This document shows positions 1 through 64,000 of a stretch of DNA of 64,000 nt, piece after piece (positions within the stretch are counted from its first letter, which is position 1; every line of letters starts with the position of its first letter). The DNA is from an uncultured Gammaproteobacteria bacterium. Its GTDB lineage: Bacteria; Patescibacteriota; Patescibacteriia; UBA9934; CAZDDW01. The position numbers and the translations under genes are program-made. The notes beneath the pieces are model-generated. The model had not been told where the DNA came from and ran no database searches. It saw only the letters and a program-made list of their open reading frames with translations. The stretch lies in contig OZ246408.1 in the NCBI GenBank assembly GCA_965231015.1, forward strand, positions 620,115-684,114, given 5' to 3'.

Positions 1-441
1 ATGATAAATCTGACCCATCCAAACCATATCACGCTTGGCCAAGTAATCGTTCACAGTCACCACGTGTACTCCTTTTCCGGTCAAACCATTCAAGTACACT
101 GGTGCGGTTGCGGTTAACGTCTTTCCTTCACCGGTTCTCATTTCTGCGATCCCGCCGCGGTGCAAAGCAATCCCTCCCATCATCTGCACGTCATAATGCC
201 GTTGTCCAAGCTGTCGCCAAGCGGTTTCACGCACCAAAGCAAAAGCCTCAGTCAAAATTTCATCCAAGTCTTTTCCACCTTCGGCCTCTTTACGAAGCTC
301 GTTACTTCGCGCCAAAATCTCGTTATCACTCAATTCCTTGATTTTTGGTTCTAAGGAATTAATCTCGGCTACTCGTTCTTCAAGTTCTGACAGCACCTTC
401 TTGTTAGGGTCTCCAAAGAGTTTTTCTATGATTTTTGCCAT
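1..441 (-). CDS. secA: Preprotein translocase SecA, N-terminal ~147 aa (gene continues beyond left window edge)
   Basis: Reverse-complement translation from ATG at 439-441 reads [21 protein letters not shown]...[52 protein letters not shown], the conserved SecA motor N-terminus. The + ORFs 102..341 and 160..354 are antisense artefacts. Confidence 0.85.
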
Positions 442-454
442 AAATTCAATATAA

Positions 455-490
455 AAGCCCCTTTAGATTACTCTAAAAGGACTTATTATT
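455..490 (-). terminator. Putative intrinsic terminator after hpf
   Basis: On the minus strand: imperfect stem CCUUUUAGA/UCUAAAGG with GUAA loop, then GGCUUUUAUAUU. It lies between the hpf stop and the secA start. Confidence 0.3.
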
Positions 491-498
491 CAAGGTTT

Positions 499-885
499 CT
501 ACATTTCATCATCACTCCGCATAAATGGGATCGTGTTGCGAAGCTTTTTCCACGCCTTTTCACCCTTGCGTTGTTTGGCACCGAGCTTTTCCTTTTTTCT
601 GTAAATTTGCCGACGTAAATCATCTTTGGCTAGATCAATAGCCGCATACAAATCTTCATGAACCGCTTCTGCGCGCAACATATCACCCGGAATCTCACAA
701 TTAAACTCACAACGAAAGTACGGTCCTTGTTTGTGCCGCCCAGATTCATCCGCCACTTCAACATCACACTTAACCGGTTCAAAGTTTTGGGTCAGCTTGG
801 TCAGTGACATGAGCTTTTCTTTAACATACGAGCGAATTGCCTCAGTCATTTCCATGTTAGTGGCCTGGATTTTTGTGATTTGCAT
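499..885 (-). CDS. hpf: Ribosome hibernation promoting factor (short HPF/RaiA type)
   Basis: 128 aa, MQITKIQATNMEMTEAIRSYVKEKL...LYAAIDLAKDDLRRQIYRKKEK. The YAAIDL...L.RQ..K.K signature matches the HPF/YfiA family, with a basic C-terminal tail. Confidence 0.8.
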   Translation of the reverse strand: MQITKIQATNMEMTEAIRSYVKEKLMSLTKLTQNFEPVKCDVEVADESGRHKQGPYFRCEFNCEIPGDMLRAEAVHEDLYAAIDLAKDDLRRQIYRKKEKLGAKQRKGEKAWKKLRNTIPFMRSDDEM

Positions 886-917
886 ATTTCGAGCGGTTAA
901 AAGTTAAAAGTATAAAG

Positions 918-1868
918 TTACAGGTATTGAATTTCTTCTTGAAGTTGAATTCCGTATTCGTCCCGCACTCGCATTTTTATTTTGCTAATCAGTTGAATGA
1001 TCTGGTCGGCCGTAGCTGTTCCGTCGTTAACAATGAAGTTCCCATGATCAGTTGAAACCGATGCTCCACCGATAGTTTCCCCTTTTAGCCCAGCCTCATC
1101 AATCAGCCATCCGGCGCTAATCAACTTGTTCTCGAGCATAGCCTCTGGCACCTGGTCAGACCGCTTCAAGATATCAATCTCGCTTTCGTCCGAATATTCA
1201 AAGTTCTTAAACGTACAACCGGCACAACTGGCACCAAGCGGTTGACTGGCTTTACGTTTCTCCAAAAACTCGTTCATTTTACTCTTAATCTCTTCTTCGG
1301 TTCCAGGTTCAAGAACCAGAGTTACGTCGAGTACAATATCATTGGTTCCCTTTAAGATCGAGTCTCGATATCCAAACTGAAGCTCTTGGTTCGTCAACTC
1401 TTGCACCTGACCATCTCTAATAATACGAACACGTTCCACCACATCTTTCATTTCCCCACCAAAACATCCCGCGTTACCGTAGACTGCCCCTCCGATTGTA
1501 CCCGGCACAGCCACAGCCCACTCAAACTCTGTCAGGTCCGCGTCAGCTGCGGCGCGTGCAACTGCTACGGTTAATGCCCCGGCTTCGGCAAAAATTTTAT
1601 TACCCTGAATCTCATAAGCCCGGTTGGCCATCTTGATCACCAACCCATCGTAGCCCGAGTCACTGGCAAGCATATTCGTACCCCCGCCAATAACAGCAAA
1701 GTCAATTTGTTCTTGTTGGCATAGTTCGACCGCTTTTGTAATCTCTGCTGCGGTTCTAGCCTCAACAAACCATTTGGCCGGCCCACCAACCCGAAAAGTA
1801 CTGTGGGCTGACAGTGGTTCGTTCGCTTTTAAGCGATCGCCAAAGATCTTTTTTAGTTTTTCTTCCAT
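918..1868 (-). CDS. murB: UDP-N-acetylenolpyruvoylglucosamine reductase
   Basis: 316 aa with an FAD-binding N-terminus (STFRVGGPAKWFVEA, AVIGGGTNML) and the MurB C-terminal domain. It sits next to murC. Confidence 0.85.
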   Translation of the reverse strand: MEEKLKKIFGDRLKANEPLSAHSTFRVGGPAKWFVEARTAAEITKAVELCQQEQIDFAVIGGGTNMLASDSGYDGLVIKMANRAYEIQGNKIFAEAGALTVAVARAAADADLTEFEWAVAVPGTIGGAVYGNAGCFGGEMKDVVERVRIIRDGQVQELTNQELQFGYRDSILKGTNDIVLDVTLVLEPGTEEEIKSKMNEFLEKRKASQPLGASCAGCTFKNFEYSDESEIDILKRSDQVPEAMLENKLISAGWLIDEAGLKGETIGGASVSTDHGNFIVNDGTATADQIIQLISKIKMRVRDEYGIQLQEEIQYL

Positions 1869-2150
1869 AATTTCAGTTTAGCAGGGTTTTTGCCATGTTG
1901 CCAGGTTTAAAAAACACCCACACCAAAAATCCCACGTAAGGCACCATTCCGGCGAACAGATCAGCCAGATCGACACACGATCCTTCTGAAAGCAAGCCCG
2001 ACCCGAGGACTCGAACTTCTTGATTCCGAACTCGGTCACAGTACCGGACTGATTGTAACCCCCCGGATTTTATGACGTAAAGTCACACTCTTTGCAGGTC
2101 TGTCATTAACATCCTCATTTTCTGACAGCAAGTGATCACAATTGAATAAT

Positions 2151-2179
2151 TTGATCCTGTCAAGTAAACACGCTAAAAT
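2151..2179 (+). promoter_or_regulatory. Sigma70-like promoter TTGATC-17-TAAAAT upstream of the 2297 gene
   Basis: TTGATC at 2151-2156, an exact 17-nt spacer, and TAAAAT at 2174-2179. A ~110-nt leader follows, ending in a GGAGGAGG SD site. Confidence 0.35.
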
Positions 2180-2296
2180 ATCTTTAGCTCTTTTATATCT
2201 CGTACAGTTACAGCATTGCAAAGATTGTTTGATTTGACTTCAACGGGTACAGACCAAGAATTCTCTCCATTGGGGTTTTTAGGAGGAGGTATTACT

Positions 2297-2581
2297 ATGA
2301 CAAAGAAAAAGAACGGCAAGTTTGGTCGTCACAGTACAGTAAGTAAAGAAGTAAAAAAGGTTGTCCGTAAATTGGTAAAGCTTGAGGGAGTTACCAAGCT
2401 CGAGCTAAACCGATTCCACCCGGTTCGTCACTCGCGAACCAACGGCGAAGTCGTGCTCAAGGAAGAGCACAGCAAAGGAATGAAACTCTTGGTTTACCAC
2501 TCGGACGGTATCCAAGAAATTTACCTGGTGTTTGAAGAGGAATCAAAAGACGACGTAACTGAGTACGTCGCCGCAATGTAA
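2297..2581 (+). CDS. Hypothetical small basic protein (94 aa) with strong Shine-Dalgarno
   Basis: ATG at 2297 preceded by AGGAGGAGG with a 7-nt spacer; the track ORF 2216..2581 starts upstream in the same frame. The protein is MTKKKNGKFGRHSTVSKEVKK... with no family recognised. GC is slightly above background. Confidence 0.45.
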   Translation: MTKKKNGKFGRHSTVSKEVKKVVRKLVKLEGVTKLELNRFHPVRHSRTNGEVVLKEEHSKGMKLLVYHSDGIQEIYLVFEEESKDDVTEYVAAM

Positions 2582-2643
2582 CTATCTAGTATTATAAATT
2601 AAGGTTGTAGTCTTAGATATATTACGTACGGGATTGAGCGTGC

Positions 2644-2681
2644 CCCTGGGATCTACCGGATTCCAGGGGTATTATAATTTT
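2644..2681 (+). terminator. Intrinsic terminator (GC hairpin plus T/A tract)
   Basis: CCCCTGG (2644-2650) pairs with CCAGGGG (2663-2669) around a 12-nt loop, followed by TATTATAATTTT. It overlaps the murC stop codon. Confidence 0.5.
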
Positions 2682-4033
2682 CTAGCCACTTCATCAATAT
2701 CCCCTGCCCCCATAATCAAAATTACATCGTTTGGCTTAGCAAGTTTACGAGTCATCTGCTCGGCCTGATCCAGATCTCGGGCATAACGAGCTTCGACTAT
2801 ACCGCGGTCGTTAATTGCCTCAACTAGTTTCCGGCTCGAAATCTCTTCCCGCTCCTCATCACGCCCGGCCACGTCATAAACTTCTGAAACGATCAGCTTA
2901 TCTGCCTTATCAAAACTTGGCACGAACTCGTCAAACAACTCAATCGTTCGTGCATGTTGGTGCGGTTGGAAACAAAGCAGGATTGATCGGTCGGAATAAA
3001 ACTCTTTGGCCGCCTTTAGAGTGTCGGAAATTGCTGTTGGATGGTGGCCGTAATCAGAGATAATTGGCGCGCCATCAAGCTCACCGACGAGCTCAAACCG
3101 TCGCCAAATTCCACCAAAAATTTTCAAGGTCTTTACAATTGTCTCGAACTTGACGCCGATCTTCAGAGCTGCCGTGATTGCGGCCAAAGCATTTTCAACA
3201 TTAAACTCACCAGGCATCACGAACTCGACCATGCCAAGCTCCTCGTGAGCGTGCGTCAAATCAAAACTTTGTCGACCAGATTCAACTACTCGATTCGAGC
3301 CAGCCACATGAGCCTCAACCTCAAATCCGTATGACAGAATCCTGTTTCCCGTCAGCTTCATGGACTCTATATCATTGGCGTTGCGGATTAACAGACCCTC
3401 CTCTGGAGGAAGTTTATCCACCAATTGCTGGAAGGTATTTCGGATATGATCTAAATCTTTATAAAAATCTAAATGATCTTCTTCGATATTGGTCAACACA
3501 ATGATGTCCGGATTCAGGTGCAACATATTAGCTTGGTACTCACATCCCTCTACAAGCAAGAGATCACTGGAGCCAACTTGTAAATTTTTGTACTCAAACC
3601 CCGGAACTCGTGTTCCCACAAAGATAGTTGGATCTAATCCAGCCGCAATTAGAATCTTTCCAAGCATAGCGGTAGTGGTTGATTTTCCATTGGTTCCGGT
3701 TACCACGATGGTGGTGTAATTTTTGGAAAGCTCTCCCAAAAATTCAAAATAACTTAGTTGTCGTACCCCGAGTTCTTTGGCCCGGGCTCGTTCTGGGTCA
3801 TCCTCAGGCACAGCTGAAGAAAAAATAACCAAGTCTGTTTCTTTGGAAATCAACTCTGGAGCATGACCAATCTTTAATACGGCCCCAGTCGCTGCGAACT
3901 CGTCTGTCAATTCCGTGGCCTTAATATCAGTTCCTGTCACCTGATTACCTTTTAAAACCAAAAACTTACCGGTCGCAGAAAGACCAACGCCACCAGCTCC
4001 AATAATATGTATTTTTTGAATCTTATCCATCAT
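2672..4033 (-). CDS. murC: UDP-N-acetylmuramate--L-alanine ligase
   Basis: 453 aa with an N-terminal Rossmann GAGGVGLS motif, the Mur ligase P-loop GTNGKSTTTAML, and DYGHHPT in the C-terminal domain. Confidence 0.9.
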   Translation of the reverse strand: MMDKIQKIHIIGAGGVGLSATGKFLVLKGNQVTGTDIKATELTDEFAATGAVLKIGHAPELISKETDLVIFSSAVPEDDPERARAKELGVRQLSYFEFLGELSKNYTTIVVTGTNGKSTTTAMLGKILIAAGLDPTIFVGTRVPGFEYKNLQVGSSDLLLVEGCEYQANMLHLNPDIIVLTNIEEDHLDFYKDLDHIRNTFQQLVDKLPPEEGLLIRNANDIESMKLTGNRILSYGFEVEAHVAGSNRVVESGRQSFDLTHAHEELGMVEFVMPGEFNVENALAAITAALKIGVKFETIVKTLKIFGGIWRRFELVGELDGAPIISDYGHHPTAISDTLKAAKEFYSDRSILLCFQPHQHARTIELFDEFVPSFDKADKLIVSEVYDVAGRDEEREEISSRKLVEAINDRGIVEARYARDLDQAEQMTRKLAKPNDVILIMGAGDIDEVARKL

Positions 4034-4056
4034 GTGCGTATAGATTAACGAATTTT

Positions 4057-4103
4057 ATTTAAAAAGAAAAGGCCGGACCCCTGTAGAATCCGCGCCGCAC
4101 AGG
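4057..4103 (-). terminator. Possible terminator of GC-rich cassette A
   Basis: After the stop at 4108-4110 the minus strand forms CCUGU...ACAGG (plus 4079-4103), then GGUCCGGCC and UUUUCUUUUU (plus A-tract 4061-4070). Confidence 0.35.
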
Positions 4104-4107
4104 TTCA

Positions 4108-5112
4108 CTAGACCTGTTGTCGAACGTGTTGAATCGAGTGGTCGTTAATCAGGTTGTAAGTCAAACGACCGTCCGGAGCCAGACGCAAGTTCCAGATCCG
4201 ATCACCCTGATCTAACTGCTGGTATTTTTCGCCAGAACAGACCAGAATCGACTGTCCATTGACCTTCTGAACGTAATACACACAGTGATTGTGGAAGACC
4301 GCACTCGTCCACTCATCATCCGAGCCGTCGAGCGCTACCGCCGCATCTTCGCTCACAAACCATTCCTGCGTTTCGATACAGAAATTGTCGTTTTCGAAGT
4401 GTTCGATGAAACGAATGGCCGGTTGATTGTCGACCCAGTGAACACGGAACTGCTCGAAACGAGCCAGCACCATCCGCTCGACCGAGCAACCGGGCAAGTA
4501 AAAGGGTGGTTTGCCATTCTGTGGACCAGGCCTGATCACTACTGCTTCCTTGAGCGTTGGAACTGTCGTCTTCCTTGTACACGGTTGTTTGGGCACATAC
4601 ACCAGAATGATACAGGAACCATCCGGAGATGCCGCAGCCAAACGAACGTAGCCGGGAATTGAACCGAGTTCAGCAAACTGCCACCCGTCCGTTGGTGTGA
4701 GACAGATTGGCATCTCCTCGCCGGCCAGTTGCAGGTTGTAAAGAGTAGTCACCTGACGACCATGGTTTGGCTCCACAGTGTCTTCGTACTTGTTGATCAG
4801 ACGACCATCCGGATCCAAGATGAAGACGTAGCGCCGTGGTGCAGTGAATTCAGGCGGATCGTATACTCCGCTGACCATCACTCGATCACGACTGACTGAT
4901 AAAACCTCATAATCACCGTGAAAATGATCCGGCAGATCCACCCAACCACTAGTTGTGGCAGTGTGGTAAAGCCGGTTGGTTCGCCTTGTGACCTTTACCA
5001 CGGCCGCATGCTCGCCGGAAAGTGAGGCTCCTATAAGTCCGTTCTCGTGAAGGTCTCCAGGATCGGAATTACTCGGAAGATCAACAATATTCTTTAAAGA
5101 TCTTGTCGACAT
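4108..5112 (-). CDS. Hypothetical protein (~334 aa) encoded by GC-rich cassette A; no recognisable family
   Basis: The region is visibly GC-richer (~52%) than its flanks. Start is placed at the ATG (MSTRSLKNIVDL...) preceded by GGGGAAG plus 4 nt. The longer track ORF, from 5178, begins upstream of the predicted promoter. The protein has DPDGRL/APDGRL repeat motifs. Confidence 0.5.
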   Translation of the reverse strand: MSTRSLKNIVDLPSNSDPGDLHENGLIGASLSGEHAAVVKVTRRTNRLYHTATTSGWVDLPDHFHGDYEVLSVSRDRVMVSGVYDPPEFTAPRRYVFILDPDGRLINKYEDTVEPNHGRQVTTLYNLQLAGEEMPICLTPTDGWQFAELGSIPGYVRLAAASPDGSCIILVYVPKQPCTRKTTVPTLKEAVVIRPGPQNGKPPFYLPGCSVERMVLARFEQFRVHWVDNQPAIRFIEHFENDNFCIETQEWFVSEDAAVALDGSDDEWTSAVFHNHCVYYVQKVNGQSILVCSGEKYQQLDQGDRIWNLRLAPDGRLTYNLINDHSIQHVRQQV

Positions 5113-5156
5113 CGTTCTTCCCCGTGGTTCCCCCCGCGGGTTAACGTCGAAATAGC

Positions 5157-5185
5157 ACCTTAAACGAAAAATACGCATCTGTCAA
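5157..5185 (-). promoter_or_regulatory. Sigma70-like promoter TTGACA-17-TAAGGT driving cassette A
   Basis: On the minus strand, TTGACA is the reverse complement of 5180-5185, the spacer is exactly 17 nt, and TAAGGT is the reverse complement of 5157-5162. The ATG lies ~45 nt downstream. Confidence 0.35.
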
Positions 5186-5242
5186 GATAACTTAAAAGCT
5201 CGTGTTTGCTGATCCCTCGATTACTGGTAAAATAGCCCTACT

Positions 5243-6487
5243 ATGAAAACAATACGTCAATTTGATTCAAAGATAGCCGATTCCCTTGAAAGAGAGCTTA
5301 ATCGACAACGTGAAGGATTGGAGATGATTCCTTCAGAAAATTTTGTTTCCGAGGCCGTTCTTGAAGCCCTTGGGTCTGTTGCTACGAATAAGTACGCCGA
5401 GGGTCTGCCCAAAAAACGTTACTACGGAGGGTGTGAATTCATCGATGAAATTGAAAACCTGGCTCGCCAGCGAGCTAAAAAACTCTTTCAAGCAGAACGA
5501 GTAAATGTGCAACCACTTTCCGGAGCACCGGCCAACGTGGCGGCTTACTCGGCTCTTATGAATCCGGGTGACACTATTTTAGGAATGGATCTGGCTCACG
5601 GTGGGCACCTGACGCATGGCTCACCAACCACCTTCATGTCCAACATCTATCACTTTGTTCGATACACCACAACCAAGACGGGTGAAATTGATTATGACGA
5701 TATTGAGGCCAAGGCTCGTGAACATAAACCAAGGGTTATTCTGGTCGGTTATTCAGCATATTCAAGAGAAATTGATTACGAGCGAATTAAAAAACTGGCG
5801 GATGAAGTCGGTGCCTACACCATGGCTGACATGGCTCACATTGCCGGGCTAATTGCGGCTGGCGAAATGAGCAATCCGGTGCCGATTTTCGACGTGGTGA
5901 CCACAACTACTCATAAAACCTTACGAGGACCACGTGGTGGGATGATTATGTGCAAGGATGAACATTTTACTGCCATCAACAAGGCTGTATTCCCTGGACT
6001 ACAAGGCGGACCACACGAAAACAATATTGCTGCCAAGGCCATTGCGTTTAAAGAAGCTATGGAACCCGCATTCAAAGATTATGCACACCAGATCAAAGCC
6101 AATGCCAAGGTTTTAGAAACTGAGTTCAAGGCTCGAGATTATAAGTTGTGTTTTGGTGGGACTGACAACCATCTCTTGCTGATCGATGTCACACCAAAAA
6201 ACGTCACCGGACAGATCGCTGAAAGTGCACTCGATAAAGCCGGCATCACCGTTAACAAAAACATGATCCCTAATGACGAACGAGCCCCAATGGATCCTTC
6301 CGGCATCAGACTGGGAACTCCAGCGCTCACCACTCGCGGCATGAAAGAAGACGAAATGAAACAGATTGCCGGTTGGATTGATGAGGCCATTACCAATCAC
6401 GACAAAGAAACAAAACTCGCGGAGATTCGCGAGGCAGTAAAACAATTAACTAGCCAGTTCCCACTTTATCCGGAACTGAAATATTAA
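5243..6487 (+). CDS. glyA: Serine hydroxymethyltransferase
   Basis: 414 aa, MKTIRQFDSKIADSLERELNRQREGLEMIPSENF...TTTTHKTLRGPRGGMI, containing the PLP-lysine motif. This is textbook SHMT. Confidence 0.95.
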   Translation: MKTIRQFDSKIADSLERELNRQREGLEMIPSENFVSEAVLEALGSVATNKYAEGLPKKRYYGGCEFIDEIENLARQRAKKLFQAERVNVQPLSGAPANVAAYSALMNPGDTILGMDLAHGGHLTHGSPTTFMSNIYHFVRYTTTKTGEIDYDDIEAKAREHKPRVILVGYSAYSREIDYERIKKLADEVGAYTMADMAHIAGLIAAGEMSNPVPIFDVVTTTTHKTLRGPRGGMIMCKDEHFTAINKAVFPGLQGGPHENNIAAKAIAFKEAMEPAFKDYAHQIKANAKVLETEFKARDYKLCFGGTDNHLLLIDVTPKNVTGQIAESALDKAGITVNKNMIPNDERAPMDPSGIRLGTPALTTRGMKEDEMKQIAGWIDEAITNHDKETKLAEIREAVKQLTSQFPLYPELKY

Positions 6488-6491
6488 AAAT

Positions 6492-6950
6492 ATGAAAAAG
6501 CTTTTGATTATCCCCCTTGCATTTGTGTTATTGATGGGAGCCGGATGCAACCAGCCACCCGTCGAGACCACAAATGAACTTGAGTCTGAAACCATATCTG
6601 AGACTGAAACCGCAGTACCCGACTACGTTGGTACATGGTTTAGAGAACAAATCATTGTTGACGGGGTTCCTGAAGTCGGTCCGGTTGATGCTAATCTTGT
6701 ATTCGAAGAAGACGGTAAGGGGTCGTTTCATTCAGAAACTGATCTCTGTTATGTAGACGGAACTGTCGAAGTTACCGGAAATTCAGTTCACATGTTAACT
6801 GATGAGTCTGACTGTCCAGCTGAAGCGGTTGCCATGACGTCTGACATTACATATGAATATGAGGTTAGTGAGGACGGGCAAACCTACACCCACACGACGG
6901 TATTTTCAGGAGTGACTATCACAGAGGTTTACTCACGAGTGTCTGAATAA
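6492..6950 (+). CDS. Hypothetical lipoprotein (152 aa)
   Basis: Signal peptide with lipobox: MKKLLIIPLAFVLLMGAGC. The acidic mature part has no recognisable family. The start is 4 nt after the glyA stop. Confidence 0.6.
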   Translation: MKKLLIIPLAFVLLMGAGCNQPPVETTNELESETISETETAVPDYVGTWFREQIIVDGVPEVGPVDANLVFEEDGKGSFHSETDLCYVDGTVEVTGNSVHMLTDESDCPAEAVAMTSDITYEYEVSEDGQTYTHTTVFSGVTITEVYSRVSE

Positions 6951-6962
6951 AAGACAATAAAA

Positions 6963-6993
6963 ACCACCCGGTAAATTCCGGGTGGTTTTTTTA
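6963..6993. terminator. Bidirectional intrinsic terminator between convergent genes
   Basis: Perfect hairpin ACCACCCGG-TAAATT-CCGGGTGGT followed by TTTTTTT, lying between the 6950 stop (+) and the 7000 stop (-). Confidence 0.65.
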
Positions 6994-6999
6994 ATTTAC

Positions 7000-8691
7000 T
7001 TATTTCTTTTGTTGAACTGGTTTGGCTGGTTTTTCTCCATTCTTGGGTCTATCATCATAGTGTTTAACTCTTCGTAAAACCAGCCAACGCAACAGAATAA
7101 TGATCAAGGCCGCGATAATTCCCCAACAGTAGTTCACAAGAATTGCAATGACTACCGGAATTAAGAAGGCCAACACCGGAAGCATGTAATACACCACCAT
7201 TCGCTTTTCATTCAAACGTTTCTTTTCGTTATAAATCCGTCGTCGGAACCATGAAACGGTTGATAGAATGACCCCAACAATCAAAATCCATAACAACCAA
7301 GGGCAAATCCAGGAACACACGCCTGGTAAAAACATGCAGGCACAACATGTTCCACTGGTGGCCGCGGCTGATTTATCATCGTCATCAACTGGAGCAGTAA
7401 CACTGGAACAACCCCCACAGTCATCCGGACAGTTTACACAAGTCTCATCCGGCTGACACACATCATCACCACACGTATCCGCACACTCACCACAATCTGC
7501 GGAGCAACTCTCACAATTTTCCCCACATTCTAAACGACATTCTCCGTCACCACAATACTTATCGCGGCACGGGTCACATTCACCACAATCATCCGGACAA
7601 TTTTCGCACCCCTCTCCACACTGACTATCACAAACCCCGTCTCCGCAATCACTATCACACTGATCCGGATCTAAGCATTCCCCACAATCACCCGGACAAT
7701 TTTCACACCCTTCGTCACATTCAGGTACACACATTCCATCACCGCAGGTTGAATCGTCACACGGACTTGGCTCATAACACTCACCACAGTCATCAGGACA
7801 CGTGTCACAAAATTCGTCGCACTCTTCCTGACACACTCCATCACCACAATCTACTTCAGCACACGGATCCTCTTCACACTCTCCACAGTCCCATGGACAA
7901 TTGTAGCAGGTCTCGTCACACTCCGGCTGGCAAACACCGTCACCGCAGTCTACAAAATCACACTCACCATGTGGCTCATCACCCGGACACTCACCACAAT
8001 CACCCGGACAGTTTTCACAGGTCTCGTCACACTCCGGCTGGCAAACACCGTCACCGCAGTCTACAAAATCACACTCACCGTGCGGCTCACCACCAGGGTC
8101 ATTAGTGGTTTCCTGACAATTGGCTCGAACTTCGGCTTCAGTTTGGTAAACACTGATTGCTAAACCGGTTCCGGGCACACACATAGGTTCTGAAACATAA
8201 TCTATTCCATACCAGCCAGTTGACGGATCATGATAACAACACCAAACCGGCCCCCCGGTTTGATCCCCCGGACACTCACCACAATCATCCGGACAAGAAT
8301 CACACGCCTCATCACATTCCTCATCACAAACCCCGTCTCCGCAGGTTACTTCACCACATGGGTCATCACCGGGACACTCTCCACAATCTTCCGGACACCA
8401 GGTGCATTCTTCGTCACACTCGATGTCACATACACCATCACCACACACAACCCCGTCACAAGGACCGGGTTCCTCCTCCTCGTGTTGGCAACATTCAGGA
8501 AAAGCAATACAACACTCATCCTGACAAGCCGTGTCTCCCTCACAACCAATATAACAATCATCAAAATATGGTTGTGACTCTCCACACTCGGAATACCCAT
8601 TCATGGCCTCAGCCGGAGCTACACCCGGCAAAAATAAAAACAGGCCAAGAATCAGTCCTGCTAATGCAGATAACCTAAAATACTTTGGCAT
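7000..8691 (-). CDS. Cysteine-rich tandem-repeat membrane protein (563 aa)
   Basis: Signal peptide MPKYFRLSALAGLILGLFLFLPGVAPAEA. At least 13 repeats follow, of the form CGDGVCxxECDExCxxCPxDCGEC with 6 Cys in ~27-37 aa. A poly-D linker and 2-3 C-terminal TM helices with a basic tail complete the protein. Confidence 0.7.
   Translation of the reverse strand: MPKYFRLSALAGLILGLFLFLPGVAPAEAMNGYSECGESQPYFDDCYIGCEGDTACQDECCIAFPECCQHEEEEPGPCDGVVCGDGVCDIECDEECTWCPEDCGECPGDDPCGEVTCGDGVCDEECDEACDSCPDDCGECPGDQTGGPVWCCYHDPSTGWYGIDYVSEPMCVPGTGLAISVYQTEAEVRANCQETTNDPGGEPHGECDFVDCGDGVCQPECDETCENCPGDCGECPGDEPHGECDFVDCGDGVCQPECDETCYNCPWDCGECEEDPCAEVDCGDGVCQEECDEFCDTCPDDCGECYEPSPCDDSTCGDGMCVPECDEGCENCPGDCGECLDPDQCDSDCGDGVCDSQCGEGCENCPDDCGECDPCRDKYCGDGECRLECGENCESCSADCGECADTCGDDVCQPDETCVNCPDDCGGCSSVTAPVDDDDKSAAATSGTCCACMFLPGVCSWICPWLLWILIVGVILSTVSWFRRRIYNEKKRLNEKRMVVYYMLPVLAFLIPVVIAILVNYCWGIIAALIIILLRWLVLRRVKHYDDRPKNGEKPAKPVQQKK
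7909..8079 (-). repeat. Near-perfect 111-bp tandem duplication inside the Cys-rich gene
   Basis: A 60-bp core GGTCTCGTCACACTCCGGCTGGCAAACACCGTCACCGCAGTCTACAAAATCACACTCACC occurs at 7909-7968 and again at 8020-8079, a 111-bp period (37 aa). The protein shows the duplicated unit CGECPGDEPHGECDFVDCGDGVCQPECDETC. Confidence 0.7.
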
Positions 8692-8769
8692 AAGCCTTTT
8701 TATTATTTAATTTTAGAAATTATTATGTATATTTTACAGGAAAAAGTCATGTTTTTCAACTAAAACTGT

Positions 8770-8803
8770 TGATAAAAATGACTGCTGAGGAGCCCCTCAA
8801 CAG
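8770..8803 (-). terminator. Putative terminator after small GC-rich gene
   Basis: Minus strand: the hairpin GCTGTTGAGG/CCTCAGCAG has one mismatch and a 4-nt loop, then UCAUUUUUAUC. It follows the stop at 8805-8807. Confidence 0.4.
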
Positions 8804-8804
8804 C

Positions 8805-9059
8805 CTAGTAATCAGGGTCATATGACCGTAGTTCATGTTTCACCCGACGCAGGCGCGCGCTTAGAATTGCCCGTTCAGCTCGCGCTTTTTTGAGTTGTTG
8901 GTTGAGACTGATCCTGTCGATCAACCGAGGATTACGACTTCGCTCCAACTTCTGGAGATCTCGTTGTATGCCGCGAATCTCCGCGTCTTTGTTGCCGATT
9001 TTTCGTTGAAGCGAAGTCACTTCGGTTTTTACAACCTTGCGCTCCGCTTGCTTGCCCAA
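8805..9059 (-). CDS. Small basic coiled-coil protein (84 aa) in a mildly GC-rich cassette
   Basis: Very strong SD AGGAGGGAGGTG, a 5-nt spacer, then a TTG start. The protein is (M)GKQAERKVVKTEVTSLQRKIGNKDAEIRGIQRDLQKLERSRNPRLID..., with heptad-like periodicity and no family recognised. Confidence 0.45.
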   Translation of the reverse strand: MGKQAERKVVKTEVTSLQRKIGNKDAEIRGIQRDLQKLERSRNPRLIDRISLNQQLKKARAERAILSARLRRVKHELRSYDPDY

Positions 9060-9105
9060 GCATCACCTCCCTCCTATTTTACGTACTTTTACCGTACCAT
9101 AATTC

Positions 9106-9134
9106 TTGACTTTTTGGCCAATTTAAGGTATGGT
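9106..9134 (+). promoter_or_regulatory. Sigma70-like promoter TTGACT-17-TATGGT for folD (near-leaderless)
   Basis: TTGACT at 9106-9111, a 17-nt spacer, and TATGGT at 9129-9134. The folD ATG at 9145 is only ~10 nt from the -10 element and has no SD. Confidence 0.35.
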
Positions 9135-9144
9135 TTGGCTTGTT

Positions 9145-9966
9145 ATGGCAAAAATCATTGATGGAAAAAATTTGGCCTCCGAGATTCGCTCGGAAATAAA
9201 AACACGAATTGCCTCTAGTGGGATCCGTCCGGGTCTGGCCGTTCTTTTAGTTGGTTCTGATCCAGCGTCTCATTGTTATGTCGGAATCAAAGAAAAAGCC
9301 TGCGCTGAAGTCGGAATCAATTCAGAAAAATATCTATATTTTGCCAGTGAACCTGAAGAAAAACTAATTGAAAAAATAAAGGAACTGAACTCTCGAAATG
9401 ATATCAACGGAATCCTGGTTCAACTCCCATTACCTAATCAAAACAAGGACAAAGTCATTGCCGCCATTGATCCGGCTAAAGATGTTGATGGTTTTCACCC
9501 TGATAATTTATCTAAACTGGATTCAGACGAACCACACATGATTTCCCCGGTCGCCCTTGGGGTTATGAAGATGATTGAATCAACCGGTCGACCGATTACC
9601 AAGTCACGAGCTGTATTTATTGGGTCCAATCTTTTTGCCAAACCAATCGCCCACTTACTCCAAGAGCACGACGTTGAACTCGAGACAGTTGATCGAAATT
9701 CACCAAATCTTGAGCTGAAAACCCAAAAGGCAGATATTCTAATTGTCGCGGCCGGCCGGCCGAACCTTATCAAGGGCAACATGCTAAAACCGGGAGCAAT
9801 CGTAATTGATATCGGCACTACGAAAGTTGACGGCAGGATTGTCGGAGATGTTGAGTTTAGCTCTGCTGAGCCGGTTGCTGGCTGGCTGAGCCCGGTTCCT
9901 GGTGGGGTTGGACCAATGACCGTGGCTTATCTACTGGTAAACGTCCTGAAAGCGACTAAAAAATAA
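9145..9966 (+). CDS. folD: Bifunctional methylenetetrahydrofolate dehydrogenase/cyclohydrolase
   Basis: MAKIIDGKNLASEIRSEIKTRIAS...ILVQLPLP...GGVGPMTVAYLL, the canonical FolD domains. The start is placed at the ATG at 9145; the track ORF begins upstream in frame. Confidence 0.9.
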   Translation: MAKIIDGKNLASEIRSEIKTRIASSGIRPGLAVLLVGSDPASHCYVGIKEKACAEVGINSEKYLYFASEPEEKLIEKIKELNSRNDINGILVQLPLPNQNKDKVIAAIDPAKDVDGFHPDNLSKLDSDEPHMISPVALGVMKMIESTGRPITKSRAVFIGSNLFAKPIAHLLQEHDVELETVDRNSPNLELKTQKADILIVAAGRPNLIKGNMLKPGAIVIDIGTTKVDGRIVGDVEFSSAEPVAGWLSPVPGGVGPMTVAYLLVNVLKATKK

Positions 9967-9976
9967 ATAAACAAAA

Positions 9977-10018
9977 AATGACTGCCGAAAATATCGAGAG
10001 TCATTTTGTTTTTTTGTG
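9977..10018. terminator. Intrinsic terminator after folD (convergent with the permease gene)
   Basis: AATGACT/AGTCATT stem enclosing GCCGAAAATATCGAG, then TTTGTTTTTTTGTG. Confidence 0.55.
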
Positions 10019-10030
10019 ATGTTTAATATG

Positions 10031-11215
10031 TTATCCAAAAATCGAAAACCCAATTTCAGCTAAAGCCCCGGCAATAAACACAAAAGCAATAACGGCCAAA
10101 ATCCACATTGGAACCCTGAATACACTCTTGCGTTTCTTCATCTTTTTAAGCATGTTCGAATAGATGGCAATAATAACAACTGCAGTGGCTGAACCAAAAA
10201 CCGCACCTGTAAACGAAATTACGGTTATAAACTCGCGCAGTCCAAGGAAAAACAACAATCCGGGAACACCGATCGTTAGCGCCCAAGCCAACGTGTTTTT
10301 CATTTTGAAATCAAACAATAGAGTGTCTTTTACTTCAATCCCGGCCACCATAAAGACAGAGATAAGCGTGATTGATCCAAGCAACGATCCAAGCACAGCA
10401 ATGGTTGGACCAAGCGCCACCCCTAGCCCGGACAACGCATCATCTGTAATCAAATTACCGCTAGCACCCATAACCACAACCGCAAAAGCGATGTACAGCA
10501 ACAAAATCACACTCATGGTAATAATCACCGCTGGAAACATTTTTCGCTCGTGTTTTTCACCAAGAATATCGTGCATTTCCGGAGTGATACCAAGTCCGGC
10601 CATGGCAAAAAGAATCACCCCATACGGCAGTAAAACCTTATCCCAATTTACACTCATCAGGTGTGCAGTATCAACATGAGGAACCCCGGCTACAATAATG
10701 ACCCCAAACAAAAACAATAACAATAGCACAATGGCTGTTTCAGCCCGGGCAATAAACTTAAGTCCAAACCATAAAAATATGGCCTCAACTACAAAAAAGA
10801 CAGCACTATAAATAAAGGGTTCACCGCCAAAGATTGGTCCCAGCAACAACCACAAAAATTGACCGGCAATAATAACATAAGCCACCATGGCACCCCACAC
10901 CGTTCCAAACATTAAAGCAGTAGCCAACCATTTCCATTTTGTTCCAAGATACTTTTTAGCTAAACCACCCAGTCGACAATGGCCGGGAGTCTGAATCGTG
11001 ATTTCGGCATACAGCATCTGCAAAACAATCAGCAACGCTCCAATCAACAAGATCTCAACCAGCCCGATCCAAAAACCAGATTGAGCAAAAGCATACGGAA
11101 TACCAAATACTCCGGTACCAACAATAGCTCCGAACATGGCGGCCATGGCACGAATCTGTTTTTTATTTCCTTCGGTCATAACAAAGCTCATTATAACATA
11201 AAATCGCCTCAACAA
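10031..11215 (-). CDS. Amino-acid permease-like polytopic membrane transporter
   Basis: 394 aa with ~11 predicted TM helices. The GAIVGTGVFGIPYAF motif resembles the Trp/Tyr permease (HAAAP/APC) family. Substrate unknown. Confidence 0.6.
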   Translation of the reverse strand: MLRRFYVIMSFVMTEGNKKQIRAMAAMFGAIVGTGVFGIPYAFAQSGFWIGLVEILLIGALLIVLQMLYAEITIQTPGHCRLGGLAKKYLGTKWKWLATALMFGTVWGAMVAYVIIAGQFLWLLLGPIFGGEPFIYSAVFFVVEAIFLWFGLKFIARAETAIVLLLLFLFGVIIVAGVPHVDTAHLMSVNWDKVLLPYGVILFAMAGLGITPEMHDILGEKHERKMFPAVIITMSVILLLYIAFAVVVMGASGNLITDDALSGLGVALGPTIAVLGSLLGSITLISVFMVAGIEVKDTLLFDFKMKNTLAWALTIGVPGLLFFLGLREFITVISFTGAVFGSATAVVIIAIYSNMLKKMKKRKSVFRVPMWILAVIAFVFIAGALAEIGFSIFG

Positions 11216-11237
11216 GAGGCGATTTTATTCAGACCAA

Positions 11238-11801
11238 CTACATTTCAAAATCAAAACCCTCTAAATCCATTCCTTCAAACATGTCCTCGAACATTTGATC
11301 CATGTCACACACTTTTCCATCCGGCTTTAGCAAGCTGTTGTTAAATTTTTCACGATCACAATCAACCTTATACATAGCATTATCTTCGTACTGGGTGTAA
11401 TCGAATTCTTCCATGTCCTCTGATACTTCACCGTCTCCTTCTTCATAATATTCTTCAGTAGAAACAAACCAATCACATTCATCTGAACCCATCATGCTAC
11501 CAGAAGTGTAAAGTTTATCTCCGTTTTGGATAAAAACCGAGGTCATACCACCAAAATCAACCTCACCACGCATATCATCTCCCTTGATCCAATAGGTTGT
11601 TTCCATGCTTTCACTCTCATCATCTTCGGCAATAGTGACTCGACAAATAACTTCTTGACCTGAAGAAATAGCATCACTAATCTTGCCAAACTCAGCCTCA
11701 GCCGAACCAGCCGGAGCTTTTGACTGACCACAACCAGCACCGGTCAATACCAGTACCGCTATAATTGCAGTAATCGAAAAAACAAATCTCCGTTTTTGCA
11801 T
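11238..11801 (-). CDS. Hypothetical acidic lipoprotein (187 aa)
   Basis: Signal peptide with lipobox: MQKRRFVFSITAIIAVLVLTGAGCGQ. The C-terminus is highly acidic (EDMFEGMDLEGFDFEM). Confidence 0.55.
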   Translation of the reverse strand: MQKRRFVFSITAIIAVLVLTGAGCGQSKAPAGSAEAEFGKISDAISSGQEVICRVTIAEDDESESMETTYWIKGDDMRGEVDFGGMTSVFIQNGDKLYTSGSMMGSDECDWFVSTEEYYEEGDGEVSEDMEEFDYTQYEDNAMYKVDCDREKFNNSLLKPDGKVCDMDQMFEDMFEGMDLEGFDFEM

Positions 11802-11818
11802 ATTGATATTTTCAATAT

Positions 11819-12247
11819 TTATTCAAATTTTATATAACACTTATTTTCCAGATAACACCGCACTCCGCGACGCGAAGCATCAAAGTGAGGTTCTGGCAAT
11901 TCTTTCGGATCAACCCAAAGCCACTCTTCACACTTTTCCGGTTCCATTATCTTGAGTTCCTTTTTGTAGCTTCGAGCCAATAACACGACCGAGATGTAAT
12001 GCAAACCACATTCTTTGTGTGTTTCAAGGTTATTTGTTACCGCAATCACTTCCGGGTTTTCAATATCTAAATCTGTCTCCTCTTTGATTTCCCGAACCGC
12101 CCCATCTTCAAACTTTTCCCCCATTTCCAGGTGACCCCCAGGAATCGAATAATACGGCGCGTGAGCATTAATCCGCTTCCCTATCAAAATATTCCCCTCC
12201 TCATTCACAATTATCACTCCTAAGCCAACTTTGGGACACTCAGACAT
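11819..12247 (-). CDS. NUDIX hydrolase (MutT-like)
   Basis: 142 aa containing the Nudix box GGHLEMGEKFEDGAVREIKEETDL. Confidence 0.8.
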   Translation of the reverse strand: MSECPKVGLGVIIVNEEGNILIGKRINAHAPYYSIPGGHLEMGEKFEDGAVREIKEETDLDIENPEVIAVTNNLETHKECGLHYISVVLLARSYKKELKIMEPEKCEEWLWVDPKELPEPHFDASRRGVRCYLENKCYIKFE

Positions 12248-12289
12248 TTTTTTACATTAATTGTGGATATTATAGCACAAAAATCGTGG

Positions 12290-12720
12290 AGGTATAACTG
12301 ACTTAAAACAGAGGCCGTGTTAAAGATCAGTCATCGAAAAAAAACTGAAGGAGAATAGCATGAACGAACAACGGTAAAATCCTTCTGAACAACTGACCGC
12401 CAACCCATGGGCGATGCCGTTTCGTTTCGCGATCACGAGTGTATGCCACGCTGTCTGTGTGTGGGCCTGCATCAATCTCGGTTTTCGGAACCATGGTTGG
12501 TGATTCCTATTGGCCGGCGTCGCTGCATCCTTCGTGGGTCGTGCATACGTCAGCCATCGAGCAACACAACTGATCACCGAGCTCAAGGCCACACCACCCA
12601 GCCCCCCCTACGTCATCGGCACCTTCTGCTCAATCGATCTATTGCCTTCTCAGAGTAGATCTGTCTCGACCACACCCGATCCACCCCTACTCCGGGGAGT
12701 TATGTTTCTGTAGAAGAATA
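12290..12720. other. GC-rich ~430-bp element B with ambiguous coding potential (candidate structured ncRNA or decayed insertion)
   Basis: GC is markedly above the flanks. All three track ORFs (12320..12592 -, 12407..12658 +, 12510..12713 +) overlap and look non-protein-like. A long-range inverted repeat CCAACCCATGG (~12401) / CCATGGTTGG (~12491) is present. A tiny SD-led ORF, GAAGGAGAAtagcATGAACGAACAACGGTAA, sits at the 5' end. Confidence 0.3.
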
Positions 12721-12883
12721 TTTTACTTGTTAATTTAGTTAAATGAACAATTAATTCAATAACAAAAAATCCTCTGTGATTATTTTAATAATCGAATTTG
12801 GGGAGTCTTATTTTCACTGATTTGACCACAAAAATACGTGTATGTCAAGTGGAAAACCGTCATTTCTAGCCCTGTTGATAAGT

Positions 12884-12950
12884 TTGTCCTTCTAGGGTAA
12901 GATAAACGGGCTAATATGCCCGGCAGGACAACTTTGAATTTGTGTTTGTC
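12884..12950 (+). terminator. Nested hairpin with T-rich tail (terminator-like or small RNA element) upstream of dnaB
   Basis: TTGTCCT (12884-12890) pairs with AGGACAA (12925-12931), enclosing an inner hairpin CGGGC-TAATAT-GCCCG. CTTTGAATTTGTGTTTG follows. Confidence 0.3.
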
Positions 12951-13044
12951 GTGCAAAATTAGACGTCCGCCAAGAAAATTTAAAAATTTGTTGGTTTTAC
13001 GCGATCTGCTTAACTAATTCTAACGATATAAATTCAAAGCTGTA

Positions 13045-14544
13045 ATGCCGGATATGAGTCAAAACGAACGAATTCCACCGCAAAATATTGAAGCCGAGCA
13101 ATCTTTACTTGGATCACTTTTAATTGATAAAGATGCCATTATTCGAATCGGTGACACTCTTCAGGTGAACGATTTTTATAAAGATTCACATCAAAAAATT
13201 TACGAAGCCATCACTTATCTTTTTGCCAGACATGAACCAATTGATATTTTGTCTGTGGGAAACCGTTTAGAAGAACAAGGTATCTTGGATAAGGTGGGCG
13301 GCCGTTCGTACCTTGTGGAACTGTCCAACGCAGTCCCCACCTCAATGCACGCTCATCATTACGCCAACATTATTCAAAAGAAAGCCACCCTGCGCCGGCT
13401 GATTAACTCGGCTTCCGAAATTACAGCCATGGGTTTTGAAGAGGCAGATGATGTTGAGGCGACTCTGGACAAGGCTGAACAAAGTTTGTTTTCTGTTTCA
13501 CAAAAATATCTCAAACAGGCTTTTACTTCAATTAGAAATGTTTTGTCTGACGCCTTTGAACGTATCGATGAACTGCACAAGGAACGTGGCAAGCTGCGCG
13601 GCATTTCAACCGGATACAAAGAACTTGATAATCTGCTTGGTGGACTTCAACGCTCGGACTTGATTATTTTAGCGGCTCGACCATCGGTTGGTAAGACCTC
13701 TTTTGCTCTAGACATTGCGCGCAATGCCGCAACCAAGACCAAGCTACCGGTCGGACTATTCTCGCTGGAAATGAGTAAAGAACAACTGACCGATCGTTTA
13801 ATTTGTGCTGAAGCCAACGTTGATCTTTGGAAGCTCCGGACCGGACGCTTGAGTGACCGTGATGACGACTTCCCTCGTATTGGTCAGGCTCTTGGAACCT
13901 TGTCTGAAGCTCCGATATTTATCGATGACACCCCCGGTGCCAACATTATGGAAATCAGGACCAAAGCTCGCCGCTTGCAAACTGAACACGGTCTTGGTTT
14001 GATTGTGATTGATTATTTACAACTTATGGAGGGTCGGACCGGCAACTCTGATAACCGAGTTCAGGAAATGTCTGAAATTTCGCGTGCTCTAAAAGGAATC
14101 GCTCGCGAGTTGAATGTCCCGGTGTTGGCTCTCTCCCAGCTCAACCGTGCCGTTGAAATGAATAAGCCGGCTATTCCACGTTTAGCCCACCTTCGTGAGT
14201 CCGGTTCTATTGAACAAGACGCTGATGTGGTAATGTTTATCTACCGAAAAGCCGCTGACAGAAACTACAACCTGGAAGACCTGTCTCCAGAAGAAAAACG
14301 TTTGGCTGAAATCCATATTGGTAAACATCGTAATGGACCCACGGGAATGGTTAAACTGTTATTTGATGCTAAACGAGCCAGTTTCCGTTCGCTCGATCGC
14401 GTCCGTCAAGCTCCATCTGGTGCTCCGCCACCTCCTGGAAAAGATCAAGCGAACCCAGCTGAAGCGAAAAATAAATCTGATAACTCAAATGAAGTCGCAC
14501 CTCCCCCTGTAGGAGCGGTCGACTCTAAAAAAGTACCATTTTAA
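13045..14544 (+). CDS. dnaB: Replicative DNA helicase DnaB
   Basis: 499 aa with the DnaB N-terminal domain (NIEAEQSLLGSLL), a RecA-like core (Walker A AARPSVGKTSFAL, Walker B LIVIDYLQLM), and a ~60-aa Pro/Lys-rich C-terminal extension. Confidence 0.9.
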   Translation: MPDMSQNERIPPQNIEAEQSLLGSLLIDKDAIIRIGDTLQVNDFYKDSHQKIYEAITYLFARHEPIDILSVGNRLEEQGILDKVGGRSYLVELSNAVPTSMHAHHYANIIQKKATLRRLINSASEITAMGFEEADDVEATLDKAEQSLFSVSQKYLKQAFTSIRNVLSDAFERIDELHKERGKLRGISTGYKELDNLLGGLQRSDLIILAARPSVGKTSFALDIARNAATKTKLPVGLFSLEMSKEQLTDRLICAEANVDLWKLRTGRLSDRDDDFPRIGQALGTLSEAPIFIDDTPGANIMEIRTKARRLQTEHGLGLIVIDYLQLMEGRTGNSDNRVQEMSEISRALKGIARELNVPVLALSQLNRAVEMNKPAIPRLAHLRESGSIEQDADVVMFIYRKAADRNYNLEDLSPEEKRLAEIHIGKHRNGPTGMVKLLFDAKRASFRSLDRVRQAPSGAPPPPGKDQANPAEAKNKSDNSNEVAPPPVGAVDSKKVPF

Positions 14545-14547
14545 CTT

Positions 14548-14847
14548 ATGTTTCAAAAAATAAAAGCCGTTAAAGACCTGCGCAGTCAGGCCAAGGAAAT
14601 GCAAAACGCCATGTCCGAAATCACCGAGGTTGGTGAAGCGGCCTGGGGAAAAGTCAAGATTACTATCGATGGAAACCAGAACATCACCAATGTTGAAATT
14701 GATGAATCCATAATGGACAACCGGGAGAAACTACAAGAAGAGATCATGAACGCGTTTAATAATGGGTTAAAGAAAATTCAGAAAAAGATGGCCGGTAAAA
14801 TGAAAGAGATGGGTGGACTGGACGCACTCAAGAACTTCGATCTATAA
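14548..14847 (+). CDS. ybaB: Nucleoid-associated protein YbaB/EbfC
   Basis: 99 aa with a YbaB-type coiled coil. It lies immediately upstream of recR, the conserved ybaB-recR arrangement. Confidence 0.8.
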   Translation: MFQKIKAVKDLRSQAKEMQNAMSEITEVGEAAWGKVKITIDGNQNITNVEIDESIMDNREKLQEEIMNAFNNGLKKIQKKMAGKMKEMGGLDALKNFDL

Positions 14848-14850
14848 ACC

Positions 14851-15453
14851 ATGCGCAAGTTTCCTGAACCAATTGAAAACCTGGTTGCGGCGTTTGCCCG
14901 ACTGCCTGGCGTAGGGCCAAAAACGGCTCTGCGCTATGTTTTCTATTTATTGCGTTCGCCTCAGGGTGACATCGAATCATTCTCTCGAGCCTTACTTGAC
15001 CTGGCCAAAAATATAAAAGTTTGTGACACCTGTTTTACTTACACGACCGAGAATCGCTGTCACATTTGCTCGGACACTAAACGGTCAAGCTCGAGTCTTT
15101 GTGTAGTGGCAGAACCTCGAGATATTGCAACCATAGAGGCCACAAAACAGTTTGATGGGTTTTACCATGTGATCGGTGGAACACTTAACCCAATCGAGGG
15201 GGTTACTCCGGAAGTTTTGAACATTAAGCCTCTACTCGACCGCCTCGAAACCAATCCAGAGATTAAAGAAGTGATCCTGGCTTTTTCTCCTGACGTCCAA
15301 GGTGAGACCACAATTTTATATCTGACCAAACACATTAAACCTTTGGGCCGAAAAGTTACAAGACTCGCTCGCGGCCTGCCGCTCGGGGCAGACCTTGAGT
15401 TCGCAGACGAAATAACACTCGGCGACGCTATATCCGGCAGAAGAGAGACATAA
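14851..15453 (+). CDS. recR: Recombination protein RecR
   Basis: 200 aa with HhH (LPGVGPKTALRYVFYLL), a C4 zinc finger (CDTCFTYT...CHICSD), and Toprim. Confidence 0.9.
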   Translation: MRKFPEPIENLVAAFARLPGVGPKTALRYVFYLLRSPQGDIESFSRALLDLAKNIKVCDTCFTYTTENRCHICSDTKRSSSSLCVVAEPRDIATIEATKQFDGFYHVIGGTLNPIEGVTPEVLNIKPLLDRLETNPEIKEVILAFSPDVQGETTILYLTKHIKPLGRKVTRLARGLPLGADLEFADEITLGDAISGRRET

Positions 15454-15478
15454 AACGAGCTAGCAAGGCTCGTTTTCG
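15454..15478 (+). terminator. Intrinsic terminator after recR
   Basis: AACGAGC-TAGCAAG-GCTCGTT hairpin followed by TTTCG. Confidence 0.5.
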
Positions 15479-15479
15479 A

Positions 15480-15508
15480 TTGACACGACCTACTTTATTT
15501 GATAAGAA
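15480..15508 (+). promoter_or_regulatory. Consensus sigma70 promoter TTGACA-17-TAAGAA of GC-rich cassette C
   Basis: TTGACA at 15480-15485, an exact 17-nt spacer, and TAAGAA at 15503-15508. SD GAGGAGGAGG at 15510-15519 and ATG at 15525 follow. Confidence 0.5.
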
Positions 15509-15524
15509 CGAGGAGGAGGTGCCC

Positions 15525-15869
15525 ATGTCCGTCGAAGACAAGCTCCTGCCTGGACACTTGGCGATAATGCGAATGATCGAGATCACGGTTCGCAACTCGA
15601 CCAAGACGCCAAAGCCCAGCAAGCAAGATCTCGCCAAGACTCCTGCTGTGCTGAACGCTCTGTTCCAAACCCTTCTCATGTGCAACATCCCGAAGGACGA
15701 CCTGAAGATCGTGATCGGTCGAAGCCGTAACGCCATCAGCAACATGCGCCCCGAAGTCGACACCAAGAGACTGTTCAAAATTACCAAGGAACTTGAAGCG
15801 CGCTCGAGCATCCGGCACCGCACCAAGGAAATCATCCGTGGGACAATTAGCCGCATCACCGGAAGGTAA
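15525..15869 (+). CDS. Hypothetical protein (114 aa), cassette C gene 1
   Basis: ATG 5 nt after GAGGAGGAGG. The protein is MSVEDKLLPGHLAIMRMIEITVRNSTKTPKPSKQDL...; the region is GC-rich and no family was recognised. The track ORF 15480.. includes the untranslated promoter. Confidence 0.55.
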   Translation: MSVEDKLLPGHLAIMRMIEITVRNSTKTPKPSKQDLAKTPAVLNALFQTLLMCNIPKDDLKIVIGRSRNAISNMRPEVDTKRLFKITKELEARSSIRHRTKEIIRGTISRITGR

Positions 15870-15887
15870 TGAGGAAGGACTGGGTCA

Positions 15888-16178
15888 ATGAATTCGATCT
15901 ATGCTGAACTCGTAGAAACATACCTGCTGAACCAGATCAGCACCGCCAAGGGACTCATTGATTCGGACAACGCCTACTCCAATCTCGGAAGGCTGCTTGG
16001 CCGGATCGATGGAGCCGCGGCGACCTTGTTTCTCATCTGGCCCGAACTTGACCAAGAGACCCGGCGAAAAACCATCCTGGCTCTTGAGGAAGGTACCAAG
16101 ATCAAGGGAGGCCAGTTCTCACCTCTGCGCGATCTTTGCCAAGCTCACCACAACAAGCTCTCCAAGATCATCTTCTAA
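15888..16178 (+). CDS. Hypothetical protein (96 aa), cassette C gene 2
   Basis: SD GAGGAAGGA at 15871-15879 and ATG at 15888. The protein is MNSIYAELVETYLLNQISTAKGLIDSDNAYSNLGRLLGRIDGAAATLFLIWPELDQETRRK..., with no family recognised. Confidence 0.55.
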   Translation: MNSIYAELVETYLLNQISTAKGLIDSDNAYSNLGRLLGRIDGAAATLFLIWPELDQETRRKTILALEEGTKIKGGQFSPLRDLCQAHHNKLSKIIF

Positions 16179-16214
16179 CCAGAGAGAGTCATCAAGCAGC
16201 GTATACAAATTCCG

Positions 16215-16252
16215 AGCGGAACCCACCCAGGATCCCGCTCTTTTTTTATTTT
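16215..16252 (+). terminator. Intrinsic terminator of cassette C
   Basis: GAGCGG (16215-16220) pairs with CCGCTC (16235-16240), followed by TTTTTTTATTTT. The minus-strand neighbour's TAA stop falls inside the T-tract. Confidence 0.65.
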
Positions 16253-16629
16253 GCCAGATGTTCTTTTATTAATTCAATGTCTTGTTTGTCTTTTTCGCGC
16301 CCGAATCTACGTTTCCATTCGAGCACATGTTCAAGTCTTACATAAGGCCAACCATCAATCGTTTCAGCAGTTGAAATTAATTCTGCCTCATTTTCAAGCC
16401 ATGGCTGCCAGTTCCAAAAGATATCCACATCACCTACCACGATTTGCCCTTTTTCTTCATCAGTAATTCCATATTTTTTTGCGAGCTGATCCCACACCTC
16501 CTTTTTTACCAAAATATCCAAATCCCCCGGCTTTTTTAATCCACGAACAGCCATGGGTCCACTGCCAAAAATCGCAAACGAACCTTCGGGCAGATTAAGT
16601 TGTTTTAATTGATCAAGTAACTCGTTCAT
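16246..16629 (-). CDS. Small nucleotidyltransferase-domain protein (127 aa)
   Basis: GS...D.D minimal NTase signature (FAIFGSGPMAVRGLKKPGDLDILV). It overlaps the upstream cca gene by 4 nt. Confidence 0.5.
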   Translation of the reverse strand: MNELLDQLKQLNLPEGSFAIFGSGPMAVRGLKKPGDLDILVKKEVWDQLAKKYGITDEEKGQIVVGDVDIFWNWQPWLENEAELISTAETIDGWPYVRLEHVLEWKRRFGREKDKQDIELIKEHLAK

Positions 16630-17849
16630 ATCAATGTTTTAACAAATTGTTTAGCTTCTTCTAGACTTGAGACTCTACCATCAAGTTGTGCCATATAAAC
16701 TTGTTCAAGCACGCGTCCTACTTCTTCTCCCTCTTTCATTCCGAGTTCGATTAAGTCGTCTCCACCCAGAATCCGGGGTTCAGGTACGTGATCGACTTCG
16801 AGACCTCGAGCCAGATCGAGCAAGTCTGATTCTTGGCCGAGGATACTTTGAATGCGAGCCAATTCCTCGATCGTGGCCGGAAACAGACGCGCCGCCAATT
16901 TCTTGATCTTTGCCGGGTTATCAGAATTGAACCCAAGCTCACGAATCAACCGCTCGATTCGATCAGTTCGTTCCATACTTATCTCAATTCCTCGTAAGAA
17001 CTTTTTGGGTTTTTGCATGTCGCTAGTCAGAATCACAAGCATAGTATTAAGCCGATCGTTTGGTTCAAGCTCGAGCTTTGCCGCCCGATCAAGCTCATCA
17101 AGTATTTGTTTTGAATACCCAGCCTCGAGTTCAGGGTGCAGTTGTTTGATGACCCCGATCTCTTGGGCTGCTGCGAGACCAACACTCGGTTTCGGTGATA
17201 AAGTTAACATCTTAACCCACTCTTCACCAATCCGACTAGCCGGCAAGCTGGTCATGTCCGTAGTTCGAGCGACTTCGAGCGTGGCGGGGTCGATCTTAAA
17301 ATCAAAGCGTCCAGCAAACTGAGCAGCTCGCAACGGCCGCAGTGGATCTTCACCAAATGAATCAGCGTCTACCATTTTGATTAACCCTGACTCGATATCT
17401 TTTACCCCACCGTACGGATCAACCACCTCATCCGTTAAAGGATCAATTCCAATCGCGTTCATGGTGAAATCACGGCGACGAAAAGCCTCTTCATGACTCA
17501 TGCCAGGATCATACTTGGTTTCTACATCCTTATGACCGGGACCAACCTGCCTATCCCTGCGTGGCAAAGACACGTCAACTCCATCCACTTGAAACACCTC
17601 AAACTGTTTTCCCACTTCTTGAACTTCACCAAAAGTCTTCAACAATTTTTCGAGCTTGTTCTTCTCTATCCCGTAAACCTCAACATCGATATCTTTGCTA
17701 ACAAGAACCTTTGCATCTTCTGGATCCTTTGCATCCCGTACATCTTCAATCATCCGATCTCTCGCATATCCACCCACGATCAAAGCTCGACCACCTGCTT
17801 CACGAACTGCCTTGGCTATTTTTTTTACTTTTTTAAATTGTTCTTTCAT
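16626..17849 (-). CDS. cca: CCA-adding tRNA nucleotidyltransferase (class II, poly(A) polymerase family)
   Basis: 407 aa. The N-terminal IVGGYARDRMI...DIDVEV corresponds to the GGxVRD/DxD head, followed by RRDFTMNAI and a helical body. Confidence 0.8.
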   Translation of the reverse strand: MKEQFKKVKKIAKAVREAGGRALIVGGYARDRMIEDVRDAKDPEDAKVLVSKDIDVEVYGIEKNKLEKLLKTFGEVQEVGKQFEVFQVDGVDVSLPRRDRQVGPGHKDVETKYDPGMSHEEAFRRRDFTMNAIGIDPLTDEVVDPYGGVKDIESGLIKMVDADSFGEDPLRPLRAAQFAGRFDFKIDPATLEVARTTDMTSLPASRIGEEWVKMLTLSPKPSVGLAAAQEIGVIKQLHPELEAGYSKQILDELDRAAKLELEPNDRLNTMLVILTSDMQKPKKFLRGIEISMERTDRIERLIRELGFNSDNPAKIKKLAARLFPATIEELARIQSILGQESDLLDLARGLEVDHVPEPRILGGDDLIELGMKEGEEVGRVLEQVYMAQLDGRVSSLEEAKQFVKTLI

Positions 17850-17861
17850 ATGCTTGACATT

Positions 17862-17897
17862 TTACACAAAAACCAAAATCCCGTCACTTAGACGGGA
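17862..17897 (-). terminator. Intrinsic terminator after rplU
   Basis: Minus strand: UCCCGUC-UAAGU-GACGGGA followed by UUUUGGUUUUUGUG. Confidence 0.5.
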
Positions 17898-17902
17898 CCT
17901 TG

Positions 17903-18214
17903 TTATTTGATGGATTCAATCTGTACTTCAGTAAAAGGTTGTCGGTGTCCGGTTTTTTTACGATAACGTGACTTTGACTTATATTTGATAACATCAATCT
18001 TCTTAGCTTTACCTTCACCAAGAACTTTACCCTTAACCTTGACACCATTAACAGTAGGAGTTCCGACTTTGACGTCTTTACCCTTTTCATCAGCCACGAG
18101 TAAGGCATCAAATTCTACCGACTTACCCTCTTCAAGATTAAGTTTTTCAACCTTGATGGTATCGCCTTCTTTAACTTTATATTGTTTTCCACCAGTTTTA
18201 ATGACAGCAAACAT
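17903..18214 (-). CDS. rplU: 50S ribosomal protein L21
   Basis: 103 aa beginning MFAVIKTGGKQYKVKEGDTIKVEKL, the canonical bL21 start. Confidence 0.9.
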   Translation of the reverse strand: MFAVIKTGGKQYKVKEGDTIKVEKLNLEEGKSVEFDALLVADEKGKDVKVGTPTVNGVKVKGKVLGEGKAKKIDVIKYKSKSRYRKKTGHRQPFTEVQIESIK

Positions 18215-18261
18215 ATCTTGAAAATCTAATAACTTTTAACTTAGGGAACGGCGATATTGTA

Positions 18262-18735
18262 CTAATTTCCCCAATAAATGTCAAGATTATCTCCTGACTC
18301 AAGTTCATATTCCTCTGCAAAACCCGCAATTACCTCCAAAACCATATCGACCGGCTCACCTGACGAACGTCGCTCGATTTCATCATTTTTTGGAGCTGGC
18401 ACCGCAGTTTCAATACCGATTATTTTACCTTTATTCAGCCAAATTATATCAATATCAACTATCATTCCTTTCATCCAAAAAGTCTGAATTTCCGGTTCAT
18501 TATACACGAATAACATACCCTCTTTTCTACCCAAAGAACTGCGTCCAGACAACCCCTTTACCTTGTCCGGGACACTCCGAACCACCTCTGCCTGAATAAT
18601 AGTATCGTCCGGTAAAATTATGGTTGCCCGGCTTGGATCAACTGACTCCAGGGTGATTATCATCCAGGCAATTATAAGAACTGCGGTCGTGGTCACAGCC
18701 AGAAGAGTGATGATTTTTACCTGATGATTAGGCAT
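18262..18735 (-). CDS. DUF192 (COG1430) domain membrane-anchored protein
   Basis: 157 aa with an N-terminal TM helix, then MLFVY...FWMKGM...DIIWL, characteristic of DUF192. Confidence 0.65.
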   Translation of the reverse strand: MPNHQVKIITLLAVTTTAVLIIAWMIITLESVDPSRATIILPDDTIIQAEVVRSVPDKVKGLSGRSSLGRKEGMLFVYNEPEIQTFWMKGMIVDIDIIWLNKGKIIGIETAVPAPKNDEIERRSSGEPVDMVLEVIAGFAEEYELESGDNLDIYWGN

Positions 18736-19768
18736 GTTTTCGATCGAGTGTAGTTAAGCTCCAAGCAACCACCAACATTAGTACAAGCAAGGATCCTAAA
18801 GCAATAACTTTTTGTCCACTTTGCAAAAATAACGCACCTCCACCAAACATAATTGCTACGCCATAATAGACTAAACATACTTTACGTTGATTCCAGCCCA
18901 AATCGTATAAACGGTGATGTAAATGCTGTCGGTCACCCTGAAAAATTTTTTTGAAACCACCGCTTTGCCAACGACGCATGATCGACCAAGCCACATCAAG
19001 CGCTGGAATACCAATCACAAGCAAAGCAATAGCTAATTTTCCTCCTGATATAACCGCAAGTGTTCCAAGAAGATAACCAACGAATGTGGACCCCCCTTCC
19101 CCTAGAAAAATTAGGGCCGGATTGAAATTCCAAACCAAAAAACCAAGTAAGGCTCCGACTGCTACAAGAGCCAACAAAGCCACATCCGGTTGATAGTAGG
19201 CTGCAGTCAAGGCCAATAAACAAATCATGAAGGTTCCGATCGCACTAACCCCGGTAGCTAAACCATCCACCCCGTCTAGAAACTTGGTTGTGTACATAAC
19301 CCCCATCAACCACAAAAAAACCAAAACATCAGATTGCCAGCTGGTAAGTTCAATTACACCACCTAAGGGGTTGGTCAACTTGTCCACTTCAACCCCAAAA
19401 CCAATCACGAGCAAAGCGGCCACCACCGGAAACCAAAAAGCCACCTTCGGATTTAATCCATATCGGTCATCTACAAAACCACCAAACATGAGCACCAAGC
19501 CGCCCAACAAAAATCCAGAATAATGCCCTAAACCAACTTCTCCACTGGTCAAGGCGTCCCCATTTATCAAAATCAGGGCCATGGTACCGGCAATCGCCAA
19601 GAAAATGGCCAAACCACCCATGAGCGGAATTGGTGTTTGGTGTATCTTTCTTTTCCCATCCGGTCGATCAACCAGGTTGAACCTCAGAGCAATTCGAAAA
19701 ATCAACTGTGTAAAAACAAGGCTCAGGCCAAAGGCTAAGATAAACCATCCGATCCAGACAGAGGTCAT
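18728..19768 (-). CDS. Polyprenyl-phosphate N-acetylhexosamine-1-phosphate transferase (MraY/WecA/TagO family, GT4)
   Basis: 346 aa, polytopic. NLVDRPDGKRKIHQTPIPLMGG and VDDRYGL match the MraY/WecA DDxxD and Mg-site motifs. It sits outside the dcw cluster, so the type is probably WecA/TagO. Confidence 0.75.
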   Translation of the reverse strand: MTSVWIGWFILAFGLSLVFTQLIFRIALRFNLVDRPDGKRKIHQTPIPLMGGLAIFLAIAGTMALILINGDALTSGEVGLGHYSGFLLGGLVLMFGGFVDDRYGLNPKVAFWFPVVAALLVIGFGVEVDKLTNPLGGVIELTSWQSDVLVFLWLMGVMYTTKFLDGVDGLATGVSAIGTFMICLLALTAAYYQPDVALLALVAVGALLGFLVWNFNPALIFLGEGGSTFVGYLLGTLAVISGGKLAIALLVIGIPALDVAWSIMRRWQSGGFKKIFQGDRQHLHHRLYDLGWNQRKVCLVYYGVAIMFGGGALFLQSGQKVIALGSLLVLMLVVAWSLTTLDRKHA

Positions 19769-19771
19769 AGG

Positions 19772-21514
19772 TTATTCACTAAATGAAGTAGTGCGGTAAC
19801 GCGAATAATCAACACCGGTTTCTTGCCAGTCATTACTTGCCAATCCTGCTTTTTCAGACAAGGCGGTCATAAAATCCTCAAAAGTATCCATTTGTTCCCA
19901 TACGCTAGGCAAAAAAGTGGCACTATCTTCCCCCTTGGTTAGAATTACTCCATCCATATTTGGTTGAATAATGTTCAATTCAACTGCTTGAGCTTCAGAT
20001 AAAACAGAGATTTCAATCTTGATGTTTACCAACTCTTCCTCGGTCACCGCCTCAAACCGAGCATCATTAACCGCTGCATCAATAGCCTTGTCACGCACTG
20101 CCAAATAAAGCGGCTGCTCCGCCGTCAGACTACCAATACACCCTCGTAACTCATCTTGAGCCTCAAGCGTCACAAAGACGGCCAACTCCTGCTTCAACTG
20201 CTCATCTGTTGGTTCAATCGGTTCATAGATTTCACCTTCACGGGTTATATACCGCTCAATTGTAGACCGAGCCAATTGTAAAAGGTATGTCTGCTCGGCT
20301 TCAGACAAACTCACGGTGTTAAGTCCAACCTCTTCACCCGGTACACTATAAGCCACGGCCCCATAACCAACTACTCTGGTATCATCATTGGTTACATCTC
20401 CGGTGTTTGCATAATCCAACACCTTGGCTTCCCATCCTTCGCGACGTGCCATTATGTCAGCAACCAAAATCGGGTCAGTTCCACACGCGTTAACCTTAGA
20501 AGCGTCCGGTTCAAGCCCTTCAATAGCCTGTAAAGTGGTTTGATCAATCGGTTCAGCTGTTTCTGCATCCATATAATGAGACAAATCACTGCTAACAACT
20601 AACAATGTTTTTTCATCCATTATTTCTTTGAGCTCATTGGCAATCGTGATTCTGTCTTCATCTTCAATTTGACCGACCAAAATCGGAATAATGGTCGCAT
20701 CCGGCCAAATGTACTGAATAAAAGGCAGATGAATTTCAACAGGATGTTCATCTACAAACGCCACATCCTTGTAAAAAAACAATTCGTTGTCAACCAGATC
20801 AACATTTGATTCATCAATATCCGTTTCTCCGAGTGGGGTTCGCCAAGCATCATACTCGCTTAAAGCCACCCCCTCGAACTCTGTTTGGTGAGCAGAAGCC
20901 ATAATAATGACTCGATTGTAATCCTTGTTCATAACAGTCTTGTAGGCAGAGGCGTCTACGGATCCGGAGTAACGGTAAGCGGCGTGTGGAGCAATAATTG
21001 CCATCACATCCCTATTTTCGACTTTGTTGGTTGCATTCCAAAGTAGAGACTGAATTTGTTTTTCTAGAATTGATTTGCCTTCCGGATAAAATACTCCGGC
21101 CACACTTGGTGGGCGTACGTCTTTGGCTGGCATAGGCTCTTCGATTATTTCTTCTACTACCGGCTCAGTTTCTTCCTCTGAACTTTTGGTTAAAAATTCC
21201 AAGGAAGCTACTGCAACCAGCGAAAGAAAAACAAACACCACAGCAACAATCACCTTAGCCGGCGATTTCTTTTGCCCTGGTTCCTTGGTCTTTGTGGTCT
21301 TCTTACTCGACTTCTTTCTGGACTTTGACTTCTTGGTCGTTTTTTTAGTCCGAGTCTTCTTTGTGGAGGCTTTTCTGGTTTTTTTCTGCTTAGTCTTTTT
21401 TGGAGGTTCCTCCTGAACCTCTTCCTCCACGACTTCAGCTTTCTTCTTGGAACTTTTTTTAGCGGCCGATTTCCGTGGAGTCTTTTTCACAGTTTTTTTC
21501 TTAGTGGCGGCCAT
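19772..21514 (-). CDS. Fusion protein: Lys-rich histone-H1-like tail + TM + Memo-like (AmmeMemoRadiSam protein B) + AMMECR1 domain
   Basis: 580 aa. The N-terminus is KKKTVKKTPRKSAAKK repeats. The Memo region is AGVFYPEGKS...IIAPHAAYRYSGSVDASAYK. The C-terminal AMMECR1 region is FVTLEAQDELRGCIGSL...ARFEAVTEEEL. Confidence 0.65.
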   Translation of the reverse strand: MAATKKKTVKKTPRKSAAKKSSKKKAEVVEEEVQEEPPKKTKQKKTRKASTKKTRTKKTTKKSKSRKKSSKKTTKTKEPGQKKSPAKVIVAVVFVFLSLVAVASLEFLTKSSEEETEPVVEEIIEEPMPAKDVRPPSVAGVFYPEGKSILEKQIQSLLWNATNKVENRDVMAIIAPHAAYRYSGSVDASAYKTVMNKDYNRVIIMASAHQTEFEGVALSEYDAWRTPLGETDIDESNVDLVDNELFFYKDVAFVDEHPVEIHLPFIQYIWPDATIIPILVGQIEDEDRITIANELKEIMDEKTLLVVSSDLSHYMDAETAEPIDQTTLQAIEGLEPDASKVNACGTDPILVADIMARREGWEAKVLDYANTGDVTNDDTRVVGYGAVAYSVPGEEVGLNTVSLSEAEQTYLLQLARSTIERYITREGEIYEPIEPTDEQLKQELAVFVTLEAQDELRGCIGSLTAEQPLYLAVRDKAIDAAVNDARFEAVTEEELVNIKIEISVLSEAQAVELNIIQPNMDGVILTKGEDSATFLPSVWEQMDTFEDFMTALSEKAGLASNDWQETGVDYSRYRTTSFSE

Positions 21515-21547
21515 AATAAAATAAGGTTAATAACGTACACTATCTTA

Positions 21548-24163
21548 CTATAATTCAGCAGCCTTTTCAATCTCTATTTTTCCGCCTTTTTTAAGTACGA
21601 TTGTATCCCGCCGGGTAGCCTTGTCTTCTAAGAGCACACGAGCCACAGCATCGTCAACCTCATTTTGAATCACCCGACGTAGTGGGCGCGCCCCAAACTT
21701 TGGATCAAAGCCCTTTTCGGCTAATTCCTGCACCGCTGCATCTTCAGCCCGGAAATGTATTCCCTTGGCCTCCAATCGTTCCTCGACCTGACCAATCATT
21801 AAATAGGCAATCTGCACCACTTCATCCATTGCCAAAGGCTTAAAGACAATCACAGCATCAAACCGATTCAAAAATTCAGGACGGTAAATACCTTTTAGTT
21901 CTTCCTCAATTAAATGATTTTTGATCTGATCAAGCGGCGTACCTTGGCTAACTTCTGTTTGAATATATTCGGTTCCCGCATTAGAAGTAGCAATTAAAAC
22001 AACATTGGTAAAATCGATTGTTCGTCCGGCTCCGTCGGTTAATCGGCCATCATCCATGACCTGTAAAAACAGGTTCAAAATATCAGGGTGTGCCTTTTCC
22101 AGCTCGTCCAATAAAAGAAGGGTGAACGGATTTTCTCGAACCGCTTCCGTTAAAAGACCACCTTCACCTTTACCCCCAATCAATCTGGCAATACTGGACT
22201 GGTTCTGATACTCGGACATGTCAAACCGAATCATAGATTCTTCGCGACCAAAGTAGGCTTCGGCTGTGGTTTTAGCCAACTCGGTCTTACCCACTCCGGT
22301 TGGACCTAAAAACAAGAAGTTAGCTATTGGTCGGTTGTCGGATCTTAGCTCGGTTCTGGCTCGACGCAGCGCGGAAGCCACGGCATCAACCGCATCATTT
22401 TGCCCGATCATGCGTTCATGCAAAACCTCCTCAAGCTTGAGAAGCTTGGCTTTTTCTTCTTCAGCCACTTGTGACATTGGAATTTTAGTTTTTTCCGAAA
22501 TAATCCGAGCCACATCCTCGCGCGCCACCAAACTATTCGCACCCTTTTCTTTATTAACAGCTAGCGCAGTTTCCTCACATATTTCAATTGCCTTGGCCGG
22601 TAAAAACTGATCGTGCATGTACCGATCTGAAAGCTTCACCGCCTCTTCTACTGCAGCGTAAGAAAATACAACCTTGTTTTTGTACTCCATGACCCCGATC
22701 TTGGCCTCTAAAATCTGAATTGCTTCATTGATTTCCGGCTCATCAACCCGCACTTTTTGCAGAGCCTGACCAAGCGCCGTGCGTTCAATGGCTTGCGCGT
22801 ATGCCTCCGGAGTGGTGGTAGCAATCAAAAAAGTGAATCGTCGATTTAGAGCATCAATCAAAACCGAGGCCAAATCAACGGTCATTTCTCCACCGGCTGT
22901 CAACCCTGTGATTTGCTCAATATTTTCTACTACTAAAATAATGTTTTTTGACCGAGCAATTTCGTTTAAAACCATTAATAGCCGTTCCTGGACCACTTCG
23001 GGAGCGGCACCAGAAGTTAAATGTGGGATAGAGAGCCGGACCAAACGTTTATCACGCATTATTTGCGGAACTCGCTCCGATACCATGCGCTCGGCAATTC
23101 CATGCACAATCGATTGCTTTCCCACCCCCGGAGGTCCAACTAAAACCACGCTCTCATTTCCCCCTTCAATGACCCTAAAAATAGATTCCAACTCTTGTTC
23201 CCGACCAACCAACATTGGCAACCGACCATAAACCCCAGCCACGGTCAGGTCTTCTGAGACCTGGTCCAGCATTGGAGTGGCCACCGCAGTGTAGGCTCGG
23301 TTCATGGCTCCGGTTGGTTTTCTAGAAGCAGCTCGTTGATACTCCTCATAACGCTTGCGCAGCTCTTCATCAATTCGAATCCAGGCCACAGCGTTTTCAA
23401 CCTGCTCTCGTTCAATCCCCAGCCCATAAAACAATTCTTGAATAAATTCATCACGACGATAACTTTCTAGAAATAATTCTACCGGACTAACCAGTTCTCG
23501 CTCATGTTCATACGCATTTAAATATGCTGCCAGCAATGTCTCTCGGGTTTGATCAGAAAAGCCGACCTTGTTTTTTGGTAGACTGTTTAGTTTTCGATTA
23601 AGTGGCCCTTTGACCGTTTCAAAAGAAAGACCTAAGCGGACAAACAAAATTTTAATTGGATCAGCAGAAAGTGTCCCAACAAACAAATGGATCGGCTCTA
23701 CTGTTTGTCCAAACCGTTCAGCCAGCTCATATGCTTCCTCAACCGATTTCATACCACTCGCTGAATAAGCTCGAGCCACGTTGACCTTGGATTTTTTAGT
23801 TTCTTCTCCCAGATCATTTATCTCCGGCACCTCGCCCTCATAAGACTTCCTTTCCACAGTTAGCTTATGCCGAACCGCTTCAGACAACCGATAAAACAAA
23901 AACATTCCACCAAGAGCTGCCAACCAAAATGCTGCCGAGGCCAAACCTCCACGCAACCAATAATCAAGACTGGCTAATTTTTCTGGCGGACCAACAATAA
24001 CGGCGGAAAAAATAAAATAGGCAAAACAAACCAAAACTGCAGCAATCACCAAACCGTTGATGATTCCAGAAATAATATCTCGTGTTTTTTTCAACACTAA
24101 AGTGGCTCGGTCAATCCGCTCGCTCCAAATATATACCTTGTCCTTTAGTTCAAAACCGATCAT
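21548..24163 (-). CDS. ClpB/ClpC-family two-ring AAA+ chaperone with N-terminal transmembrane anchor
   Basis: 871 aa with two TM helices in the first ~90 aa. D1 has Walker A VLVGPPGVGKQS; D2 has LFLGPTGVGKTELAKT. A ClpB-like middle region and C-terminal domain are present. Confidence 0.8.
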   Translation of the reverse strand: MIGFELKDKVYIWSERIDRATLVLKKTRDIISGIINGLVIAAVLVCFAYFIFSAVIVGPPEKLASLDYWLRGGLASAAFWLAALGGMFLFYRLSEAVRHKLTVERKSYEGEVPEINDLGEETKKSKVNVARAYSASGMKSVEEAYELAERFGQTVEPIHLFVGTLSADPIKILFVRLGLSFETVKGPLNRKLNSLPKNKVGFSDQTRETLLAAYLNAYEHERELVSPVELFLESYRRDEFIQELFYGLGIEREQVENAVAWIRIDEELRKRYEEYQRAASRKPTGAMNRAYTAVATPMLDQVSEDLTVAGVYGRLPMLVGREQELESIFRVIEGGNESVVLVGPPGVGKQSIVHGIAERMVSERVPQIMRDKRLVRLSIPHLTSGAAPEVVQERLLMVLNEIARSKNIILVVENIEQITGLTAGGEMTVDLASVLIDALNRRFTFLIATTTPEAYAQAIERTALGQALQKVRVDEPEINEAIQILEAKIGVMEYKNKVVFSYAAVEEAVKLSDRYMHDQFLPAKAIEICEETALAVNKEKGANSLVAREDVARIISEKTKIPMSQVAEEEKAKLLKLEEVLHERMIGQNDAVDAVASALRRARTELRSDNRPIANFLFLGPTGVGKTELAKTTAEAYFGREESMIRFDMSEYQNQSSIARLIGGKGEGGLLTEAVRENPFTLLLLDELEKAHPDILNLFLQVMDDGRLTDGAGRTIDFTNVVLIATSNAGTEYIQTEVSQGTPLDQIKNHLIEEELKGIYRPEFLNRFDAVIVFKPLAMDEVVQIAYLMIGQVEERLEAKGIHFRAEDAAVQELAEKGFDPKFGARPLRRVIQNEVDDAVARVLLEDKATRRDTIVLKKGGKIEIEKAAEL

Positions 24164-24555
24164 AGTATTCCAAAATATGGATTGCTAAACCCAATAATAT
24201 TAACTACAATCAGCAGCACAACCAGCGGCAGTAAAACCAAATACAACATGAACAATATCACTAATAGGATTGACCAAATAACAAAAACTATTCCCTTGCC
24301 GATCAAAACCACAAAACGCATGAAAATACTGATTAAACGTCCGCTTAGCTCGGTTTCACCGTACATGGGAACAAACAGGTTTTTGAGCCAGACTCCAAGT
24401 CCCAAATTCTGCCATTGTTGACCAATCGAGCCAAAACAAAACTTCGCGGCGTTAGCCAAACCGCGGGTATACCACCAGACAGGAAAACCAATAACTCCAC
24501 CGAACAAATCGATGAAGAAGTACTTCATTCCAATGACCACAACATTCTGCGCCAT
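24160..24555 (-). CDS. Hypothetical small membrane protein (131 aa)
   Basis: 3-4 predicted TM helices. The start overlaps the upstream gene's stop by 4 nt. Confidence 0.45.
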   Translation of the reverse strand: MAQNVVVIGMKYFFIDLFGGVIGFPVWWYTRGLANAAKFCFGSIGQQWQNLGLGVWLKNLFVPMYGETELSGRLISIFMRFVVLIGKGIVFVIWSILLVILFMLYLVLLPLVVLLIVVNIIGFSNPYFGIL

Positions 24556-24579
24556 AATGTGGATATTATAGCAGAAAAA

Positions 24580-25182
24580 CTAGGCTTTGTTGATCTCTTG
24601 ATAAAATCGATCCCGATCGGTTGTAAAACGAGTTCTAAAATTAGAATCTATTTTTGGATTTGCTGCTTTTTGCCACTTTTCGATTCCAGAAAAAGCAAAT
24701 TCCGGTTCGTGGGTAATCAAATCCACAATTCGCTCTTTGTCCCAGTGCTGAATATCGTATTCGTCAATCTTCTCTTGAATAGCCAGATGAACCAGTTCAT
24801 GAATCAAGGTTTTAAACGGGTCACGTATTCTTAAACTCAAAATTATCGTGCTTGGGGGTTCATAAGAACCACCAACCCCGTATCGAGTTAAATTGATTTC
24901 GATTTTACGAGGTAAGGTGAGCTTTAGAGCCTGAAAAGCCGACTTGATTTGACTCATGTTTTGCTCAAAGTCAGAGTTCAAATTGTCAGCCGCCTCTTGA
25001 TATCTCTGTTCGCGATATTCTTCATCTACAACAAACTTAATCTCATCTCTTGAATTATACTCGGCAACCCCTTGGGGCAAAGTCGGGTCATAGCCCTGCT
25101 CTAAATACCAAGACAATTTATCAAGAGTTTTTTGAATCCTCCGCACCTCAAAATCTTTACTAAATTGAATCCTATATTCCAT
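24580..25182 (-). CDS. Hypothetical protein with HExxH motif (200 aa)
   Basis: LIHELVHLAIQ suggests a zincin-like fold. No confident family. Confidence 0.45.
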   Translation of the reverse strand: MEYRIQFSKDFEVRRIQKTLDKLSWYLEQGYDPTLPQGVAEYNSRDEIKFVVDEEYREQRYQEAADNLNSDFEQNMSQIKSAFQALKLTLPRKIEINLTRYGVGGSYEPPSTIILSLRIRDPFKTLIHELVHLAIQEKIDEYDIQHWDKERIVDLITHEPEFAFSGIEKWQKAANPKIDSNFRTRFTTDRDRFYQEINKA

Positions 25183-25196
25183 ACCTAAATAGATAT

Positions 25197-25223
25197 TTCG
25201 AAAAAGCCCTGCTTGGGCAGGGC
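25197..25223 (-). terminator. Intrinsic terminator (GCCCTGC-CCAA-GCAGGGC plus U-tract)
   Basis: Palindromic hairpin at 25206-25223 with a U-tract on the minus strand (plus A-tract 25199-25205). It lies between the 25233 stop and the 25182 start. Confidence 0.55.
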
Positions 25224-25232
25224 TTTTAATCC

Positions 25233-26363
25233 TTATTCATTCGCGACGTATAACATGAACATCTCATTGATCGTGTGCCACTCCACGACCCCTTCTTCAA
25301 TATACTCATCTATCGCTTCGAGCCAAAGATCCAACACCTCGCTTTGTACTCGAACAGCACTACCAATGCTCCACGAAAGATACATAGTATTAACTGATTC
25401 ATCATCCATGTTCGCAATAAACTCATCCATCTGTTCAATAAAAACATCTACGTCATCCGGCCTTAGCCCTCCATCCCCTGTTCCATCACCAAACTCTTCA
25501 CTCATATTATACAGACTGCCAGCTTCCATAATAACAACCAGTTCACCATTTTCGTGATCAGTTAACCAATCTTTAGCCGAACTAACTCGCCATGGCTCAT
25601 CACGCTCAGCAATCTCATGAGGATATACATCATGACACTTAAGCGGGGTTGAACAATTTTTATACTCTTCCGGCCGATCTTCTTCATCCATGGCGGTCAC
25701 ACAATACGCCACAAGTCCGGTTGTAAACTTATACCCGGCCTTAATCACAGCCTCTGCCCAATCAATATGCGAACAGATTCCAGAAACGTGAATCACATCA
25801 AAGTCAACAATCTTTTGCAGATCCGTTTTCATGGTCTTGATACGGAAAGCCATACTTTCCACATTGATATCTTCATTTGGGTTTCCGCCCACGTCAGCAT
25901 GCACCCCAACAGCATGGCCACGGTCAACCAGCTCCTGCAAAATGTTTACATCCCATTTTCCAGACGCCTCAATGGTCTCGGGACTGGCCTCAAAAGTTCC
26001 TACAGCACCATACTCCTCAAGTTTATCAGCTAAGGTTCTTATTGCTTCAACATGACCCATGTATGATTCTTCATTATCAACTTCTTCAAACCAACCTTCT
26101 AAATGAATCATCATTCCAAGGTTCAAAGCATCAAGACCCTCACCGGTCAAATTATTTGTAGCTTCTTTACAATCCTCCGGACAGATGCCAGTCATTTTTT
26201 CTATTCGATCACAATCACCATCACCACACTTTAATCCGAAAGCTGAATCAACTCCTTCGGTTGTTTCGTCTTGATATGACGAATACCAATAAAAGGCGCC
26301 CAGGATTAAAACAATCCCTAAAAGAGCCAATAAGATGTAGAGTAAAAATTGTTTTTTATTCAT
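25233..26363 (-). CDS. Hypothetical membrane-anchored/secreted protein (376 aa)
   Basis: N-terminal signal-anchor MNKKQFLLYILLALLGIVLILGAFYWY. A Cys cluster CGDGDCDRIEKMTGICPEDC is present. No family recognised. Confidence 0.5.
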   Translation of the reverse strand: MNKKQFLLYILLALLGIVLILGAFYWYSSYQDETTEGVDSAFGLKCGDGDCDRIEKMTGICPEDCKEATNNLTGEGLDALNLGMMIHLEGWFEEVDNEESYMGHVEAIRTLADKLEEYGAVGTFEASPETIEASGKWDVNILQELVDRGHAVGVHADVGGNPNEDINVESMAFRIKTMKTDLQKIVDFDVIHVSGICSHIDWAEAVIKAGYKFTTGLVAYCVTAMDEEDRPEEYKNCSTPLKCHDVYPHEIAERDEPWRVSSAKDWLTDHENGELVVIMEAGSLYNMSEEFGDGTGDGGLRPDDVDVFIEQMDEFIANMDDESVNTMYLSWSIGSAVRVQSEVLDLWLEAIDEYIEEGVVEWHTINEMFMLYVANE

Positions 26364-26365
26364 AG

Positions 26366-27670
26366 CTACTTAGTTAATTCAACAATGATTTGATTGGAAT
26401 AAGTTCCACAAGATCCACCCAAGTACTCGCAAACACGTACATAGTAGGTTCCGTTGCCATCAAAAGCAGTCAGGCTAGCCGATGTTGTGGTGGGTGAACT
26501 AAAGTACTGATATTTGTCACCGCTTCGGGTTGGATAAGTTGGGCCAGGATTCTTAGACCAAACAACCTTGAATCCTTTTTCAGAATAACCGTCCACACTC
26601 CAGGAAACAGAGCTTCCAGATCCGCTAAGTGAGATCGAGATTCCATCGCTGGCCAAAACCTCATCATCAGATGTCTCTTGCTTAACTTCAACCTCCTTTT
26701 CTTCACCCAATCCACCGGTTTCTTCATCCTTGGTTGGCGCGGTCACCTGAACGTTGTCTGAGTAGGTTCCACAAACCCCACCTTCATAGTCACAAATTCG
26801 GAAGTAATAAGTCTTACCATCACGAAGATCCCAGATAGCGGTTCTTGATTCCGGATCATCTTCATAAAAATAATCGTCTCCGGGATAAACCGGGTCTGAT
26901 TCTTCACTTTTCACAATCTTAAAACCATATTCGGTTTCTATCCCTTCAACTTCCCAGCTAAACTTAATTCCCGTCTCGATCACCTCGGCTTCGAGCGTAA
27001 TTGACCCGTCTTCCTGTTCCACAATCGGTTCACCGTCTTTTTCGAAATTCCACTTTATAAATTCCACTTCTTTTTCTTCTTCTTCAATTTCTTTCACTTC
27101 GGCTTCACCAAGCAAGTACTTTTTGCCTTCTTCAACCACAACTGAATCCTTTCCTTCTTCAGTTACTTTCACCGAACTCTTATAAACATAAACTCCTTTT
27201 GAAGTATCCGTGCTTGAGGTCATAAAAGCGGTTCCAATGGCCTCGTAGCTTACCCCTTCACCCGCCACCTCAAAAATCCGTTCTCCGGATGTCACTCGAG
27301 CATAAAGCTCACCAGCCAAATTTTCAACTTGCAGATGATTTGGATCCAGGCTTGTTAACCTGATATGTGACTGCTCATTCATGCGCACAGCCGAACCATC
27401 ATCAAACTGAATAATTGCCCTAGCTTCTCCCATGGTTTCTACTTCGTACCCCTCATACAGATCTGTACTCACGTCAGCCCGTTTCCACTCTCCCTCCGGT
27501 GCTTTGACTTCAACAATCCCCTCAATATAAGAAAAGGCGGCTCCATTTTCGACAATCGTTTCCTCATCAGTGGTTTCATTGGAAGTCAAATAAATGTAAG
27601 CCAGTCCAATTACCGCCAGAACCACAACCAAGCTCAAGAAAGTCTTAATTGGCGAACTTGATTTAGCCAT
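26366..27670 (-). CDS. Membrane-anchored protein with FecR-like domain and two repeated C-terminal beta-domains
   Basis: 434 aa with an N-terminal TM helix. The segment AAFSYIEGIVEVK...AIIQFDDGSAVRMNEQSHIRL is FecR-like. Two similar ~90-aa units end TYYFRICDYEGGVCGTYSDNVQVT and TYYVRVCEYLGGSCGTYSNQIIVEL. Confidence 0.5.
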   Translation of the reverse strand: MAKSSSPIKTFLSLVVVLAVIGLAYIYLTSNETTDEETIVENGAAFSYIEGIVEVKAPEGEWKRADVSTDLYEGYEVETMGEARAIIQFDDGSAVRMNEQSHIRLTSLDPNHLQVENLAGELYARVTSGERIFEVAGEGVSYEAIGTAFMTSSTDTSKGVYVYKSSVKVTEEGKDSVVVEEGKKYLLGEAEVKEIEEEEKEVEFIKWNFEKDGEPIVEQEDGSITLEAEVIETGIKFSWEVEGIETEYGFKIVKSEESDPVYPGDDYFYEDDPESRTAIWDLRDGKTYYFRICDYEGGVCGTYSDNVQVTAPTKDEETGGLGEEKEVEVKQETSDDEVLASDGISISLSGSGSSVSWSVDGYSEKGFKVVWSKNPGPTYPTRSGDKYQYFSSPTTTSASLTAFDGNGTYYVRVCEYLGGSCGTYSNQIIVELTK

Positions 27671-27704
27671 ATATTTATTGTTTAGTATTTACTTTATTAT
27701 TAAA

Positions 27705-28049
27705 TCATACCAAGCTGTTCCGTACCAGCCAGGAAATAATTGTGATAGCGACCATGGCCAGCAAAGACAAGCTAATGAGATACCTGGCCGGTTGTGTCAG
27801 GTGCATAGGCTTGTCTATTTTGGTGAAGTACGAATACATCAAAATCACATAAATAAGCCCGGAAAAGGCAAAAATTGCGTATTCCGGATAATTTTGAAAC
27901 CGACCGGACTTAATCTCAAGCCAGGCCATCCAATCGAAAGCCGCGACTATTAATACCAAATACCACCAAAAACGTTTCTTGAAACTGGCTGGAAAATTAA
28001 AATCCGGCTTCTTCACCGGCTCTTCTTGTTTTCCCCCCTCATTACTCAT
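27705..28049 (-). CDS. Hypothetical small membrane protein (114 aa)
   Basis: Three hydrophobic helices. It overlaps the upstream gene by 8 nt. Confidence 0.45.
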   Translation of the reverse strand: MSNEGGKQEEPVKKPDFNFPASFKKRFWWYLVLIVAAFDWMAWLEIKSGRFQNYPEYAIFAFSGLIYVILMYSYFTKIDKPMHLTQPARYLISLSLLAMVAITIISWLVRNSLV

Positions 28050-28461
28050 ACTCTTTAAACACTTCTTGTAATTGCATCATCAACTCGGGTAGTTCTCGAT
28101 ACTTTATCAATTTGTTGTACTTGTTCCCTGCCACCATGGCAGAGAGAACTTTTTCTGCCACCACTCTATATAAACAAACAATTGGCTTTCCCATTTCCTC
28201 AGCCTTGCCAATTTCATAACCAACTCCAAGTGACGGAGTTGAAACTTCTGCAATCACAATGTCGGTCTCTTTCATCCATTCCATGTCACGCTCGTAAATT
28301 GTCTCGACTGACAAATCTTGCTCACCAGCTTCATTAATCATGGCGTCCGCCACCTGTTCGGTTAAGACTTGTCCGTGTTGTTTCAAAAAATTCATCAGCT
28401 CAATGTACAAATTAATGTCATCTCTTCCACCTCGAATAGACGCTGCAAAATATATTTTCAT
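28042..28461 (-). CDS. Nucleoside 2-deoxyribosyltransferase/DNPH1 (Rcl)-like protein
   Basis: 139 aa. The N-terminal MKIYFAASIRGGRDD matches the Rcl/DNPH1 YFxGSIRGGR motif. Confidence 0.55.
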   Translation of the reverse strand: MKIYFAASIRGGRDDINLYIELMNFLKQHGQVLTEQVADAMINEAGEQDLSVETIYERDMEWMKETDIVIAEVSTPSLGVGYEIGKAEEMGKPIVCLYRVVAEKVLSAMVAGNKYNKLIKYRELPELMMQLQEVFKEYE

Positions 28462-28462
28462 A

Positions 28463-30090
<1,628 letters not shown>

Positions 30091-30109
30091 GCGCTCCGAA
30101 TATACGAGC

Positions 30110-30463
30110 CTAACGGTTTAACGCAACGGTTGGGGTACCAGCACTCACATACTCTGGCCCACTTGACGGAACCATACCGAGCATTTGTACTCGCTCATCA
30201 ATTTCAGCCATAGACCGACTTTCTGCCACTTGTGATTCAAGTCGCTCAGTTTCCAAACGCAAATCACTAATTGCGGTTTCTAAATCCCTGATCTCATACC
30301 CCTTGGTGACAGACCGGTTCACCTGAATGATGTAGAGCATTCCCACAATGAGAATCAGAGCAAGGACGATAATATTAATTAACGCTACGTGTTCTTCAAT
30401 AGCCTGTACAAACGACTTGGTTTGTTTAAGACCAGAAAACATTGTCTTACCGAATTTAGACAT
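30110..30463 (-). CDS. FtsL-like cell-division protein (single TM + coiled coil)
   Basis: 117 aa with TM helix LINIIVLALILIVGMLYII followed by a coiled coil. Its position directly after rsmH matches dcw-cluster order. Confidence 0.5.
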   Translation of the reverse strand: MSKFGKTMFSGLKQTKSFVQAIEEHVALINIIVLALILIVGMLYIIQVNRSVTKGYEIRDLETAISDLRLETERLESQVAESRSMAEIDERVQMLGMVPSSGPEYVSAGTPTVALNR

Positions 30464-30493
30464 AACCGGGGATCGCTTAAAATCCGAGTGAAA

Positions 30494-31375
30494 TTAGATG
30501 CGAGTAGCTGCGCGCAACTTGGCGCTGCGAGCCCGAGGGTTCGCCTCCATTTCCTCCTTAGTAGGTTTTATTACCTTCTTGTTTATTATTTCTAAATCCT
30601 TCCCGTGGTGATCTTTCATGAAATTCTTCACGATTCGATCTTCCAAGGAATGGAACGAGATGACCACAAGTTTCCCGCCCGGACGGATGGTGCCAAGCGC
30701 TTGCGGCAGTACAACCTCGAGCTCCTCTAATTCGTGGTTGACCGCTATGCGCAACGCCTGAAATACACGTGTTGCCGGATTGAGCCTATCGTGCTTTCCC
30801 CGCCTGGGGACAACGCCGGATATGATTTCGGCAAGAGCGGTTGTGGTTACAATCGGATCTTGCTGGCGCTTCTGCACAATTGCCGCGGCGATTTTGTGGG
30901 CATTTCGTTCCTCTCCTAGTTTTCTAAAGATCTCACTTAGTTTATCTTCCGACCAATTATTCACAATGTCAGAAGCTGACTCTTCTTGATCCGGGTTATA
31001 CCTCATGTCTAATGGGCCTTCAGTTTGAAACGAAAACCCTCGATCCGGATCATCTATATGAGGTGAAGAGAAACCCAGGTCCAGAACAACTCCGTCAACC
31101 TCACTAAATCCATTGTCATATATTACCTGCTTAATGTTTTTGTATGAGTCATGAGCCAATACGACTCGGTCCCCAAATTTGGCCAGATTCTTTTTGGCAA
31201 CCGCCAGATTACGAGAATCCTTATCTATGCCAAGCAGTCGACCATTTGGAGCTGAGCGCTCCAGGATAGCCGAGGCATGTCCTCCCAAACCAACTGTCCC
31301 GTCAATAAAATCTTGACCCGGCGCAGGATCAAGGAACCGAAGGGTTTCATTAAGTAGAGCCGGTATATGTGTCAT
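30494..31375 (-). CDS. rsmH: 16S rRNA (cytosine1402-N4)-methyltransferase RsmH (MraW)
   Basis: 293 aa: MTHIPALLNETLRFLDPAPGQDFIDGTVGLGGHASAIL...DLGFSS. Canonical RsmH. Confidence 0.9.
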   Translation of the reverse strand: MTHIPALLNETLRFLDPAPGQDFIDGTVGLGGHASAILERSAPNGRLLGIDKDSRNLAVAKKNLAKFGDRVVLAHDSYKNIKQVIYDNGFSEVDGVVLDLGFSSPHIDDPDRGFSFQTEGPLDMRYNPDQEESASDIVNNWSEDKLSEIFRKLGEERNAHKIAAAIVQKRQQDPIVTTTALAEIISGVVPRRGKHDRLNPATRVFQALRIAVNHELEELEVVLPQALGTIRPGGKLVVISFHSLEDRIVKNFMKDHHGKDLEIINKKVIKPTKEEMEANPRARSAKLRAATRI

Positions 31376-31803
31376 ACTCCAAGATCCCCCATTTGTTCGG
31401 CTAATTTTCCTGCGTCTTTTTCAGCGGAATCCTTAAACGAATTCCACTTTTCCTCATCCCAGATTTCAAGGCGATTAAAAAGTCCCGCTATTACTACATT
31501 CTTCCTCACGCTCGCATATTCACGTAAATACTCCGGAATTACCACGCGCCCTTGTTTGTCTAAGGATACTTCCATGGCTCCGGCTAGCATCAGCCGAGCA
31601 AACGCCCGAGAGCTAGCTTTTCCAAGTGGCAATTCAGTCAACTTGTGAGCCAACTTTTGCCACTCTGCCTTTGTGAATACGAAGAGCGAAGAGTCGAGGC
31701 CTCGCGTCACTACCGCCCCCTTTGCAAGGTCACCTCGACACTTCACAGGGATCGCCAGTCTATTTTTGTCGTCAATGGTGTGTTTATATTCACCAATGAA
31801 CAT
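31372..31803 (-). CDS. mraZ: Transcriptional regulator MraZ
   Basis: Start chosen at MFIGEYKHTIDDKNRLAIPVKCR, the canonical MraZ N-terminus with double DxxxR motifs. The track ORF extends 23 aa further upstream. Confidence 0.85.
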   Translation of the reverse strand: MFIGEYKHTIDDKNRLAIPVKCRGDLAKGAVVTRGLDSSLFVFTKAEWQKLAHKLTELPLGKASSRAFARLMLAGAMEVSLDKQGRVVIPEYLREYASVRKNVVIAGLFNRLEIWDEEKWNSFKDSAEKDAGKLAEQMGDLGV

Positions 31804-32019
31804 AGGGACGGTATTAGAGACTACTGAAATTCCTCCAACTGCTGCGTCATGGGGACCCGATAACTTCGTCAACGTACGTTTTAGTACGTTTCCTTGTTAC
31901 CACCCCATTCCTTGCATTTGGAGTTTTTCAGCAGTCTCCAAGATTAATGTTTATCCAGGGAAAGAGTTCATACAAAAAAGTGGGCAACAACCCGCGCAAA
32001 CGAAGGCTGAAATTCCCCA

Positions 32020-32210
32020 CTTCATTCCACTTCTGTACCCTTCATAACCATTTTATCCCACTTTTGAACACGGGTCAACCACTTTATCCTTTATACTTTT
32101 TTACTTTATTTTAGCTATTTTTTCTTGATTTATCCACTTTCTGGGGATAACCCACCTTCCCCACTTTCCAGAATTAACCTTGCAGGTTGCTTAAAATTAT
32201 CCACAACAAA
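32020..32210 (-). promoter_or_regulatory. Array of direct AAGTGG(G/A) repeats (putative MraZ boxes) in mraZ upstream region
   Basis: On the minus strand at least 7 AAGTGG(G/A) motifs occur in two clusters, several ~10 nt apart (AAGTGGAATGAAGTGGGG; AAGTGGGGAAGGTGGG). MraZ is known to bind GTGGG-type direct repeats upstream of its own gene. Confidence 0.45.
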
Positions 32211-32228
32211 AAGAAGCAGTCCGGTAGA

Positions 32229-32453
32229 CTACTTCGACTTTGACTCTTCGACAAGTCTCAAGAGCTCCTCTCGGATGATCCTGTCCTTGTCGTCAAGGTT
32301 TTCAGAGATACGATACGCAATGTTGGGATTCAACAATGGATCTTCATCGAACGCGAGAACAAACTCACATCCGAGATTCGGTCGAATCATTAGATATACC
32401 CCGCATCTTCGCAGGTATACCCGTCGCTGGTCCAATGTCCGCAGTTCGGACAC
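32229..32453 (-). CDS. Small ORF(s) of GC-rich cassette E, abutting uvrC stop; frame uncertain
   Basis: Track ORF of 74 aa with a GTG start directly after the uvrC TAA; an internal ATG would give a 53-aa MIRPNLGCEFVLAFDEDPLL... product. In the +1 frame an SD-led 24-aa peptide, MEGKCPNCGHWTSDGYTCEDAGYI, starts inside the last uvrC codons. Confidence 0.35.
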   Translation of the reverse strand: MSELRTLDQRRVYLRRCGVYLMIRPNLGCEFVLAFDEDPLLNPNIAYRISENLDDKDRIIREELLRLVEESKSK

Positions 32454-33818
32454 TTACCTTCCATTCTCTCCTCTCCTTTTTCTGGGTCTCTCTACCCCAG
32501 ATCTTTTTGACCTTACCACCTTATGATACCTCGCCGCAAATCGGTGGGCTTCATCACGGACTTTCTGAAACAGTTCTTTTTCGTTTTCTGCAACACGTTT
32601 TAGCTCGAGATTCGATTTATCGTAAACAAGTCGGTCTTGTTTACGGTCGAGCCCCTTAGCAATTCCTATCACAGGGATATCGAGTCCGAGCTCGTCGAGA
32701 ATCGAAACAACCCGATTCACTTGTCCCTTACCCCCATCAATCAACATGGTGTCCGGCAGCGGCCAGGCGTTTGGTTGTTTTTCTGCTCGAGCCAGCCGAC
32801 GACGGACCATTTCTTCAAGACTCGCGACATCGTTCGCGCCCTTTACAGTTTTAATCTTAAACTTTCGGTATTCACTCTTAGCCGGCTTCCCTCCTTCAAA
32901 CACCACCATTGATCCCACTGAACTGGTACCTGAAATATTTGAAATATCATACCCCTCAACCCGACCCATGGCGTTGATGTACGGCTCGTCGCGCGTCGCA
33001 TGTCGCGCGACGAAAATATCCGTATCGTCGCGCGTGATCAACGATACGTCTTGAATATGCTCCAGAGAAAAAATCTGACGTTTGAGTTCTTGTGCGCCTT
33101 CGTATCGGAGCTCGTTTGAAGCCTTTTTCATTTCCCGAACTAACTTTTTCTTTATCTGTTCTTTCTTGCCCTCAAAAAACAAAATCAAATTGCGAATAAT
33201 TTTTCGGTATTCGGTTTTCGAGATCTCACCCGTACAAACTCCGGGGCAACGCTTGATGTGATAATTAAAACAAGCTTTGGCTCGACCCGAAACATCCGGA
33301 TGGTCGCATGTTGACCACGGAATAACCTTACGCACGAGTTCAAGCGCGGTTCGCAATGACTGACCGCTGGTATACGGACCAAATACTCGTAAAAACTTCT
33401 GCTGGGCTTTCTTGGATAATTTTTCACTGAATGGTTTTACTCCCATCCTTTCAAGCTCAAGCCCGCGCATAAAAATCGGTTTCGGATAATCCTCGTTCGT
33501 GATAACCAAGTACAGGAAACTTTTATCGTCCCGAATCATGATGTTGTATGGCGGAAGATATTTTTTAATTTGATTCGCCTCGAGAACTAAAGCTTCAATC
33601 ACAGTCGGAGTTTCAATGTAATCAATTCGAGCAATCTCGGAAACGAGTTTAGCGATCCGGTCATCATGAGCCTTTGTGAAATACGAACCGACTCGTTTTT
33701 TAAGCGACGTAGCTTTCCCAATGTAGAGCACGTCACTTTGGTCATTGTAATAAAAATATACCCCGGGATTGTCGGGTAAAGCATCGTTTTTGATTTTAAT
33801 TCTGTCTGGAATAGCCAT
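32454..33818 (-). CDS. uvrC: Excinuclease ABC subunit C (short form)
   Basis: 454 aa with an N-terminal GIY-YIG domain (PGVYFYYNDQSDVLYIGKATSLKKRVGSYF), a Cys-rich motif and an RNase H-like endonuclease domain. No long C-terminal HhH region was seen. Confidence 0.85.
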   Translation of the reverse strand: MAIPDRIKIKNDALPDNPGVYFYYNDQSDVLYIGKATSLKKRVGSYFTKAHDDRIAKLVSEIARIDYIETPTVIEALVLEANQIKKYLPPYNIMIRDDKSFLYLVITNEDYPKPIFMRGLELERMGVKPFSEKLSKKAQQKFLRVFGPYTSGQSLRTALELVRKVIPWSTCDHPDVSGRAKACFNYHIKRCPGVCTGEISKTEYRKIIRNLILFFEGKKEQIKKKLVREMKKASNELRYEGAQELKRQIFSLEHIQDVSLITRDDTDIFVARHATRDEPYINAMGRVEGYDISNISGTSSVGSMVVFEGGKPAKSEYRKFKIKTVKGANDVASLEEMVRRRLARAEKQPNAWPLPDTMLIDGGKGQVNRVVSILDELGLDIPVIGIAKGLDRKQDRLVYDKSNLELKRVAENEKELFQKVRDEAHRFAARYHKVVRSKRSGVERPRKRRGENGR

Positions 33819-33857
33819 AATTTAAATTAGCTGTTATACTCGCGGCATGGAGAACGT

Positions 33858-34184
33858 ATGAGCCAAGACTATTGGAACGACATCGATGAGTATGGCCCAG
33901 AACAACTCGCACCTTCAGCCGCCACCAATCCCCTGCCTGGAATGACCTATATCTACTTTCGTGATGCCCCCAACTGGACACAGCCGGTTATGCCATTCAA
34001 CTACATAGACAATGGTCTTACCTCACAAGGCAATCTGTGTATCGCACCTGGTTGTGAGGCAGAATCTCGGGTCTATCCAGCGGCGCGTTTCATGCGTACT
34101 CACGAATTCAATCTGGTCTGCACGAGCTGTGGACAAAGATATTTCGATCGAACTTTGTTCACACGCTTCCCTCTCCTTCTTTGA
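33858..34184 (+). CDS. Hypothetical Cys-containing protein (108 aa), GC-rich cassette F
   Basis: SD GGAG at 33849-33852, a 5-nt spacer, and ATG at 33858. The protein is MSQDYWNDIDEYGPEQLAPSAATNPLPGMTYIYF...CIAPGC...CTSCGQRYF, with a possible zinc-ribbon CxxxGC...CxxC. Confidence 0.5.
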   Translation: MSQDYWNDIDEYGPEQLAPSAATNPLPGMTYIYFRDAPNWTQPVMPFNYIDNGLTSQGNLCIAPGCEAESRVYPAARFMRTHEFNLVCTSCGQRYFDRTLFTRFPLLL

Positions 34185-34212
34185 GCCCTCTCGGGCTCTT
34201 GTTTTTTTATTT
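34183..34212 (+). terminator. Intrinsic terminator of cassette F (overlaps uvrA 3' end)
   Basis: GAGCCC-TCTC-GGGCTC hairpin followed by TTGTTTTTTTATTT. The stop codon TGA is embedded in the stem. Confidence 0.7.
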
Positions 34213-36723
34213 GAAATATCGACGCAAATATTTCCCCGTATGTGACTTTGGGTTGCGCACAATCTCTTCTGGTGTTCCCGCGCCCACCACTTCTCCACCC
34301 CGATCGCCTCCGTCAGGGCCAAGATCGATAATCCAGTCGGCAGTTTTAATAATATCAAGATTGTGCTCAATAATGACGACCGTGTTTCCCTTGTCTACCA
34401 AAGCGTGTAATACCTCGAGCAACTGCTTTACGTCTTCAAAGTGAAGCCCCACGGTTGGCTCGTCGAGTAAATACAGGGTTTTACCGGTTGATCGTTTTGA
34501 GAGCTCGGACGCGAGTTTGACCCGTTGTGCCTCACCGCCGGACAAAGTTGGGGCTGGCTGGCCAAGCTTGAGGTACCCGAGTCCGACTTGGTTTAAGGTC
34601 TTGAGTCGATCCGCGATTGGTGGAATATCCTTAAAGAACTCGGCCCCGTCTTCAATGGTCATTTCTAATACATCATATATATTCTTGCCTTTATACTCGA
34701 CTTCGAGAGTCTCCCGATCAAACCGACGACCCTTACAAACCTCGCACTGCACATACACCGTGGGCAAAAAATGCATCTCAATCGCAATTGATCCGTGACC
34801 CTCACAGTTCTCGCACCGGCCTCCCGGCGTGTTGAAACTAAACCGACCAGGCTTGTATCCCCGATAACGGGCCTCTTCAGTTGAAGCAAACAGTTCCCTG
34901 ATCGGCCCCCAAGTCCCAGTGTAAGTTGCTGGGTTTGATCGTGGAGTTCGACCAATTGGTGCTTGGTTGATCATGATAGCTTTGTCAATGTACTCGGTTC
35001 CATGAATTGACTTGTGCTTGCCGGATTTTGGCTTGCTTCCGTAGAGTCGACGTGACAACTCGCGGTACATTATGTCATGGGTCAGAGTACTCTTCCCTGA
35101 ACCTGATACCCCGGTAATACAGATAAAGCGACGCAATGGAATCTCCACGTTGATATTCTTTAAATTGTTCTCTTGAGCCCCCTTGATCTTGATCGAATCT
35201 CGACCCGGAGCCCGTCGCACTTTCGGCATCGGGATCTTCTTGTCTCCTCGTAAATACGCTGCAGTCAAACTTTTCTTATCCTCAAACACTTCCGGTACAG
35301 TCCCGGCCGCAGTCACTTCTCCACCATGAACACCAGCCCCAGGCCCAATCTCAACCATATAATCAGCCGCTCGAATTGTATCCTCGTCATGCTCAACCAC
35401 AATAACCGAGTTTCCCAGATCTCTAAGACCAACCAATGTCTCCAGCAGCCGATCGTTGTCGCGCTGATGTAACCCAATCGTAGGCTCGTCGAGCACGTAT
35501 GTTGCACCCACAAGCCGTGAACCGATCTGACTGGCCAATCGAATTCGTTGTGCCTCACCACCAGACAGGGTTCCAGCCTTTCTATTCAAGGTCAGGTAGT
35601 GCAACCCAACGTCTAACATAAATTGAAGACGGCCCTGAATTTCTTTCATGACTGAGCCGGAAATCTCTTTTTGACGAGCTGATAATTTAAAAGTGTTGAA
35701 GTAATCTACCGCTCCCTCAATGGTCATATCAGTCACATCCACAATCGACTTATTCCCCGGCAACCATACATGCAAGGACTCAAGCTTAAGTCGGGCACCT
35801 TTACAAACCTTGCACTCTTCTTCAGAAAACAGTTCCTTTGTTCCCAGTCCGGTACAGGCTTCACAGGCACCATACGGAGAATTAAAGCTGAATAAACGTG
35901 GTTCTATTTCTGGAAAACTAAAACCACACTCCGGACAACTGAACTTGCTAGAAAGCATTCGTTCTGTTTTATCTGGGTAAATCACATTCACTACATCCTT
36001 TCCGTATTCAAGAGCGGTCTCAAGAGCCTCGGCTAATCGCTGTCGGTTATCTTTCTCGTTTATATCTTGAACTGGAACGGTATCAACGACAACCTCAATA
36101 GTGTGTTGCTTATACCGACCAAGTTTGATCTGCTCGGAAAGTAAATATTCTTTGCCGTCGATTCTAACCTTAGCAAAACCAGCACTATACAAATCATAAA
36201 GCAATTGGTAGTACTCTCCTTTTCGGCCACGAACCACTGGCGCAAGAATCATGACGGAGCCTGGCCGTTTACCTTTGGCTCTATTTTCTTTAGTTCCATC
36301 AATCACCACATTCACCATTTCTTCAACCGTCAACTTCTGAATCGGTTTCTTGCAGGTCACACAATGAGGTGTCCCGATGCGCGCAAACAAGACCCGTAAG
36401 TAATCATAAATCTCGGTGATCGTCGCCACAGTAGAACGCGGATTGGCCGAGTGGGCTTTTTGATCAATCGAAATGGCTGGGCTCAAACCTTCGATCTCAT
36501 CCACATCCGGTTTCTGCATCTGTCCCAAAAACTGTCGAGCGTAAGCTGAAAGCGACTCAACATAACGTCGTTGCCCTTCAGCAAAAATGGTATCAAAAGC
36601 CAGACTCGATTTTCCCGAGCCGGATAAACCAGTGACACACACTAACTGATTTCGCGGTAACTCAACGTTAATATTTTTTAAGTTATGCTCCCGTGCTCCT
36701 TTAATTTTTATCTCTTGTTCCAT
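34207..36723 (-). CDS. uvrA: Excinuclease ABC subunit A
   Basis: 838 aa with two ABC ATPase modules ([15 protein letters not shown]; [15 protein letters not shown]) and zinc-finger Cys motifs. Confidence 0.95.
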
Positions 36724-36783
36724 AATTGTTTTTCTGATAATCTAAAAAAGTTCTTTTCACACCCACACCACACTGGAGGATCG

Positions 36784-37365
36784 ATGTCATACCAGCTTCG
36801 CGAACAGATCCCCGGCCACGCTGTTGACAAGCATCTCCATTTTCTGTGGCCTAACCCGGTTGAAGATGACTCTCAGGGTGAGATATGGAGAATCTGGTCT
36901 GCAGTCTCGGAAAAGTCTCGGCCGCCGATTAAGCTCGATGACGGCGTCATGGTAGACATCGAGGACAGTGAGTTCGGTTCGGCCTGGCAAATCCTCGGTG
37001 GAGGCGGCATGGCTGCCACCCAGGTTGATGACTACTTCATCAATCCCTCACTCGACCTCGAGACCGAACGAACCAGACTCGAGAAGCTGGTCGAACAGCT
37101 TCGTGCCCAACGCTGGCGCCAGATGGACATCATGGACAGGGCCATGCATGACCCCGAGTACCGCGAGCGTCGTGCCTTCTTGGAGCGCCGAGAAGAGGTC
37201 GGTCAAGCCTTGACCAAGGCAAATGAAATCACGTCTCTGATTCGAACCGTGGCTATCTACTCACCCTCACAGCGCTCTGGCCTAATCCTGAAGCGGGCCC
37301 AGGTTTTTATCAAGAGCAACCACGACATCAAGTTCCCACCCATGCCAGAACAGCCTGAAAGCTAG
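36784..37365 (+). CDS. Hypothetical protein (193 aa), GC-rich cassette G gene 1 (paralogue of gene 2)
   Basis: SD GGAGGA at 36775-36780 and ATG at 36784. MSYQLREQIPGHAVDKHLHFLWPN...; the C-terminal half (ERTRLEKLVEQLRAQRW...DPEYRERRAF...IKSNHDIKF) parallels gene 2. Confidence 0.5.
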   Translation: MSYQLREQIPGHAVDKHLHFLWPNPVEDDSQGEIWRIWSAVSEKSRPPIKLDDGVMVDIEDSEFGSAWQILGGGGMAATQVDDYFINPSLDLETERTRLEKLVEQLRAQRWRQMDIMDRAMHDPEYRERRAFLERREEVGQALTKANEITSLIRTVAIYSPSQRSGLILKRAQVFIKSNHDIKFPPMPEQPES

Positions 37366-37371
37366 CCGGCA

Positions 37372-37959
37372 GTGAGTACAGATAGGCACGGGCTTCGAAC
37401 TGAAATCGACGGTGATCGAGTCGATGAACAATTAACAAGGTGGAACACAGACTGCTGGTTGTATTCTTGGAAAAAACCTAAACCCGATTGGGGTTTCTTG
37501 GAAGCCACATATAAACAGATCAAGCACGGTTGGGAAAAATACAGGGCTGGCAAGACTCAATATCGAGTCCACAGGACACAACTGAGTAATCCCGTCTTCC
37601 GCCTTCCAGAGGCCATCCGAAACAAGGTTTCGCCTCGAACTCTAGAATATGTAATCCGCCCTGCGCTTGATAACGCAACCGAACGTGCTGACCTGGAAGA
37701 CATGGTTCAGAAACTTCACGCAGAACGTTCCCACGGGATCGATCTTTTGCGGGAAGCCATTGAACACCCAGAATTCCGAGAAGATGAAGCTTACCGTCAT
37801 GCCCATACTCTGATCCAATTCTTAGTCAACCAAATCCATCATACCTCCACCATACTTGAGTACTTAACTCTTTGGACCCCGTCGGAATCTTCCCTTACCT
37901 TGTTGGAACAAGCAAGGCTATGGATCGAGGCTGGTTGTGATATCAAATTTGACAACTAA
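37372..37959 (+). CDS. Hypothetical protein (195 aa), cassette G gene 2 (tandem paralogue)
   Basis: GTG start 6 nt after the gene 1 stop. The segment ERADLEDMVQKLHAERSHGIDLLREAIEHPEFREDEAYRHA...IEAGCDIKF is colinear with gene 1. The stop TAA abuts the uvrB stop with no spacer. Confidence 0.5.
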   Translation: MSTDRHGLRTEIDGDRVDEQLTRWNTDCWLYSWKKPKPDWGFLEATYKQIKHGWEKYRAGKTQYRVHRTQLSNPVFRLPEAIRNKVSPRTLEYVIRPALDNATERADLEDMVQKLHAERSHGIDLLREAIEHPEFREDEAYRHAHTLIQFLVNQIHHTSTILEYLTLWTPSESSLTLLEQARLWIEAGCDIKFDN

Positions 37960-39978
37960 CTATTTCTTCTTCGGTGTGGGAGACTTCCGAAGTTCCTCTT
38001 TAAGGAGCTTGACCTCGTCGCGCAACAGGGCCGCCAGTTCGAACTGGAGTTCTCGCGCGGCGATTTTCATTTCTATTTCTTTTTGTTTTATCACTTGTTC
38101 CAAATCTTTCGGATCCGTAATCATTTCGATCTTCAATACGTCACGAATATCTCGGTCTTCCTCAATCCCAATCATCTCTCGAATATCTTTAATGTCTTTT
38201 TTAACCGTCTTTGGTGTAATCCCATATTTCTTGTTGAAAGCCAGTTGTTTCCTTCGCCGGCGATTAGTTTCTTTGATGGCCCGATTTAAGGAACCGGTCA
38301 TTTCGTCCGCATACAAAATGACTTTTCCACTCACATTACGAGCCGCCCGACCAATCGTTTGAATAAGCGAGGTTTCAGAACGCAAGAAGCCTTCTTTGTC
38401 TGCATCTAAGATTGCCACCAATGTCACCTCTGGCAAATCTAACCCTTCACGTAACAGGTTCACTCCAACCAAAACATCAAACTTTCCCTCTCTGAATTCA
38501 GACAACTTTCTAATTCGATCAAGCGTTTCGACTCCGGAATGCAAATACTCTGTTTTTATGCTTTGTGCAGCCAAAAATTCAGATAAGTCTTCGGCCATTT
38601 TCTTAGTCAAAGTGGTGACCAAAACCCGTTCTTTTCTCTTAACCCGTTTGGCAATTTCTCTCATTAAATCATCAACCTGACCTTCGTTATCTTCGCTGGG
38701 TGTAATCGGTCGAACAATAATTTCTGGATCCACAAGCCCAGTTGGTCGAATCACTTGCTCTACAACTTGAGTCGAATTCTCAAGTTCATAATCCCCAGGG
38801 GTAGCTGAAGTAAATACTACTTGTTGAATCCGTTTCTCAAACTCGTGAAACTTCAGAGGACGGTTGTCCCTGGCCGACGGAAGACGGAACCCGTGTTTGA
38901 TCAGATTGTCCTTACGAGCCCTGTCTCCGTTATACATGCCCCCGATCTGTGGCACAGTCACGTGCGACTCATCAATCACCAATAAAAAGTCATCGCCAAA
39001 ATAATCAATCAGGGTAAACGGAGGTTCACCCGGCACCCGGCCATCAAAATGGCGCGAATAGTTTTCGATTCCGTTGCAGTAACCAATATTACGAATCATT
39101 TCAAGGTCGTATCGAGTGCGACGCTTCAGTCGTTCATATTCGAGCACACTTCCCTGTTTCTCAAGTTCAGTTAAACGTTCTTTTAATTCAGCTTCAATTG
39201 CATCTGTGGCTCGCTTGATCTCAGCCTTGTTGGCCACAAAGTGTGAGGCTGGAAATAAAGTTACAGTGTCAACCGACTCAAGATCACGTCTGGTTACTGG
39301 ATCAAGAACCATAATCTCGGCCGGCCGATCATCTTCAAACCGAATTCGATACAATAACTCTTCATGCATCGGCATTATCTCCATTACGTCTCCACGAGCG
39401 CGAAAGTGACCGCGAGTTAAATCAGCCGTGGTTCGTTCAAACTGCATCTCAATCAACCGACGGATAATCTCATTTCGAGCTAAACCATCTTCACCTAATT
39501 TAATTTCGAGAACAATTCGCTCATACATGTCCGGAGAACCTAAACCGTAAATACAAGAAACCGAAGCCACAATTATTACATCTTTCCGAGTTCGCAAGGC
39601 CTGGGTGGCTTTGTGACGTAGACGGTCAATCTCATCATTAATATCTGCCTCCTTTTCAATATACGTATCCGTACGTGGCATGTAGGCTTCTGGTTGATAA
39701 TAATCGTAATAAGAGACAAAATACTCGACTACATTAGCTGGGAAAAATTCGCGAAACTCGTTACACAACTGCGCGGCCAAAGTCTTATTGTGAGCAATGA
39801 CCAAGGTTGGTTTGTTGACCTCTTTGATAACGTTAGCCATGGTAAAGGTCTTTCCTGATCCAGTAACCCCAAGCAAAGTCTGAAACTTCTCGTTTGACTT
39901 CAACCCTTTAACCAGTCCCTTGATTGCCTCCGGTTGATCTCCGGCTGGTTTAAATTTTGACTTTAATTTGAAACTCAT
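37960..39978 (-). CDS. uvrB: Excinuclease ABC subunit B
   Basis: 672 aa: ...LLGVTGSGKTFTMANVI... helicase motifs, a beta-hairpin region, and a C-terminal UvrB/UvrC interaction coiled coil. Confidence 0.95.
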   Translation of the reverse strand: MSFKLKSKFKPAGDQPEAIKGLVKGLKSNEKFQTLLGVTGSGKTFTMANVIKEVNKPTLVIAHNKTLAAQLCNEFREFFPANVVEYFVSYYDYYQPEAYMPRTDTYIEKEADINDEIDRLRHKATQALRTRKDVIIVASVSCIYGLGSPDMYERIVLEIKLGEDGLARNEIIRRLIEMQFERTTADLTRGHFRARGDVMEIMPMHEELLYRIRFEDDRPAEIMVLDPVTRRDLESVDTVTLFPASHFVANKAEIKRATDAIEAELKERLTELEKQGSVLEYERLKRRTRYDLEMIRNIGYCNGIENYSRHFDGRVPGEPPFTLIDYFGDDFLLVIDESHVTVPQIGGMYNGDRARKDNLIKHGFRLPSARDNRPLKFHEFEKRIQQVVFTSATPGDYELENSTQVVEQVIRPTGLVDPEIIVRPITPSEDNEGQVDDLMREIAKRVKRKERVLVTTLTKKMAEDLSEFLAAQSIKTEYLHSGVETLDRIRKLSEFREGKFDVLVGVNLLREGLDLPEVTLVAILDADKEGFLRSETSLIQTIGRAARNVSGKVILYADEMTGSLNRAIKETNRRRRKQLAFNKKYGITPKTVKKDIKDIREMIGIEEDRDIRDVLKIEMITDPKDLEQVIKQKEIEMKIAARELQFELAALLRDEVKLLKEELRKSPTPKKK

Positions 39979-40102
39979 AATTTCTTATAAATACAAGACC
40001 CCCTAAAAGCTGCCTTCCAGGGGTATGTATAACAGATTGTAGGGCCACCGAAGTGACAACAGGATTCTATCAGAACCCTGTTTTTATGTCAATAGAGCCA
40101 AT

Positions 40103-40621
40103 TTAATCAATCGATCTAACCTTTTCAGTGCCGTTAATTTGCACCAGATATCGAGCGACTTCTTCCGGCACCAATTCTTTCCAGGTTTCATCTGATTCTT
40201 TGATTCGCTTACGTACTTCAGTAGCACTTATTCCAGGAACCTCCACAATATCTTTTACCTGAATTCCTTTATCTTCGAAACACTTTTTTGTCCACTCATC
40301 CCCGGTCCAAACCAAATCAATGTCACCACATTCCTCAATCACCTTTTCAGTCCAGGCTTTGTCATCCTCCATGTCGTCGACCTCTCGCATTTCAACATCA
40401 AATTTTGGAATTATATCTTCATCCTGTAGGGCATGTTGGATCATGTCTTTACGCTCTTCTGGAGTGAAAGGATTCTTTTCTGTGCCTGACTCCTGACAGC
40501 TACCCAAGACAATAATAACCTTGTCACAGGTCTTGGCCATTCCCTTCACCACCATTAAATGACCTTTATGAAACGGCTGAAACCGTCCGACAAAAACACA
40601 ACTAGACATAAAAATTTTCAA
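40103..40621 (-). CDS. Nicotinamide-nucleotide adenylyltransferase-like cytidylyltransferase (archaeal NadM type)
   Basis: (H/T)xGH motif in VFVGRFQPFHKGHLMVVKGM, with overall similarity to archaeal NMNAT. The true start is probably the internal MSSCVF..., 12 nt downstream. Confidence 0.7.
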   Translation of the reverse strand: MKIFMSSCVFVGRFQPFHKGHLMVVKGMAKTCDKVIIVLGSCQESGTEKNPFTPEERKDMIQHALQDEDIIPKFDVEMREVDDMEDDKAWTEKVIEECGDIDLVWTGDEWTKKCFEDKGIQVKDIVEVPGISATEVRKRIKESDETWKELVPEEVARYLVQINGTEKVRSID

Positions 40622-40623
40622 CT

Positions 40624-41550
40624 TTACAATTTATCAATTTTCAATTTTATGATTTCATCCCAGTGAAGTGGTTTGGCAAAATCTTGTTTGAGCCCTGATA
40701 CCTCCTCCCCAACCACCTCAATTTCTGGTAAACCGATTATACCATATCCAGCCTCACTGGCCAGTTTTAAATATTCAATCTGCCCTGCCCGAATATCCAT
40801 CAATTCGCATGCTACCGAATCAACTGCCAAAGCATCAGTTCCGACCAGCGCTACATGCATTGGCACAGCTTCACCGCGAGTAGGACCATCGCCTTCCATA
40901 GCTACAAAACCATCGATGATCGAGAGATCGGGTTTACACTGCCCGTACAGATGAGCAATGGATTTCATGTGTGCGATTAAGCCTTCGTCGTGTAATTGCG
41001 GCCAGCGTGGCCAATACTTACCGTTCGGACCAATCTTACTTGGTGCTACCCATATTCCAACAGACCAATTTTTTACTCCTAGGCTCACTCCAACGTCCCG
41101 ATGAGTTTTCATATTCGTGAGCGAAATCTTGAAACCTGCCTCAACCGCAGTTTTACTCAAACCCTTTTCGATTTTAACCCGATTCCCTGCTCGATCGATC
41201 CGTTTAGCTTCAAGTACTTCATCATCATTTAAATCTAACAGCTGAACATTCTGATATTCCTGTAGCAAATTTTCATACCCAAAATTCCGAAAAGCCGGTT
41301 TAGTGCCGTGGTACGACGCATCCCCAATTACAACCGGTGCACCAGTGTGAGCTCGAATAAAGTCAAGAACGGCTCGCACACCATCAATATGACTAGAAGC
41401 TAACTCTTTTTGGTGATGGACCAGGTTTGGCTTAATGATGACAGAACTCACTGCCTTAAGTCGTTCCACCACCTCATCCTCAAGCAACCGTAGAGCCTCG
41501 GCCACGTTTTCCCGCCTGTAATCCCCTTTGGTTAACGCTACTTTTGTCAT
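40624..41550 (-). CDS. DUF362 domain protein
   Basis: 308 aa: MTKVALTKGDYRRENVAEALRLLEDEVVERLKAVSSVIIKPNLV... resembles the DUF362 N-terminal signature. Function unknown. Confidence 0.6.
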   Translation of the reverse strand: MTKVALTKGDYRRENVAEALRLLEDEVVERLKAVSSVIIKPNLVHHQKELASSHIDGVRAVLDFIRAHTGAPVVIGDASYHGTKPAFRNFGYENLLQEYQNVQLLDLNDDEVLEAKRIDRAGNRVKIEKGLSKTAVEAGFKISLTNMKTHRDVGVSLGVKNWSVGIWVAPSKIGPNGKYWPRWPQLHDEGLIAHMKSIAHLYGQCKPDLSIIDGFVAMEGDGPTRGEAVPMHVALVGTDALAVDSVACELMDIRAGQIEYLKLASEAGYGIIGLPEIEVVGEEVSGLKQDFAKPLHWDEIIKLKIDKL

Positions 41551-41578
41551 AAATTAAGAGACGGGGCGTAACCCCGTC
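41551..41578 (-). terminator. Intrinsic terminator at end of the surface-protein operon
   Basis: Minus strand: GACGGGG-UUACG-CCCCGUC followed by UCUUAAUUU, immediately before the DUF362 start. Confidence 0.6.
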
Positions 41579-41588
41579 CTCCCTTTTT

Positions 41589-42095
41589 TTATTGTTCATC
41601 GGCTTGAATTGCCTGGACCACGCTTGAATCTGGCCGTAAATTTTCTATAAACAGAATGTGATCTCGGTTGATTTCCATGGTCCCTTCCGGGCCATGCATT
41701 TCCGTTCCCAAACGAACCAAACTGGTTTGACTACCCTGTCCTGACGCGGCTTGTTCTCCGGACGCTTCTTGAACCTGCAAGTAATACACTTCGGACATAT
41801 TAATAAATTGATCCTTGCGATTTTCCTCAAGCCGGCCAAAATAAACCTGACCATTAGTCAGAAAAACAGCTTTGTAATCACTGCTCATGCCCTTAGTATC
41901 CGTGTTGGCTGGCGCCTGGCTTTCCAGATCTAAAACCGTATCAATCACAGAATCACTAGAACGAGTAAACCAATAAACAAGGCCTGCCAGAACAGCTACT
42001 GCTAAAACTATAGCCACAACAATAACCAGCTTCGATCCCTTTTCTTGCTCTCCGGGTCGATTATATTGTGGTCGATTTTCTTTTTTAAAAAACAT
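41589..42095 (-). CDS. Membrane-anchored hypothetical protein (168 aa)
   Basis: TM helix LVIVVAIVLAVAVLAGLVYWF and a soluble domain with no recognised family. The start is 3 nt after the giant gene's stop. Confidence 0.5.
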   Translation of the reverse strand: MFFKKENRPQYNRPGEQEKGSKLVIVVAIVLAVAVLAGLVYWFTRSSDSVIDTVLDLESQAPANTDTKGMSSDYKAVFLTNGQVYFGRLEENRKDQFINMSEVYYLQVQEASGEQAASGQGSQTSLVRLGTEMHGPEGTMEINRDHILFIENLRPDSSVVQAIQADEQ

Positions 42096-42097
42096 AA

Positions 42098-45000
42098 TTA
42101 TTCTTCAATTAATGTATCAGACTCCTCAACCGGAGCTTCTTCAGGCTGGGCTGGCTCCTCTTCCACCACAGTTTCTTCCTGATCGGGATCAACATGTTGA
42201 GTCCCTACATCCTCTTCGACCTCTTCTTCGGTCATAGGCTCGTCATCTTCTACTTCTTCAACTACCTCCTCCTCTTCTTCTTCTCCTTCGGCTATCTCCT
42301 CATCAATTACTGGTTCTTCTTCAACCACCTCTTCCTCTTCTTCTACTGGTTCCTCTTCCTCCGGCTCTTCATCTATCTGTTCGTCCGGATCAACCATGCC
42401 TTCAACCGGATCATTTATATGACACTGGCCGTCCCAATAATAGTTTGTCAGCTGTTTGCACTCGTCCAGGGTATCACAGGCGTTCAAATTATCAACCCCA
42501 CACTCACCTTGATCAATAACCAGCTCAATTTCTTCAGTGGTTCCGTCTGAAATGAACAGCTTGGCATTATTTGAACCAAAAGCGTGCCAACTGAATTCAA
42601 CGCTCTCGCCATACATCTTATCTATCTCAATGTTAAATCCGGTTAAAGTTACATCTTTGATAATGTAGTCAATGTCCTCATGTAAATAGTTCATGAGAGT
42701 AGCAGTAACAATTGGTTGATATTGATACTCTTCCTCAAATTCAACCTGAACATTGGTCTCGTATTTCAGGATGCGAGCCAGACCAACCGTATCACCGTTA
42801 AAGGTAGTGTGTTTCTTTACCACCAAATTATCAACCTCGCCACTCATAACGAGAGTCGAACCACTTCCCTGTTCAACAGACTCAGTTTCTTGAATATCAT
42901 TCATACTATTTTGTATTGTCTCAATCACTCCCTGTTGATCCTGAATTGATTTCATCACAAGCGGAATAAAACTCTTATAATCCACCATCTTATACCCGTC
43001 CGAACGAGTGGTTACGGCAATTGGATAAATATCTTCAACCTGTTGAGCAATTACCCCGTGGTAGAATGTTTCATCATCGTCTGTAAAAGCTGATCTGTAT
43101 CGGAAATCCACAATCTCAACGGCCATTAAATCTTCAATGGAAAGTTCAGTAGCGGTGATATCCCGCTTCAAGCGCTCGTCTGACGGAGCTGTGGTATCAA
43201 TTGTATTTTGTCCAATGTAAAGAGTAGCTGAGCCTGTACCGTGGGTTTCGTCATCAATTAAATTATCCCCACTATCAACACCGATTGTCACACCAGAAGC
43301 TACCACTAATCCGCCGTTAGTTGGATCAGTGTCGCCAATACCAACGATTCCAGAACTAGATAAACGCATTACTTCTGAACCACTGGTTGAGAAGCCTAAA
43401 GTATCGGCCGAAATTCGGTACATTCCAGTGTTAGAGTCGTCGTTGAACCGGTATGATGGAGAACCAGCTGTTCCGTTTGCGTTAGCAAACGAACTGGCTC
43501 TAACTTGTCCAACAACCTGGAATTTAGTTGAAGGTGAGTCCGTACCAATTCCAACCCTCTCATTAGTAGTATCAATGTTCAAAATTGAAGTACCACCATC
43601 TGCATCTAAGAATTGGAAGCCGTTGGTTGAGTCAGTGCTATTTTGGAAAGTTAATAGATCATTAGTGGTATCGAAGGTTACTGCAGTTTCATCACCATCA
43701 GCCCCAATGTGTAAGGTGGCTGGGCCAAGATATAAATCCTGCCAACGAACTGTGCTTGAACCAAGGTCAAAGGTGTCATCTGCTGATGGAAGAAGGTCGT
43801 CACTTAATATAAAGGTTGTGGTATCGTGTCTTAAATATTCTGTTGTGGCATTGTTGTAATACAAGTACTCATCCAGGGTGATGTTACCATCAGCCTCAAT
43901 ATCATCGGCAACTAAAAGGTCGCTAGTCCCATCGATGTTGCTAGCCACACCACCTCCAACATCAAGCAGAGCCGCTGGACTGTCATCCCCAATTCCCACA
44001 TCTTCTAAAAAGTAGCTTTCCCCGGCTGAAACATAGAGGGCAAATCCACTACTTTGTGTATTTAGTTCCAATAAGTTTGCCGTGGCCGAAGAATTGGTGT
44101 CGCGGAAGCTGGCAAAAGCAGAAGCGGTCGCCGCTGTGCCTCGACGAGCATCAAATACGGAACCGGTACCATTATTGGTCAGGCTTATCATGTTAATGTT
44201 TGAATCTTGGTCAGCACTTAAAACACCCCCTGCGCCATTTTGATCAATCTCAATTGCGTTTCCGGTACCGTCATTTTGAATTTTCAAGACATCCTGATCT
44301 GAACCATCGTCTTCAGTAAATGATACTAGTGGTCCGTCAGCATCAACAGCCGCACGGCGTGAATACACATTCAAACCAATTCCCGGTGCATCGTTTCGAA
44401 CAAACAAAGCCCCGGATGAACTGGTGGCAAACCCAACATCACCAATTTGATCTATCAATAGCGCATTACCTGTACCATCATTGGTCAGATACATTACGTT
44501 TTGATCTGATGCACCATCCTCATAGAGCTCAAACAAGGCATCATCCGTGGTAGCTGCGTCTTCATTTCTGTATAAATAAAGTGCCCCGGCTCCGCCACCG
44601 GCCGTAACTCTTAAACTGGCGGCGTTATTGGTGCTAGCATCACCGATATGAGTAATCGACACAGCATAATTACTGGTGTCAGTTCCACGTACAGCCAACA
44701 TCTCAGAAGGACTATTGGTACCAATTCCCAAATATTTGTTTGTGTCGTCCCAGAAAAGGTTGGCATTATCTTCATCCAAATCCCCGGAAGCATCAGCAAA
44801 CATAACTGAACCGGTAGTAAAGCTAGAATCAAGAGAGCCGGACAAAGTTCCGTAAATTGTGCCATCGACTTCAAGGTCGTCGGCTACCAATAAGTCATCT
44901 GTTCCGTCGATGAAGTTAACAACTCCGCCACCGACATCTAACATGGCCGAAGGTGATGGATCTCCAATCCCAATATACCCCGTATTATCTGTGATCCTTA

Positions 45001-48000
45001 ACCTTTCCGTAGGTACCCCGACCCCATTATCTGTTGCAAAGCTGTGACGGGTGGTGGCATAGAAAGAGAAGTAACCATCTCCAAAGTCAGCGACACCATT
45101 ACTATCAGCTAAAATTTTAGTATTGTGAGCAGCATTTCCGATTTCAATATAATTTCCAACATTATCATACTGAATCGAACTAACGCTTGATCCTCCATCA
45201 TTAAAGTAGATCCAATCTGTTACTCGGATATCACCAGAGACATCAAGTTCAACCCCTGGTGTATTCGTCCCAATACCTAACCGATTATTGCCATCATCCC
45301 AGAATAAGTTGGTGTTATCTTGACTTAATAACCCGGAAGAACCGATAAACGGCATGGAGCCGGTAGTCATATCGGCAATGGATAACGTCTCACCGGTGTT
45401 TAATAACAGATCATCGCCCGGGTTGGTTGGTGATAAATCAGTTCCGGTCTTGGACCAATACGATGACCCTGCACCCAATGAGGCGGTATAAGTTCCAAGA
45501 GCGTTCAAAGCATGAACAATAGAGGTCGAGGTCTCACCGCCGGCACCAATTGTTGAACCAATAGATCCATCATCGGCAAAAATTTCCCCGGCATCATTTA
45601 ATAAATCGTCTCCAAGAGCAGAACCGGTCTGAGTAAAGTAAAGGCTTGGCTCTTGATTATCCCGGAAATGGATCAATCCTCCGCCACCAGATGAATCAGC
45701 GTTCAAAGTGATTAAAGCTCCGCCATTATTTACAGAATCAACTTCAAAATCAACTTCTGAATTACCATTTCCTGCCGTGGCGTGCACATAAAAACGAGCA
45801 TCACCGTTAGTTGACGGATTGTTGCTGATATTAAATTGAGCTATGGAGTCACCATTGGTATTCGTGTTTTGCAGATACACTTGGAAATCAGTGTCTCCGT
45901 TAGTGGAGTTAGAGGTTACCCCGCGATAAATACCTTGCACCTCATTTCCATCACCATTATCCTGAACTAAAAATTGAGCATACCGATTACCCGACATTAA
46001 CATGTCGTCTCCTGTGTGCATAGCCACTACTTGTGTATCAATTCCAATATCATCCGGGTCAATAAAGTTGAACAAACCAACCAGTCCGGTATTCCCTCCC
46101 AAACTTCCTTCGTTGGAATATGGATCAATGATTAAACCACCGGTTAAGGTTGTAAAGTCCACCCCGTCCCCTAGAACCGAATATCCTCCACCGGAATAAC
46201 TATTGTTCATGTAGGCGAGTCCGGATCCAAAATCAATGGCCGGCGGATTGTTGGTGACATCGTTTTGATTAATGGTCAAGGCGGCGTTATTGCTTGTATC
46301 CGGAACTGTAATTTCTACTGCCCCACTGTCCGCAGTGATTGATCGGCCGGCTCCGGCGCCGCCAGTGTCATATGACGCATCCAGAGTTCCGCCGCCGGCA
46401 CCGCCAAAATTCACCACGTAATTTCCCAAACTGTTCAGAGCATGCACAATAGACGTTGAGGTTTCACCACCTCCTCCTATGACTGAACCAAGCGTACCGG
46501 TTGAGCTAAAAATTTCCCCAGCACTATTCAACAAATCGTCTCCCAATGCCGAGTTATACTGCGTAAAATTCAGAGACTCGTTGTCATCCTCAAACTCAAT
46601 CCATGACCTTTGGTTTGGATCCAAGTCAGTGGTGGCCGATATAGTAATGTAGGCGTTTCCAACATATCCCACCCCTTCTTTGTCAGCCTCAATCCAGGTT
46701 TGAGCATCTCCACCGTCGTCGCTATTACGTGAACGTACATGGCTTACAGCATCACTAGAGCCACCGCCATCTGCAATTTCAGAATAAAATTGTGCCTCCA
46801 CATCGTTATCTGAACCAGCATTTTCTAAAGCGGCAATGGTGGCACTTCTGGTTGGCGTACCCGTAAAGAAGTTTTGATTAGAAGCATAAATGGCTGAACC
46901 TTGGGTTTCTCGACCGCTTGTGACCGCGCCGGTAAAATTATAGATTCCGGCTATCCCCATGTCACCGGCTGCAAAATAAGATTCATTGCCATAGGGATCA
47001 TAAATCAAACCACCGGTTGTGGTTCCCAAATCTGGTCCATCACTCATCATGAAAAAATTTGTGGTCAAATCAGCCTCAAGCACCTGCGGTCCGGTTCCGG
47101 AAAACTCGATCGAAGCTCCGCTGTCGGTGTTATTGGTGAGCTGTAAAACTGAAGATTCAACCGTGGTATCATTTTGAACGATTTCCAATCCAACATTACC
47201 AGAACCATCCGGTACAATGATTTGTACTTCATCAGAATCTGCCGTAATAATTCTTCCAGCCCCAGACCCACCGAAGTCATAAGCCATATCCAAAGTTCCA
47301 CCGGCTCCGGCACCAATGCCGGCGGCATATGTTCCGACCGCATTAATAGCGTGAATTAGCGAAAGTGAAGACTCGCTGAAACTTGATCCGATCGTACCGC
47401 TCGAAGAATAAATCTCACCAGGAGCGTTTAGTAAGTCTCCGCCCAGGGCAACACTATCTTGCGTCAAATACAAATTATTTTCTCTTTCATCAACAAAATA
47501 TACATCACCGTCCGGCGACAACAACTGAATTGTTGAAGTACCTCCGGCTGAAGCACTTAAAGTGATAGTTGAATCGTCGGCTATACTGTTATTTGCCTGA
47601 AGTAAAATAGTGGATTCACCGGACGTTCCGGTTGTTTTGCTTGCTCCGACTAAAAATTCTGCATCTCCGGTGTTCGTGGCACTAACCACGTTAAAAGTCA
47701 TGTCGCTGTCACCGGTTGCGGCTGATGTGGTGCGAGCATCAAAATCAATGGACACATCACCGGTTACATCGGTCTCGTTTAAAATAATTCTTGAGTAACG
47801 CGTGATAGTACCGCCGAAATCGTCATCACTATTATTCAAAACGATTTGTTGAGTAGGTACCCCGGCTGTAGCGGCACCAATAAAATTCATAATTCCGGAA
47901 AATCCCTCTGAACCACCAAGCGATGGGTCATTGCCGTACGGATCAATGAATAATCCTGAAGTTAGATCACTAAACTGGGCTCCGTTACCGACAATGCTCC

Positions 48001-51000
48001 AACCACTGGAAAGGTCGTTGGTAATAGCCGCGTAACCGGATCCGAAATCAATTCCACCCGGATAATTGGTCGTATCGTTTTGAGTGATTGATAAAGCGGC
48101 GGTGTTTGAGTTGTCAGGGACTGTAATTTGAACAGCCCCGCTGTCGGCTGTAATTAGTCGACCAGCTCCGGCACCGCCGAAATCATAGGCTTGATCAAGC
48201 GTTCCACCGGCTCCGGCTCCCAGACCGGCTGCATAAGTACCAACCGCGTTTAAAGCATGGACGAGTGAATCAGAGGTTTCACCAGAAACCGATCCGATCG
48301 TTCCGGTGGCTTCAAAAATTTCACCAGCGGCGTTTAATAAATCATCACCAAAGAAAGCACTGTCTTGGGTAAAAGCAAGGTCATCCCGCGTATCCGTAAA
48401 GCTGATAAAACCATCTCCGGTACCATTCAAAACCCGAGCCTGAATTGCTGTGTAAGCATTTCCGTTAGCGGCAACGTTATCAATATATGAACCAAGACTG
48501 GTGTAGGCATGGTGACCTAAATCTTCGTTTATAGATTTAATCTCTACAACTGCATCGTTATCTCCGGTTTCAGCTACCTCAGCGACTAATTGAGCCCGAA
48601 CGTCTTGTCCTCCTTCAGCATCAGTTTCCCAAAGGTATAAATACACAGAACGAGTTGGACTGTCGTTTGGAAAATCATTCATGGCTTGCATGAAAGACAA
48701 GGAACGATCTTGACTCGCCTCATCTGCTCCAATGTAATTTCCGAAACCGACGGCACCCTGATTCAAACCAGTATAAACTGGGTTGTTACCATATGGATCT
48801 ATCATGAATCCAGCATTTATATCTGCAACCGTAACATCGTCAGCTATAGCGATCCAATTACTGGTCAGGTCAGTTAAAAGCGAGTGTCCTCCAACACCGG
48901 TAAACTCAATCGCCGCCCCATCGCCGGCATTACTGATCGTTAAAGCTGACGGGTCATTTGTAGCATCATTTTGAGTAATGGTAAGCACGGAATGATTGGA
49001 ATTGTTCGGGGTAATGAATTGGATCGTTCCCGAGTCAGCCGTAATGGTTCTACCGTTACCGGCACCACCAAAGTCGTAAGCCTGATCCAGTGTACCACCG
49101 CCGCCGGCACCAATTCCGGCCGCATAAGACCCAACCGCATTCAGGGCATGTACTAAAGAATCGGATGTTTCACCAACACCTATTGAAGACCCAATGGTTC
49201 CAGTACTACTGAAGACCTCTCCCGGAGCATTTAACAAGTCATCACCCAAGCTAGAGCCGTATTGAGTGAAGGTCAGCTGGTCATTTTCGTCACGGAATGA
49301 AATCCATGAATCCATGGTGCCAGTATCATCAACCGCGGCTTCTAACTCAATATATGCATCTCCACTATTTCCGGCTCCACGTTTGTGAGCCTCAATGTGT
49401 ACGACCGAATCTCCACCATTATCTTCATGACTTGATTCTAAAACAGCTTCGGCGTCATCTGTGCCACCACCCGGTTCAATCTGAGCCAATGATCTGACTT
49501 CGACATTTCCATCTTCATCTGTTTCAAAAGCACCCACAACAGCCCAACGAGTTGGCGAACCGGTCAGATGGTTTGCGTTACCGGAATAATTAACTGATCC
49601 GGCTAAATTATTTCCGGCTGTTGCCGCTCCAACATAGTTATAATAACCGACCACCCCGTAACCAACCGCTGAAAAGGCCGGACTTACTCCGTAAGGATCA
49701 GCCAATAAACCGCCTGTTGACGTGGTGCCCATGTCGTTGGAGTCTCCCATAACATAATAATTGGAGGTAATATCTTCAAAAGTGGTTGAATAAACACTGG
49801 ATCCGGAAAAATGCAGACCAGATGCTCCGGAAGCATTGTTGGTAATCTGAACAGCCGGGTCAGTAGCCGCGGTATTGTTGTGCGTGGCTAAAAGACTGCT
49901 TCCTTGACTGTAGTTCCTAATCTTTAGTGCCGCGTCAGTAAAATCTTTTCCGTGTGTCACCTCTAAGGCACGCTCAGCCATAGGATTTCCAAAAGTCACA
50001 CTGCCTTCTAAAACATCCGCACTGACCGATTCAGCCGGAAATCCAGGATTACCTCCAATCACGGTTTGAACCGTTGCCACTGTTCCACTAGGATCAAGAG
50101 AAACGAGCTGGTACATACCATCATGAGCCGCTGAGCCAGACACCAAAAATGTTGTGGAAGCTGATTCTGTAATATTTAAACTGCGAAGATTAGTTGAAAA
50201 AGTGATTGTGTTTCCTGATAAAGTTACTGCCTCTGTCAATAATTCATAAGAACTGGTCAAACCAAGAGTTCTTTCATTTCCCATAATTGTCACACCGAAA
50301 GCAAATTCACCAACTGCTGGTTCAGAATTCACAACCAAGGTTGCAGGAAAATCAGTAAAGGTCGTCGTTCCAAGTCCAGAATTCAATTTTAGTAAAGAGT
50401 CACTAAAAGTAGCTGTTTCTGCTTGTCCGGCATCACTAATGTACACCGGCCCGCTGTCAGCTATAATGCTTCGCCCGACACCGGCACCTCCGGTATCATA
50501 TGACTGATCAAGCGTGCCGCCACCGCCACCTAACGAATCTACATATTCCTTATCAACCAAAGATCGGTTTGTGTAGTTTGATGAATAATCAGCTGCATAA
50601 ACAGCTCCTTCAAAACCAACTACATCACTGGTAATCGATATGTTTTCCGGAGAAACATCAAGACTGGTACTTGTAAGATTATTATCATCACTTCTTTCAA
50701 AAGACAGGTCATTTGTTCGCATCCAAGTATTCATGATTTCACCCGTAGCAGAATTCTCAGCCGTGTAGAAAACTCCTCCTGAATCCTGATTCAGTTCGCT
50801 AAAATAAATACCCGTGTTCATTGATTGAATCCATTCATCCTCCCCAATCTCTACCATCATTCCCGTATTCTCAATAATAAAATAATTTCCGTTCAAATCA
50901 AACGTACGATCTTCAGAAAGAGAACCGTCGGAATTGAAGATATTAATACTTGCATTATCTACATATTCCTTATCAACCAAAGATCGGTTTGTGTAGTCAG

Positions 51001-52798
51001 CACTATAATCCGCGGCATAAGTCAATCCTTCGAAATTTGCGGCATCACTCGTGATGTAAATCAAATCATCTCGATAATATAAGTCGTGCTGGTTAGCCCC
51101 CTCTAAAGTCAGTCCGGCAAAATCTGTTCCACTAACACCAAACCGTACTTCTCTATTATCCCCAGAATCTATTATTTTAAAATTATCTCCGTTAAATTCC
51201 GTGTAGGGTTCACCAACAAATTCACGAACCACGAATGAAAATCCTTGATGGTTAAGATATGTATTTTGATCCAAATCACCACCAAGATCGATTTCACCGG
51301 ATGTTAAAGTAAGGCCATTTCCAGCTGATGTAATTGCCCCATCAACCGTGCCATAAATTGTTCCGTCAACCTCCAAGTCACCGGCCACCAAAACGTCGTC
51401 AACTCCATCAATATAATCGGCCACTCCACCACCAACATCTAACAATGAAGACGTGGTAGAAGTTGAAATTCCAACCTGATCTTCAGAGCCATCTGTGAAC
51501 AATAAATACTCATCCAAACCACTTTCAATTCTAAAGTCAGTTTGAGTTGAACCTTCATTAATAGTAATTTCTTCATCAGCATACTGAACATCAATCATGT
51601 GACGACCACCGGTCCTAAGTTGCCACCGGTCCGGTGTGAAGTACATGAAAGTGTGTGAATCTTCATTGTGACGGATATAGCCTTCCACCCCAACTTCCCC
51701 ATCTACGTCCAAGGTGTAATCCGGGGCATTATTACCAATTCCTAATCTATCATTGGTATCATCCCAGAAAAAATTAGCGTTGTCTTCAATTAGATCTCCT
51801 GAAGCATTAGCAAAAGTTACTGAACCCTGTGTGTATGAGCCAAGATTTCCCAAAGCAAAACTTTCCCAACCGATGTTAGTACTAGCTCCTGAGGTCTTGA
51901 GATACATGGTTCCGTTGGTGGTGTCGACGGTCAGGTCTCCAATGTCAGCTGTAATAGATCCTTCTGGAGTGGTATCAGCTCGGAAAATTTGCAGATCACC
52001 GGCTGAGTTCTCAATGGTGACAATAGCTGTGTCATTAGCCGAGTTTGAATCCACGTGCAAGGCAGTGGCTGGTGTATCATTACCAATTCCTAGCAAACCT
52101 TCAGAATCCAAACTGAAAATTTCCACGTCATTGTGGTTCAAAACGGAAAGTTGATAATTGTCGGCATCAGTCACCGTGTTAAGAACCTTGAGTTCACGCT
52201 CATCCGCCGCCGCCCCGGTCCAACCTGAACCTTGAAGTACCAACATTGGTGAGTTGTACCCTTGAGTGACCGCAGTAGCAGTACCAAGAGCTTCACCTAC
52301 GAGCTCGTCTGAACCAGAGTCAGCAAACGGCCCCACCCTTCCGGCGTTCATGGAAAACGGATGAGCCGCTAGCAGTACTCGAGGCGAGGCTTCGTTGTCC
52401 GCTTCAATTTTTACCCCCAGGTACAAAGTTTCTTGAAAATCTAAATAGTCAGGGAAGCTTACACAGTTTCCCAGCTGAACATCAAAGTAACCTTGAGTGT
52501 CTGGAGTGACTTCAGCACAAGCTCCTACACCCTGGTCATAGGTTTCACTCCAGAGCAATGGTCCGGTTTCACTAGCCACGTCAGTTGGAGCTCCGTTGGT
52601 TGCATGGTTGTAGATTGAAAACTGAATGGTGGTTGAAGCTACTACTGGGTTTCCCAAAATGTCTCGGAGGCGAGACTGGTAATTGACCACGTCCGGGGCG
52701 GCCTGAGCCTGAGACCCAGAAAGACCAAAATTAACGCATGTCAACAACAATGCGACTAAAACACCGGTTCTTTTTAGCCAAATTCTCCCGTCAAGCAT
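42098..52798 (-). CDS. Giant secreted repeat protein (3566 aa) with tail-fibre-like repeats and a C-terminal intramolecular chaperone (Peptidase S74) domain
   Basis: Signal peptide MLDGRIWLKRTGVLVALLLTCVNFGLSGSQAQA. It has at least 6 ~230-aa repeats (LLNAPGEIFSSTGTIGS...HALNAVGTYAAGIGAGAGGTLDQAYDFGGAGAGR) and LGIGTNTP...LDV beta-helix-like motifs. An S74 domain (SDERLKRDITATELSIEDL...YHGVIAQQVEDIYPIAV...VDYKSFIPL) lies near 42850-43190, followed by a ~330-aa tail ending in a poly-Glu stretch. Confidence 0.8.
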   Translation of the reverse strand: MLDGRIWLKRTGVLVALLLTCVNFGLSGSQAQAAPDVVNYQSRLRDILGNPVVASTTIQFSIYNHATNGAPTDVASETGPLLWSETYDQGVGACAEVTPDTQGYFDVQLGNCVSFPDYLDFQETLYLGVKIEADNEASPRVLLAAHPFSMNAGRVGPFADSGSDELVGEALGTATAVTQGYNSPMLVLQGSGWTGAAADERELKVLNTVTDADNYQLSVLNHNDVEIFSLDSEGLLGIGNDTPATALHVDSNSANDTAIVTIENSAGDLQIFRADTTPEGSITADIGDLTVDTTNGTMYLKTSGASTNIGWESFALGNLGSYTQGSVTFANASGDLIEDNANFFWDDTNDRLGIGNNAPDYTLDVDGEVGVEGYIRHNEDSHTFMYFTPDRWQLRTGGRHMIDVQYADEEITINEGSTQTDFRIESGLDEYLLFTDGSEDQVGISTSTTSSLLDVGGGVADYIDGVDDVLVAGDLEVDGTIYGTVDGAITSAGNGLTLTSGEIDLGGDLDQNTYLNHQGFSFVVREFVGEPYTEFNGDNFKIIDSGDNREVRFGVSGTDFAGLTLEGANQHDLYYRDDLIYITSDAANFEGLTYAADYSADYTNRSLVDKEYVDNASINIFNSDGSLSEDRTFDLNGNYFIIENTGMMVEIGEDEWIQSMNTGIYFSELNQDSGGVFYTAENSATGEIMNTWMRTNDLSFERSDDNNLTSTSLDVSPENISITSDVVGFEGAVYAADYSSNYTNRSLVDKEYVDSLGGGGGTLDQSYDTGGAGVGRSIIADSGPVYISDAGQAETATFSDSLLKLNSGLGTTTFTDFPATLVVNSEPAVGEFAFGVTIMGNERTLGLTSSYELLTEAVTLSGNTITFSTNLRSLNITESASTTFLVSGSAAHDGMYQLVSLDPSGTVATVQTVIGGNPGFPAESVSADVLEGSVTFGNPMAERALEVTHGKDFTDAALKIRNYSQGSSLLATHNNTAATDPAVQITNNASGASGLHFSGSSVYSTTFEDITSNYYVMGDSNDMGTTSTGGLLADPYGVSPAFSAVGYGVVGYYNYVGAATAGNNLAGSVNYSGNANHLTGSPTRWAVVGAFETDEDGNVEVRSLAQIEPGGGTDDAEAVLESSHEDNGGDSVVHIEAHKRGAGNSGDAYIELEAAVDDTGTMDSWISFRDENDQLTFTQYGSSLGDDLLNAPGEVFSSTGTIGSSIGVGETSDSLVHALNAVGSYAAGIGAGGGGTLDQAYDFGGAGNGRTITADSGTIQFITPNNSNHSVLTITQNDATNDPSALTISNAGDGAAIEFTGVGGHSLLTDLTSNWIAIADDVTVADINAGFMIDPYGNNPVYTGLNQGAVGFGNYIGADEASQDRSLSFMQAMNDFPNDSPTRSVYLYLWETDAEGGQDVRAQLVAEVAETGDNDAVVEIKSINEDLGHHAYTSLGSYIDNVAANGNAYTAIQARVLNGTGDGFISFTDTRDDLAFTQDSAFFGDDLLNAAGEIFEATGTIGSVSGETSDSLVHALNAVGTYAAGLGAGAGGTLDQAYDFGGAGAGRLITADSGAVQITVPDNSNTAALSITQNDTTNYPGGIDFGSGYAAITNDLSSGWSIVGNGAQFSDLTSGLFIDPYGNDPSLGGSEGFSGIMNFIGAATAGVPTQQIVLNNSDDDFGGTITRYSRIILNETDVTGDVSIDFDARTTSAATGDSDMTFNVVSATNTGDAEFLVGASKTTGTSGESTILLQANNSIADDSTITLSASAGGTSTIQLLSPDGDVYFVDERENNLYLTQDSVALGGDLLNAPGEIYSSSGTIGSSFSESSLSLIHAINAVGTYAAGIGAGAGGTLDMAYDFGGSGAGRIITADSDEVQIIVPDGSGNVGLEIVQNDTTVESSVLQLTNNTDSGASIEFSGTGPQVLEADLTTNFFMMSDGPDLGTTTGGLIYDPYGNESYFAAGDMGIAGIYNFTGAVTSGRETQGSAIYASNQNFFTGTPTRSATIAALENAGSDNDVEAQFYSEIADGGGSSDAVSHVRSRNSDDGGDAQTWIEADKEGVGYVGNAYITISATTDLDPNQRSWIEFEDDNESLNFTQYNSALGDDLLNSAGEIFSSTGTLGSVIGGGGETSTSIVHALNSLGNYVVNFGGAGGGTLDASYDTGGAGAGRSITADSGAVEITVPDTSNNAALTINQNDVTNNPPAIDFGSGLAYMNNSYSGGGYSVLGDGVDFTTLTGGLIIDPYSNEGSLGGNTGLVGLFNFIDPDDIGIDTQVVAMHTGDDMLMSGNRYAQFLVQDNGDGNEVQGIYRGVTSNSTNGDTDFQVYLQNTNTNGDSIAQFNISNNPSTNGDARFYVHATAGNGNSEVDFEVDSVNNGGALITLNADSSGGGGLIHFRDNQEPSLYFTQTGSALGDDLLNDAGEIFADDGSIGSTIGAGGETSTSIVHALNALGTYTASLGAGSSYWSKTGTDLSPTNPGDDLLLNTGETLSIADMTTGSMPFIGSSGLLSQDNTNLFWDDGNNRLGIGTNTPGVELDVSGDIRVTDWIYFNDGGSSVSSIQYDNVGNYIEIGNAAHNTKILADSNGVADFGDGYFSFYATTRHSFATDNGVGVPTERLRITDNTGYIGIGDPSPSAMLDVGGGVVNFIDGTDDLLVADDLEVDGTIYGTLSGSLDSSFTTGSVMFADASGDLDEDNANLFWDDTNKYLGIGTNSPSEMLAVRGTDTSNYAVSITHIGDASTNNAASLRVTAGGGAGALYLYRNEDAATTDDALFELYEDGASDQNVMYLTNDGTGNALLIDQIGDVGFATSSSGALFVRNDAPGIGLNVYSRRAAVDADGPLVSFTEDDGSDQDVLKIQNDGTGNAIEIDQNGAGGVLSADQDSNINMISLTNNGTGSVFDARRGTAATASAFASFRDTNSSATANLLELNTQSSGFALYVSAGESYFLEDVGIGDDSPAALLDVGGGVASNIDGTSDLLVADDIEADGNITLDEYLYYNNATTEYLRHDTTTFILSDDLLPSADDTFDLGSSTVRWQDLYLGPATLHIGADGDETAVTFDTTNDLLTFQNSTDSTNGFQFLDADGGTSILNIDTTNERVGIGTDSPSTKFQVVGQVRASSFANANGTAGSPSYRFNDDSNTGMYRISADTLGFSTSGSEVMRLSSSGIVGIGDTDPTNGGLVVASGVTIGVDSGDNLIDDETHGTGSATLYIGQNTIDTTAPSDERLKRDITATELSIEDLMAVEIVDFRYRSAFTDDDETFYHGVIAQQVEDIYPIAVTTRSDGYKMVDYKSFIPLVMKSIQDQQGVIETIQNSMNDIQETESVEQGSGSTLVMSGEVDNLVVKKHTTFNGDTVGLARILKYETNVQVEFEEEYQYQPIVTATLMNYLHEDIDYIIKDVTLTGFNIEIDKMYGESVEFSWHAFGSNNAKLFISDGTTEEIELVIDQGECGVDNLNACDTLDECKQLTNYYWDGQCHINDPVEGMVDPDEQIDEEPEEEEPVEEEEEVVEEEPVIDEEIAEGEEEEEEVVEEVEDDEPMTEEEVEEDVGTQHVDPDQEETVVEEEPAQPEEAPVEESDTLIEE

Positions 52799-52840
52799 GG
52801 GGTCTTTTTATTTCTTATATTTTAGCAAATTATAAAGTTA

Positions 52841-52864
52841 ATATCCACAGGAAACTGTGGATAT
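52841..52864. repeat. Perfect 10-bp-arm inverted repeat ATATCCACAG-GAAA-CTGTGGATAT upstream of the giant gene
   Basis: It lies between the 52896 stop and the 52798 start. The arms resemble a TTATCCACA-like box, suggesting an operator or an attenuator hairpin. Confidence 0.35.
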
Positions 52865-52895
52865 TTTGGGTACTTTTTTTTACTCTTAAATGCGC

Positions 52896-53897
52896 TTAAT
52901 TAACTAAACGCCACCCCTCATCAGTATAAACCACATAAAACACTTGACTCATTCCATCATCCGTCACAATAATTTCCACCACATTGTCAAACTCAATTGG
53001 GTATAACTCATTTTGCCAAGTACTCAAGACTTTAACGCTAGAAATTCCTAATTCTTGATCCACCAAATCATCTAACCCAAAAATACTTTCTTTGCTTTCA
53101 TGATCTTTGACATGTTGTGTCTCATCAACCTCGGCTTTTAGATCATCATATACATACTGATAATTGTCTTTATACAATCCTCGGGCTTCATTATTAACCA
53201 CGTTAATCAGAAGGTTGTACATCTCATAATTAAAATATATTGTCTGGTTGGCTTCGTCCTGAATTTCATACCGCAAGGATCGGATCAGTTTTGGATGTGT
53301 AAGCTTGATTCCGTTGGTTTTATCAATCGATGGAAAAGTATAGCCACCGCTATTTGACGTGTGAACCGAAACTTTGCCCACGGTCAAATCCACTCCTTCC
53401 ACACCGGACTCGGTTAACGGATCAATCACTGTGCCGCTCACGGTTGTTATGACCGGCTCAGTAGTATCAAACCAGTCCTCAAAAACCGCACTGTCTTTAT
53501 TGATGTAAACCCCAACCACTAAAGCAATCGCTACCGCGATTACAGAGAGCAAGATGGCTCCTTTGGTATAGCGCATGTTCTTTTTATCTGTTTCAGATTT
53601 ATCAGCTTTTTTAGCTAAACGAATTGAGTTCCAACCCAAGACACAAATCAAGGCAAAAAGCACTAAAATAAGCGCATTAAAGAAGGGCGGAACAACACTT
53701 TGCACCTGTTCAATAACCCCAGGCTCATCCTGCAACACAAAAAAGGCCACGTCTTGTTCCCTACCATCTGACGTTTGCAACACGGCAGTGTGTACCCCTG
53801 GTTCTAAATTATTCAAAATTTCCGTACTCCAATTACCATACTCGTCAGTTTTGATATCGAGCTCAAGCGGCTCGTTCAAGGTTCCTTCTGTGGCCAT
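52896..53897 (-). CDS. Bitopic membrane protein with Cna-B/CarboxypepD_reg-like extracellular domain (333 aa)
   Basis: Two TM helices, VPPFFNALILVLFALICVLGW and AILLSVIAVAIALVVGVYI, then TVSGTVIDPLTESGVEGVDLTVGKVSVHTSNSGGYTFPSI. The ATG is 1 nt after the upstream gene's TAA. Confidence 0.5.
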   Translation of the reverse strand: MATEGTLNEPLELDIKTDEYGNWSTEILNNLEPGVHTAVLQTSDGREQDVAFFVLQDEPGVIEQVQSVVPPFFNALILVLFALICVLGWNSIRLAKKADKSETDKKNMRYTKGAILLSVIAVAIALVVGVYINKDSAVFEDWFDTTEPVITTVSGTVIDPLTESGVEGVDLTVGKVSVHTSNSGGYTFPSIDKTNGIKLTHPKLIRSLRYEIQDEANQTIYFNYEMYNLLINVVNNEARGLYKDNYQYVYDDLKAEVDETQHVKDHESKESIFGLDDLVDQELGISSVKVLSTWQNELYPIEFDNVVEIIVTDDGMSQVFYVVYTDEGWRLVN

Positions 53898-53898
53898 A

Positions 53899-56502
53899 TT
53901 AATAAATGATAAGTCTTAGCGACTGTAGTGGATCAGCCTTGCCAAAAAACTGAATCGACTCTTCAGTTCTGCGAATTTCAATAAACTGTAGGCTGGATTC
54001 CGCTTCCACGTACTGGGTGACCGGTGCCACACTTTCGTAAACGGTTTCCGTGACCGTTTCGGTAACTGTCTCGGTTATCGGCACTTCCCGCATCACCTCC
54101 TCGGTTTCAGTGATAACTTCTGGAGTACACACTAATCCCTCACCAGCTCCATAAACTGGAACCATTAACACTTCTGGGCCAATAGCCACTCGGCCACGAG
54201 CGGTAGTTATTGGTCGGAAATGGTAAACCGTACCCATGGCTAATCCGTCAATGACCACGGCATGATAAGTGCTGTCGTCATTGGTTTCTGGGGTTGAAAG
54301 CGGATAACCGTAATTTGGTTCAGCACCAAGCGACGTGTGCGACACGTCATCGTACAGCACCCGACCGGTACCAGCCATATTACTCAACCAGCTGACCAAT
54401 ACGGAATCACTGTCAATTTGAGTAGCTTCCACGGTGGTGATATTAATTGATGGCACCTGGGTCTCAATTCCACCTCCCCCACCTTCACAAACCGCACGCG
54501 TACCCTCGGCTTCATACTCACAACTCGAGTCACAACCGTCTCCATCATTTGTATTCCCATCATCACAATCTTCATTTAGCTCAACAAGATAGTTTCCACA
54601 AATCTCTTCAGAAAGACAGTTTGAACTACAACCGTCCCCACTTACCGTGTTTCCATCATCACATACCTCGTTTCCTTCGATTACTCCATTACCACACAAC
54701 TGTCCTACACCACCACCGACTGTCAATGAATAAACGTCCCGTTCCATTAAATTACCACCGGCATCAGCGGCATATATTATGACTGGAACCGCTTCTCCGG
54801 CAGTAAAATCAATTTCCGGGTCAATTGAAAATTGATAAATGTTTGGTGCGGAAACATTGGTGACCACTGTGGTATCACCAACATAATTACCTCCGTTAAA
54901 ATCAAGACTGCTCGCATATGTGATTCGGGTTCCGCTTACGGTCACTTGTCCGGCTCCCCCACCGTTTGTGTAATAGGTTCCGTTGACATAAATCACCACC
55001 TCATCAAGATCAACCCCAACCCCATCATCATTCAGATTAAACTCGACCGTACCATCAGCCACAATTCCGGCGTCATCAGCCGGGTTTCGCGTGTCCACGT
55101 ACGGAGCATCTGAGTCAGTGGTGGTAAAAGTATAGTTGTCAGCCACCATTACGTTGCCGGCTACATCTTCACAATTGTAAACACTCACGGAAACGGTTTC
55201 GTTTTGGGCAAAATCACTGGCCGGGTTAATAGTGATCTGGTAGCCATAGTCAACCGCGGTCACGGTCAAATCACCATGACCCTCCTGGTACGTGGTCAAA
55301 GCAAAACTTGGGCTGGAAACATCAATATCACAAGTATTTGAAACCACCCCGGTTCCAGAAATGTTTCCCGGATAATTTTTCAAATCTTGAACCGTGATAA
55401 CAAGATTGGTATCAACCGCGTTGCCTGAACTTCCCCGAACAGGTGACTCAGATGTCACTTCCGGGGGAACATCATCTTCTTCAGTGGTAAAGGTCCAGGT
55501 TTTAGTATCCATGGTGTTTGGACCATTGGCGTCACCCAGCTGATCTTGGCTAGAACTAGCTAAATCTTGGTATCCGCTAACTTCTACCGTATACGAGGTA
55601 TCGTATTCCCAATTACGATTATCTCCGGCAATACCGCTTGGCGAAGCCGGATCAACTGTTACATCACATTCATTGGTGCCAAAAATTCCGGAACAAGCAT
55701 AACTGGCGTCCCCGGTATGATCTGCCGCGCCTCCCCCGTCATCAAAAGTAATACTGCCCGGTGGAACAGACATATCCACACCGGTACCGGCTCCGGAGTC
55801 ATCCCCTTCACCATTCAAACTATCCCACAACTCAAAGTAATAATCCTCATCAATGTCTACATCAACCGAACCTGTAGACGGGCTCTCATCCTGTGCATAC
55901 GGTTTGATCGTGTCTGCCCAAACGTGAAAATCAAAATCTTCTTCCGAATCCATGTATTCCAGGCCATCACGAGCTATATTAGTGTCGGTCGGTACTCCGT
56001 TCGTGTAATCAATATCAAGAGCAGTCGCATTGTAACCGTAAGCCGCGGCAGTTGGCTCTAACATGGTCCAGGTAACTCGACCGTATTGGCGAGTACCACT
56101 ATAATATGTTCCTGGATTATTGTACGCACTAAATTCCAAATGACCAGCCACGTTATCAATCGATTCACCAACCCAGTTTTGGTAAGCCGTCAGAGTAGTC
56201 AAACCCGAAGCACTAACTTTGTCCGGATCGTAGTCAAGTAAAAAATCAGCTCCGTTGGAGGGGTTGGCCGCATCAATAGCAACGTCGATCCGGGTATTGA
56301 AAGACTGTCCAACGTAATAATAATTGAGATCAGCATCAAGTCCGGTTCCTCCATCTCCGGTGTTATCCGAGCCTGTCTGAGTCAAAGTGTACATCTGAAA
56401 CCAGTTGGTACCGCTTGGGTCAGCTGCGGAAACCGGGGCAGCAAAAAGAAAAACAAAAATCAAGAAATAAAGAAATAAAGAAATCTTAAAATGTTCTCGC
56501 AT
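53899..56502 (-). CDS. Secreted 867-aa protein with Myxococcus-type cysteine-rich repeats (CxxxxxxxxCDDGNxxxGDGC)
   Basis: Signal peptide MREHFKISLFLYFLIFVFLFAAPVSAA. Two repeats, CGNGVIEGNEVCDDGNTVSGDGCSSNC and CGNYLVELNEDCDDGNTNDGDGCDSSC, match the TIGR02232-like motif. A long Gly/Thr/Asp-rich beta region and a C-terminal TETVTETVTE stretch follow. Confidence 0.65.
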   Translation of the reverse strand: MREHFKISLFLYFLIFVFLFAAPVSAADPSGTNWFQMYTLTQTGSDNTGDGGTGLDADLNYYYVGQSFNTRIDVAIDAANPSNGADFLLDYDPDKVSASGLTTLTAYQNWVGESIDNVAGHLEFSAYNNPGTYYSGTRQYGRVTWTMLEPTAAAYGYNATALDIDYTNGVPTDTNIARDGLEYMDSEEDFDFHVWADTIKPYAQDESPSTGSVDVDIDEDYYFELWDSLNGEGDDSGAGTGVDMSVPPGSITFDDGGGAADHTGDASYACSGIFGTNECDVTVDPASPSGIAGDNRNWEYDTSYTVEVSGYQDLASSSQDQLGDANGPNTMDTKTWTFTTEEDDVPPEVTSESPVRGSSGNAVDTNLVITVQDLKNYPGNISGTGVVSNTCDIDVSSPSFALTTYQEGHGDLTVTAVDYGYQITINPASDFAQNETVSVSVYNCEDVAGNVMVADNYTFTTTDSDAPYVDTRNPADDAGIVADGTVEFNLNDDGVGVDLDEVVIYVNGTYYTNGGGAGQVTVSGTRITYASSLDFNGGNYVGDTTVVTNVSAPNIYQFSIDPEIDFTAGEAVPVIIYAADAGGNLMERDVYSLTVGGGVGQLCGNGVIEGNEVCDDGNTVSGDGCSSNCLSEEICGNYLVELNEDCDDGNTNDGDGCDSSCEYEAEGTRAVCEGGGGGIETQVPSINITTVEATQIDSDSVLVSWLSNMAGTGRVLYDDVSHTSLGAEPNYGYPLSTPETNDDSTYHAVVIDGLAMGTVYHFRPITTARGRVAIGPEVLMVPVYGAGEGLVCTPEVITETEEVMREVPITETVTETVTETVYESVAPVTQYVEAESSLQFIEIRRTEESIQFFGKADPLQSLRLIIY

Positions 56503-56503
56503 A

Positions 56504-57301
56504 TTAATTGTCCCCTTCCAAATTAAAATTCTTTAAAACTGTAGTCAAGTCTAACGCGTTTACTTTGGTGTCTTGGTTTAAATTAGACCTATACCCGTTC
56601 CCGGTAGCATCACTTTCAGCAAAATCAGTTAAGCACTGCGTAATATCAAGGGCGTTTATTTTATCATCTCCTAAAGTTGCCGGAGCGTCTCCGGCCAAAT
56701 TAATATCCCCAGCAATAAGTTCGATTGCACCTTTGGGAGCAGAATTATCAGTTTGAGAAAAATTTAGTGTTGTGGTTCCGTCTATCAACGGTACATCATC
56801 TAAGACTAAAGTTAAATGTTGATCCGTTTTTATCCCAATATCATACGTCCCGGCAGCCACTGCCAATTCAATCGGAATCGAATACGTACCATCAACTTCA
56901 GATGTAGCCAAGACCGATTGTGTGTACAAAATCACATCATCGGAATTATCCGAAGTTCTGACCGTAAGAATAAAAGTCACATCATCGTTAGTTTCGGCAA
57001 CACCATAACGTAATTCCGGTACCGCCCATTGCACGACGGCAAAAACTGTTCCCACAGCATCATCCCACCAGGTTCCATGGTCATAGATGTAATTGGCACT
57101 GGTCGAGGTTCCAACCCCCGGGTGACCGACCTCAGCCTTGAACTGATAGTTAGTTGAACTACCGTCAAACTCAACCGGACCACCACGCTCCTGATTCATA
57201 TCGTAGTTTGCACTATCCCCGGCCAAAGCTAAAGCCGGTAGCATCATAAGTGCCCCAGTTATCAAAAGAATTCTCCGATTGATTATGGCTCGGATCTTCA
57301 T
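56504..57301 (-). CDS. Secreted protein with dockerin-like Ca-binding repeats (265 aa)
   Basis: Signal peptide MKIRAIINRRILLITGALMMLPALALA. The C-terminus has two ~22-aa segments, GDDKINALDITQCL and NLNQDTKVNALDLTTVL, resembling the type-I dockerin DxNxDxxVNxxD loops. Confidence 0.5.
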   Translation of the reverse strand: MKIRAIINRRILLITGALMMLPALALAGDSANYDMNQERGGPVEFDGSSTNYQFKAEVGHPGVGTSTSANYIYDHGTWWDDAVGTVFAVVQWAVPELRYGVAETNDDVTFILTVRTSDNSDDVILYTQSVLATSEVDGTYSIPIELAVAAGTYDIGIKTDQHLTLVLDDVPLIDGTTTLNFSQTDNSAPKGAIELIAGDINLAGDAPATLGDDKINALDITQCLTDFAESDATGNGYRSNLNQDTKVNALDLTTVLKNFNLEGDN

Positions 57302-57375
57302 GTTTTTATCTGCCCCTTTATTTTACCCTAAAAATACAAAATGTGCTTTGAGTTATGTGGACAGATGAATAAGTC

Positions 57376-57404
57376 TTGATTTTACTCTGATTTTAGAGTA
57401 GTAT
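57376..57404 (+). promoter_or_regulatory. Possible promoter TTGATT-17-TAGTAT for tRNA-Gln
   Basis: TTGATT at 57376-57381, a 17-nt spacer, and TAGTAT at 57399-57404. The tRNA 5' end lies 19 nt downstream. Confidence 0.3.
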
Positions 57405-57422
57405 TGTTGTACCCGAAGACAA

Positions 57423-57496
57423 TCCGAGGTCGTCTAAGGGCAGGACACCAGGTTTTGGTCCTGGGAATCGGGGTTCGAATCCCTGCCTCGGAACCA
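57423..57496 (+). tRNA. tRNA-Gln (anticodon UUG), CCA encoded
   Basis: Manual fold: acceptor TCCGAGG/CCTCGGA; D-arm GTCT-AAGGGCA-GGAC; anticodon arm CCAGG-TTTTGGT-CCTGG with TTG at positions 34-36; T-arm CGGGG-TTCGAAT-CCCTG; discriminator A plus CCA at 57494-57496. Confidence 0.8.
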
Positions 57497-57498
57497 GT

Positions 57499-57526
57499 AA
57501 AACCTCTCACTTTGTGAGGGGTTTTA
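57499..57526 (+). terminator. Intrinsic terminator after tRNA-Gln
   Basis: AAAACCTCTCAC-TTT-GTGAGGGGTTTT: an 8-bp stem with one G-U pair, then a T-tract. Confidence 0.7.
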
Positions 57527-57579
57527 CTAATATTGACAGGAAAAACTCTGACCAGGTCCTCCCTTTCAAGGAAAACATA

Positions 57580-59148
57580 CTATTTAATCGGCAAGCTAAA
57601 CCAGAAGGTCGAACCTTTCCCTTCTTCACTCTCAAACCCGATTTTTCCCTTATGAGCTTTGATAAACGATTGGGTAATAAACAAACCTAAACCAACCCCA
57701 TCCTGGTTCATGACCTGGGCGTTAGAAGCCCGAAAAAAGCGTTTGAAAATATTTTTCTGTTCAGACTTGGGAATTCCAATTCCCTGGTCTTTTACCTTGA
57801 CCACCACCTGTTTTTTCTCAACCCCCAACTCTACCCACACAGTCCCCCCATCCGCTGTGTAACGAATGGCATTGTCTAGCAATATTTCTATGGTGCACCG
57901 GATCTTCTCGGAATCAAAATCCATTAAATCCAATTCCTTACCAGGGCCTTTATATTTAATAACGATATTATTATTTTGGGCTTTAGGCCGAAATAACTCT
58001 ACAATTGATTTAACCAAACTCTCCATATCCGTTCCCACGGTTTCAAGAGTCAAATGCCCTCGCTCAATATCAAGCGCTGTATTCATGTTGCCAATCAACC
58101 GTAGAACATCTTCTTCACTATCTAAGGCACGGCGTATGAATGCTTCATGTTCCGGATTTAAAGCCCCGAATTGTCCGGAAAGCAAGGACTCCAGGTTCCA
58201 CCTGATTTCATTAAGAGGAGTTCTGGTGACATGGGTTAAGGCTGTGATAAAACGGGACTTTAAGACATCAAATTCTTTTTCTTTTTCTTCAGCCTGTTTT
58301 CGTTCCGTTATGTCCACCAGCGACGCCACCGACTGTTTAGTTCCCTCAATCATGGCCAAGTTGGCCAAAACATCATGAACCTTCCCATCCCGGTCAATAA
58401 ACTTAAACTCATAAACACTTGGGACAGAGCTCGGGTCAATCCGCCGCATCATGTGATACTTCAACATCATTGGCAAATACCGTTTCATGACAAAATTCGT
58501 CCATTTCTTTTTTCCCTCAATCTCGTTTTTTGAATACCCGGACACTTCACAAAACTTCTTATTGACATAAGAAATAGTTTGATTCTCTTCCACAATACAC
58601 GTAGCCGCACCAGTATTTTCCAATAACGTTTTATAACGTTGTTCACTTTGCTCCAGCTGATTTGTCTTTTGTTTACGAAGCGAAATATCCAGTGCTGTGA
58701 AAACCACCCCCCTGCTTCTATCTCCGGAATAGATATAAGCCGAGCTTAAAGAAACATCAATTATTTCTCCATTTTTCTTTTGCATCTGTGTTTCCACACG
58801 TCCCACTCCCTGCTCTTCGATTTCTTGATACTTAACCTTACCAACCCGATCATAAGCCGCCTTACTGGGATAAAGAATCCTGGCGTTTTTTCCTATGAGC
58901 TCCTTTTCTTCATACCCCAACATTTCACAAAAACGATCATTGACTTCCATAAGATTTCGTTTTTCATCAATTATCCCCATACCCACCGGCGAAGCTTTAA
59001 CAATACCCTGATATAACGCCTGTTGTTTGCTAAGTTCCTTTTTGGTTTGTTCCAACTGAAAATAGGCTGAACGAAGAAGCTCAACTTCAAACTGAAGGTT
59101 CTGACACTGCTTTAAAACGTCTTCTTTTGTCTTATTTTTATCAGCCAT
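57580..59148 (-). CDS. Cytoplasmic PAS-domain sensor histidine kinase
   Basis: 522 aa with no TM segment. It has a coiled-coil, two PAS domains, a HisKA H-box LTHVTRTPLNEI, and HATPase_c (GLGLFITQSFIKAHKGKIGFESEEGKGSTFWFSLP). Confidence 0.85.
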   Translation of the reverse strand: MADKNKTKEDVLKQCQNLQFEVELLRSAYFQLEQTKKELSKQQALYQGIVKASPVGMGIIDEKRNLMEVNDRFCEMLGYEEKELIGKNARILYPSKAAYDRVGKVKYQEIEEQGVGRVETQMQKKNGEIIDVSLSSAYIYSGDRSRGVVFTALDISLRKQKTNQLEQSEQRYKTLLENTGAATCIVEENQTISYVNKKFCEVSGYSKNEIEGKKKWTNFVMKRYLPMMLKYHMMRRIDPSSVPSVYEFKFIDRDGKVHDVLANLAMIEGTKQSVASLVDITERKQAEEKEKEFDVLKSRFITALTHVTRTPLNEIRWNLESLLSGQFGALNPEHEAFIRRALDSEEDVLRLIGNMNTALDIERGHLTLETVGTDMESLVKSIVELFRPKAQNNNIVIKYKGPGKELDLMDFDSEKIRCTIEILLDNAIRYTADGGTVWVELGVEKKQVVVKVKDQGIGIPKSEQKNIFKRFFRASNAQVMNQDGVGLGLFITQSFIKAHKGKIGFESEEGKGSTFWFSLPIK

Positions 59149-59150
59149 GT

Positions 59151-59516
59151 TTATTTGATAATTTTCTTGATTCTCTTTACTAAATCCTCTCGATCAAAAG
59201 GCTTAACAATATAATCAGAAACCCCCTGCTTTTTCATGACTTTTATTTTTTCCTCGTCTGCCTCTAAGACGGTTAGAAAAGCGATTCGTGCCGTGGAATT
59301 TCTTTCTTGAATCCTGGAAAGAAGTTCCCAGCCTGACATTTCCGGCATCATAATATCCAACAAAAACAGGTTGTAGGTATTATTTTTCATCTTCTTTAAA
59401 GCCTCGCTTCCACTGGTCGCTGAATCCACGACATAACCCTCTTGATCTAAAATTAAACGCACAACGTCCAATGTGTCCTGGTCATCATCAACGTGTAGAA
59501 TGGTTTTTCCTGGCAT
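59151..59516 (-). CDS. Stand-alone response-regulator receiver (CheY-like)
   Basis: 121 aa: ILHVDDDQDTLD...LFLLDIMMPEMSGWELL...YIVKPF. The phospho-acceptor Asp and conserved Lys are present, with no output domain. Confidence 0.85.
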   Translation of the reverse strand: MPGKTILHVDDDQDTLDVVRLILDQEGYVVDSATSGSEALKKMKNNTYNLFLLDIMMPEMSGWELLSRIQERNSTARIAFLTVLEADEEKIKVMKKQGVSDYIVKPFDREDLVKRIKKIIK

Positions 59517-59520
59517 ATTT

Positions 59521-62454
59521 TTAGTTAGGGAAATTAATCATTACATCCGTACCTTTGCCGCGACCTGAGCTTGTTAGACGAACGTCACCACCGTAGATTT
59601 GTACCAGACCTTTTACAATAGCCAAGCCCAGTCCGGTTCCTTCATATTTTCTGGCCGCACCAACACTGGCCTGATAAAAAGGTTCAAAGATTTTTTCTTG
59701 CTCTTTTTTAGTTAAACCGATTCCCTTATCTTTAACTGTAATTTCAGTTCCCTGCTTTGTTTTTTTGGCTGAAATAACAACTGCCCCGCCTGATTTATTA
59801 AACTTAATCGCGTTTTCGATTACCTCATCCAGTATTCTTTTTAAGAGTCCCGGATCTGCCTTAACCATTAACCCAGCCTTTACTCTGTTTTGAATAAATA
59901 TCTTTTTATCTTTGATCTGCTTTTCTTTTTCACCCAACACTTCTTGAACAGTTTTCAACAGAGCATGTTTGGTTTTTTTGATTTTAACCTGGCCACTCTG
60001 AATCTTGGTCATCATCAAAAAGTCACTAATCAAATTCCTTAAACGCTCCTCACCTCTTGCCACCATTAACAAAGCTTCTCGTTGTTGGTCTGACAAATCA
60101 CCAAACTCACCCTCTAGCAGTAGATCGGTTTGTAAACGAATCGGCACGAGTGGTGTATTTAATTCGTGGGCGGCCACTTGAATAAACTCATTCCGTACTC
60201 CCCTTGCCTCAACTAATTGTTCCGCCAATCTTTCCACGTGACTACGGTTATAATCCACCCCACGGTACCCAACCGGCTCCCCGGTCTCATCAACAATAGG
60301 TCTTCCATCAGTCACCAAATTAACCTCATGTCCGTCTTTGTGCAGATTGGTATTAGCAAAATCATTTATCGCTTCTTGCTTTTTAAAGGCGGCAAAAGCC
60401 AGCTCTTTTAGCTTCTTTCGTTCACCCGGTACAAAGAGATCATAAAAATGCTTTTTTCCAACTATCTCTTCCGGTTTATACCCTAAAATATCTTCTACGG
60501 CCGGACTTGAATACGTATACAACCCCTTCACATCAACCTCCCAGATCCATTCATGAGCGGTTTCAGCCACGTGCTCAAAACGGGCTTCAGCTTTTTTAGC
60601 ACGCCTAAAGGCGGCACTTTTCTCCGTGACATCAACCAGGGAGGCCACTGATTGTATGGTGCCTGGAATAAGTGAAATATCCAAACGGGCGGTTTTTTTG
60701 TCACCTTTTCGATTAACAAAATCAAACTCGTAAGAACTTGGTGGAGCAAGCCTTGTTCCGCTCTTACGTCGCGCTTCATGATACTTCTTCATCATCTGTA
60801 AAAACCTCTGATCAACAAACTTGGTCCAGCTCATTTTTCCCTCCACCTCTTCTTTAGAATAGCCGGTTAGTTCAGCGAACTTTTGGTTTGCTAAGGAAAT
60901 AATTGTATTAGGCTCAACAATACACATGGCCGTGGCCGCGTTGTCAATAATCGATCGATAATACTCTTCTTTCTTTTCAATCTCCTCTGTACGTTCCTCA
61001 ACTGTTTGTTCAAGTTCTTCTAAGATCTGCTCTCGCTCCTTGCCTAAATTAACTCGCTCGGTTACGTTCGAGGCCATCAACATCAAACTGCGCTCATATT
61101 TTCCGTTTTGTTCAGTCACCACCGGCACCCCACGGTAGTGGTGCCACTGAATATCTGTGCCATCGAGCGGCTCAAACTGTAACTCAACCTCAATACTATT
61201 TCCTTCTAATCCCTGTTTGATAAATTTATCAAGTCCGGACTCTTTATAAGCACGGATCTGAAAAACATTTTTGTTCATTAGTGCTAAACGGCTTTCCACA
61301 CCAACCAGCTCTGACATTTTAGAATTAAGTGACGTGATAATCCCGTTTTTATCGAGTGTCATGATCCCAAGAGGAGCGTTTTCAAATAACAATGAAAGGT
61401 TTCCTCTGGTTGAACGCAGTGTTTGCACCAGATCATTAAAAACTTTCGCTAAAACACCAAACTCATCCACGGCTTTGACTTTTAGTTCTGTGTCCAGGTC
61501 CCCGCTTTCCAATTCCTTCATGGCCTGACTGAATTTACGCATGGTTCTAATCTTGACCGAAACAACAAAACTGGCTAGAAATACCATTATAATGGCGGTG
61601 ATTAAAACAATGCCGACGGTGCTATTCTTGATGAAATTTGAGCCGAAATAAAATTCTTGTTTTTCCTGGACCCCTACAATATACCAATTAGGTAAACCGG
61701 TGTGGCCGTTCATGTGTTCCACCGGCAAAGCTATGGTGACATAACTATCGTTTCCTTCATACGCTTCAGCCGGACTTAAAATTTCATCAGTTCCAGCCCC
61801 GGTAACTACGCGCCCAAAAACATCTTTTAAAAATACAAATCCGGTTTCTCCTACGGAAATTTTTTCTGAGAAACGCCAAATATCTTCTACGTCCACCTGA
61901 AAAACCAGAACCTCAATAACCGCATCGGAATCGTTTTTAATCGGCACCAGATAATTCACCACTTCTTTTTGTGGCCTTGGGATGACCTGTACCGGAGAAA
62001 AAACCGGTGATCCATCAAGAGCGGTCTTAAAACTCTCTGATTCGGACCAGGTGGTTCGAAAATTGTACCGTGAGGCGGCCAGCACCGTACCGTTTGTATC
62101 GAGTAAAATAATATCGTCATAAACATCAAAAAGCTCGTTATACTCTTTTAGAAGACTTTCTCTTTCAGCGGTTGATAGGGTCATTTTTTGCAGATTTGCA
62201 TCACTCACTAATACGATTGAGTTGTGAACAACCTCTTCAATCACCAGAGCCACAATCTGCCCGGCTTGCGTGGCAGCTTGATTTAACGCTTCAAAACTCT
62301 GTTTTTCTTGATATTTGCTGATGCGTGGAATAACAAAACCAAAAAACGAAACGGATAAAATACTCAACAATAACAACCCCCCTAATCCCGCCTGATAGGC
62401 TAAGGGGAACTTTGGCTTTAATTTATTTTTATTTCTTTCCTCCTTTTGGGTCAT
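59521..62454 (-). CDS. Transmembrane multi-PAS sensor histidine kinase (977 aa) with large extracytoplasmic sensor domain
   Basis: TM1 LAYQAGLGGLLLLSILSVSFFGFVI, a ~250-aa periplasmic (Cache-like) region, TM2 VGIVLITAIIMVFLASFVVSV, HAMP, three PAS domains, H-box AAHELNTPLVPI, and HATPase_c GTGLGLAIVKGLVQIYGG. Confidence 0.85.
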   Translation of the reverse strand: MTQKEERNKNKLKPKFPLAYQAGLGGLLLLSILSVSFFGFVIPRISKYQEKQSFEALNQAATQAGQIVALVIEEVVHNSIVLVSDANLQKMTLSTAERESLLKEYNELFDVYDDIILLDTNGTVLAASRYNFRTTWSESESFKTALDGSPVFSPVQVIPRPQKEVVNYLVPIKNDSDAVIEVLVFQVDVEDIWRFSEKISVGETGFVFLKDVFGRVVTGAGTDEILSPAEAYEGNDSYVTIALPVEHMNGHTGLPNWYIVGVQEKQEFYFGSNFIKNSTVGIVLITAIIMVFLASFVVSVKIRTMRKFSQAMKELESGDLDTELKVKAVDEFGVLAKVFNDLVQTLRSTRGNLSLLFENAPLGIMTLDKNGIITSLNSKMSELVGVESRLALMNKNVFQIRAYKESGLDKFIKQGLEGNSIEVELQFEPLDGTDIQWHHYRGVPVVTEQNGKYERSLMLMASNVTERVNLGKEREQILEELEQTVEERTEEIEKKEEYYRSIIDNAATAMCIVEPNTIISLANQKFAELTGYSKEEVEGKMSWTKFVDQRFLQMMKKYHEARRKSGTRLAPPSSYEFDFVNRKGDKKTARLDISLIPGTIQSVASLVDVTEKSAAFRRAKKAEARFEHVAETAHEWIWEVDVKGLYTYSSPAVEDILGYKPEEIVGKKHFYDLFVPGERKKLKELAFAAFKKQEAINDFANTNLHKDGHEVNLVTDGRPIVDETGEPVGYRGVDYNRSHVERLAEQLVEARGVRNEFIQVAAHELNTPLVPIRLQTDLLLEGEFGDLSDQQREALLMVARGEERLRNLISDFLMMTKIQSGQVKIKKTKHALLKTVQEVLGEKEKQIKDKKIFIQNRVKAGLMVKADPGLLKRILDEVIENAIKFNKSGGAVVISAKKTKQGTEITVKDKGIGLTKKEQEKIFEPFYQASVGAARKYEGTGLGLAIVKGLVQIYGGDVRLTSSGRGKGTDVMINFPN

Positions 62455-62457
62455 AAT

Positions 62458-63520
62458 TTAGACCTGACTTTGGTCTAAGAATAAAAGTAATCGTGACCAA
62501 GTCTGAACGTATAAACTATCCGCTACAATCGCGTCTCCCCAACTGACCAACTTTTCCCACTGGCTCTCGCTCGGATATATAAAAGGGTTGTTTAACCGAT
62601 CTTCGTCCACTAAACACGCGTCATAAATAGCCTGGTTTGGGTTGGCGTAATAGGTATAATTAGTGACCGCGGCGTGCACATCAGGGCGCAAGACATAATT
62701 GATAAACGCTTCTGCGGTTTGTTGGCGAAGCGTGCCGGCCGACACGGCCATGACGTCGTAAAAAGCCATGGCTCCACTGTCCGTAATCAAGACTTTCAAG
62801 TTTGGATTTGCTTCTTTGGCCACTACCGCCTCGCTATTATAAAGATGACCGATCCAAATTTCTTCTTCAATTAATTGATCCCGGATATCAATTGGATCCT
62901 CTACAGTTGCGCCGTTGGTAATTATTTTCTCCAGAAAATCTTCTACTTCACTAAAAGCTTCCGGATCACTTTCACTGACTTCATAACCATTATTAGAGAG
63001 CTACCCTGTTTTGAAAACATTGGTCTGATAAATCCTGCCAACCATCCAGACCAGAAACATATTTGGTGTTGTAGACAAGCGGAGTAAAACCATGGTCATA
63101 AAACATGGAATATCGACTACCTGAGTCATAATCTGGATTATGAAGACACTCCATGAGATGGTTGAAATTTGGAACGTTATCATGGTTAACCCTGTTTACT
63201 AAACGATAATCAATCAGTTCAGATAGTAATCTTCCCGAAGGGAAAATAACGTCATATGCTCCCGGGTCGTTTTGTAGCACAGTAATGATTTGATCTTCGT
63301 CTTCAAAAGTCTCAACAATTAAATCAACCGAATACTCTTCTTCAAAGACCTGAATGACCTCTTCCTGAATAAATTCTTCCCAGGTGTAAATTTTCAGTTC
63401 AGAATCAAGACCAATGATTTGGTGCTGGGTTTGATAAGACTTAACTAACATCCAAGTTAAAAGAGCCAGAGAAATTACAAATACGGAAATTAAAAACCTA
63501 AAAAAGACACGCTTGTTCAT
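62458..63520 (-). pseudogene. PotD/PotF-like polyamine-type periplasmic binding protein, interrupted by a +1 frameshift near 62995
   Basis: Track ORFs 62993..63520 (signal peptide, LKIYTWEEF..., YDVIFPSG..., TPLVYNT) and 62458..62823 (FINYVLRPDVHAAV) are the N and C halves of a single SBP. The C-terminal frame is open all the way from 62997. Joining the halves needs a +1 shift at CTC-TAA-T. Confidence 0.6.
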
Positions 63521-63625
63521 AGAATCACGTTATTTGTTTAAATTATATCATGTTTACGATTTCAAAACTAAAAAATTTGACCAAGCTTTAAATAAAGTTA
63601 TAAGATTGTTTTCTGGAGGTGAGAG

Positions 63626-64000
63626 ATGGTGCCCCCGAGAAGGCAAGAGTGGGATCGCTACATGGTCTGTTACGATGTGGTTGTGGCTCGACTGTGGCCA
63701 TACCGACAGCTGATCAATCTGGTGCTTGATGCCCTCGCTGTGAAGCCGGGTCAGCGAATCCTGGATGCCGGTTGTGGTACCGGGGTGTTGCTCAAGACCG
63801 TGGCCGACCTCGATTTCAAGGTTGACCTCATCGGCATTGATGCCCAGACCTCGGCTACAGAGCGAGCAGAAGACAAGCTCGGTGATGCCGCGCACATCGT
63901 ACGGGAAAATCTGAATCAACCCAACTGGATCAACGGCATTCTCGAGTCCGTTGACACCATGGTATCCGTCAACGCACTTTACATCCTGGAGGATCCGTAC
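63626..64000 (+). CDS. Class I SAM-dependent methyltransferase, N-terminal part (GC-rich cassette, runs off the window end)
   Basis: SD TGGAGGTGAGAG directly before the ATG at 63626. MVPPRRQEWDRYMVCYDVVVARLWPYRQLINLVLDALAVKPGQRILDAGCGTGVLLKTVADLDFKVDLIGIDAQTS... contains motif I LDAGCGTG. The region is visibly GC-rich. It is missed by the ORF track because there is no stop inside the window. Confidence 0.65.
   Translation, partial: MVPPRRQEWDRYMVCYDVVVARLWPYRQLINLVLDALAVKPGQRILDAGCGTGVLLKTVADLDFKVDLIGIDAQTSATERAEDKLGDAAHIVRENLNQPNWINGILESVDTMVSVNALYILEDPY

What the first reader, a model, noticed from the sequence alone, without database searches (positions are those of the whole stretch)
41551..57301. 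15.7-kb co-directional surface/adhesion operon: dockerin-like protein, Myxococcus-Cys-repeat protein, CarbopepD-like TM protein, giant fibre protein, membrane anchor, ending in a terminator
Five minus-strand genes have 1-3-nt junctions (56504/56502, 53899/53897, 42098/42095), plus one 97-bp gap holding a perfect inverted repeat (52841-52864). The unit ends with a clean hairpin terminator (41551-41578). It combines a dockerin-type Ca-binding module, TIGR02232-like CDDGN...GDGC repeats, a Cna-B-like domain and the S74-containing giant. This composition suggests a dedicated cell-surface attachment apparatus rather than isolated adhesins.
Basis: partly seen in the sequence, partly recalled or inferred. 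Interest (0 to 1): 0.6.

Follow-up and report, generated by a model that had tools for sequence, protein, structure and literature searches.

The report
Conserved CPR cohesin–dockerin surface stalk with giant fibre
This stretch of a Patescibacteria (CPR) chromosome encodes a surface assembly kept across the whole group: a membrane-anchored stalk whose cohesin-like tip sits next to a dockerin protein, followed by a giant phage-tail-fibre-like protein. It is a concrete candidate for how these tiny symbiotic bacteria attach to their hosts.

Summary
The five minus-strand genes, their 1-2-nt junctions, the perfect inverted repeat and the final hairpin are all at the stated coordinates. The host is a Patescibacteria chromosome, not a phage.

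**Genes 1-3** form a trio found in all 48 related genome loci I fetched.
- g1 is a signal peptide, a PamT-like N-module, and an X-module plus dockerin. The fold matches type II XDoc, E 1.8e-7.
- g3 is a two-helix membrane protein.
- g2 ends and g3 begins inside one bacterial Ig domain. The joined profile hits single Bap/SiiE domains (E 1.5e-11), and some relatives have the two genes fused.

**g4** is a 3566-aa tail-fibre-like protein with a significant S74 module and an intact SDERLK motif. Only its N-terminal ~125 aa are conserved.

**g5** is an orphan single-pass membrane protein that is usually linked to the cluster.

Relatives carry terminators and promoter-like sequence between g3 and the giant gene. 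The cluster is therefore probably two transcription units rather than one operon. Physical binding between the parts and a role in host attachment are inferred, not shown. I rate it a new variant of known kinds.

The parts
57423..57496 (+). tRNA-Gln (UUG) on the opposite strand. It marks the 5' boundary of the cluster. The promoter of g1 must lie in 57302-57422.
   Evidence: ARAGORN; sequence.
56504..57301 (-). g1, a 265-aa secreted adaptor. Signal peptide aa 1-27, PamT-like N-module aa 28-88, X-module-like beta-sandwich aa 89-190, dockerin aa 195-265.
   Evidence: AF2 pLDDT 82.6. The top 8 Foldseek hits are all XDoc chains of type II cohesin-dockerin complexes, E 1.8e-7 to 7e-6. 60 homologs, all Patescibacteria where a source names them.
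57038..57220 (-). g1 N-module with three SxN[YF] motifs. It is homologous to the N-terminus of the PamT-like 255-267-aa proteins encoded next to 'short' g1 genes in other lineages.
   Evidence: NF058579 CPR_pilus_PamT, E 2.5e-7, 30 bits against a cutoff of 240. hhalign probability 96%, E 4.4e-9. Low pLDDT of 40-56 in the monomer model.
56507..56719 (-). g1 dockerin. The second loop, NLNQDTKVNALD, is canonical. The first loop, GDIN...GDDKINALD, carries an insertion of about 9 residues. Each loop is followed by a helix.
   Evidence: Family-invariant D/N positions. Dockerin_1 in 23 of 60 members, window member E 0.019. Helices 217-225 and 249-257. Fold match.
53899..56502 (-). g2, an 867-aa secreted stalk of beta-sandwich domains. 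Orthologs are 40-58% identical over the full length across Patescibacteria classes.
   Evidence: AF2 pLDDT 84.6. Foldseek gives strings of Ig/FN3 domains. 123 homologs. 48 genome loci.
55903..56415 (-). g2 N-terminal domain (aa ~30-200), the most likely site of the cohesin fold.
54463..54711 (-). g2 Cys-rich acidic repeats (TIGR02232/DUF4215, two copies). Present only in a subset of orthologs.
   Evidence: 70 bits against a cutoff of 20.8. pLDDT below 50. Absent from the L003-L006 orthologs.
54148..54450 (-). g2 FN3-like domain (Pur_ac_phosph_N-like).
   Evidence: Pfam 26.6 bits against 30 here. Precomputed hits in many orthologs. Strands 692-780.
53902..53997 (-). g2 C-terminal half of a split bacterial Ig (BIg) domain, ending ...LRLIIY*.
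   Evidence: Conserved break point in 13 loci, and a continuous domain in the fused proteins P0090 and P0097. The composite profile hits single BIg domains across the junction.
52896..53897 (-). g3, a 333-aa two-helix membrane anchor. The acidic N-tail (aa 1-62) is the other half of the split BIg domain. TM helices lie at aa ~65-96 and ~108-139 with a K/R-rich loop between them. The C-terminal ectodomain has a CarboxypepD_reg-like part and an NTF2/MecA_N-like part.
   Evidence: Hydropathy and charge: N-tail 14 D/E against 2 K/R, loop 8 K/R. PBP3 7bn9 N-domain, E 1.6e-4. CarboxypepD_reg in 7 of 15 members, sub-threshold. Fusions with g2.
52840..52865 (-). Perfect 11-bp inverted repeat with a 4-nt loop in the 97-nt g3-g4 spacer. 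It is a palindrome of the DnaA-box-like motif ATATCCACAG and overlaps promoter-like hexamers.
   Evidence: dG -14.5, z -4.95. Promoter-like TGGATA-17-TAAAAT. Orthologous spacers carry terminators and the same motif.
42098..52798 (-). g4, a 3566-aa secreted tail-fibre-like giant. Signal peptide aa 1-34, conserved N-domain 35-160, five ~300-aa repeats 752-2445, fibre-like region 2445-3200, S74 module from 3206, then ~300 further residues ending in a poly-Glu tail.
   Evidence: Translation. Self-comparison. Pfam and PHROGs. PDB 6f45 long tail fibre, E 0.002.
52319..52696 (-). g4 N-terminal domain, the only part conserved between giants of different lineages (45-64% identity). Proposed docking end.
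   Evidence: 13 loci; 3714 representatives at E <= 1e-3 and 57 at 1e-30; in nearly all of the 150 listed the match starts within the first ~85 residues, in proteins of up to 5516 aa. No Pfam or PDB relative.
43013..43183 (-). g4 Peptidase_S74 intramolecular-chaperone module, with S3206-D-E-R-L-K3211 at its start.
   Evidence: 35.6 bits against 22. Motif position. phrog_6121 and phrog_33119 tail-fibre families.
41589..42095 (-). g5, a 168-aa single-pass membrane protein (TM aa ~17-47) with a conserved ~95-aa outer domain. It belongs to an orphan Patescibacteria family.
   Evidence: 244 homologs, no Pfam or PDB relative. It sits next to giants or next to g1 in 8 of 9 contexts examined.
41559..41579 (-). 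G+C-rich hairpin after g5, a probable leaky terminator or RNA-stabilising element. The ATG of the DUF362 gene follows 8 nt later.
   Evidence: dG -17.3, z -3.5.

Best explanation
The region encodes a modular cell-surface assembly that is conserved across Patescibacteria. It has a base, probably an adaptor, and a variable fibre.

**Base.** g2 is exported by Sec and forms a rod of Ig/FN3-type domains with a cohesin-fold domain, most likely at its far (N-terminal) end. g2 has no membrane anchor of its own. Its last ~30 residues are the first strands of a bacterial Ig domain. The remaining strands come from the acidic N-terminal tail of g3, a two-helix membrane protein translated from a start codon 1 nt after the g2 stop. 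Strand complementation in trans would tie the stalk to the membrane without covalent linkage.

**Adaptor.** g1 is exported and carries an X-module plus a Ca-binding dockerin. This probably plugs into the g2 cohesin, as the XDoc of a cellulosomal scaffoldin plugs into type II cohesins of anchoring proteins. The PamT-like N-module of g1 offers a second interface.

**Fibre.** g4 is exported and probably trimerises with the help of its C-terminal S74 intramolecular chaperone, which cuts itself off at Ser3206. It would then project as a fibre of the order of 100 nm. Its conserved N-terminal domain would be the cell-proximal docking end, and its variable repeats and tip would be the target-binding end. 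g5 is a small membrane partner that travels with the fibre or with g1.

**Shown:** gene order, coupling, conservation, fusions, folds, the split domain and the S74 motif. **Inferred:** every physical contact, trimerisation and cleavage, the two-unit transcription, and a role in attachment to host cells.
For: **Conserved neighbourhood.**
- A g1-like dockerin gene lies next to g2 in 48 of 48 genome loci. These span Uhr-, Magasanik-, Nomura-, Buchanan-, Vogel-, Peri-/Peregrini-, Gracili- and Saccharibacteria.
- g3 is separate in about 30 loci and fused to g2 in about 5.

**Fusions.**
- g2+g3 are fused in P0090 and P0097.
- The X-module plus dockerin of g1 is fused to the C-terminus of proteins that start like g2 (P0173-P0178).

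**Folds.**
- g1 matches XDoc, E 1.8e-7, TM 0.61-0.68.
- A variant cluster has a Pfam-significant Cohesin protein, then a dockerin protein, then a 1717-aa protein, then a g5-like gene.

**Split domain.**
- The break point is the same in 13 loci, in all three relative frames and with gaps of 1-10 nt. An ATG always follows.
- The joined profile matches single BIg domains of Bap (E 1.5e-11), SiiE and an S-layer glycoprotein across the junction.
- The g3 N-tail is acidic and the inter-helix loop is basic, which fits an N-out topology.

**Fibre.**
- S74 is significant and SDERLK is intact.
- Giants directly follow g3 in 13 loci and share only the N-domain.
- That domain is N-terminal in nearly all listed proteins that carry it, and their lengths vary widely.

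**Cellular, not viral.** The neighbours are housekeeping genes. No relatives were found in IMG/VR.
Against: - No binding was tested, and no complex could be modelled with these tools.
- Cohesin and dockerin are both sub-threshold by Pfam in the window proteins themselves.
- Nothing shows what the g4 N-domain binds. Many lineages have the trio without a giant next to it, so the trio does not depend on g4.
- g2 is unusually conserved for an adhesin, which fits a structural envelope role as well.
- About 300 residues follow the S74 module, including a weak H-lectin match. They would be discarded on cleavage, which is odd for a tip.
- One genome keeps its g5-like gene more than 18 kb from the cluster.
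Confidence: 0.6

Rival explanations
1. The g1-g2-g3 trio is a housekeeping envelope scaffold, for example an S-layer-type or wall-spanning lattice that self-assembles through cohesin-dockerin contacts. It would not be an attachment device. The giant fibre would then be a neighbour only because both are surface genes.
For: - g2 is 40-58% identical across whole classes and is present in every locus.
- Variants carry the cohesin-like N-half and the XDoc in one chain (P0173-P0178). Such proteins could polymerise head to tail.
- The split BIg profile also matches a Haloferax S-layer glycoprotein domain.
- Many lineages have the trio without a giant.
Against: - Giants and g5 recur beside the trio in at least four different gene orders. 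That is hard to explain without a functional link.
- In 'short g1' lineages, PamT-like pilin-type genes sit next to g1.
- There is a single stalk gene per locus and no lattice-forming evidence.
Confidence: 0.2
2. The cluster is a divergent Pam-type (CPR donor-strand-exchange) pilus locus. g1 would be a tip or adaptor pilin, and g2/g3 the terminator and anchor.
For: - The g1 N-module hits NCBIfam PamT (E 2.5e-7). It is homologous to PamT-like proteins next to short g1 genes.
- The Pam pilus preprint reports a tail-fibre-like protein co-localising with pam operons, and a membrane-anchored FnIII protein (PamR) as anchor.
Against: - The PamT score is 30 bits against a cutoff of 240.
- The window has no relative of the L006 PamT-like pilin-type or chaperone-type genes by tblastn.
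- The g1 core is an X-module plus dockerin, not a truncated Ig pilin domain.
- The L006 neighbours gave no Pam family hits other than a weak PamT match.
Confidence: 0.1
3. A cellulosome-like enzyme scaffold for polysaccharide degradation.
For: Cohesin and dockerin folds. A weak H-lectin match in g4.
Against: - No glycoside hydrolase, CBM or other catalytic domain appears in any of the five proteins.
- There is a single dockerin protein without an enzyme.
- The neighbours are DNA repair and signalling genes.
Confidence: 0.03
4. g4 and its neighbours are a prophage or tailocin remnant.
For: S74 and tail-fibre PHROG hits at the g4 C-terminus.
Against: - No other phage genes are in the window.
- The five genes sit between two-component, tRNA and uvr genes.
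- The arrangement is conserved in many genomes at different chromosomal sites.
- No relatives of g2 or of the g4 N-domain were found in IMG/VR.
Confidence: 0.02

Closest known systems
Type II cohesin / X-module-dockerin anchoring of the Clostridium thermocellum cellulosome (CipA XDoc bound to SdbA/OlpB/Orf2p cohesins; PDB 2b59, 4fl4, 5g5d)
   Same: g1 has the same two-module XDoc architecture and fold. g2 has a cohesin fold. The cohesin-bearing partner is the one attached to the cell, as in anchoring scaffoldins.
   Different: - No enzymes or CBMs are present.
- The anchor is a two-helix membrane protein reached through a split Ig domain, not SLH modules or sortase.
- The first Ca loop of the dockerin carries an insertion.
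- Both modules are below Pfam thresholds in this genome.
- The organism is a cell-wall-poor episymbiont lineage.
- Binding is untested.
Phage tail fibres and endosialidase tailspikes with a C-terminal intramolecular chaperone (Peptidase_S74; e.g. phage S16/T4-type long tail fibre tip, PDB 6f45)
   Same: The S74 module is significant, with the Ser...Lys motif (SDERLK) at its start. Short fibre motifs repeat. The polarity is a conserved N-terminal end with a variable distal part.
   Different: - It is chromosomal, Sec-secreted and 3566 aa long, with five ~300-aa repeats.
- About 300 residues follow the S74 module, including a poly-Glu tail.
- The N-domain has no phage relative.
Pam pili of CPR bacteria (Troman et al., bioRxiv 10.64898/2026.03.03.709456)
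   Same: It is CPR-specific and Sec-dependent, and is membrane-anchored without an outer-membrane usher. The g1 N-module is distantly related to PamT. That preprint reports a tail-fibre-like protein co-localising with pam operons.
   Different: No PamA/B/E pilins or PamC/D chaperones were detected here. The connection is proposed to be cohesin-dockerin plus a split Ig domain, not serial donor-strand exchange.
Giant BIg-repeat adhesins (Staphylococcus Bap, Salmonella SiiE, Marinomonas MpIBP)
   Same: The split domain is a BIg domain of the Bap/SiiE type. The stalk is built from tandem beta-sandwich domains.
   Different: Here one BIg domain is divided between two polypeptides at a conserved point and serves as the membrane tether. 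The stalk is short and highly conserved, while the giant partner is a different, fibre-type protein.
Donor-strand complementation in chaperone-usher pili
   Same: An incomplete Ig-like fold is completed by strands from another polypeptide.
   Different: Here roughly half the domain comes from each chain. There is a single stoichiometric pair rather than a polymer, and no chaperone is evident. The complementation itself is inferred from sequence only.

Membership tests
Dockerin (Pfam PF00404, type I/II dockerin) | Sequence match above the curated threshold. | tested here: not met
   Window g1 scores 15.6 bits, E 0.019, against a gathering score of 22.9. At family level, 23 of 60 homologs match at E <= 0.01, with a best value of 4.4e-7.
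Dockerin (Pfam PF00404, type I/II dockerin) | Two Ca-binding loop-helix (F-hand) repeats. | tested here: met
   Loop 2 (N240, N242, D244, N248, D251) is canonical and nearly invariant. Loop 1 (D199, N201 ... D213, N216, D219) carries an insertion. Helices lie at 217-225 and 249-257.
X-module-dockerin (type II XDoc) | An Ig-like X module packed directly before the dockerin, with a fold match to solved XDoc structures. | tested here: met
   The top 8 Foldseek hits are all XDoc chains: E 1.8e-7 to 7e-6, probability 1.00, about 182 aligned columns, target TM 0.61-0.68.
Cohesin (Pfam PF00963) | Sequence match above the curated threshold. | tested here: not met
   On g2 aa 27-205, Cohesin is the top family but scores E 0.16, 12.6 bits against 24.1. 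Two of 20 orthologs match, with a best value of 0.001. A profile search against PDB sequences found no cohesin.
Cohesin (Pfam PF00963) | Nine-stranded jelly-roll beta-sandwich fold. | tested here: met
Cohesin-dockerin system | Ca-dependent high-affinity binding between the two modules. | not testable with these tools
   There is no complex prediction or experiment. Support is indirect: adjacency in 48 of 48 loci and natural fusions.
Cellulosome | Dockerin-bearing carbohydrate-active enzymes and a CBM on the scaffoldin. | tested here: not met
   No catalytic or CBM domains appear in g1-g5.
Peptidase_S74 intramolecular chaperone (PF13884) | Sequence match above the curated threshold. | tested here: met
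   35.6 bits against 22, E 1.1e-8, aa 3206-3262, covering the full profile 1-57/58. phrog_6121, E 5e-10.
Peptidase_S74 intramolecular chaperone (PF13884) | Catalytic Ser with Lys five residues later at the start of the module (Ser911/Lys916 in endosialidase NF, from my own knowledge of that family). | tested here: met
   S3206-D-E-R-L-K3211.
Peptidase_S74 intramolecular chaperone (PF13884) | Autocleavage and release from a trimeric fibre; the module lies at the extreme C-terminus. | tested here: inconclusive
   Cleavage and trimer state cannot be tested here. The module is followed by about 300 further residues, unlike typical members.
TIGR02232 / DUF4215 Cys-rich acidic repeat | Sequence match above the curated threshold. 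| tested here: met
   TIGR02232 scores 70 bits against 20.8, with two stretches. DUF4215 scores 42.2 bits against 27.
Pam pilus (NCBIfam NF058579 PamT and partners) | PamT equivalog score. | tested here: not met
   30.3 bits against a cutoff of 240. Only aa 12-89 match.
Pam pilus (NCBIfam NF058579 PamT and partners) | PamA/B/E pilins and PapD-like membrane-anchored chaperones PamC/D in the locus. | tested here: not met
   No Pam family hits for g2-g5 or for five neighbouring proteins. No tblastn match in the window to the L006 PamT-like pilin-type or chaperone-type genes. Not every ORF of the window was scanned.
CarboxypepD_reg (PF13620) / Cna-B-like domain in g3 | Sequence match above the curated threshold. 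| tested here: not met
   20.8 bits against 32.3. Seven of 15 orthologs match at E <= 0.1, with a best value of 2.5e-4. This fits a small beta-sandwich but is not a formal member.
Bacterial Ig-like (BIg, Bap/SiiE type) domain, split between g2 and g3 | A single-domain match spanning both halves. | tested here: met
   The composite profile hits 7dm0 (E 1.5e-11), 6m3a (2.8e-5), 2yn3 (1.3e-6) and 7ptp (5e-4). The alignments cover profile positions 10-81, that is both sides of the junction.

The most novel reading that the evidence does not exclude
Patescibacteria share a previously undescribed, phylum-wide surface organelle. A stalk protein is tethered to the membrane by trans-complementation of a split Ig domain, which would replace sortase or SLH-type anchoring. 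Its cohesin tip accepts a dockerin adaptor. Lineage-specific filaments then mount on this base: giant self-cleaving tail-fibre proteins in some lineages and Pam-like pilins in others. The result would be a plug-and-socket host-attachment system. Its Saccharibacteria counterpart may be the essential dockerin/Ig protein found by Tn-seq in Southlakia epibionticum.
Probability: 0.35. Interest if true: 0.8.

Novelty: new variant of a known kind. Interest (0 to 1): 0.66.

Why it matters
Patescibacteria may make up a large share of bacterial diversity, and most are thought to live attached to other cells. Apart from type IV pili and the recently reported Pam pili, the molecules that hold them to their hosts are largely unknown.

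A gene set present in essentially every lineage sampled gives defined targets for structural and genetic work. It includes a recognisable plug-and-socket pair, a membrane tether and a hypervariable fibre. It would also explain why giant tail-fibre-like genes keep turning up next to surface-structure genes in these genomes.

A conserved Ig domain split across two coupled genes is also an unusual way to anchor a surface protein. It could be exploited as a natural split-domain tag.

Tried and rejected
- **Phage origin.** PHROGs hit only the g4 C-terminus. IMG/VR scans with g2 and the g4 N-domain found nothing. Rejected.
- **Exact-sequence look-up of g1.** It failed because the database gene model starts 12 codons later. 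The ATG at 57301 is preferred because it gives a basic n-region.
- **Sequence-profile search of the g2 N-domain against PDB.** No cohesin was found.
- **g4 N-domain, g5 and g3 C-domain.** The g4 N-domain and g5 have no Pfam or PDB relatives. The weak FliL hit for g5 (19 bits against 179) was dismissed. The g3 C-domain gave only a modest NTF2/MecA_N-like match.
- **Recoding across the g2/g3 junction.** Programmed frameshift or readthrough was considered and rejected. Orthologs use all three relative frames and gaps of 1-10 nt, and always have an ATG.
- **The window's inverted repeat as a simple terminator.** It lacks a good U-tract and is a palindrome of a motif that is intergenic elsewhere in the window. 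Its role is left open.
- **Homology of S. epibionticum SEML1_0315 to g1/g2.** It could not be checked because no sequence was available.

Full report
**What is there**

The window is a bacterial chromosome segment transcribed almost entirely from the minus strand. Around the finding lie uvrA, uvrB, uvrC, rsmH, tgt, clpB-like and two-component genes. Homologs of the focal proteins, where a source names them, come from Patescibacteria: Uhrbacteria, Magasanikbacteria and others. The exact proteins occur on short contigs assembled from run SRR7048221. The protein cluster is also recorded on a contig of about 1.0 Mb.

Both hairpins fold better than all 200 shuffles, with z = -4.95 and -3.5. A tRNA-Gln on the opposite strand closes the 5' side.

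**Formal domain tests**

- TIGR02232/DUF4215 in g2 passes curated thresholds.
- Peptidase_S74 in g4 passes curated thresholds.
- Dockerin_1 in g1 does not pass: 15.6 bits against 22.9.
- CarboxypepD_reg in g3 does not pass.

An unexpected lead was a weak match of the g1 N-terminus to NCBIfam 'CPR-type pilus protein PamT'. This led to a 2026 preprint on Pam pili of CPR bacteria. That preprint notes that a tail-fibre-like protein co-localises with pam operons.

**Comparative genomics**

I anchored on g2 and fetched 48 loci from GTDB species representatives.

- Every locus has a g1-like gene beside g2.
- g3 follows as a separate gene in about 30 loci and is fused to g2 in about 5. Most of the remaining loci are truncated contigs or a Peregrini-/Gracilibacteria variant.
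- g2 orthologs are 40-58% identical over their whole length.

Two kinds of natural fusion tie the three genes together.
- g2+g3 occur in one chain: P0090 at 1180 aa and P0097 at 1188 aa.
- The beta-sandwich plus dockerin of g1 occurs at the C-terminus of proteins that begin like g2 (P0173-P0178).

A giant ORF follows g3 directly in 13 of these loci. A further locus fetched through g1 (L058) shows the same arrangement. These giants share only the first ~155 residues with g4, at 44-58% identity. Giants also lie upstream or divergent in several other loci. Other lineages have the trio with no giant next to it.

g5-like genes were seen in nine contexts.
- After a giant: the window, L037 and L057.
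- Before a giant: L059.
- After a 1717-aa protein, in a cluster that starts with a Pfam-significant Cohesin protein and then a dockerin protein.
- Directly before g1: L049 and L054.
- Divergent from g1: L050.
- Elsewhere in the genome: one case.

Supporting calls for these contexts are 44, 55, 56, 58 and 96-98.

**g1**

With 60 homologs, AlphaFold2 gives pLDDT 82.6. The model shows a signal-peptide helix, low-confidence hairpins at aa 43-75, a beta-sandwich at aa 86-180 and two short helices.

The eight best Foldseek hits in the PDB are all the X-module-dockerin chain of type II cohesin-dockerin complexes: E 1.8e-7 to 7e-6, target TM 0.61-0.68. The family alignment shows nearly invariant Asp/Asn at the Ca-loop positions. 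The second loop is canonical and the first carries an insertion. Dockerin_1 is detected in 23 of 60 members.

The N-module (aa 12-87) aligns to the N-terminus of PamT-like 255-267-aa proteins with 96% probability. Those proteins are encoded next to the shorter (~225 aa) g1 genes of other lineages. The long g1 form therefore looks like a fusion that kept only the N-module. The window has no relative of those PamT-like or neighbouring genes.

**g2**

With 88 homologs the model has pLDDT 84.6. It is a chain of beta-sandwich domains, interrupted by the poorly predicted Cys-rich repeats, followed by an FN3-like domain, a disordered linker and two terminal strands.

**The g2/g3 split**

In 13 loci g2 ends at the same point of a conserved pattern (...G.A.P..KLKLYIY*). 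g3 begins with M...SD..GNW...G.H.V.V.D..G. The fused proteins run straight through this point. Gap lengths of 1-10 nt and all three relative frames occur, which excludes recoding.

A profile of the joined halves matches single bacterial Ig domains across the junction:
- Bap, 7dm0, E 1.5e-11
- SiiE, 2yn3, E 1.3e-6
- Haloferax S-layer glycoprotein, 7ptp, E 5e-4

g3 has two hydrophobic helices, an N-tail with 14 acidic and 2 basic residues, and a loop with 8 Lys/Arg. Both the N-tail and the C-terminal domain should therefore face outward. This is the same topology the fused proteins must have. The C-terminal ectodomain has a sub-threshold CarboxypepD_reg-like part and an NTF2-like part. The NTF2-like part resembles the membrane-proximal N-domain of PBP3 (E 1.6e-4).

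**g4**

The protein has these parts:
- a signal peptide;
- an N-domain that is N-terminal in nearly all listed proteins that carry it, in proteins of up to 5516 aa (3714 representatives at E <= 1e-3, 57 at 1e-30);
- five ~300-aa repeats;
- fibre-type short repeats;
- the S74 module starting at S3206-DERL-K;
- about 300 further residues, with a weak H-lectin match and a poly-Glu tail.

From what is known of S74 modules, the protein should be a trimer that cleaves itself after folding. This was not testable here.

**Transcription**

In the orthologous g3-giant spacers, at least 9 of 12 loci carry a textbook hairpin plus T-run, followed by TATAAT-like sequence. The window's spacer instead has a palindrome of ATATCCACAG that overlaps promoter-like hexamers. 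The trio and g4-g5 are thus probably separate units, perhaps with different expression levels.

The terminal hairpin leaves no room for a promoter before the DUF362 gene. Read-through is therefore likely.

**Synthesis**

The best reading is a modular surface assembly with four parts:
1. a conserved membrane-tethered stalk (g2 plus g3, joined through a split Ig domain);
2. a dockerin adaptor (g1) for the stalk's cohesin;
3. a lineage-variable giant fibre (g4) docked by its conserved N-domain;
4. a small membrane partner (g5).

The main rival is that the trio is a structural envelope scaffold. Pam-pilus, cellulosome and prophage readings each fail tested defining features.

The searchable literature holds no description of this trio. 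A Tn-seq study of Southlakia epibionticum lists an essential Ig-plus-dockerin surface protein downstream of a PAS kinase, a response regulator and a tRNA. That layout resembles the window, but I could not verify homology.

Noticed in passing
window 52841-52864; also 8766-8775(-), 12872-12881(-), 32141-32150(-), 32197-32206(+), 34127-34136(-), 12261-12270(-), 24557-24566(-); loci L009, L013, L014, L017, L021, L034, L058 (g3-giant spacers): A DnaA-box-like motif, TTATC(C/A)ACAG. Seven of its 8 best matches in the window are intergenic, and the g3-g4 inverted repeat is a palindrome of it. The motif recurs in the orthologous spacers of relatives. At two sites it directly follows an extended -10 box (TGCTATAAT-ATCCACA). 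It may be a promoter-proximal element or a regulator site.
   Followed up: partly
window 62458-62823 and 62993-63520 (- strand): Two adjacent ORFs match different parts of the spermidine/putrescine-binding protein PotD/PotF (profile positions 263-346 and 28-162). This is probably a disrupted gene or a frameshift.
   Followed up: no
window 57580-62454 (- strand) and 57423-57496 (+): A 977-aa PAS histidine kinase, a 121-aa response regulator and a 522-aa PAS histidine kinase lie directly upstream of the cluster, separated from it by a tRNA-Gln. Southlakia epibionticum has PAS kinase, response regulator and tRNA-Glu upstream of its essential dockerin/Ig protein SEML1_0315 (PMC10633639 supplement). 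This could mean conserved regulation. Homology was not verified.
   Followed up: partly
window 42101-43012 (g4 aa 3263-3566): About 300 residues follow the S74 self-cleaving module. They include a weak H-type lectin match (aa 3350-3406, E 0.012) and a ~110-aa poly-Glu tail. If cleavage occurs, this piece is released, and its purpose is unexplained. Part of it is conserved in the giants of L026, L034 and L037.
   Followed up: partly
L006/L020, L026, L027, L028, L031, L032, L034: Lineages with a short g1 carry extra genes next to it: a PamT-like 255-267-aa gene, and in several of them also a 188-223-aa paralog and a 275-330-aa secreted protein. This looks like a small Pam-like pilin set attached to the cohesin-dockerin trio.
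   Followed up: partly
window 26366-27670 (- strand); L006 5170-6540: A FecR/LipL45-like 434-aa protein in the window has a 41%-identical ortholog. In L006 that ortholog sits about 1 kb upstream of the first gene of the PamT-like cluster.
   Followed up: no
L044, L046, L047, L048, L052 (Peri-/Peregrini-/Gracilibacteria): This is a variant architecture. Proteins start like g2 (cohesin-like N-half). In L046 and L052 the same chain, and in L047 a separate downstream ORF, ends in TSP3 repeats plus a g1-like X-module-dockerin. Cohesin and dockerin in one chain could allow head-to-tail self-assembly.
   Followed up: no
window 40624-41550 and 40103-40621 (- strand): A DUF362 protein and a cytidylyltransferase-like protein follow g5 with no room for a promoter after the hairpin. 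They may be co-transcribed with g4-g5 by read-through.
   Followed up: no

What the first reader, a model, noticed from the sequence alone, without database searches (positions are those of the whole stretch)
42098..52798. 3566-aa giant surface protein carrying an internal phage-tail-fibre-type intramolecular chaperone (Peptidase S74) domain followed by a 330-aa acidic tail
The segment SDERLKRDITATELSIEDLMAVEIVDFRYRS...FYHGVIAQQVEDIYPIAVTTRSDGYKMVDYKSFIPLVMKSIQ fits the S74/CIMCD consensus (SDxRLK...GxIAQEV...VDY). That module trimerises and then autocleaves in phage tail spikes and endosialidases. Upstream there are LGIGTNTP...LDVSG beta-helix-like motifs typical of tail fibres and at least 6 near-identical ~230-aa repeats. 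Unusually, the S74 module is not C-terminal. It is followed by a further domain and a poly-Glu tail (EEEEEVVEEEPV...). This suggests a cleaved-off acidic fragment or a novel architecture for a putative episymbiont adhesin.
Basis: partly seen in the sequence, partly recalled or inferred. Interest (0 to 1): 0.7.

Follow-up and report, generated by a model that had tools for sequence, protein, structure and literature searches.

The report
Giant phage-fibre-like bacterial surface protein
A 3,566-residue secreted protein from a small-genome bacterium (probably Patescibacteria/CPR) is built like a phage tail fibre: a self-cleaving trimerisation module sits near its end, followed by a lectin-like domain and an acidic tail, and because this end-piece recurs in more than a hundred related protein clusters it is a real, widespread and apparently undescribed variant of a known kind of adhesin fibre.

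Summary
The ORF (42098..52798, minus strand, 3566 aa) is real and has a Sec-type signal peptide. Peptidase_S74 (PF13884) is confirmed at aa 3206-3262 (35.6 bits, cut-off 22). Its Ser3206/Lys3211 dyad (SDERLK) is kept in 82 of 83 aligned relatives, and the AF2 model matches the MyRF and endosialidase chaperone folds.

The "330-aa acidic tail" is composite:
- the rest of the chaperone, including a long helix to about aa 3305
- a disordered linker
- an H-type-lectin-like beta-sandwich (aa 3334-3428)
- a 4-Cys element
- a 104-aa tail that is 54% Asp+Glu

The repeats are five units of about 300 aa at 40-44% identity to unit 2 (up to 66% locally), not six or more near-identical 230-aa units.

The S74-then-lectin-like cassette is not a one-off. 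115 of the 150 best 50%-identity cluster representatives carry both domains in that order, in proteins up to 5397 aa. Named relatives are CPR. The cassette was absent from 50,697 phage records. The context is chromosomal.

Best reading: a trimeric, MAT-like host-binding fibre whose C-terminal 361 aa act as an extended assembly cassette that is cut off. No paper describing this cassette was found. Verdict: new variant of a known kind, moderately interesting.

The parts
52819..52847 (-). Promoter-like site (TGGATA-17-TAAAAT with an upstream TG) in the 97-nt gap before the start codon
   Evidence: This is a consensus match only; the number of sites in the region does not exceed the shuffles.
52700..52798 (-). 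Sec-type signal peptide, aa 1-33 (MLDGRIWLKRTGVLVALLLTCVNFGLSGSQAQA|AP)
   Evidence: Read directly from the translation: basic n-region, hydrophobic core, AQA-A site. No signal-peptide predictor was available.
52319..52699 (-). Conserved beta-rich N-terminal domain, about aa 34-160. It is shared with other S74 fibre proteins and is the likely cell-proximal base.
   Evidence: 28% identity over 117 aa to the N-terminus of P0006, a 537-aa protein that ends in S74 (E 7e-7). The first 100-400 aa match 11-20 of the 149 other family representatives. No Pfam family was found.
50522..52318 (-). Proximal fibre region, aa 161-759. It has two [LV]GIG[TND]xxP motifs (aa 236, 352) and a short internal duplication (580-615 / 720-755). 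aa 231-511 are duplicated at aa 2473-2705.
45479..50521 (-). Five tandem repeats, aa 760-2440: U1 49100-50521 (474 aa), U2 48209-49099, U3 47303-48208, U4 46394-47302, U5 45479-46393. Each begins with GGTLDxxYDxGGxGxGRxIxADS and ends with LGDDLLNxxGE...S.S..HA.N..G.Y.
   Evidence: Self-BLAST. Alignment A1: 40-44% identity to U2, 55 invariant columns. No BLAST match in the 149 other family representatives. The 28-aa start motif is found in fibre proteins of other phyla. The AF2 model has low confidence (pLDDT 46, mostly beta with a terminal helix).
43184..45478 (-). Distal fibre region, aa 2441-3205, with five [LV]GIG[TND]xxP motifs (aa 2507, 2690, 2934, 3082, 3152). This would be the mature C-terminal tip after cleavage.
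   Evidence: aa 3101-3200 match about 50 of the 149 family representatives.
42884..43183 (-). Peptidase S74 / intramolecular chaperone auto-processing (ICA) domain, aa 3206-3305. Predicted scissile Ser3206 and general base Lys3211 (SDERLK). Ends in a 32-residue helix (aa 3274-3305).
42800..42883 (-). Flexible linker, aa 3306-3333
   Evidence: pLDDT below 50 for model residues 120-146
42515..42799 (-). H-type-lectin-like beta-sandwich, aa 3334-3428. Conserved motifs: DTVG, YxYQPIVT, GF, FxWHAFG, SDG.
42413..42514 (-). Four-cysteine element, aa 3429-3462 (Cys 3433, 3441, 3447, 3459)
   Evidence: Shared with the closest homologue P0011.
42101..42412 (-). Acidic low-complexity tail, aa 3463-3566 (54% Asp+Glu, no Lys or Arg, net charge -56)
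   Evidence: Comparable acidic or Pro/Ser/Thr-rich tails (median 89 aa), with no hydrophobic TM-like segment in any of 125 checked, follow the lectin-like domain in family members.
41589..42095 (-). 168-aa single-pass membrane protein, starting 2 nt after the giant gene's stop codon. Possibly co-transcribed; its membership of the system is uncertain.
   Evidence: A terminator-like hairpin lies at 41579-41559 (-) just downstream. The gene is not conserved next to homologues.

Best explanation
The gene encodes a Sec-exported, homotrimeric cell-surface fibre of a small-genome bacterium, most probably a member of Patescibacteria/CPR. Its design is that of a phage tail fibre and of the Bdellovibrio 'mosaic adhesive trimer' (MAT) fibres.

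Proposed layout and mechanism:
- A conserved N-terminal beta-rich domain sits at the producer's surface.
- A long shaft follows. Its middle, the five 300-aa repeats, is lineage-specific and is the candidate host-binding or spacing part.
- The C-terminal S74 ICA domain brings three chains into register and nucleates folding of the upstream fibre. It then cuts the chain at Ser3206, with Lys3211 as the base.
- This sheds a 361-aa, 41-kDa, strongly acidic fragment made of the ICA domain, an H-type-lectin-like trimerising beta-sandwich, a disulfide element and a disordered poly-Glu tail.
- That whole fragment is a conserved, extended assembly cassette. The lectin-like domain adds a second trimerisation or retention element, and the acidic tail keeps the fragment soluble.

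Shown here: the ORF, the domains, the dyad, the fold matches, the recurrence of the cassette, and the chromosomal context.

Inferred: trimer formation, cleavage and release, surface display, and the host-adhesion role.
For: S74 domain:
- PF13884 scores above its gathering score.
- Ser and Lys are each conserved in 82/83 aligned homologues, and S[DS]xxxK is present in 109 of 115 cassette-bearing representatives. This argues that catalysis is under selection.
- The AF2 model of the module (pLDDT 75; both domains 80-94) matches MyRF ICA, endoNF CIMCD and T5 pb1.

Post-S74 domain:
- It matches H-type lectins, which established knowledge describes as obligate trimers, and the trimeric C-terminal domains of R-pyocin fibres and tailspikes.

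Cassette as a conserved assembly module:
- S74, then the lectin-like domain, then a low-complexity tail, occurs in 115 of the 150 best representatives, always in that order, in proteins of median length 1329 aa and up to 5397 aa.
- The lectin-like domain is more conserved (51% mean column identity) than the whole module (38%).
- The fibre bodies are not shared between family members. That is the pattern expected of an assembly module, not of a variable receptor-binding tip.

Cellular, not viral:
- The protein has a signal peptide.
- Its neighbours are housekeeping genes (UvrA/B/C, histidine kinases, tRNA-Gln) with no PHROG hits.
- Homologues are also chromosomal.

Precedent:
- Bdellovibrio MAT fibres have a signal peptide, a conserved N-domain of about 130 aa, a trimeric shaft and a terminal S74 with SDxxxK. 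Bd3182 was shown experimentally to self-cleave (PMC10769870).

Taxonomy:
- Named relatives are from Uhrbacteria, Saccharibacteria, Roizmanbacteria, Parcubacteria and a Patescibacteria MAG.
Against: - No trimer model, cleavage assay or proteomic evidence is available.
- It is odd to discard a well-folded, highly conserved lectin-like domain. Its nearest structural relatives include genuine receptor-binding tips (R2 pyocin fibre, tailspike C-termini), so it could be the functional tip instead.
- The taxonomy of the window itself was not shown directly. It is inferred only from relatives and from contig size.
- The N-domain was not compared with Bdellovibrio MAT sequences, because none were available.
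- The structure of the repeat unit could not be predicted with confidence (pLDDT 46).
- H_lectin stays below Pfam's gathering score, and a sequence profile of the domain found no H-type lectin in the PDB.
Confidence: 0.6

Rival explanations
1. Retained-tip model. The S74 domain serves mainly as a trimerisation clamp, either uncleaved or cleaved but still bound. The H-type-lectin-like trimer stays on the fibre as the distal glycan-binding tip that contacts the host cell, with the acidic tail as a flexible appendage.
For: The domain's best structural matches are carbohydrate-binding trimers and receptor-binding ends of R-pyocin fibres and tailspikes. It sits at the distal end, where adhesin tips normally lie. 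It is well conserved, so it is clearly functional.
Against: The Ser/Lys dyad is kept in 82/83 and SDxxxK in 109/115. In every characterised S74 protein (endoNF, T5 pb1, Bd3182, MyRF; established knowledge and PMC10769870) the dyad cleaves and the parts separate. A tip that recognises diverse hosts would be expected to vary, yet this domain is the most conserved part of otherwise unrelated fibres. A disordered linker of about 28 aa separates it from the ICA domain.
Confidence: 0.2
2. Tether-and-release switch, as in MyRF. The lectin-like domain and acidic tail hold the nascent chains on the producer's own envelope. ICA cleavage then releases the trimeric fibre, or the lectin fragment itself acts as a secreted factor.
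For: MyRF is a precedent for an internal ICA whose cleavage frees an N-terminal trimer from an anchored C-terminal part (7dc3 match; established knowledge). The high conservation of the cassette fits a ligand that is constant, such as a self envelope component.
Against: None of the 125 tails examined has a hydrophobic TM-like segment. No binding partner is known. A fibre with a conserved N-terminal base domain looks designed to stay on the cell by its N-terminus.
Confidence: 0.12
3. The gene is a phage or prophage tail-fibre gene, that is, a virion protein and not a cellular one.
For: The S74 stretch hits phage tail-fibre PHROGs, 223 phage records and 219 BFVD models.
Against: All of those matches cover only the S74 part. 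No phage record covers 80% or more of the two-domain module, and there was no IMG/VR hit. The gene has a signal peptide. It is flanked by UvrABC, histidine kinases and a tRNA, with no PHROG hits on neighbours. Homologues sit beside DnaJ, RRF, a class-II aminoacyl-tRNA synthetase and a DNA pol III delta' subunit.
Confidence: 0.03
4. It is a polymorphic-toxin-type giant protein, in which the autoprotease releases a C-terminal toxin.
For: The layout is superficially similar: a very long filamentous N-terminal part, then an autoprotease, then a C-terminal module.
Against: The C-terminal module is not polymorphic. It is the most conserved part of the family and has a lectin-like beta-sandwich fold, followed by a disordered tail. 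No toxin or immunity family was detected.
Confidence: 0.02

Closest known systems
Bdellovibrio bacteriovorus MAT (mosaic adhesive trimer) fibres, S74 subgroup, e.g. Bd3182 (Caulton et al. 2024, PMC10769870)
   Same: Both are chromosomally encoded bacterial proteins, not virion proteins. Both have a signal peptide, a conserved beta-rich N-terminal domain, a long fibre with short Gly/Pro loop motifs, and an S74 module with SDxxxK. Both come from an organism that must recognise other bacteria.
   Different: MATs are about 1000 aa and end in the S74 domain; the non-S74 MATs replace it with a tip domain. Here the protein is 3566 aa, and S74 is followed by a conserved lectin-like domain and an acidic tail. 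The producer is a probable monoderm CPR bacterium, not a diderm predator. No sequence-level link to MAT structures in the PDB was found. Homology of the N-domain was not tested.
C-terminal intramolecular chaperone domains of phage tailspikes and tail fibres (K1F endosialidase 3gw6, T5 pb1 4uw8, S16 gp37 6f45)
   Same: The Pfam family, the Ser-Lys dyad and the fold are the same. These domains drive trimerisation of the upstream fibre and then cleave themselves off (established knowledge).
   Different: In phages the domain is the extreme C-terminus of a virion protein with no signal peptide. None of 50,697 phage records has the downstream lectin-like domain.
MyRF (myelin regulatory factor) ICA domain, 7dc3
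   Different: MyRF is a eukaryotic membrane-bound transcription factor, and its extension contains a transmembrane helix. Here no hydrophobic TM-like segment follows the ICA.
H-type lectins (Helix pomatia agglutinin 2ccv, coral SLL-2 3wmp, discoidin I/II C-domains) and the C-terminal domain of R-type pyocin fibres (6cl6, 6cu2)
   Different: Sequence identity is only about 15%, below Pfam's gathering score. Sugar-binding residues and trimer formation were not tested. The position after a self-cleaving module is not that of a classical lectin or fibre tip.
Trimeric autotransporter adhesins (YadA family)
   Same: Both are giant, repetitive, trimeric adhesin-like fibres. Proteins sharing the 28-aa junction motif of the repeats carry YadA_head repeats.
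   Different: There is no YadA-type membrane anchor or any other TAA domain in this protein. Trimerisation is predicted to come from S74 instead.

Membership tests
Peptidase S74 / intramolecular chaperone auto-processing domain (PF13884) | Match to the family HMM above the curated gathering score | tested here: met
   35.6 bits against 22, E 1.1e-8, aa 3206-3262, profile positions 1-57 of 58
Peptidase S74 / intramolecular chaperone auto-processing domain (PF13884) | Catalytic Ser and Lys five residues apart (S-D-x-x-x-K) | tested here: met
   SDERLK, Ser3206/Lys3211. Ser 82/83 and Lys 82/83 in aligned relatives. Motif present in 109 of 115 cassette-bearing representatives.
Peptidase S74 / intramolecular chaperone auto-processing domain (PF13884) | ICA fold, including the C-terminal long helix | tested here: met
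Peptidase S74 / intramolecular chaperone auto-processing domain (PF13884) | Trimerisation and autoproteolytic release | not testable with these tools
   Needs a multimer prediction or a biochemical assay (wild type against S3206A)
H-type lectin (PF09458) | Match to the family HMM above the gathering score (24 bits) | tested here: not met
   16.2 bits in the whole protein and 21.5-22.1 bits for the isolated domain. 10 of 26 relatives hit at E<=0.01, best E 6.3e-5; only the window's own score was seen, and it is below the cut-off. A profile search of the PDB found no H-type lectin.
H-type lectin (PF09458) | Six-stranded beta-sandwich fold of HPA, SLL-2 and discoidin | tested here: met
H-type lectin (PF09458) | Homotrimer with a GalNAc/Gal site at the subunit interfaces | not tested
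   No multimer model, and no residue-level structural alignment was available
Bdellovibrio-type MAT fibre superfamily (PMC10769870) | Signal peptide followed by a conserved beta-rich N-terminal domain of about 130 aa | tested here: inconclusive
   A signal peptide and a conserved N-domain exist. Homology to the Bdellovibrio N-domain could not be tested because no MAT N-terminal sequence was available.
Bdellovibrio-type MAT fibre superfamily (PMC10769870) | Trimeric beta-helix shaft with capping loops V-G-G/N-pi-x-x-P-x-x-x-L | tested here: inconclusive
   Seven [LV]-G-I-G-[TND]-x-x-P motifs are present, six of them with Leu or Phe four residues after the Pro. The motif is similar but its spacing differs by one residue. 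No confident structure of the shaft was obtained.
Bdellovibrio-type MAT fibre superfamily (PMC10769870) | Ends in S74 or in an alternative tip domain | tested here: not met
   S74 is followed by a further 261 aa: linker, lectin-like domain, Cys element and acidic tail. This is a variant architecture.
MyRF-type internal ICA proteins | ICA followed by a transmembrane anchor | tested here: not met
   No hydrophobic segment in aa 3306-3566 or in the 125 family tails
Phage tail fibre / tailspike (virion protein) | Encoded within a phage or prophage structural gene cluster | tested here: not met
   Neighbours are UvrA/B, histidine kinases and tRNA-Gln, with no PHROG hits. Homologues are chromosomal.
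Trimeric autotransporter adhesin | C-terminal YadA-type beta-barrel anchor | tested here: not met
   No such Pfam hit in the 3566-aa protein

The most novel reading that the evidence does not exclude
The unit 'S74 ICA, then H-type-lectin-like domain, then disordered acidic or Pro/Thr tail' is a previously undescribed, CPR-wide maturation cassette and not just a long pro-peptide. On this reading the lectin-like trimer binds a conserved glycan, either on the producer's own envelope or on host cells. ICA self-cleavage then acts as a switch that uncouples this binding from the fibre. That would be a bacterial counterpart of the MyRF release mechanism, and it would govern how ultrasmall episymbionts deploy their host-recognition fibres.
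Probability: 0.2. Interest if true: 0.75.

Novelty: new variant of a known kind. Interest (0 to 1): 0.52.

Why it matters
How Patescibacteria/CPR cells recognise and hold on to their hosts is largely unknown beyond type IV pili. This protein and its roughly one hundred or more related clusters suggest that these bacteria use phage-tail-fibre-like trimeric fibres, as Bdellovibrio does with its MAT proteins, but with an extra conserved end-piece.

Three practical consequences follow:
- The cassette is a compact, highly conserved sequence handle. Its motifs (SDxRLK, DTVGQAKIL, YxYQPIVT, FNWHAFG, VSDG) could be used to pull candidate host-recognition fibres out of CPR genomes.
- The hypervariable shafts are candidates for host-specificity determinants.
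- The predicted self-cleavage is easy to test in vitro.

If the lectin-like domain proves to have its own ligand, that would add a new function to the S74 auto-processing paradigm.

Tried and rejected
- **Self-BLAST of the whole protein** returned only the identity hit. Chunked BLAST was needed to see the repeats.
- **Profile word-index search with A2.** It returned almost only short S74-only proteins, so it was of little use for taxonomy.
- **AF2 of the repeat unit.** Using the five internal copies as the alignment gave pLDDT 46, which is not usable for a fold search.
- **Repeat profile against the PDB.** Nothing significant.
- **Lectin-domain profile against PDB sequences.** Only chance-level hits. 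The H-lectin link therefore rests on the fold and on sub-threshold Pfam hits.
- **The search for related loci.** The single-protein scan of genome contigs found only two fragments from one Patescibacteria MAG. The viral-contig scan found nothing.
- **The afdb50 fold library was unavailable,** so there is no UniProt-based taxonomic census of the cassette.
- **Cluster look-ups gave no organism names.**
- **Conserved neighbours were sought and not found.**
- **A weak NCBIfam hit on the upstream 265-aa ORF** to the CPR pilus tip pilin PamT (30 bits against a cut-off of 240) was followed into the preprint 10.64898/2026.03.03.709456. It was judged too weak to link the fibre to that pilus system.
- **Prophage and polymorphic-toxin readings** were considered and rejected (see the rival explanations).
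- **Literature searches** for 'H-type lectin' with 'S74' or 'intramolecular chaperone' found no paper. In a looser search, none of the listed papers held 'chaperone of endosialidase' together with CPR terms.
Full report
**1. The observation**

The window holds one uninterrupted ORF on the minus strand at 42098..52798, encoding 3566 aa. The identical protein is on record in NCBI on a 1,002,985-bp contig, and part of the same locus occurs in a Logan assembly of run SRR7048224. The N-terminus reads as a Sec signal peptide: basic n-region, hydrophobic core, and AQA|AP. This is by inspection only.

Pfam places Peptidase_S74 (PF13884) at aa 3206-3262, with E 1.1e-8 and 35.6 bits against a gathering score of 22. 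PHROG families for tail fibre and virion structural proteins hit the same stretch and nothing else. So does the only PDB sequence match, phage S16 gp37 (6f45).

The domain starts with SDERLK, that is Ser3206 and Lys3211 at the canonical S-D-x-x-x-K spacing.

Two details are wrong:
- The repeats are five units, starting at aa 760, 1234, 1531, 1833 and 2136. Their period is about 300 aa; the first unit is 474 aa because of an insertion. They are 40-44% identical to unit 2. They are not six or more near-identical 230-aa units.
- The '330-aa acidic tail' is a string of distinct elements, described next.

**2. Anatomy of the C-terminal end**

An AF2 model was built for aa 3188-3442 using an alignment of 26 homologous modules. 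Mean pLDDT is 75. There are two confidently folded domains (pLDDT 80-94) joined by a disordered linker.

The second domain, aa ~3334-3428, is a beta-sandwich. Its best matches are:
- the C-terminal domains of several tailspikes (Foldseek)

Pfam's H_lectin model hits this domain at 16-22 bits, just under its 24-bit cut-off. It also hits 10 of 26 homologues at E<=0.01. A sequence profile of the domain finds no H-type lectin in the PDB. I therefore call the domain H-type-lectin-like by fold, not a proven family member.

A 4-Cys element follows (aa 3429-3462). After it comes a 104-aa tail with 54% Asp+Glu and no basic residue. The fragment from Ser3206 to the end is 361 aa, 41 kDa, with net charge -88.

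**3. The cassette is a family feature**

An exhaustive HMMER search used aa 3190-3440 against 1.84 billion cluster representatives. It found 14,244 proteins at E<=1e-3 (mostly S74 alone), 551 at E<=1e-10 and 21 at E<=1e-30.

The best 150 were re-scored with separate HMMs for the two domains:
- 139 have S74 and 126 have the lectin-like domain.
- 115 have both, always S74 first.
- The S[DS]xxxK motif is present in 109 of the 115.
- The median distance from the start of S74 to the C-terminus is 311 aa.
- The median protein length is 1329 aa; 21 are at least 2000 aa, 6 are at least 3000 aa, and the longest is 5397 aa.

In an alignment of 83 full modules, Ser3206 and Lys3211 are each kept in 82. 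After the lectin-like domain nearly all members carry a low-complexity tail of median 89 aa. The tails are acidic or Pro/Ser/Thr-rich, and none of the 125 checked has a hydrophobic TM-like segment. The closest relative, P0011 (1752 aa, 55% identity over the module), also shares the 4-Cys element and the acidic tail.

The lectin-like domain is the best conserved part, at 51% mean column identity. The whole module stands at 38%.

The bodies of the proteins are not shared:
- aa 800-2400 of the window protein, the five repeats, have no BLAST match in any of the other 149 representatives.
- Only the first ~400 aa (11-20 proteins) and the region just upstream of S74 (about 50 proteins) are shared.

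Eleven representatives have the lectin-like domain without a detectable S74. So does P0002, from Candidatus Uhrbacteria.

**4. The repeats**

Each unit begins with GGTLDxxYDxGGxGxGRxIxADS and ends with a conserved, helix-predicted segment, LGDDLLNxxGE...S.S..HA.N..G.Y. No Pfam family matches, and the AF2 model is not reliable (pLDDT 46).

A profile search found 46 proteins. Most share only the 28-aa start motif, at 70-88% identity. They are fibre-like proteins of Flavobacteriales, Chitinophagales, Planctomycetes and Phycisphaerales that also carry YadA_head repeats, Phage_depo_C, collagen repeats or S74.

Nothing points to Ig or cadherin folds. The company these motifs keep is that of trimeric fibres.

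**5. Context**

The gene lies in ordinary chromosomal surroundings. UvrB, UvrA and UvrC lie on one side, with a DUF362 protein and a cytidylyltransferase-like protein between them and the fibre gene. On the other side are two PAS histidine kinases and tRNA-Gln.

Upstream, on the same strand, are three genes for secreted or membrane proteins:
- 265 aa
- 867 aa, with Big_5 and Cys-rich acidic repeats
- 333 aa

None of the neighbours hits a PHROG family.

A promoter-like site precedes the start codon. A 168-aa single-pass membrane protein starts 2 nt after the stop codon, and it is followed by the best terminator-like hairpin of the region. This is weak evidence for a two-gene transcript.

Homologues P0141 (4591 aa) and P0011 are likewise flanked by housekeeping genes, with no conserved neighbours.

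Phage comparisons:
- In 50,697 phage records, 223 match the S74 part, and none covers 80% or more of the two-domain module.
- BFVD structural hits cover about 100-130 columns, that is S74 only.
- An IMG/VR pattern scan found nothing.

Named relatives come from Candidatus Uhrbacteria, Saccharibacteria, Roizmanbacteria, Parcubacteria and a 'Patescibacteria group' MAG. Together with the 1.0-Mb contig, this makes a CPR origin likely. It was not shown directly.

**6. Mechanism**

Established knowledge of S74/ICA domains comes from K1F endosialidase, T5 pb1 and MyRF. PMC10769870 adds Bdellovibrio Bd3182, where S782 self-cleavage was demonstrated. Three C-terminal domains associate, template the upstream threefold fibre, and then the Ser-Lys dyad cuts the chain.

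Applied here, the most likely sequence of events is:
- Sec export.
- C-terminal nucleation of a homotrimer.
- Cleavage before Ser3206.
- Loss of a 41-kDa acidic fragment.

This would leave a mature fibre subunit of about 329 kDa. Its conserved N-terminal domain would sit on the producer's surface, and its lineage-specific shaft and new C-terminal tip would face the partner cell.

The cassette is conserved while the fibre bodies vary. This suggests that the lectin-like domain and the tail belong to the assembly machinery, not to the variable recognition surface.

The main rival is that the lectin-like trimer is the working tip and stays attached. Its structural relatives are real receptor-binding domains, so this cannot be dismissed. 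A third reading is a MyRF-like tether-and-release switch. The domains and their conservation are shown. Trimerisation, cleavage, release and adhesion are inferred.

**7. Comparison and novelty**

The closest functional analogue is the Bdellovibrio MAT family: signal peptide, conserved N-domain, trimeric shaft with Gly/Pro capping loops, and a terminal S74 or an alternative tip. This protein works like a MAT fibre. Membership is untested for the N-domain, and the defining terminal architecture differs.

It is a bona fide S74-domain protein. It is H-type-lectin-like only by fold. It is not a virion protein, not a TAA, and not MyRF-like in having a membrane anchor.

I found no paper combining S74/ICA with H-type lectin. 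No listed paper held 'chaperone of endosialidase' together with CPR terms. The library does not cover all journals. Databases already annotate small relatives as 'tail fiber domain-containing protein'.

I therefore rate it a new variant of a known kind, of moderate interest. It offers a concrete, testable handle on CPR host recognition. The individual modules and the general principle are already known.

Noticed in passing
window 45479-50521 (-), start of each repeat (aa 760, 1234, 1531, 1833, 2136): A 28-aa motif, GGTLDQAYDFGGAGxGRTITADxGAV, is 70-88% identical in fibre-like proteins of distant phyla (Flavobacteriales, Chitinophagales, Planctomycetes, Phycisphaerales). Those proteins otherwise carry YadA_head, Phage_depo_C, collagen or S74 modules. 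It appears to be an unnamed, very conserved junction element of bacterial fibres.
   Followed up: partly
window 56504-57301 (-), 265-aa ORF: A secreted protein whose N-terminal ~80 aa give a weak NCBIfam hit to the CPR-type pilus tip pilin PamT (30 bits against a cut-off of 240). By eye its C-terminus looks like a dockerin-type repeat pair (..NALDITQCL.. / ..VNALDLTTVLKNF..), but no Pfam family was detected. The Pam pilus is described in preprint 10.64898/2026.03.03.709456.
   Followed up: partly
window 53899-56502 (-), 867-aa ORF: A secreted protein with Big_5, two Cys-rich acidic repeats (DUF4215 / TIGR02232 myxo_disulf_rpt) and an FN3-like Pur_ac_phosph_N domain. It lies directly upstream of a 333-aa membrane protein and the giant gene, on the same strand. 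This may form a surface-protein gene cluster.
   Followed up: no
window 41589-42095 (-), 168-aa ORF: A single-pass membrane protein that starts 2 nt after the giant gene's stop codon and is followed by the strongest terminator-like hairpin of the region (41579-41559). It has a weak FliL-like hit (19 bits against a cut-off of 179). It is not found next to homologues of the giant gene.
   Followed up: partly
P0002 (Candidatus Uhrbacteria, 620 aa) and 11 of the 150 representatives (e.g. P0069, 5238 aa): The lectin-like domain plus acidic tail also occurs without a detectable S74 domain. In P0002 it follows a weak Phage_depo_C match and a 'GADLAEYFPS...' segment. The cassette's second half may therefore combine with other upstream modules.
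   Followed up: partly
Tails of P0030, P0050 and P0057 (family members): Instead of the 4-Cys element seen here, some members carry tandem 'GCTxPxAxNYDPxAxxDDGSC' mini-modules after the lectin-like domain. Their nature was not examined.
   Followed up: no
window 43329-43859 (+), 42194-42550 (+), 51753-52154 (+): ORFs of 118-176 aa lie antisense within the giant gene. They are most likely spurious products of the long ORF's composition. They were not examined further.
   Followed up: no

What the first reader, a model, noticed from the sequence alone, without database searches (positions are those of the whole stretch)
57580..63520. Signal-transduction cluster: PotD-like binding protein (frameshifted) - 977-aa TM multi-PAS kinase - lone receiver - cytoplasmic PAS kinase with paralogous PAS modules
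Four co-directional genes have 3-5-nt junctions. The PAS domains next to the HisKA of both kinases are clearly paralogous (IVE(E/P)N..IS..N.KF.E..GYSK.E.EGK..WT.FV....L.MM.KYH..RR...........YEF.F......K.......L....G...QSVASLVD.TE). This implies a branched phosphorelay onto a receiver with no output domain. The upstream solute-binding protein likely gates the TM kinase through its periplasmic domain. Elaborate signalling is unexpected in a genome this reduced.
Basis: partly seen in the sequence, partly recalled or inferred. Interest (0 to 1): 0.5.

Follow-up and report, generated by a model that had tools for sequence, protein, structure and literature searches.

The report
Binding-protein-coupled two-kinase signalling operon
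A tiny-genome (Patescibacteria) bacterium carries a four-gene sensing operon whose outside sensor is built like the Vibrio polyamine sensor NspS-MbaA but drives a histidine kinase, and its binding-protein gene is broken in this genome; it is a recombination of known modules rather than a new kind of system.

Summary
The four minus-strand genes are real. They are a PotD/PotF-family binding protein split into 175- and 121-codon ORFs, a 977-aa membrane kinase (dCache_1-HAMP-3 PAS-HisKA-HATPase), a 121-aa receiver, and a 522-aa soluble 2-PAS kinase. The spacers are 3, 4 and 2 nt.

A 78%-identical relative keeps the same operon with an intact 363-aa binding protein. The window lacks 38 nt there: 12 codons of a conserved helix plus 2 nt.

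The closest binding-protein homologues (33-52% identity) are followed by dCache_1-HAMP transducers in 16 of 21 loci, never by ABC transporter parts. More distant ones (25-32%) sit beside ABC permeases or ATPases (19 of 28).

The PAS pair is 48-50% identical (z = 63). However, it is not next to HisKA in the large kinase. It also belongs to a huge conserved PAS subfamily in which unrelated proteins are equally similar. It therefore does not imply shared wiring.

The large kinase's catalytic half and the receiver are present or absent together across relatives. The soluble kinase has a non-canonical H-box resembling a neighbouring third kinase that sits beside a second receiver and PilB.

Verdict: partly supported, modest novelty.

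The parts
63542..63550 (-). Extended -10-like element TGATATAAT, 21 nt upstream of the binding-protein start. It lies in the ~105-nt gap shared with a divergent methyltransferase gene.
   Evidence: Read directly from the sequence. This is a consensus match only. The promoter scan was not above shuffles.
62993..63520 (-). Binding-protein fragment A: 175 codons plus stop, with an N-terminal membrane anchor at residues 3-29. It is the N-terminal half of a PotD/PotF-family (NspS-like) solute-binding protein.
   Evidence: It is 76% identical to the intact orthologue L002:4254-5345, with dN/dS 0.08.
62990..63000 (-). Lesion site. Two nucleotides are missing in the Leu-Leu-Asn-Asn codons (CTCTCTAATAAT), which shifts the frame. 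Immediately after it, 36 nt (12 codons, IAPVLLELGYEI in the relative) are missing between GGTTATGAA repeats.
   Evidence: The missing helix aligns to the PotD segment REVFQMALRKLGY. The sequence is identical in L005.
62458..63000 (-). Binding-protein fragment B: the C-terminal half in the +1 frame. The first possible start is GTG at 62823 (121 aa), and it has no signal sequence of its own.
   Evidence: It is 79-80% identical to the orthologue, with dN/dS 0.075.
59521..62454 (-). HK1, a 977-aa transmembrane sensor histidine kinase with a canonical H-box, AAHELNTPL.
   Evidence: It is 78% identical to P0002.
61414..62397 (-). HK1 sensor module: TM1 (aa 20-46), extracytoplasmic dCache_1 (Pfam 55-220), TM2 (273-305) and HAMP (304-347).
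   Evidence: It is homologous to the sensor modules of transducers encoded next to related binding proteins.
61045..61392 (-). HK1 PAS-A (aa ~355-470).
60610..60993 (-). HK1 PAS-B (aa 488-615), the domain that resembles HK2 PAS-B.
60256..60549 (-). HK1 PAS-C (PAS_3, aa 636-733), lying between PAS-B and HisKA. It is 47% identical to a PAS domain in PAS-only proteins of two archaeal loci.
59527..60195 (-). HK1 kinase core: HisKA (aa 754-821) and HATPase_c (867-976).
59151..59516 (-). RR121, a stand-alone receiver with no output domain. It carries D10/D11, D54, T82 and K105.
   Evidence: Pfam Response_reg 1.8e-30. No NCBIfam equivalog cut-off is reached. It is the only receiver in the window.
57580..59148 (-). 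HK2, a 522-aa soluble kinase: PAS-A (aa 45-156), PAS-B (165-292), HisKA (297-357) and HATPase_c (412-521). Its H-box THVTRTPL lacks the acidic residue after the His.
58273..58656 (-). HK2 PAS-B, directly before HisKA.
57497..57521 (.). Weak hairpin followed by a T run, between the HK2 stop and the 3' end of the convergent tRNA-Gln (57423-57496, + strand). It is the likely 3' limit of the unit.
   Evidence: This is a consensus match only.

Best explanation
This is one operon of a Patescibacteria (CPR) genome of about 1 Mb. It joins an NspS/MbaA-type outside sensor to a histidine-kinase pathway.

In the intact form, seen in the relative L002, the proposed steps are:
- A membrane-anchored PotD/PotF-family binding protein captures an extracellular amine, probably a polyamine (inferred).
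- It docks on the dCache_1 domain of HK1. The signal passes through HAMP and three PAS domains to set HK1's kinase/phosphatase balance (inferred by analogy and gene association).
- HK1 phosphorylates the adjacent 121-aa receiver, its most likely cognate partner (inferred from adjacency, co-presence and co-absence).
- The receiver has no output domain. It must therefore act by protein contact or as a phosphate sink (inferred). The nearest candidate target is the type IV pilus gene set just beyond the window.
- HK2 adds a cytoplasmic input through its own PAS domains. It acts either on the same receiver, possibly mainly as a phosphatase, or on the second receiver next to PilB.

In this genome the binding-protein gene carries two lesions, so HK1 now works without that input.

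Shown here: gene structure, domains, lesions, operon conservation, the association between binding-protein clade and transducer type, and the PAS statistics. Inferred: ligand, docking, phosphotransfer partners and output.
For: Gene structure and conservation:
- Domains come; spacers of 3, 4 and 2 nt.
- The same four genes occur in L002-L004 with an intact 363-aa binding protein.
- All genes are under purifying selection (dN/dS 0.06-0.11), including both binding-protein fragments. The break is therefore recent.

Binding protein and sensor module:
- The binding protein is a PotD/PotF-family member: PotD model 1.3e-38, and 7xjm/1pot at 1e-40/3e-35.
- No ABC transporter genes are adjacent.
- The gene after close homologues is a dCache_1(-HAMP) transducer in L085, L087, L089 and 13 of 18 metagenome loci. 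In the 25-32% identity class there are 14 permeases plus 5 ATPases among 28.
- HK1 residues 1-350 match those transducers at E 1e-37 to 1e-12, against 3e-7 or worse for other dCache-HAMP proteins.
- The NspS-MbaA mechanism is established in V. cholerae and S. meliloti (PMC8079147, PMC9993111). Binding-protein-stimulated kinases are reviewed in PMC8050422.

HK1-receiver pairing:
- L085 lacks HK1's PAS-C-kinase half and lacks the receiver.
- Receivers 45% identical to RR121 lie beside HELxTPL-type kinases in L063 and L072. There, a PAS domain 47% identical to HK1 PAS-C is also present.
- HK1 has the canonical H-E-x-x-T motif.

Organism:
- The source contig is 1,002,985 bp.
- Orthologues of the neighbouring kinase are labelled Patescibacteria or Uhrbacteria.
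Against: - No experiment or expression data exist. The promoter and terminator scans are not above shuffles.
- The binding protein is a pseudogene here, so the gating step cannot operate in this genome.
- Only three related lineages carry the cluster, so the co-presence argument rests on one contrast (L085).
- HK2 is 2 nt from the receiver gene, which favours it also using that receiver.
- The rest of the ~1-Mb genome was not available, so other receivers or kinases may be the true partners.
- dCache_1 domains often bind small ligands directly, so the binding protein may be accessory even where intact.
- The ligand is inferred only from family membership and partly conserved PotD pocket residues.
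Confidence: 0.6

Rival explanations
1. One reading: both kinases phosphorylate the single receiver (a many-to-one, branched input). In this view the shared PAS-B domain reflects a duplicated input module.
For: - The receiver lies between the two kinase genes with 4-nt and 2-nt spacers.
- It is the only receiver in the 64-kb window.
- The order HK1-receiver-HK2 is conserved in L002-L003.
- PAS-B is 48-50% identical between the kinases.
Against: - The DHp helix-1 contact region differs strongly: HK1 HELNTPLVPIRLQTDLL against HK2 HVTRTPLNEIRWNLESL.
- The HK2 orthologue in L085 keeps a nearly identical DHp helix although no such receiver is encoded there.
- The PAS-B similarity is no greater than to unrelated proteins of a subfamily with 2,622 cluster representatives at E<=1e-30.
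Confidence: 0.3
2. Kinase/phosphatase pair on one receiver, working like DivJ/PleC on DivK. HK1 is the kinase. HK2 is mainly a phosphatase for RR121~P, tuned by a cytoplasmic PAS signal.
For: - The HK2 H-box is H-V-T-R-T. It lacks the acidic residue at H+1 that was needed for autophosphorylation in CrdS, HK853, HK4262 and HK1190. It keeps the Thr at H+4 that is needed for phosphatase activity (PMC3510030).
- The Val is conserved in the orthologues.
Against: - The whole family of the neighbouring, widely conserved kinase (HK707) also lacks the acidic residue (R, S or G). In relatives it has no other kinase or receiver gene called in the ~20 kb fetched around it, so this lineage may autophosphorylate without it.
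- HK2 keeps complete N, G1, F and G2 ATP-binding motifs.
- HK2 may not act on RR121 at all (see the L085 evidence).
Confidence: 0.2
3. Two separate pathways share one operon. HK1 signals to RR121. HK2, together with the multi-pass kinase HK707 encoded ~2.9 kb beyond the window end, signals to the second receiver RR127 that directly precedes PilB. HK2 thereby controls type IV pili.
For: - The DHp helix 1 of HK2 resembles that of HK707 (IRWNLE vs IRWNVE, with RTPL and non-acidic H+1), not that of HK1.
- The HK2 orthologue, HK707, RR127 and PilB are all conserved in L085, whereas RR121 is not.
- RR127 and its L085 counterpart are 70% identical.
Against: - DHp helix 2 of HK2 and HK707 differs, and their kinase cores are only ~30% identical.
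- HK2 is co-oriented and nearly fused with the RR121 gene, and divergent from the RR127 gene.
- In more distant Patescibacteria, HK707 occurs without RR127, PilB or HK2.
Confidence: 0.25
4. The cluster is decaying and no longer functional in this genome. The broken binding-protein gene would be the first sign.
For: - There are two independent lesions in the binding-protein gene.
- The cluster is confined to a narrow clade and absent from other Patescibacteria that keep the neighbouring genes.
Against: - HK1, RR121 and HK2 are full-length with all catalytic motifs.
- Their dN/dS against the relative is 0.06-0.11, the same as the flanking gene of 333 aa. However, dS is saturated, so very recent relaxation would not show.
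Confidence: 0.1
5. The binding protein is (or was) an ordinary polyamine-uptake component, and its position next to the kinase is incidental.
For: Best named matches are transport proteins PotD and PotF.
Against: - No permease or ATPase gene is adjacent in the window, L002, L005 or L085.
- Transport-type homologues are only 25-32% identical and have ABC neighbours. The 33-52% class has dCache neighbours and no ABC parts.
Confidence: 0.07

Closest known systems
NspS-MbaA polyamine sensor of Vibrio cholerae and Sinorhizobium meliloti (PMC8079147, PMC9993111)
   Same: - A PotD-family binding protein is encoded directly upstream (within 20 bp) of a membrane transducer.
- The transducer has a periplasmic dCache-like domain between two membrane helices, followed by HAMP.
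- No transporter genes are adjacent.
- The nearest homologues of this binding protein are followed by exactly MbaA-like dCache_1-HAMP-GGDEF-EAL proteins (L087, L093, L096, L114).
   Different: - The output here is PAS x3-HisKA-HATPase plus a receiver, not GGDEF-EAL.
- The host is a Patescibacteria genome, not a proteobacterium.
- The binding protein has a membrane anchor rather than a cleaved periplasmic form or lipobox.
- The binding protein is inactivated in this genome.
Binding-protein-stimulated sensor kinases: LuxP-LuxQ, HptA-HptS, TorT-TorS, XylFII-LytS, CBP-ChiS (review PMC8050422)
   Same: An extracytoplasmic solute-binding protein, encoded with signalling genes rather than transporter genes, controls a transmembrane histidine kinase. 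LuxQ, HptS and ChiS use dCache-like sensor domains.
   Different: - Those binding proteins belong to other families (Peripla_BP_4, SBP_bac_5 and others), not PotD/PotF.
- The review's table lists no PotD-family protein paired with a kinase.
- Several of those kinases are hybrid kinases feeding Hpt relays, which is not the case here.
DivJ/PleC-DivK (Caulobacter) and other many-to-one systems with a single-domain receiver (own knowledge)
   Same: Two HisKA kinases with PAS inputs and one stand-alone receiver that has no output domain. This would apply if both kinases act on RR121, one mainly as a phosphatase.
   Different: No sequence relationship beyond the shared domains was found. NCBIfam DivK- and CpdR-type models are far below cut-off for RR121. 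The shared partner is untested, and one relative has the HK2 orthologue without this receiver.
PotD/PotF of the PotABCD/PotFGHI polyamine ABC importers
   Same: Same protein family and fold (1pot 2.8e-35, 7xjm 1.3e-40). The pocket positions are partly conserved: W34->W, E36->E, E171->E, D257->D, Y293->Y, and W229->Y.
   Different: - The NCBIfam PotD score is 132.8 bits against a cut-off of 582.
- No PotABC genes are adjacent.
- Its closest relatives are partnered with signalling proteins.

Membership tests
NspS-MbaA-type binding-protein/transducer sensor | The binding protein belongs to the PotD/PotF family. | tested here: met
   For the intact orthologue, NCBIfam gives PotD 1.3e-38 and PotF 5e-27, and PDB gives 7xjm 1.3e-40 and 1pot 2.8e-35. 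The window fragments hit SBP_bac_6/8.
NspS-MbaA-type binding-protein/transducer sensor | The binding-protein gene lies directly upstream of the transducer gene (within 20 bp, the criterion used in PMC9993111), with no transporter genes beside it. | tested here: met
   The spacer is 3 nt in the window, 13 nt in L002 and 2 nt in L085. No BPD_transp_1 or ABC_tran gene is adjacent.
NspS-MbaA-type binding-protein/transducer sensor | The transducer has TM, a periplasmic dCache-like domain, TM, then HAMP. | tested here: met
   dCache_1 scores 55 bits (cut-off 45) and HAMP 37.5 bits. Membrane helices lie at about 20-46 and 273-305. The module is homologous to binding-protein-associated GGDEF-EAL transducers.
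NspS-MbaA-type binding-protein/transducer sensor | The cytoplasmic output is tandem GGDEF and EAL (c-di-GMP turnover). | tested here: not met
   The output is PAS x3-HisKA-HATPase_c, with no GGDEF or EAL hit. It therefore works like the family's sensor half but is not an MbaA.
NspS-MbaA-type binding-protein/transducer sensor | The binding protein binds polyamines and physically contacts the transducer's periplasmic domain. | not testable with these tools
   Only partial conservation of PotD pocket residues is seen. Binding and interaction assays are needed.
NspS-MbaA-type binding-protein/transducer sensor | An intact, exported binding protein. | tested here: not met
   In this window the gene is frameshifted and lacks 12 codons. 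It is intact in L002 and L085.
Classical HisKA two-component system | The kinase has a phospho-accepting His in an H-E/D-x-x-T/N box plus the N, G1, F and G2 ATP-binding boxes. | tested here: met
   HK1 has HELNT and full HATPase_c (87 bits). HK2 has the His and all ATP-binding boxes but reads H-V-T-R-T, with no acidic residue at H+1. HK2 therefore meets the feature only in part.
Classical HisKA two-component system | The receiver has the acidic pair, a phospho-accepting Asp, a Thr/Ser and a Lys. | tested here: met
   RR121 has D10/D11, D54, T82 and K105, read from the sequence and the alignment. Response_reg scores 105.8 bits.
Classical HisKA two-component system | Specific phosphotransfer between the kinase and the receiver. 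| not testable with these tools
   Only indirect evidence exists: adjacency, co-absence in L085 and archaeal analogues.
Multi-step phosphorelay (His-Asp-His-Asp) | An Hpt or Spo0B-like phosphotransferase, or a hybrid kinase with a fused receiver. | tested here: not met
   There is no Hpt or fused Response_reg in HK1 or HK2. The window holds only one receiver and two kinase cores. The rest of the genome was not searched.
Many-to-one (branched) kinase input onto one receiver | Two or more kinases share one receiver. | tested here: inconclusive
   Gene order favours it. Divergent DHp helices, and conservation of the HK2 orthologue without the receiver in L085, argue against it.
PotABCD-type polyamine importer component | The protein is encoded with its ABC permease and ATPase genes, and reaches the equivalog score. 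| tested here: not met
   It scores 132.8 bits against a cut-off of 582. No ABC genes are adjacent. Homologues that do have ABC neighbours are the more distant ones.

The most novel reading that the evidence does not exclude
The membrane sensor and the soluble kinase may form a 'split' sensor kinase that communicates through their shared PAS-B domains.

Supporting observations:
- In relative L085 the membrane protein (dCache-HAMP-PAS only) has no kinase core at all. It is followed by the HK2 orthologue, which begins with a PAS-B-type domain.
- In two archaeal loci, PAS-only proteins likewise precede kinases.

If this is right, an extracellular host-derived polyamine signal would be passed by PAS-PAS contact to a cytoplasmic kinase with an unusual H-box. 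From there it would pass through stand-alone receivers to the adjacent PilB type IV pilus machinery. That would give an episymbiotic CPR cell a host-sensing switch for attachment.
Probability: 0.12. Interest if true: 0.65.

Novelty: new variant of a known kind. Interest (0 to 1): 0.35.

Why it matters
Patescibacteria have few sensors and largely unknown cues for finding and holding on to hosts.

This locus shows that the NspS/MbaA design is modular. That design pairs a PotD-like binding protein with a dCache-HAMP transducer. In metagenomes the same sensor pair is wired to GGDEF-EAL, GGDEF-HD-GYP or histidine-kinase outputs. In one narrow CPR clade it sits beside a kinase-receiver-PilB pilus block.

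If the ligand is a polyamine, this gives a concrete and testable candidate for host or neighbour sensing in a CPR organism. The intact orthologue, the broken copy here and the kinase-less variant in L085 form a natural series for asking which parts are needed.

As a piece of molecular machinery, however, it is assembled from well-known modules.

Tried and rejected
- The promoter/terminator scan of 57300-64000 found 9 promoter-like and 7 terminator-like sites, against 10.4 and 6.0 in shuffles. It is uninformative for co-transcription.
- The genome-contig scan with HK1 did not recover the source genome or any close relative. It gave only generic PAS kinases at 27-57% identity over partial segments. 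Those loci were later reused to find RR121-like receivers.
- The exact-sequence cluster look-up gave no organism names. Taxonomy had to be inferred from the labels of HK707 orthologues.
- A tblastn of the binding protein against plasmids found only transport-type PotD at 25-31% identity. No annotated NspS reference could be obtained.
- A PDB profile search with six PAS-B copies gave only generic PAS/LOV hits (E >= 2e-4). It gives no clue to a ligand or cofactor.
- The first bootstrap tree run timed out and was redone with a faster distance routine.
- Recent intragenomic duplication or gene conversion of PAS-B was considered and rejected. Each copy is 81-86% identical to its orthologue but only 48% to its partner.
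- A sequencing artefact as the cause of the frameshift was considered unlikely. Two lesions are present in two assemblies, although both assemblies probably derive from the same reads.
- Programmed frameshifting was considered unlikely, because 12 codons of a conserved helix are also missing.
- dN/dS values are rough because dS is saturated at 1.3-2.6.

Full report
**What is there**

All genes of the finding lie on the minus strand:
- A solute-binding protein in two pieces. Fragment A is 63520..62993 (175 aa). Fragment B is in the +1 frame, open from 63000 to 62458, and its first start codon gives 121 aa.
- A 977-aa kinase, HK1 (62454..59521).
- A 121-aa receiver, RR121 (59516..59151).
- A 522-aa kinase, HK2 (59148..57580).

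Read directly, the spacers are 3, 4 (AAAT) and 2 (AC) nt.

Pfam gives these architectures:
- HK1: dCache_1 (55-220), HAMP (304-347), three PAS domains (about 355-470, 488-615, 636-733), HisKA (754-821), HATPase_c (867-976).
- RR121: Response_reg only.
- HK2: two PAS domains (45-156, 165-292), HisKA, HATPase_c.

A hydropathy scan puts membrane helices at about 20-46 and 273-305 of HK1, so dCache faces outward. It finds an N-terminal anchor in the binding protein and no membrane helices in RR121 or HK2.

The unit is bounded upstream by a ~105-nt gap shared with a divergent methyltransferase gene. That gap holds a TGATATAAT element at 63550-63542. Downstream the boundary is a weak hairpin with a T run, followed by a convergent tRNA-Gln at 57423-57496. 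The promoter and terminator scans were no better than shuffles, so co-transcription is inferred from spacing and conservation only.

**Organism**

HK1's exact sequence is on record on a 1,002,985-bp NCBI contig. The window carries MurB, a Mur ligase, SHMT, FolD, DnaB, CCA-adding enzyme, ClpB, TGT, MraW, UvrABC and very large secreted proteins.

Orthologues of the kinase encoded ~2.9 kb beyond the window end (HK707) are labelled 'Patescibacteria group bacterium' and 'Candidatus Uhrbacteria bacterium'. The genome is therefore a CPR/Patescibacteria genome of about 1 Mb. The species was not identified, because the genome-collection scan found no close relative.

**The broken binding protein**

A relative (L002-L004; HK1 78% identical) has the same four genes with an intact 363-aa binding protein. 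Against it the window is 38 nt shorter:
- 36 nt (12 codons, IAPVLLELGYEI) are lost between two GGTTATGAA repeats.
- 2 nt are lost in CTCTCTAATAAT, which shifts the frame.

The lost segment aligns to the conserved PotD helix REVFQMALRKLGY. A second assembly of the same sample (L005) is identical there.

Both fragments still show dN/dS of about 0.08 against the relative, like HK1 (0.074), RR121 (0.107) and HK2 (0.059). dS is saturated, so the break is recent.

**What the binding protein is**

The intact orthologue is a PotD/PotF-family member. It matches the PotD model at 1.3e-38 but far below the equivalog cut-off, and matches 7xjm and 1pot at 1e-40 and 3e-35. No ABC transporter genes are nearby.

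Its closest homologues tell the story:

| Homologue class | Gene immediately downstream |
|---|---|
| P0092, 52% identical (L085) | a dCache_1-HAMP-PAS membrane protein, in the same neighbourhood |
| P0093, 37% (L087) | dCache_1-HAMP-GGDEF-EAL |
| P0094, 41% (L089) | dCache_1-HAMP-GGDEF-HD-GYP |
| 18 metagenome loci at 33% identity or more | 13 dCache_1(-HAMP) transducers, 3 aldehyde dehydrogenases, 2 unclassified, 0 ABC parts |
| 28 metagenome loci at 25-32% identity | 14 permeases, 5 ABC ATPases, only 2 dCache_1 |

Among the 13 transducers, the outputs are GGDEF-EAL (3), GGDEF-HD-GYP (1), HisKA-HATPase (L100), PAS-HisKA (L097, cut by the contig end) and PAS-HisKA_3-HATPase (L104). The rest are cut by contig ends. 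L104 is followed by a Response_reg-GerE regulator.

HK1's sensor module (residues 1-350) matches these transducers at E 1e-37 to 1e-12. It matches other dCache-HAMP proteins only at 3e-7 or worse. So the binding protein and the dCache-HAMP module are a co-inherited sensor pair.

This is the design of V. cholerae NspS-MbaA. There, a PotD homologue senses periplasmic polyamines and controls a TM-periplasmic-TM-HAMP-GGDEF-EAL enzyme (PMC8079147, PMC9993111). A review calls MbaA's sensor 'dCache-like' and lists several binding-protein-stimulated kinases, none with a PotD-family partner (PMC8050422).

The ligand and the contact remain inferred, and the input is lost in this genome.

**The PAS similarity**

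HK1 PAS-B and HK2 PAS-B are 48-50% identical (z = 63). Every other PAS pair in the two proteins is 21-33% identical (z = 1-13).

Two corrections apply.

First, in HK1 the domain is separated from HisKA by a third PAS domain.

Second, a profile of the two copies finds 77,011 cluster representatives at E<=1e-3 and 2,622 at E<=1e-30, often as tandem copies. Single domains of unrelated proteins are 41-54% identical to either copy, the same as the copies are to each other.

A distance tree of 50 domains groups the six copies of this lineage together, but with only 41% bootstrap. They do share two derived traits: a Cys in A.CI(V/I)E, and K/R-Y/F where other members have E-D-L.

An old lineage-specific duplication is therefore plausible. 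The similarity mainly says that both kinases carry a member of one conserved PAS subfamily. It does not link their outputs. No solved structure is close, so the signal is unknown.

**Wiring**

The window holds one receiver and two kinase cores. HK1, HK2 and RR121 carry no Hpt domain, and neither kinase has a fused receiver; the rest of the window was not fully scanned for Hpt. A strict phosphorelay is therefore not indicated.

Four observations bear on who talks to whom.

1. In L085 the HK1 orthologue (38% identical over residues 1-667) ends after extra PAS domains and has no HisKA or HATPase. RR121 is absent there. The next gene is the orthologue of HK2's kinase core (45% identical), and its corrected start adds a PAS-B-type domain. 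HK1's catalytic half and RR121 are thus present or absent together.

2. HK2's DHp helix 1 (THVTRTPLNEIRWNLESLL) is almost unchanged in L085. It resembles that of the neighbouring kinase HK707 (SHSFRTPLSAIRWNVEEVL) and not HK1's (AAHELNTPLVPIRLQTDLL).

3. HK2 and the HK707 family lack the acidic residue after the His. That residue was required for autophosphorylation in four tested HisKA kinases, while the retained Thr at +4 serves phosphatase activity (PMC3510030). Of 167 kinase cores held here, 135 have E or D at that position.

4. Receivers 45% identical to RR121 lie beside HELxTPL-type membrane kinases in two archaeal loci, one from an Aenigmatarchaeota MAG. There, an adjacent PAS-only protein carries a PAS domain 47% identical to HK1's PAS-C.

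Together these favour HK1 to RR121 as the cognate pair. HK2's target is left open: RR121, possibly as a phosphatase, or the second receiver.

**Surroundings and output**

L005 extends the locus beyond the window end. In order it holds a methyltransferase, an Acetyltransf_5/TIGR03694-like acyltransferase, HK707 (about 7-8 membrane helices), a 127-aa receiver (RR127) and a PilB-type ATPase with an MshEN domain.

L085 has the same block followed by PilC and a pilin. RR121 and RR127 are only 36% identical.

More distant Patescibacteria keep only the methyltransferase-acyltransferase-HK707 triad. They have no binding-protein/kinase cluster and no receiver-PilB pair. The four-gene cluster is therefore an accessory island of a narrow clade.

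Since RR121 has no output domain, it must act by protein contact or as a phosphate sink. The pilus genes are the nearest candidate target, but this is speculation.

**Is it unexpected?**

CPR genomes average 0.289 kinases per 100 genes, with a range of 0-1.11 (PMC10805038). Three kinases in a genome of about 1 Mb is about average. What is notable is that all three sit within about 13 kb.

**Verdict**

The gating idea is good for the family but defunct here. The branched-pathway idea is neither implied by the PAS similarity nor favoured by the comparative data.

The system is a new variant of a known kind: an NspS/MbaA-type sensor pair driving a histidine kinase, with a second PAS kinase and a stand-alone receiver, in a CPR genome. 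Interest is modest (0.35).

Noticed in passing
beyond the window end; L005:2641-6443 (same organism), L085:6120-9834, L090-L092 around 8400-12150: A triad of SAM methyltransferase, an Acetyltransf_5 acyltransferase and a ~700-aa kinase with about 7-8 membrane helices (HK707) is conserved across Patescibacteria at 41-93% identity. The acyltransferase resembles TIGR03694 (exosortase-associated) and hits autoinducer synthase weakly. In distant members the triad lies near dnaA/dnaN. The kinase family lacks the acidic residue after the phospho-His (R, S or G). It could be a signal-synthesis-plus-sensor module.
   Followed up: partly
L005:487-2570; L085:2238-5968: A stand-alone receiver (127 aa) directly precedes a PilB-type ATPase with an MshEN (c-di-GMP-binding type) N-domain. 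In L085 these are followed by PilC and a pilin. This suggests that type IV pili are under two-component control next to the finding.
   Followed up: partly
L085:11053-15992 (also L086): In this relative the membrane dCache-HAMP-PAS protein has no kinase core. The next gene's called start is too short: the real start (ATG at 13758) adds a full PAS-B-type domain to the HK2 orthologue.
   Followed up: yes
L063:529-4908 and L072:5717-9927: Two archaeal loci, one from an Aenigmatarchaeota MAG, hold a PAS-only protein, a membrane HisKA kinase and a convergent 122-123-aa receiver. The receiver is 45% identical to RR121, and one PAS domain is 47% identical to HK1 PAS-C. Exchange between CPR and DPANN organisms is possible.
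   Followed up: partly
window 41589-57301: A block of five genes for large, mostly unannotated proteins (168, 3566, 333, 867 and 265 aa), followed at 57423-57496 by the tRNA-Gln, lies between HK2 and the DUF362/cytidylyltransferase genes. In L085 those genes directly follow the HK2 orthologue. The 3566-aa protein has a Peptidase_S74 (endosialidase chaperone) domain at aa 3206-3262. The 867-aa protein has DUF4215 Cys-rich repeats.
   Followed up: partly
window 19772-21514 (-): A 580-aa fusion of Memo-like and AMMECR1 domains.
   Followed up: no
window 26366-27670 (-): A 434-aa protein with FecR and fibronectin type III domains. Its neighbour (25233-26363) has no family match.
   Followed up: no
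L104:5998-9998: A complete operon from another organism: PotD-like binding protein, then dCache_1-HAMP-PAS-HisKA_3-HATPase kinase, then a Response_reg-GerE regulator. It shows that the same sensor pair also feeds a DNA-binding output.
   Followed up: yes
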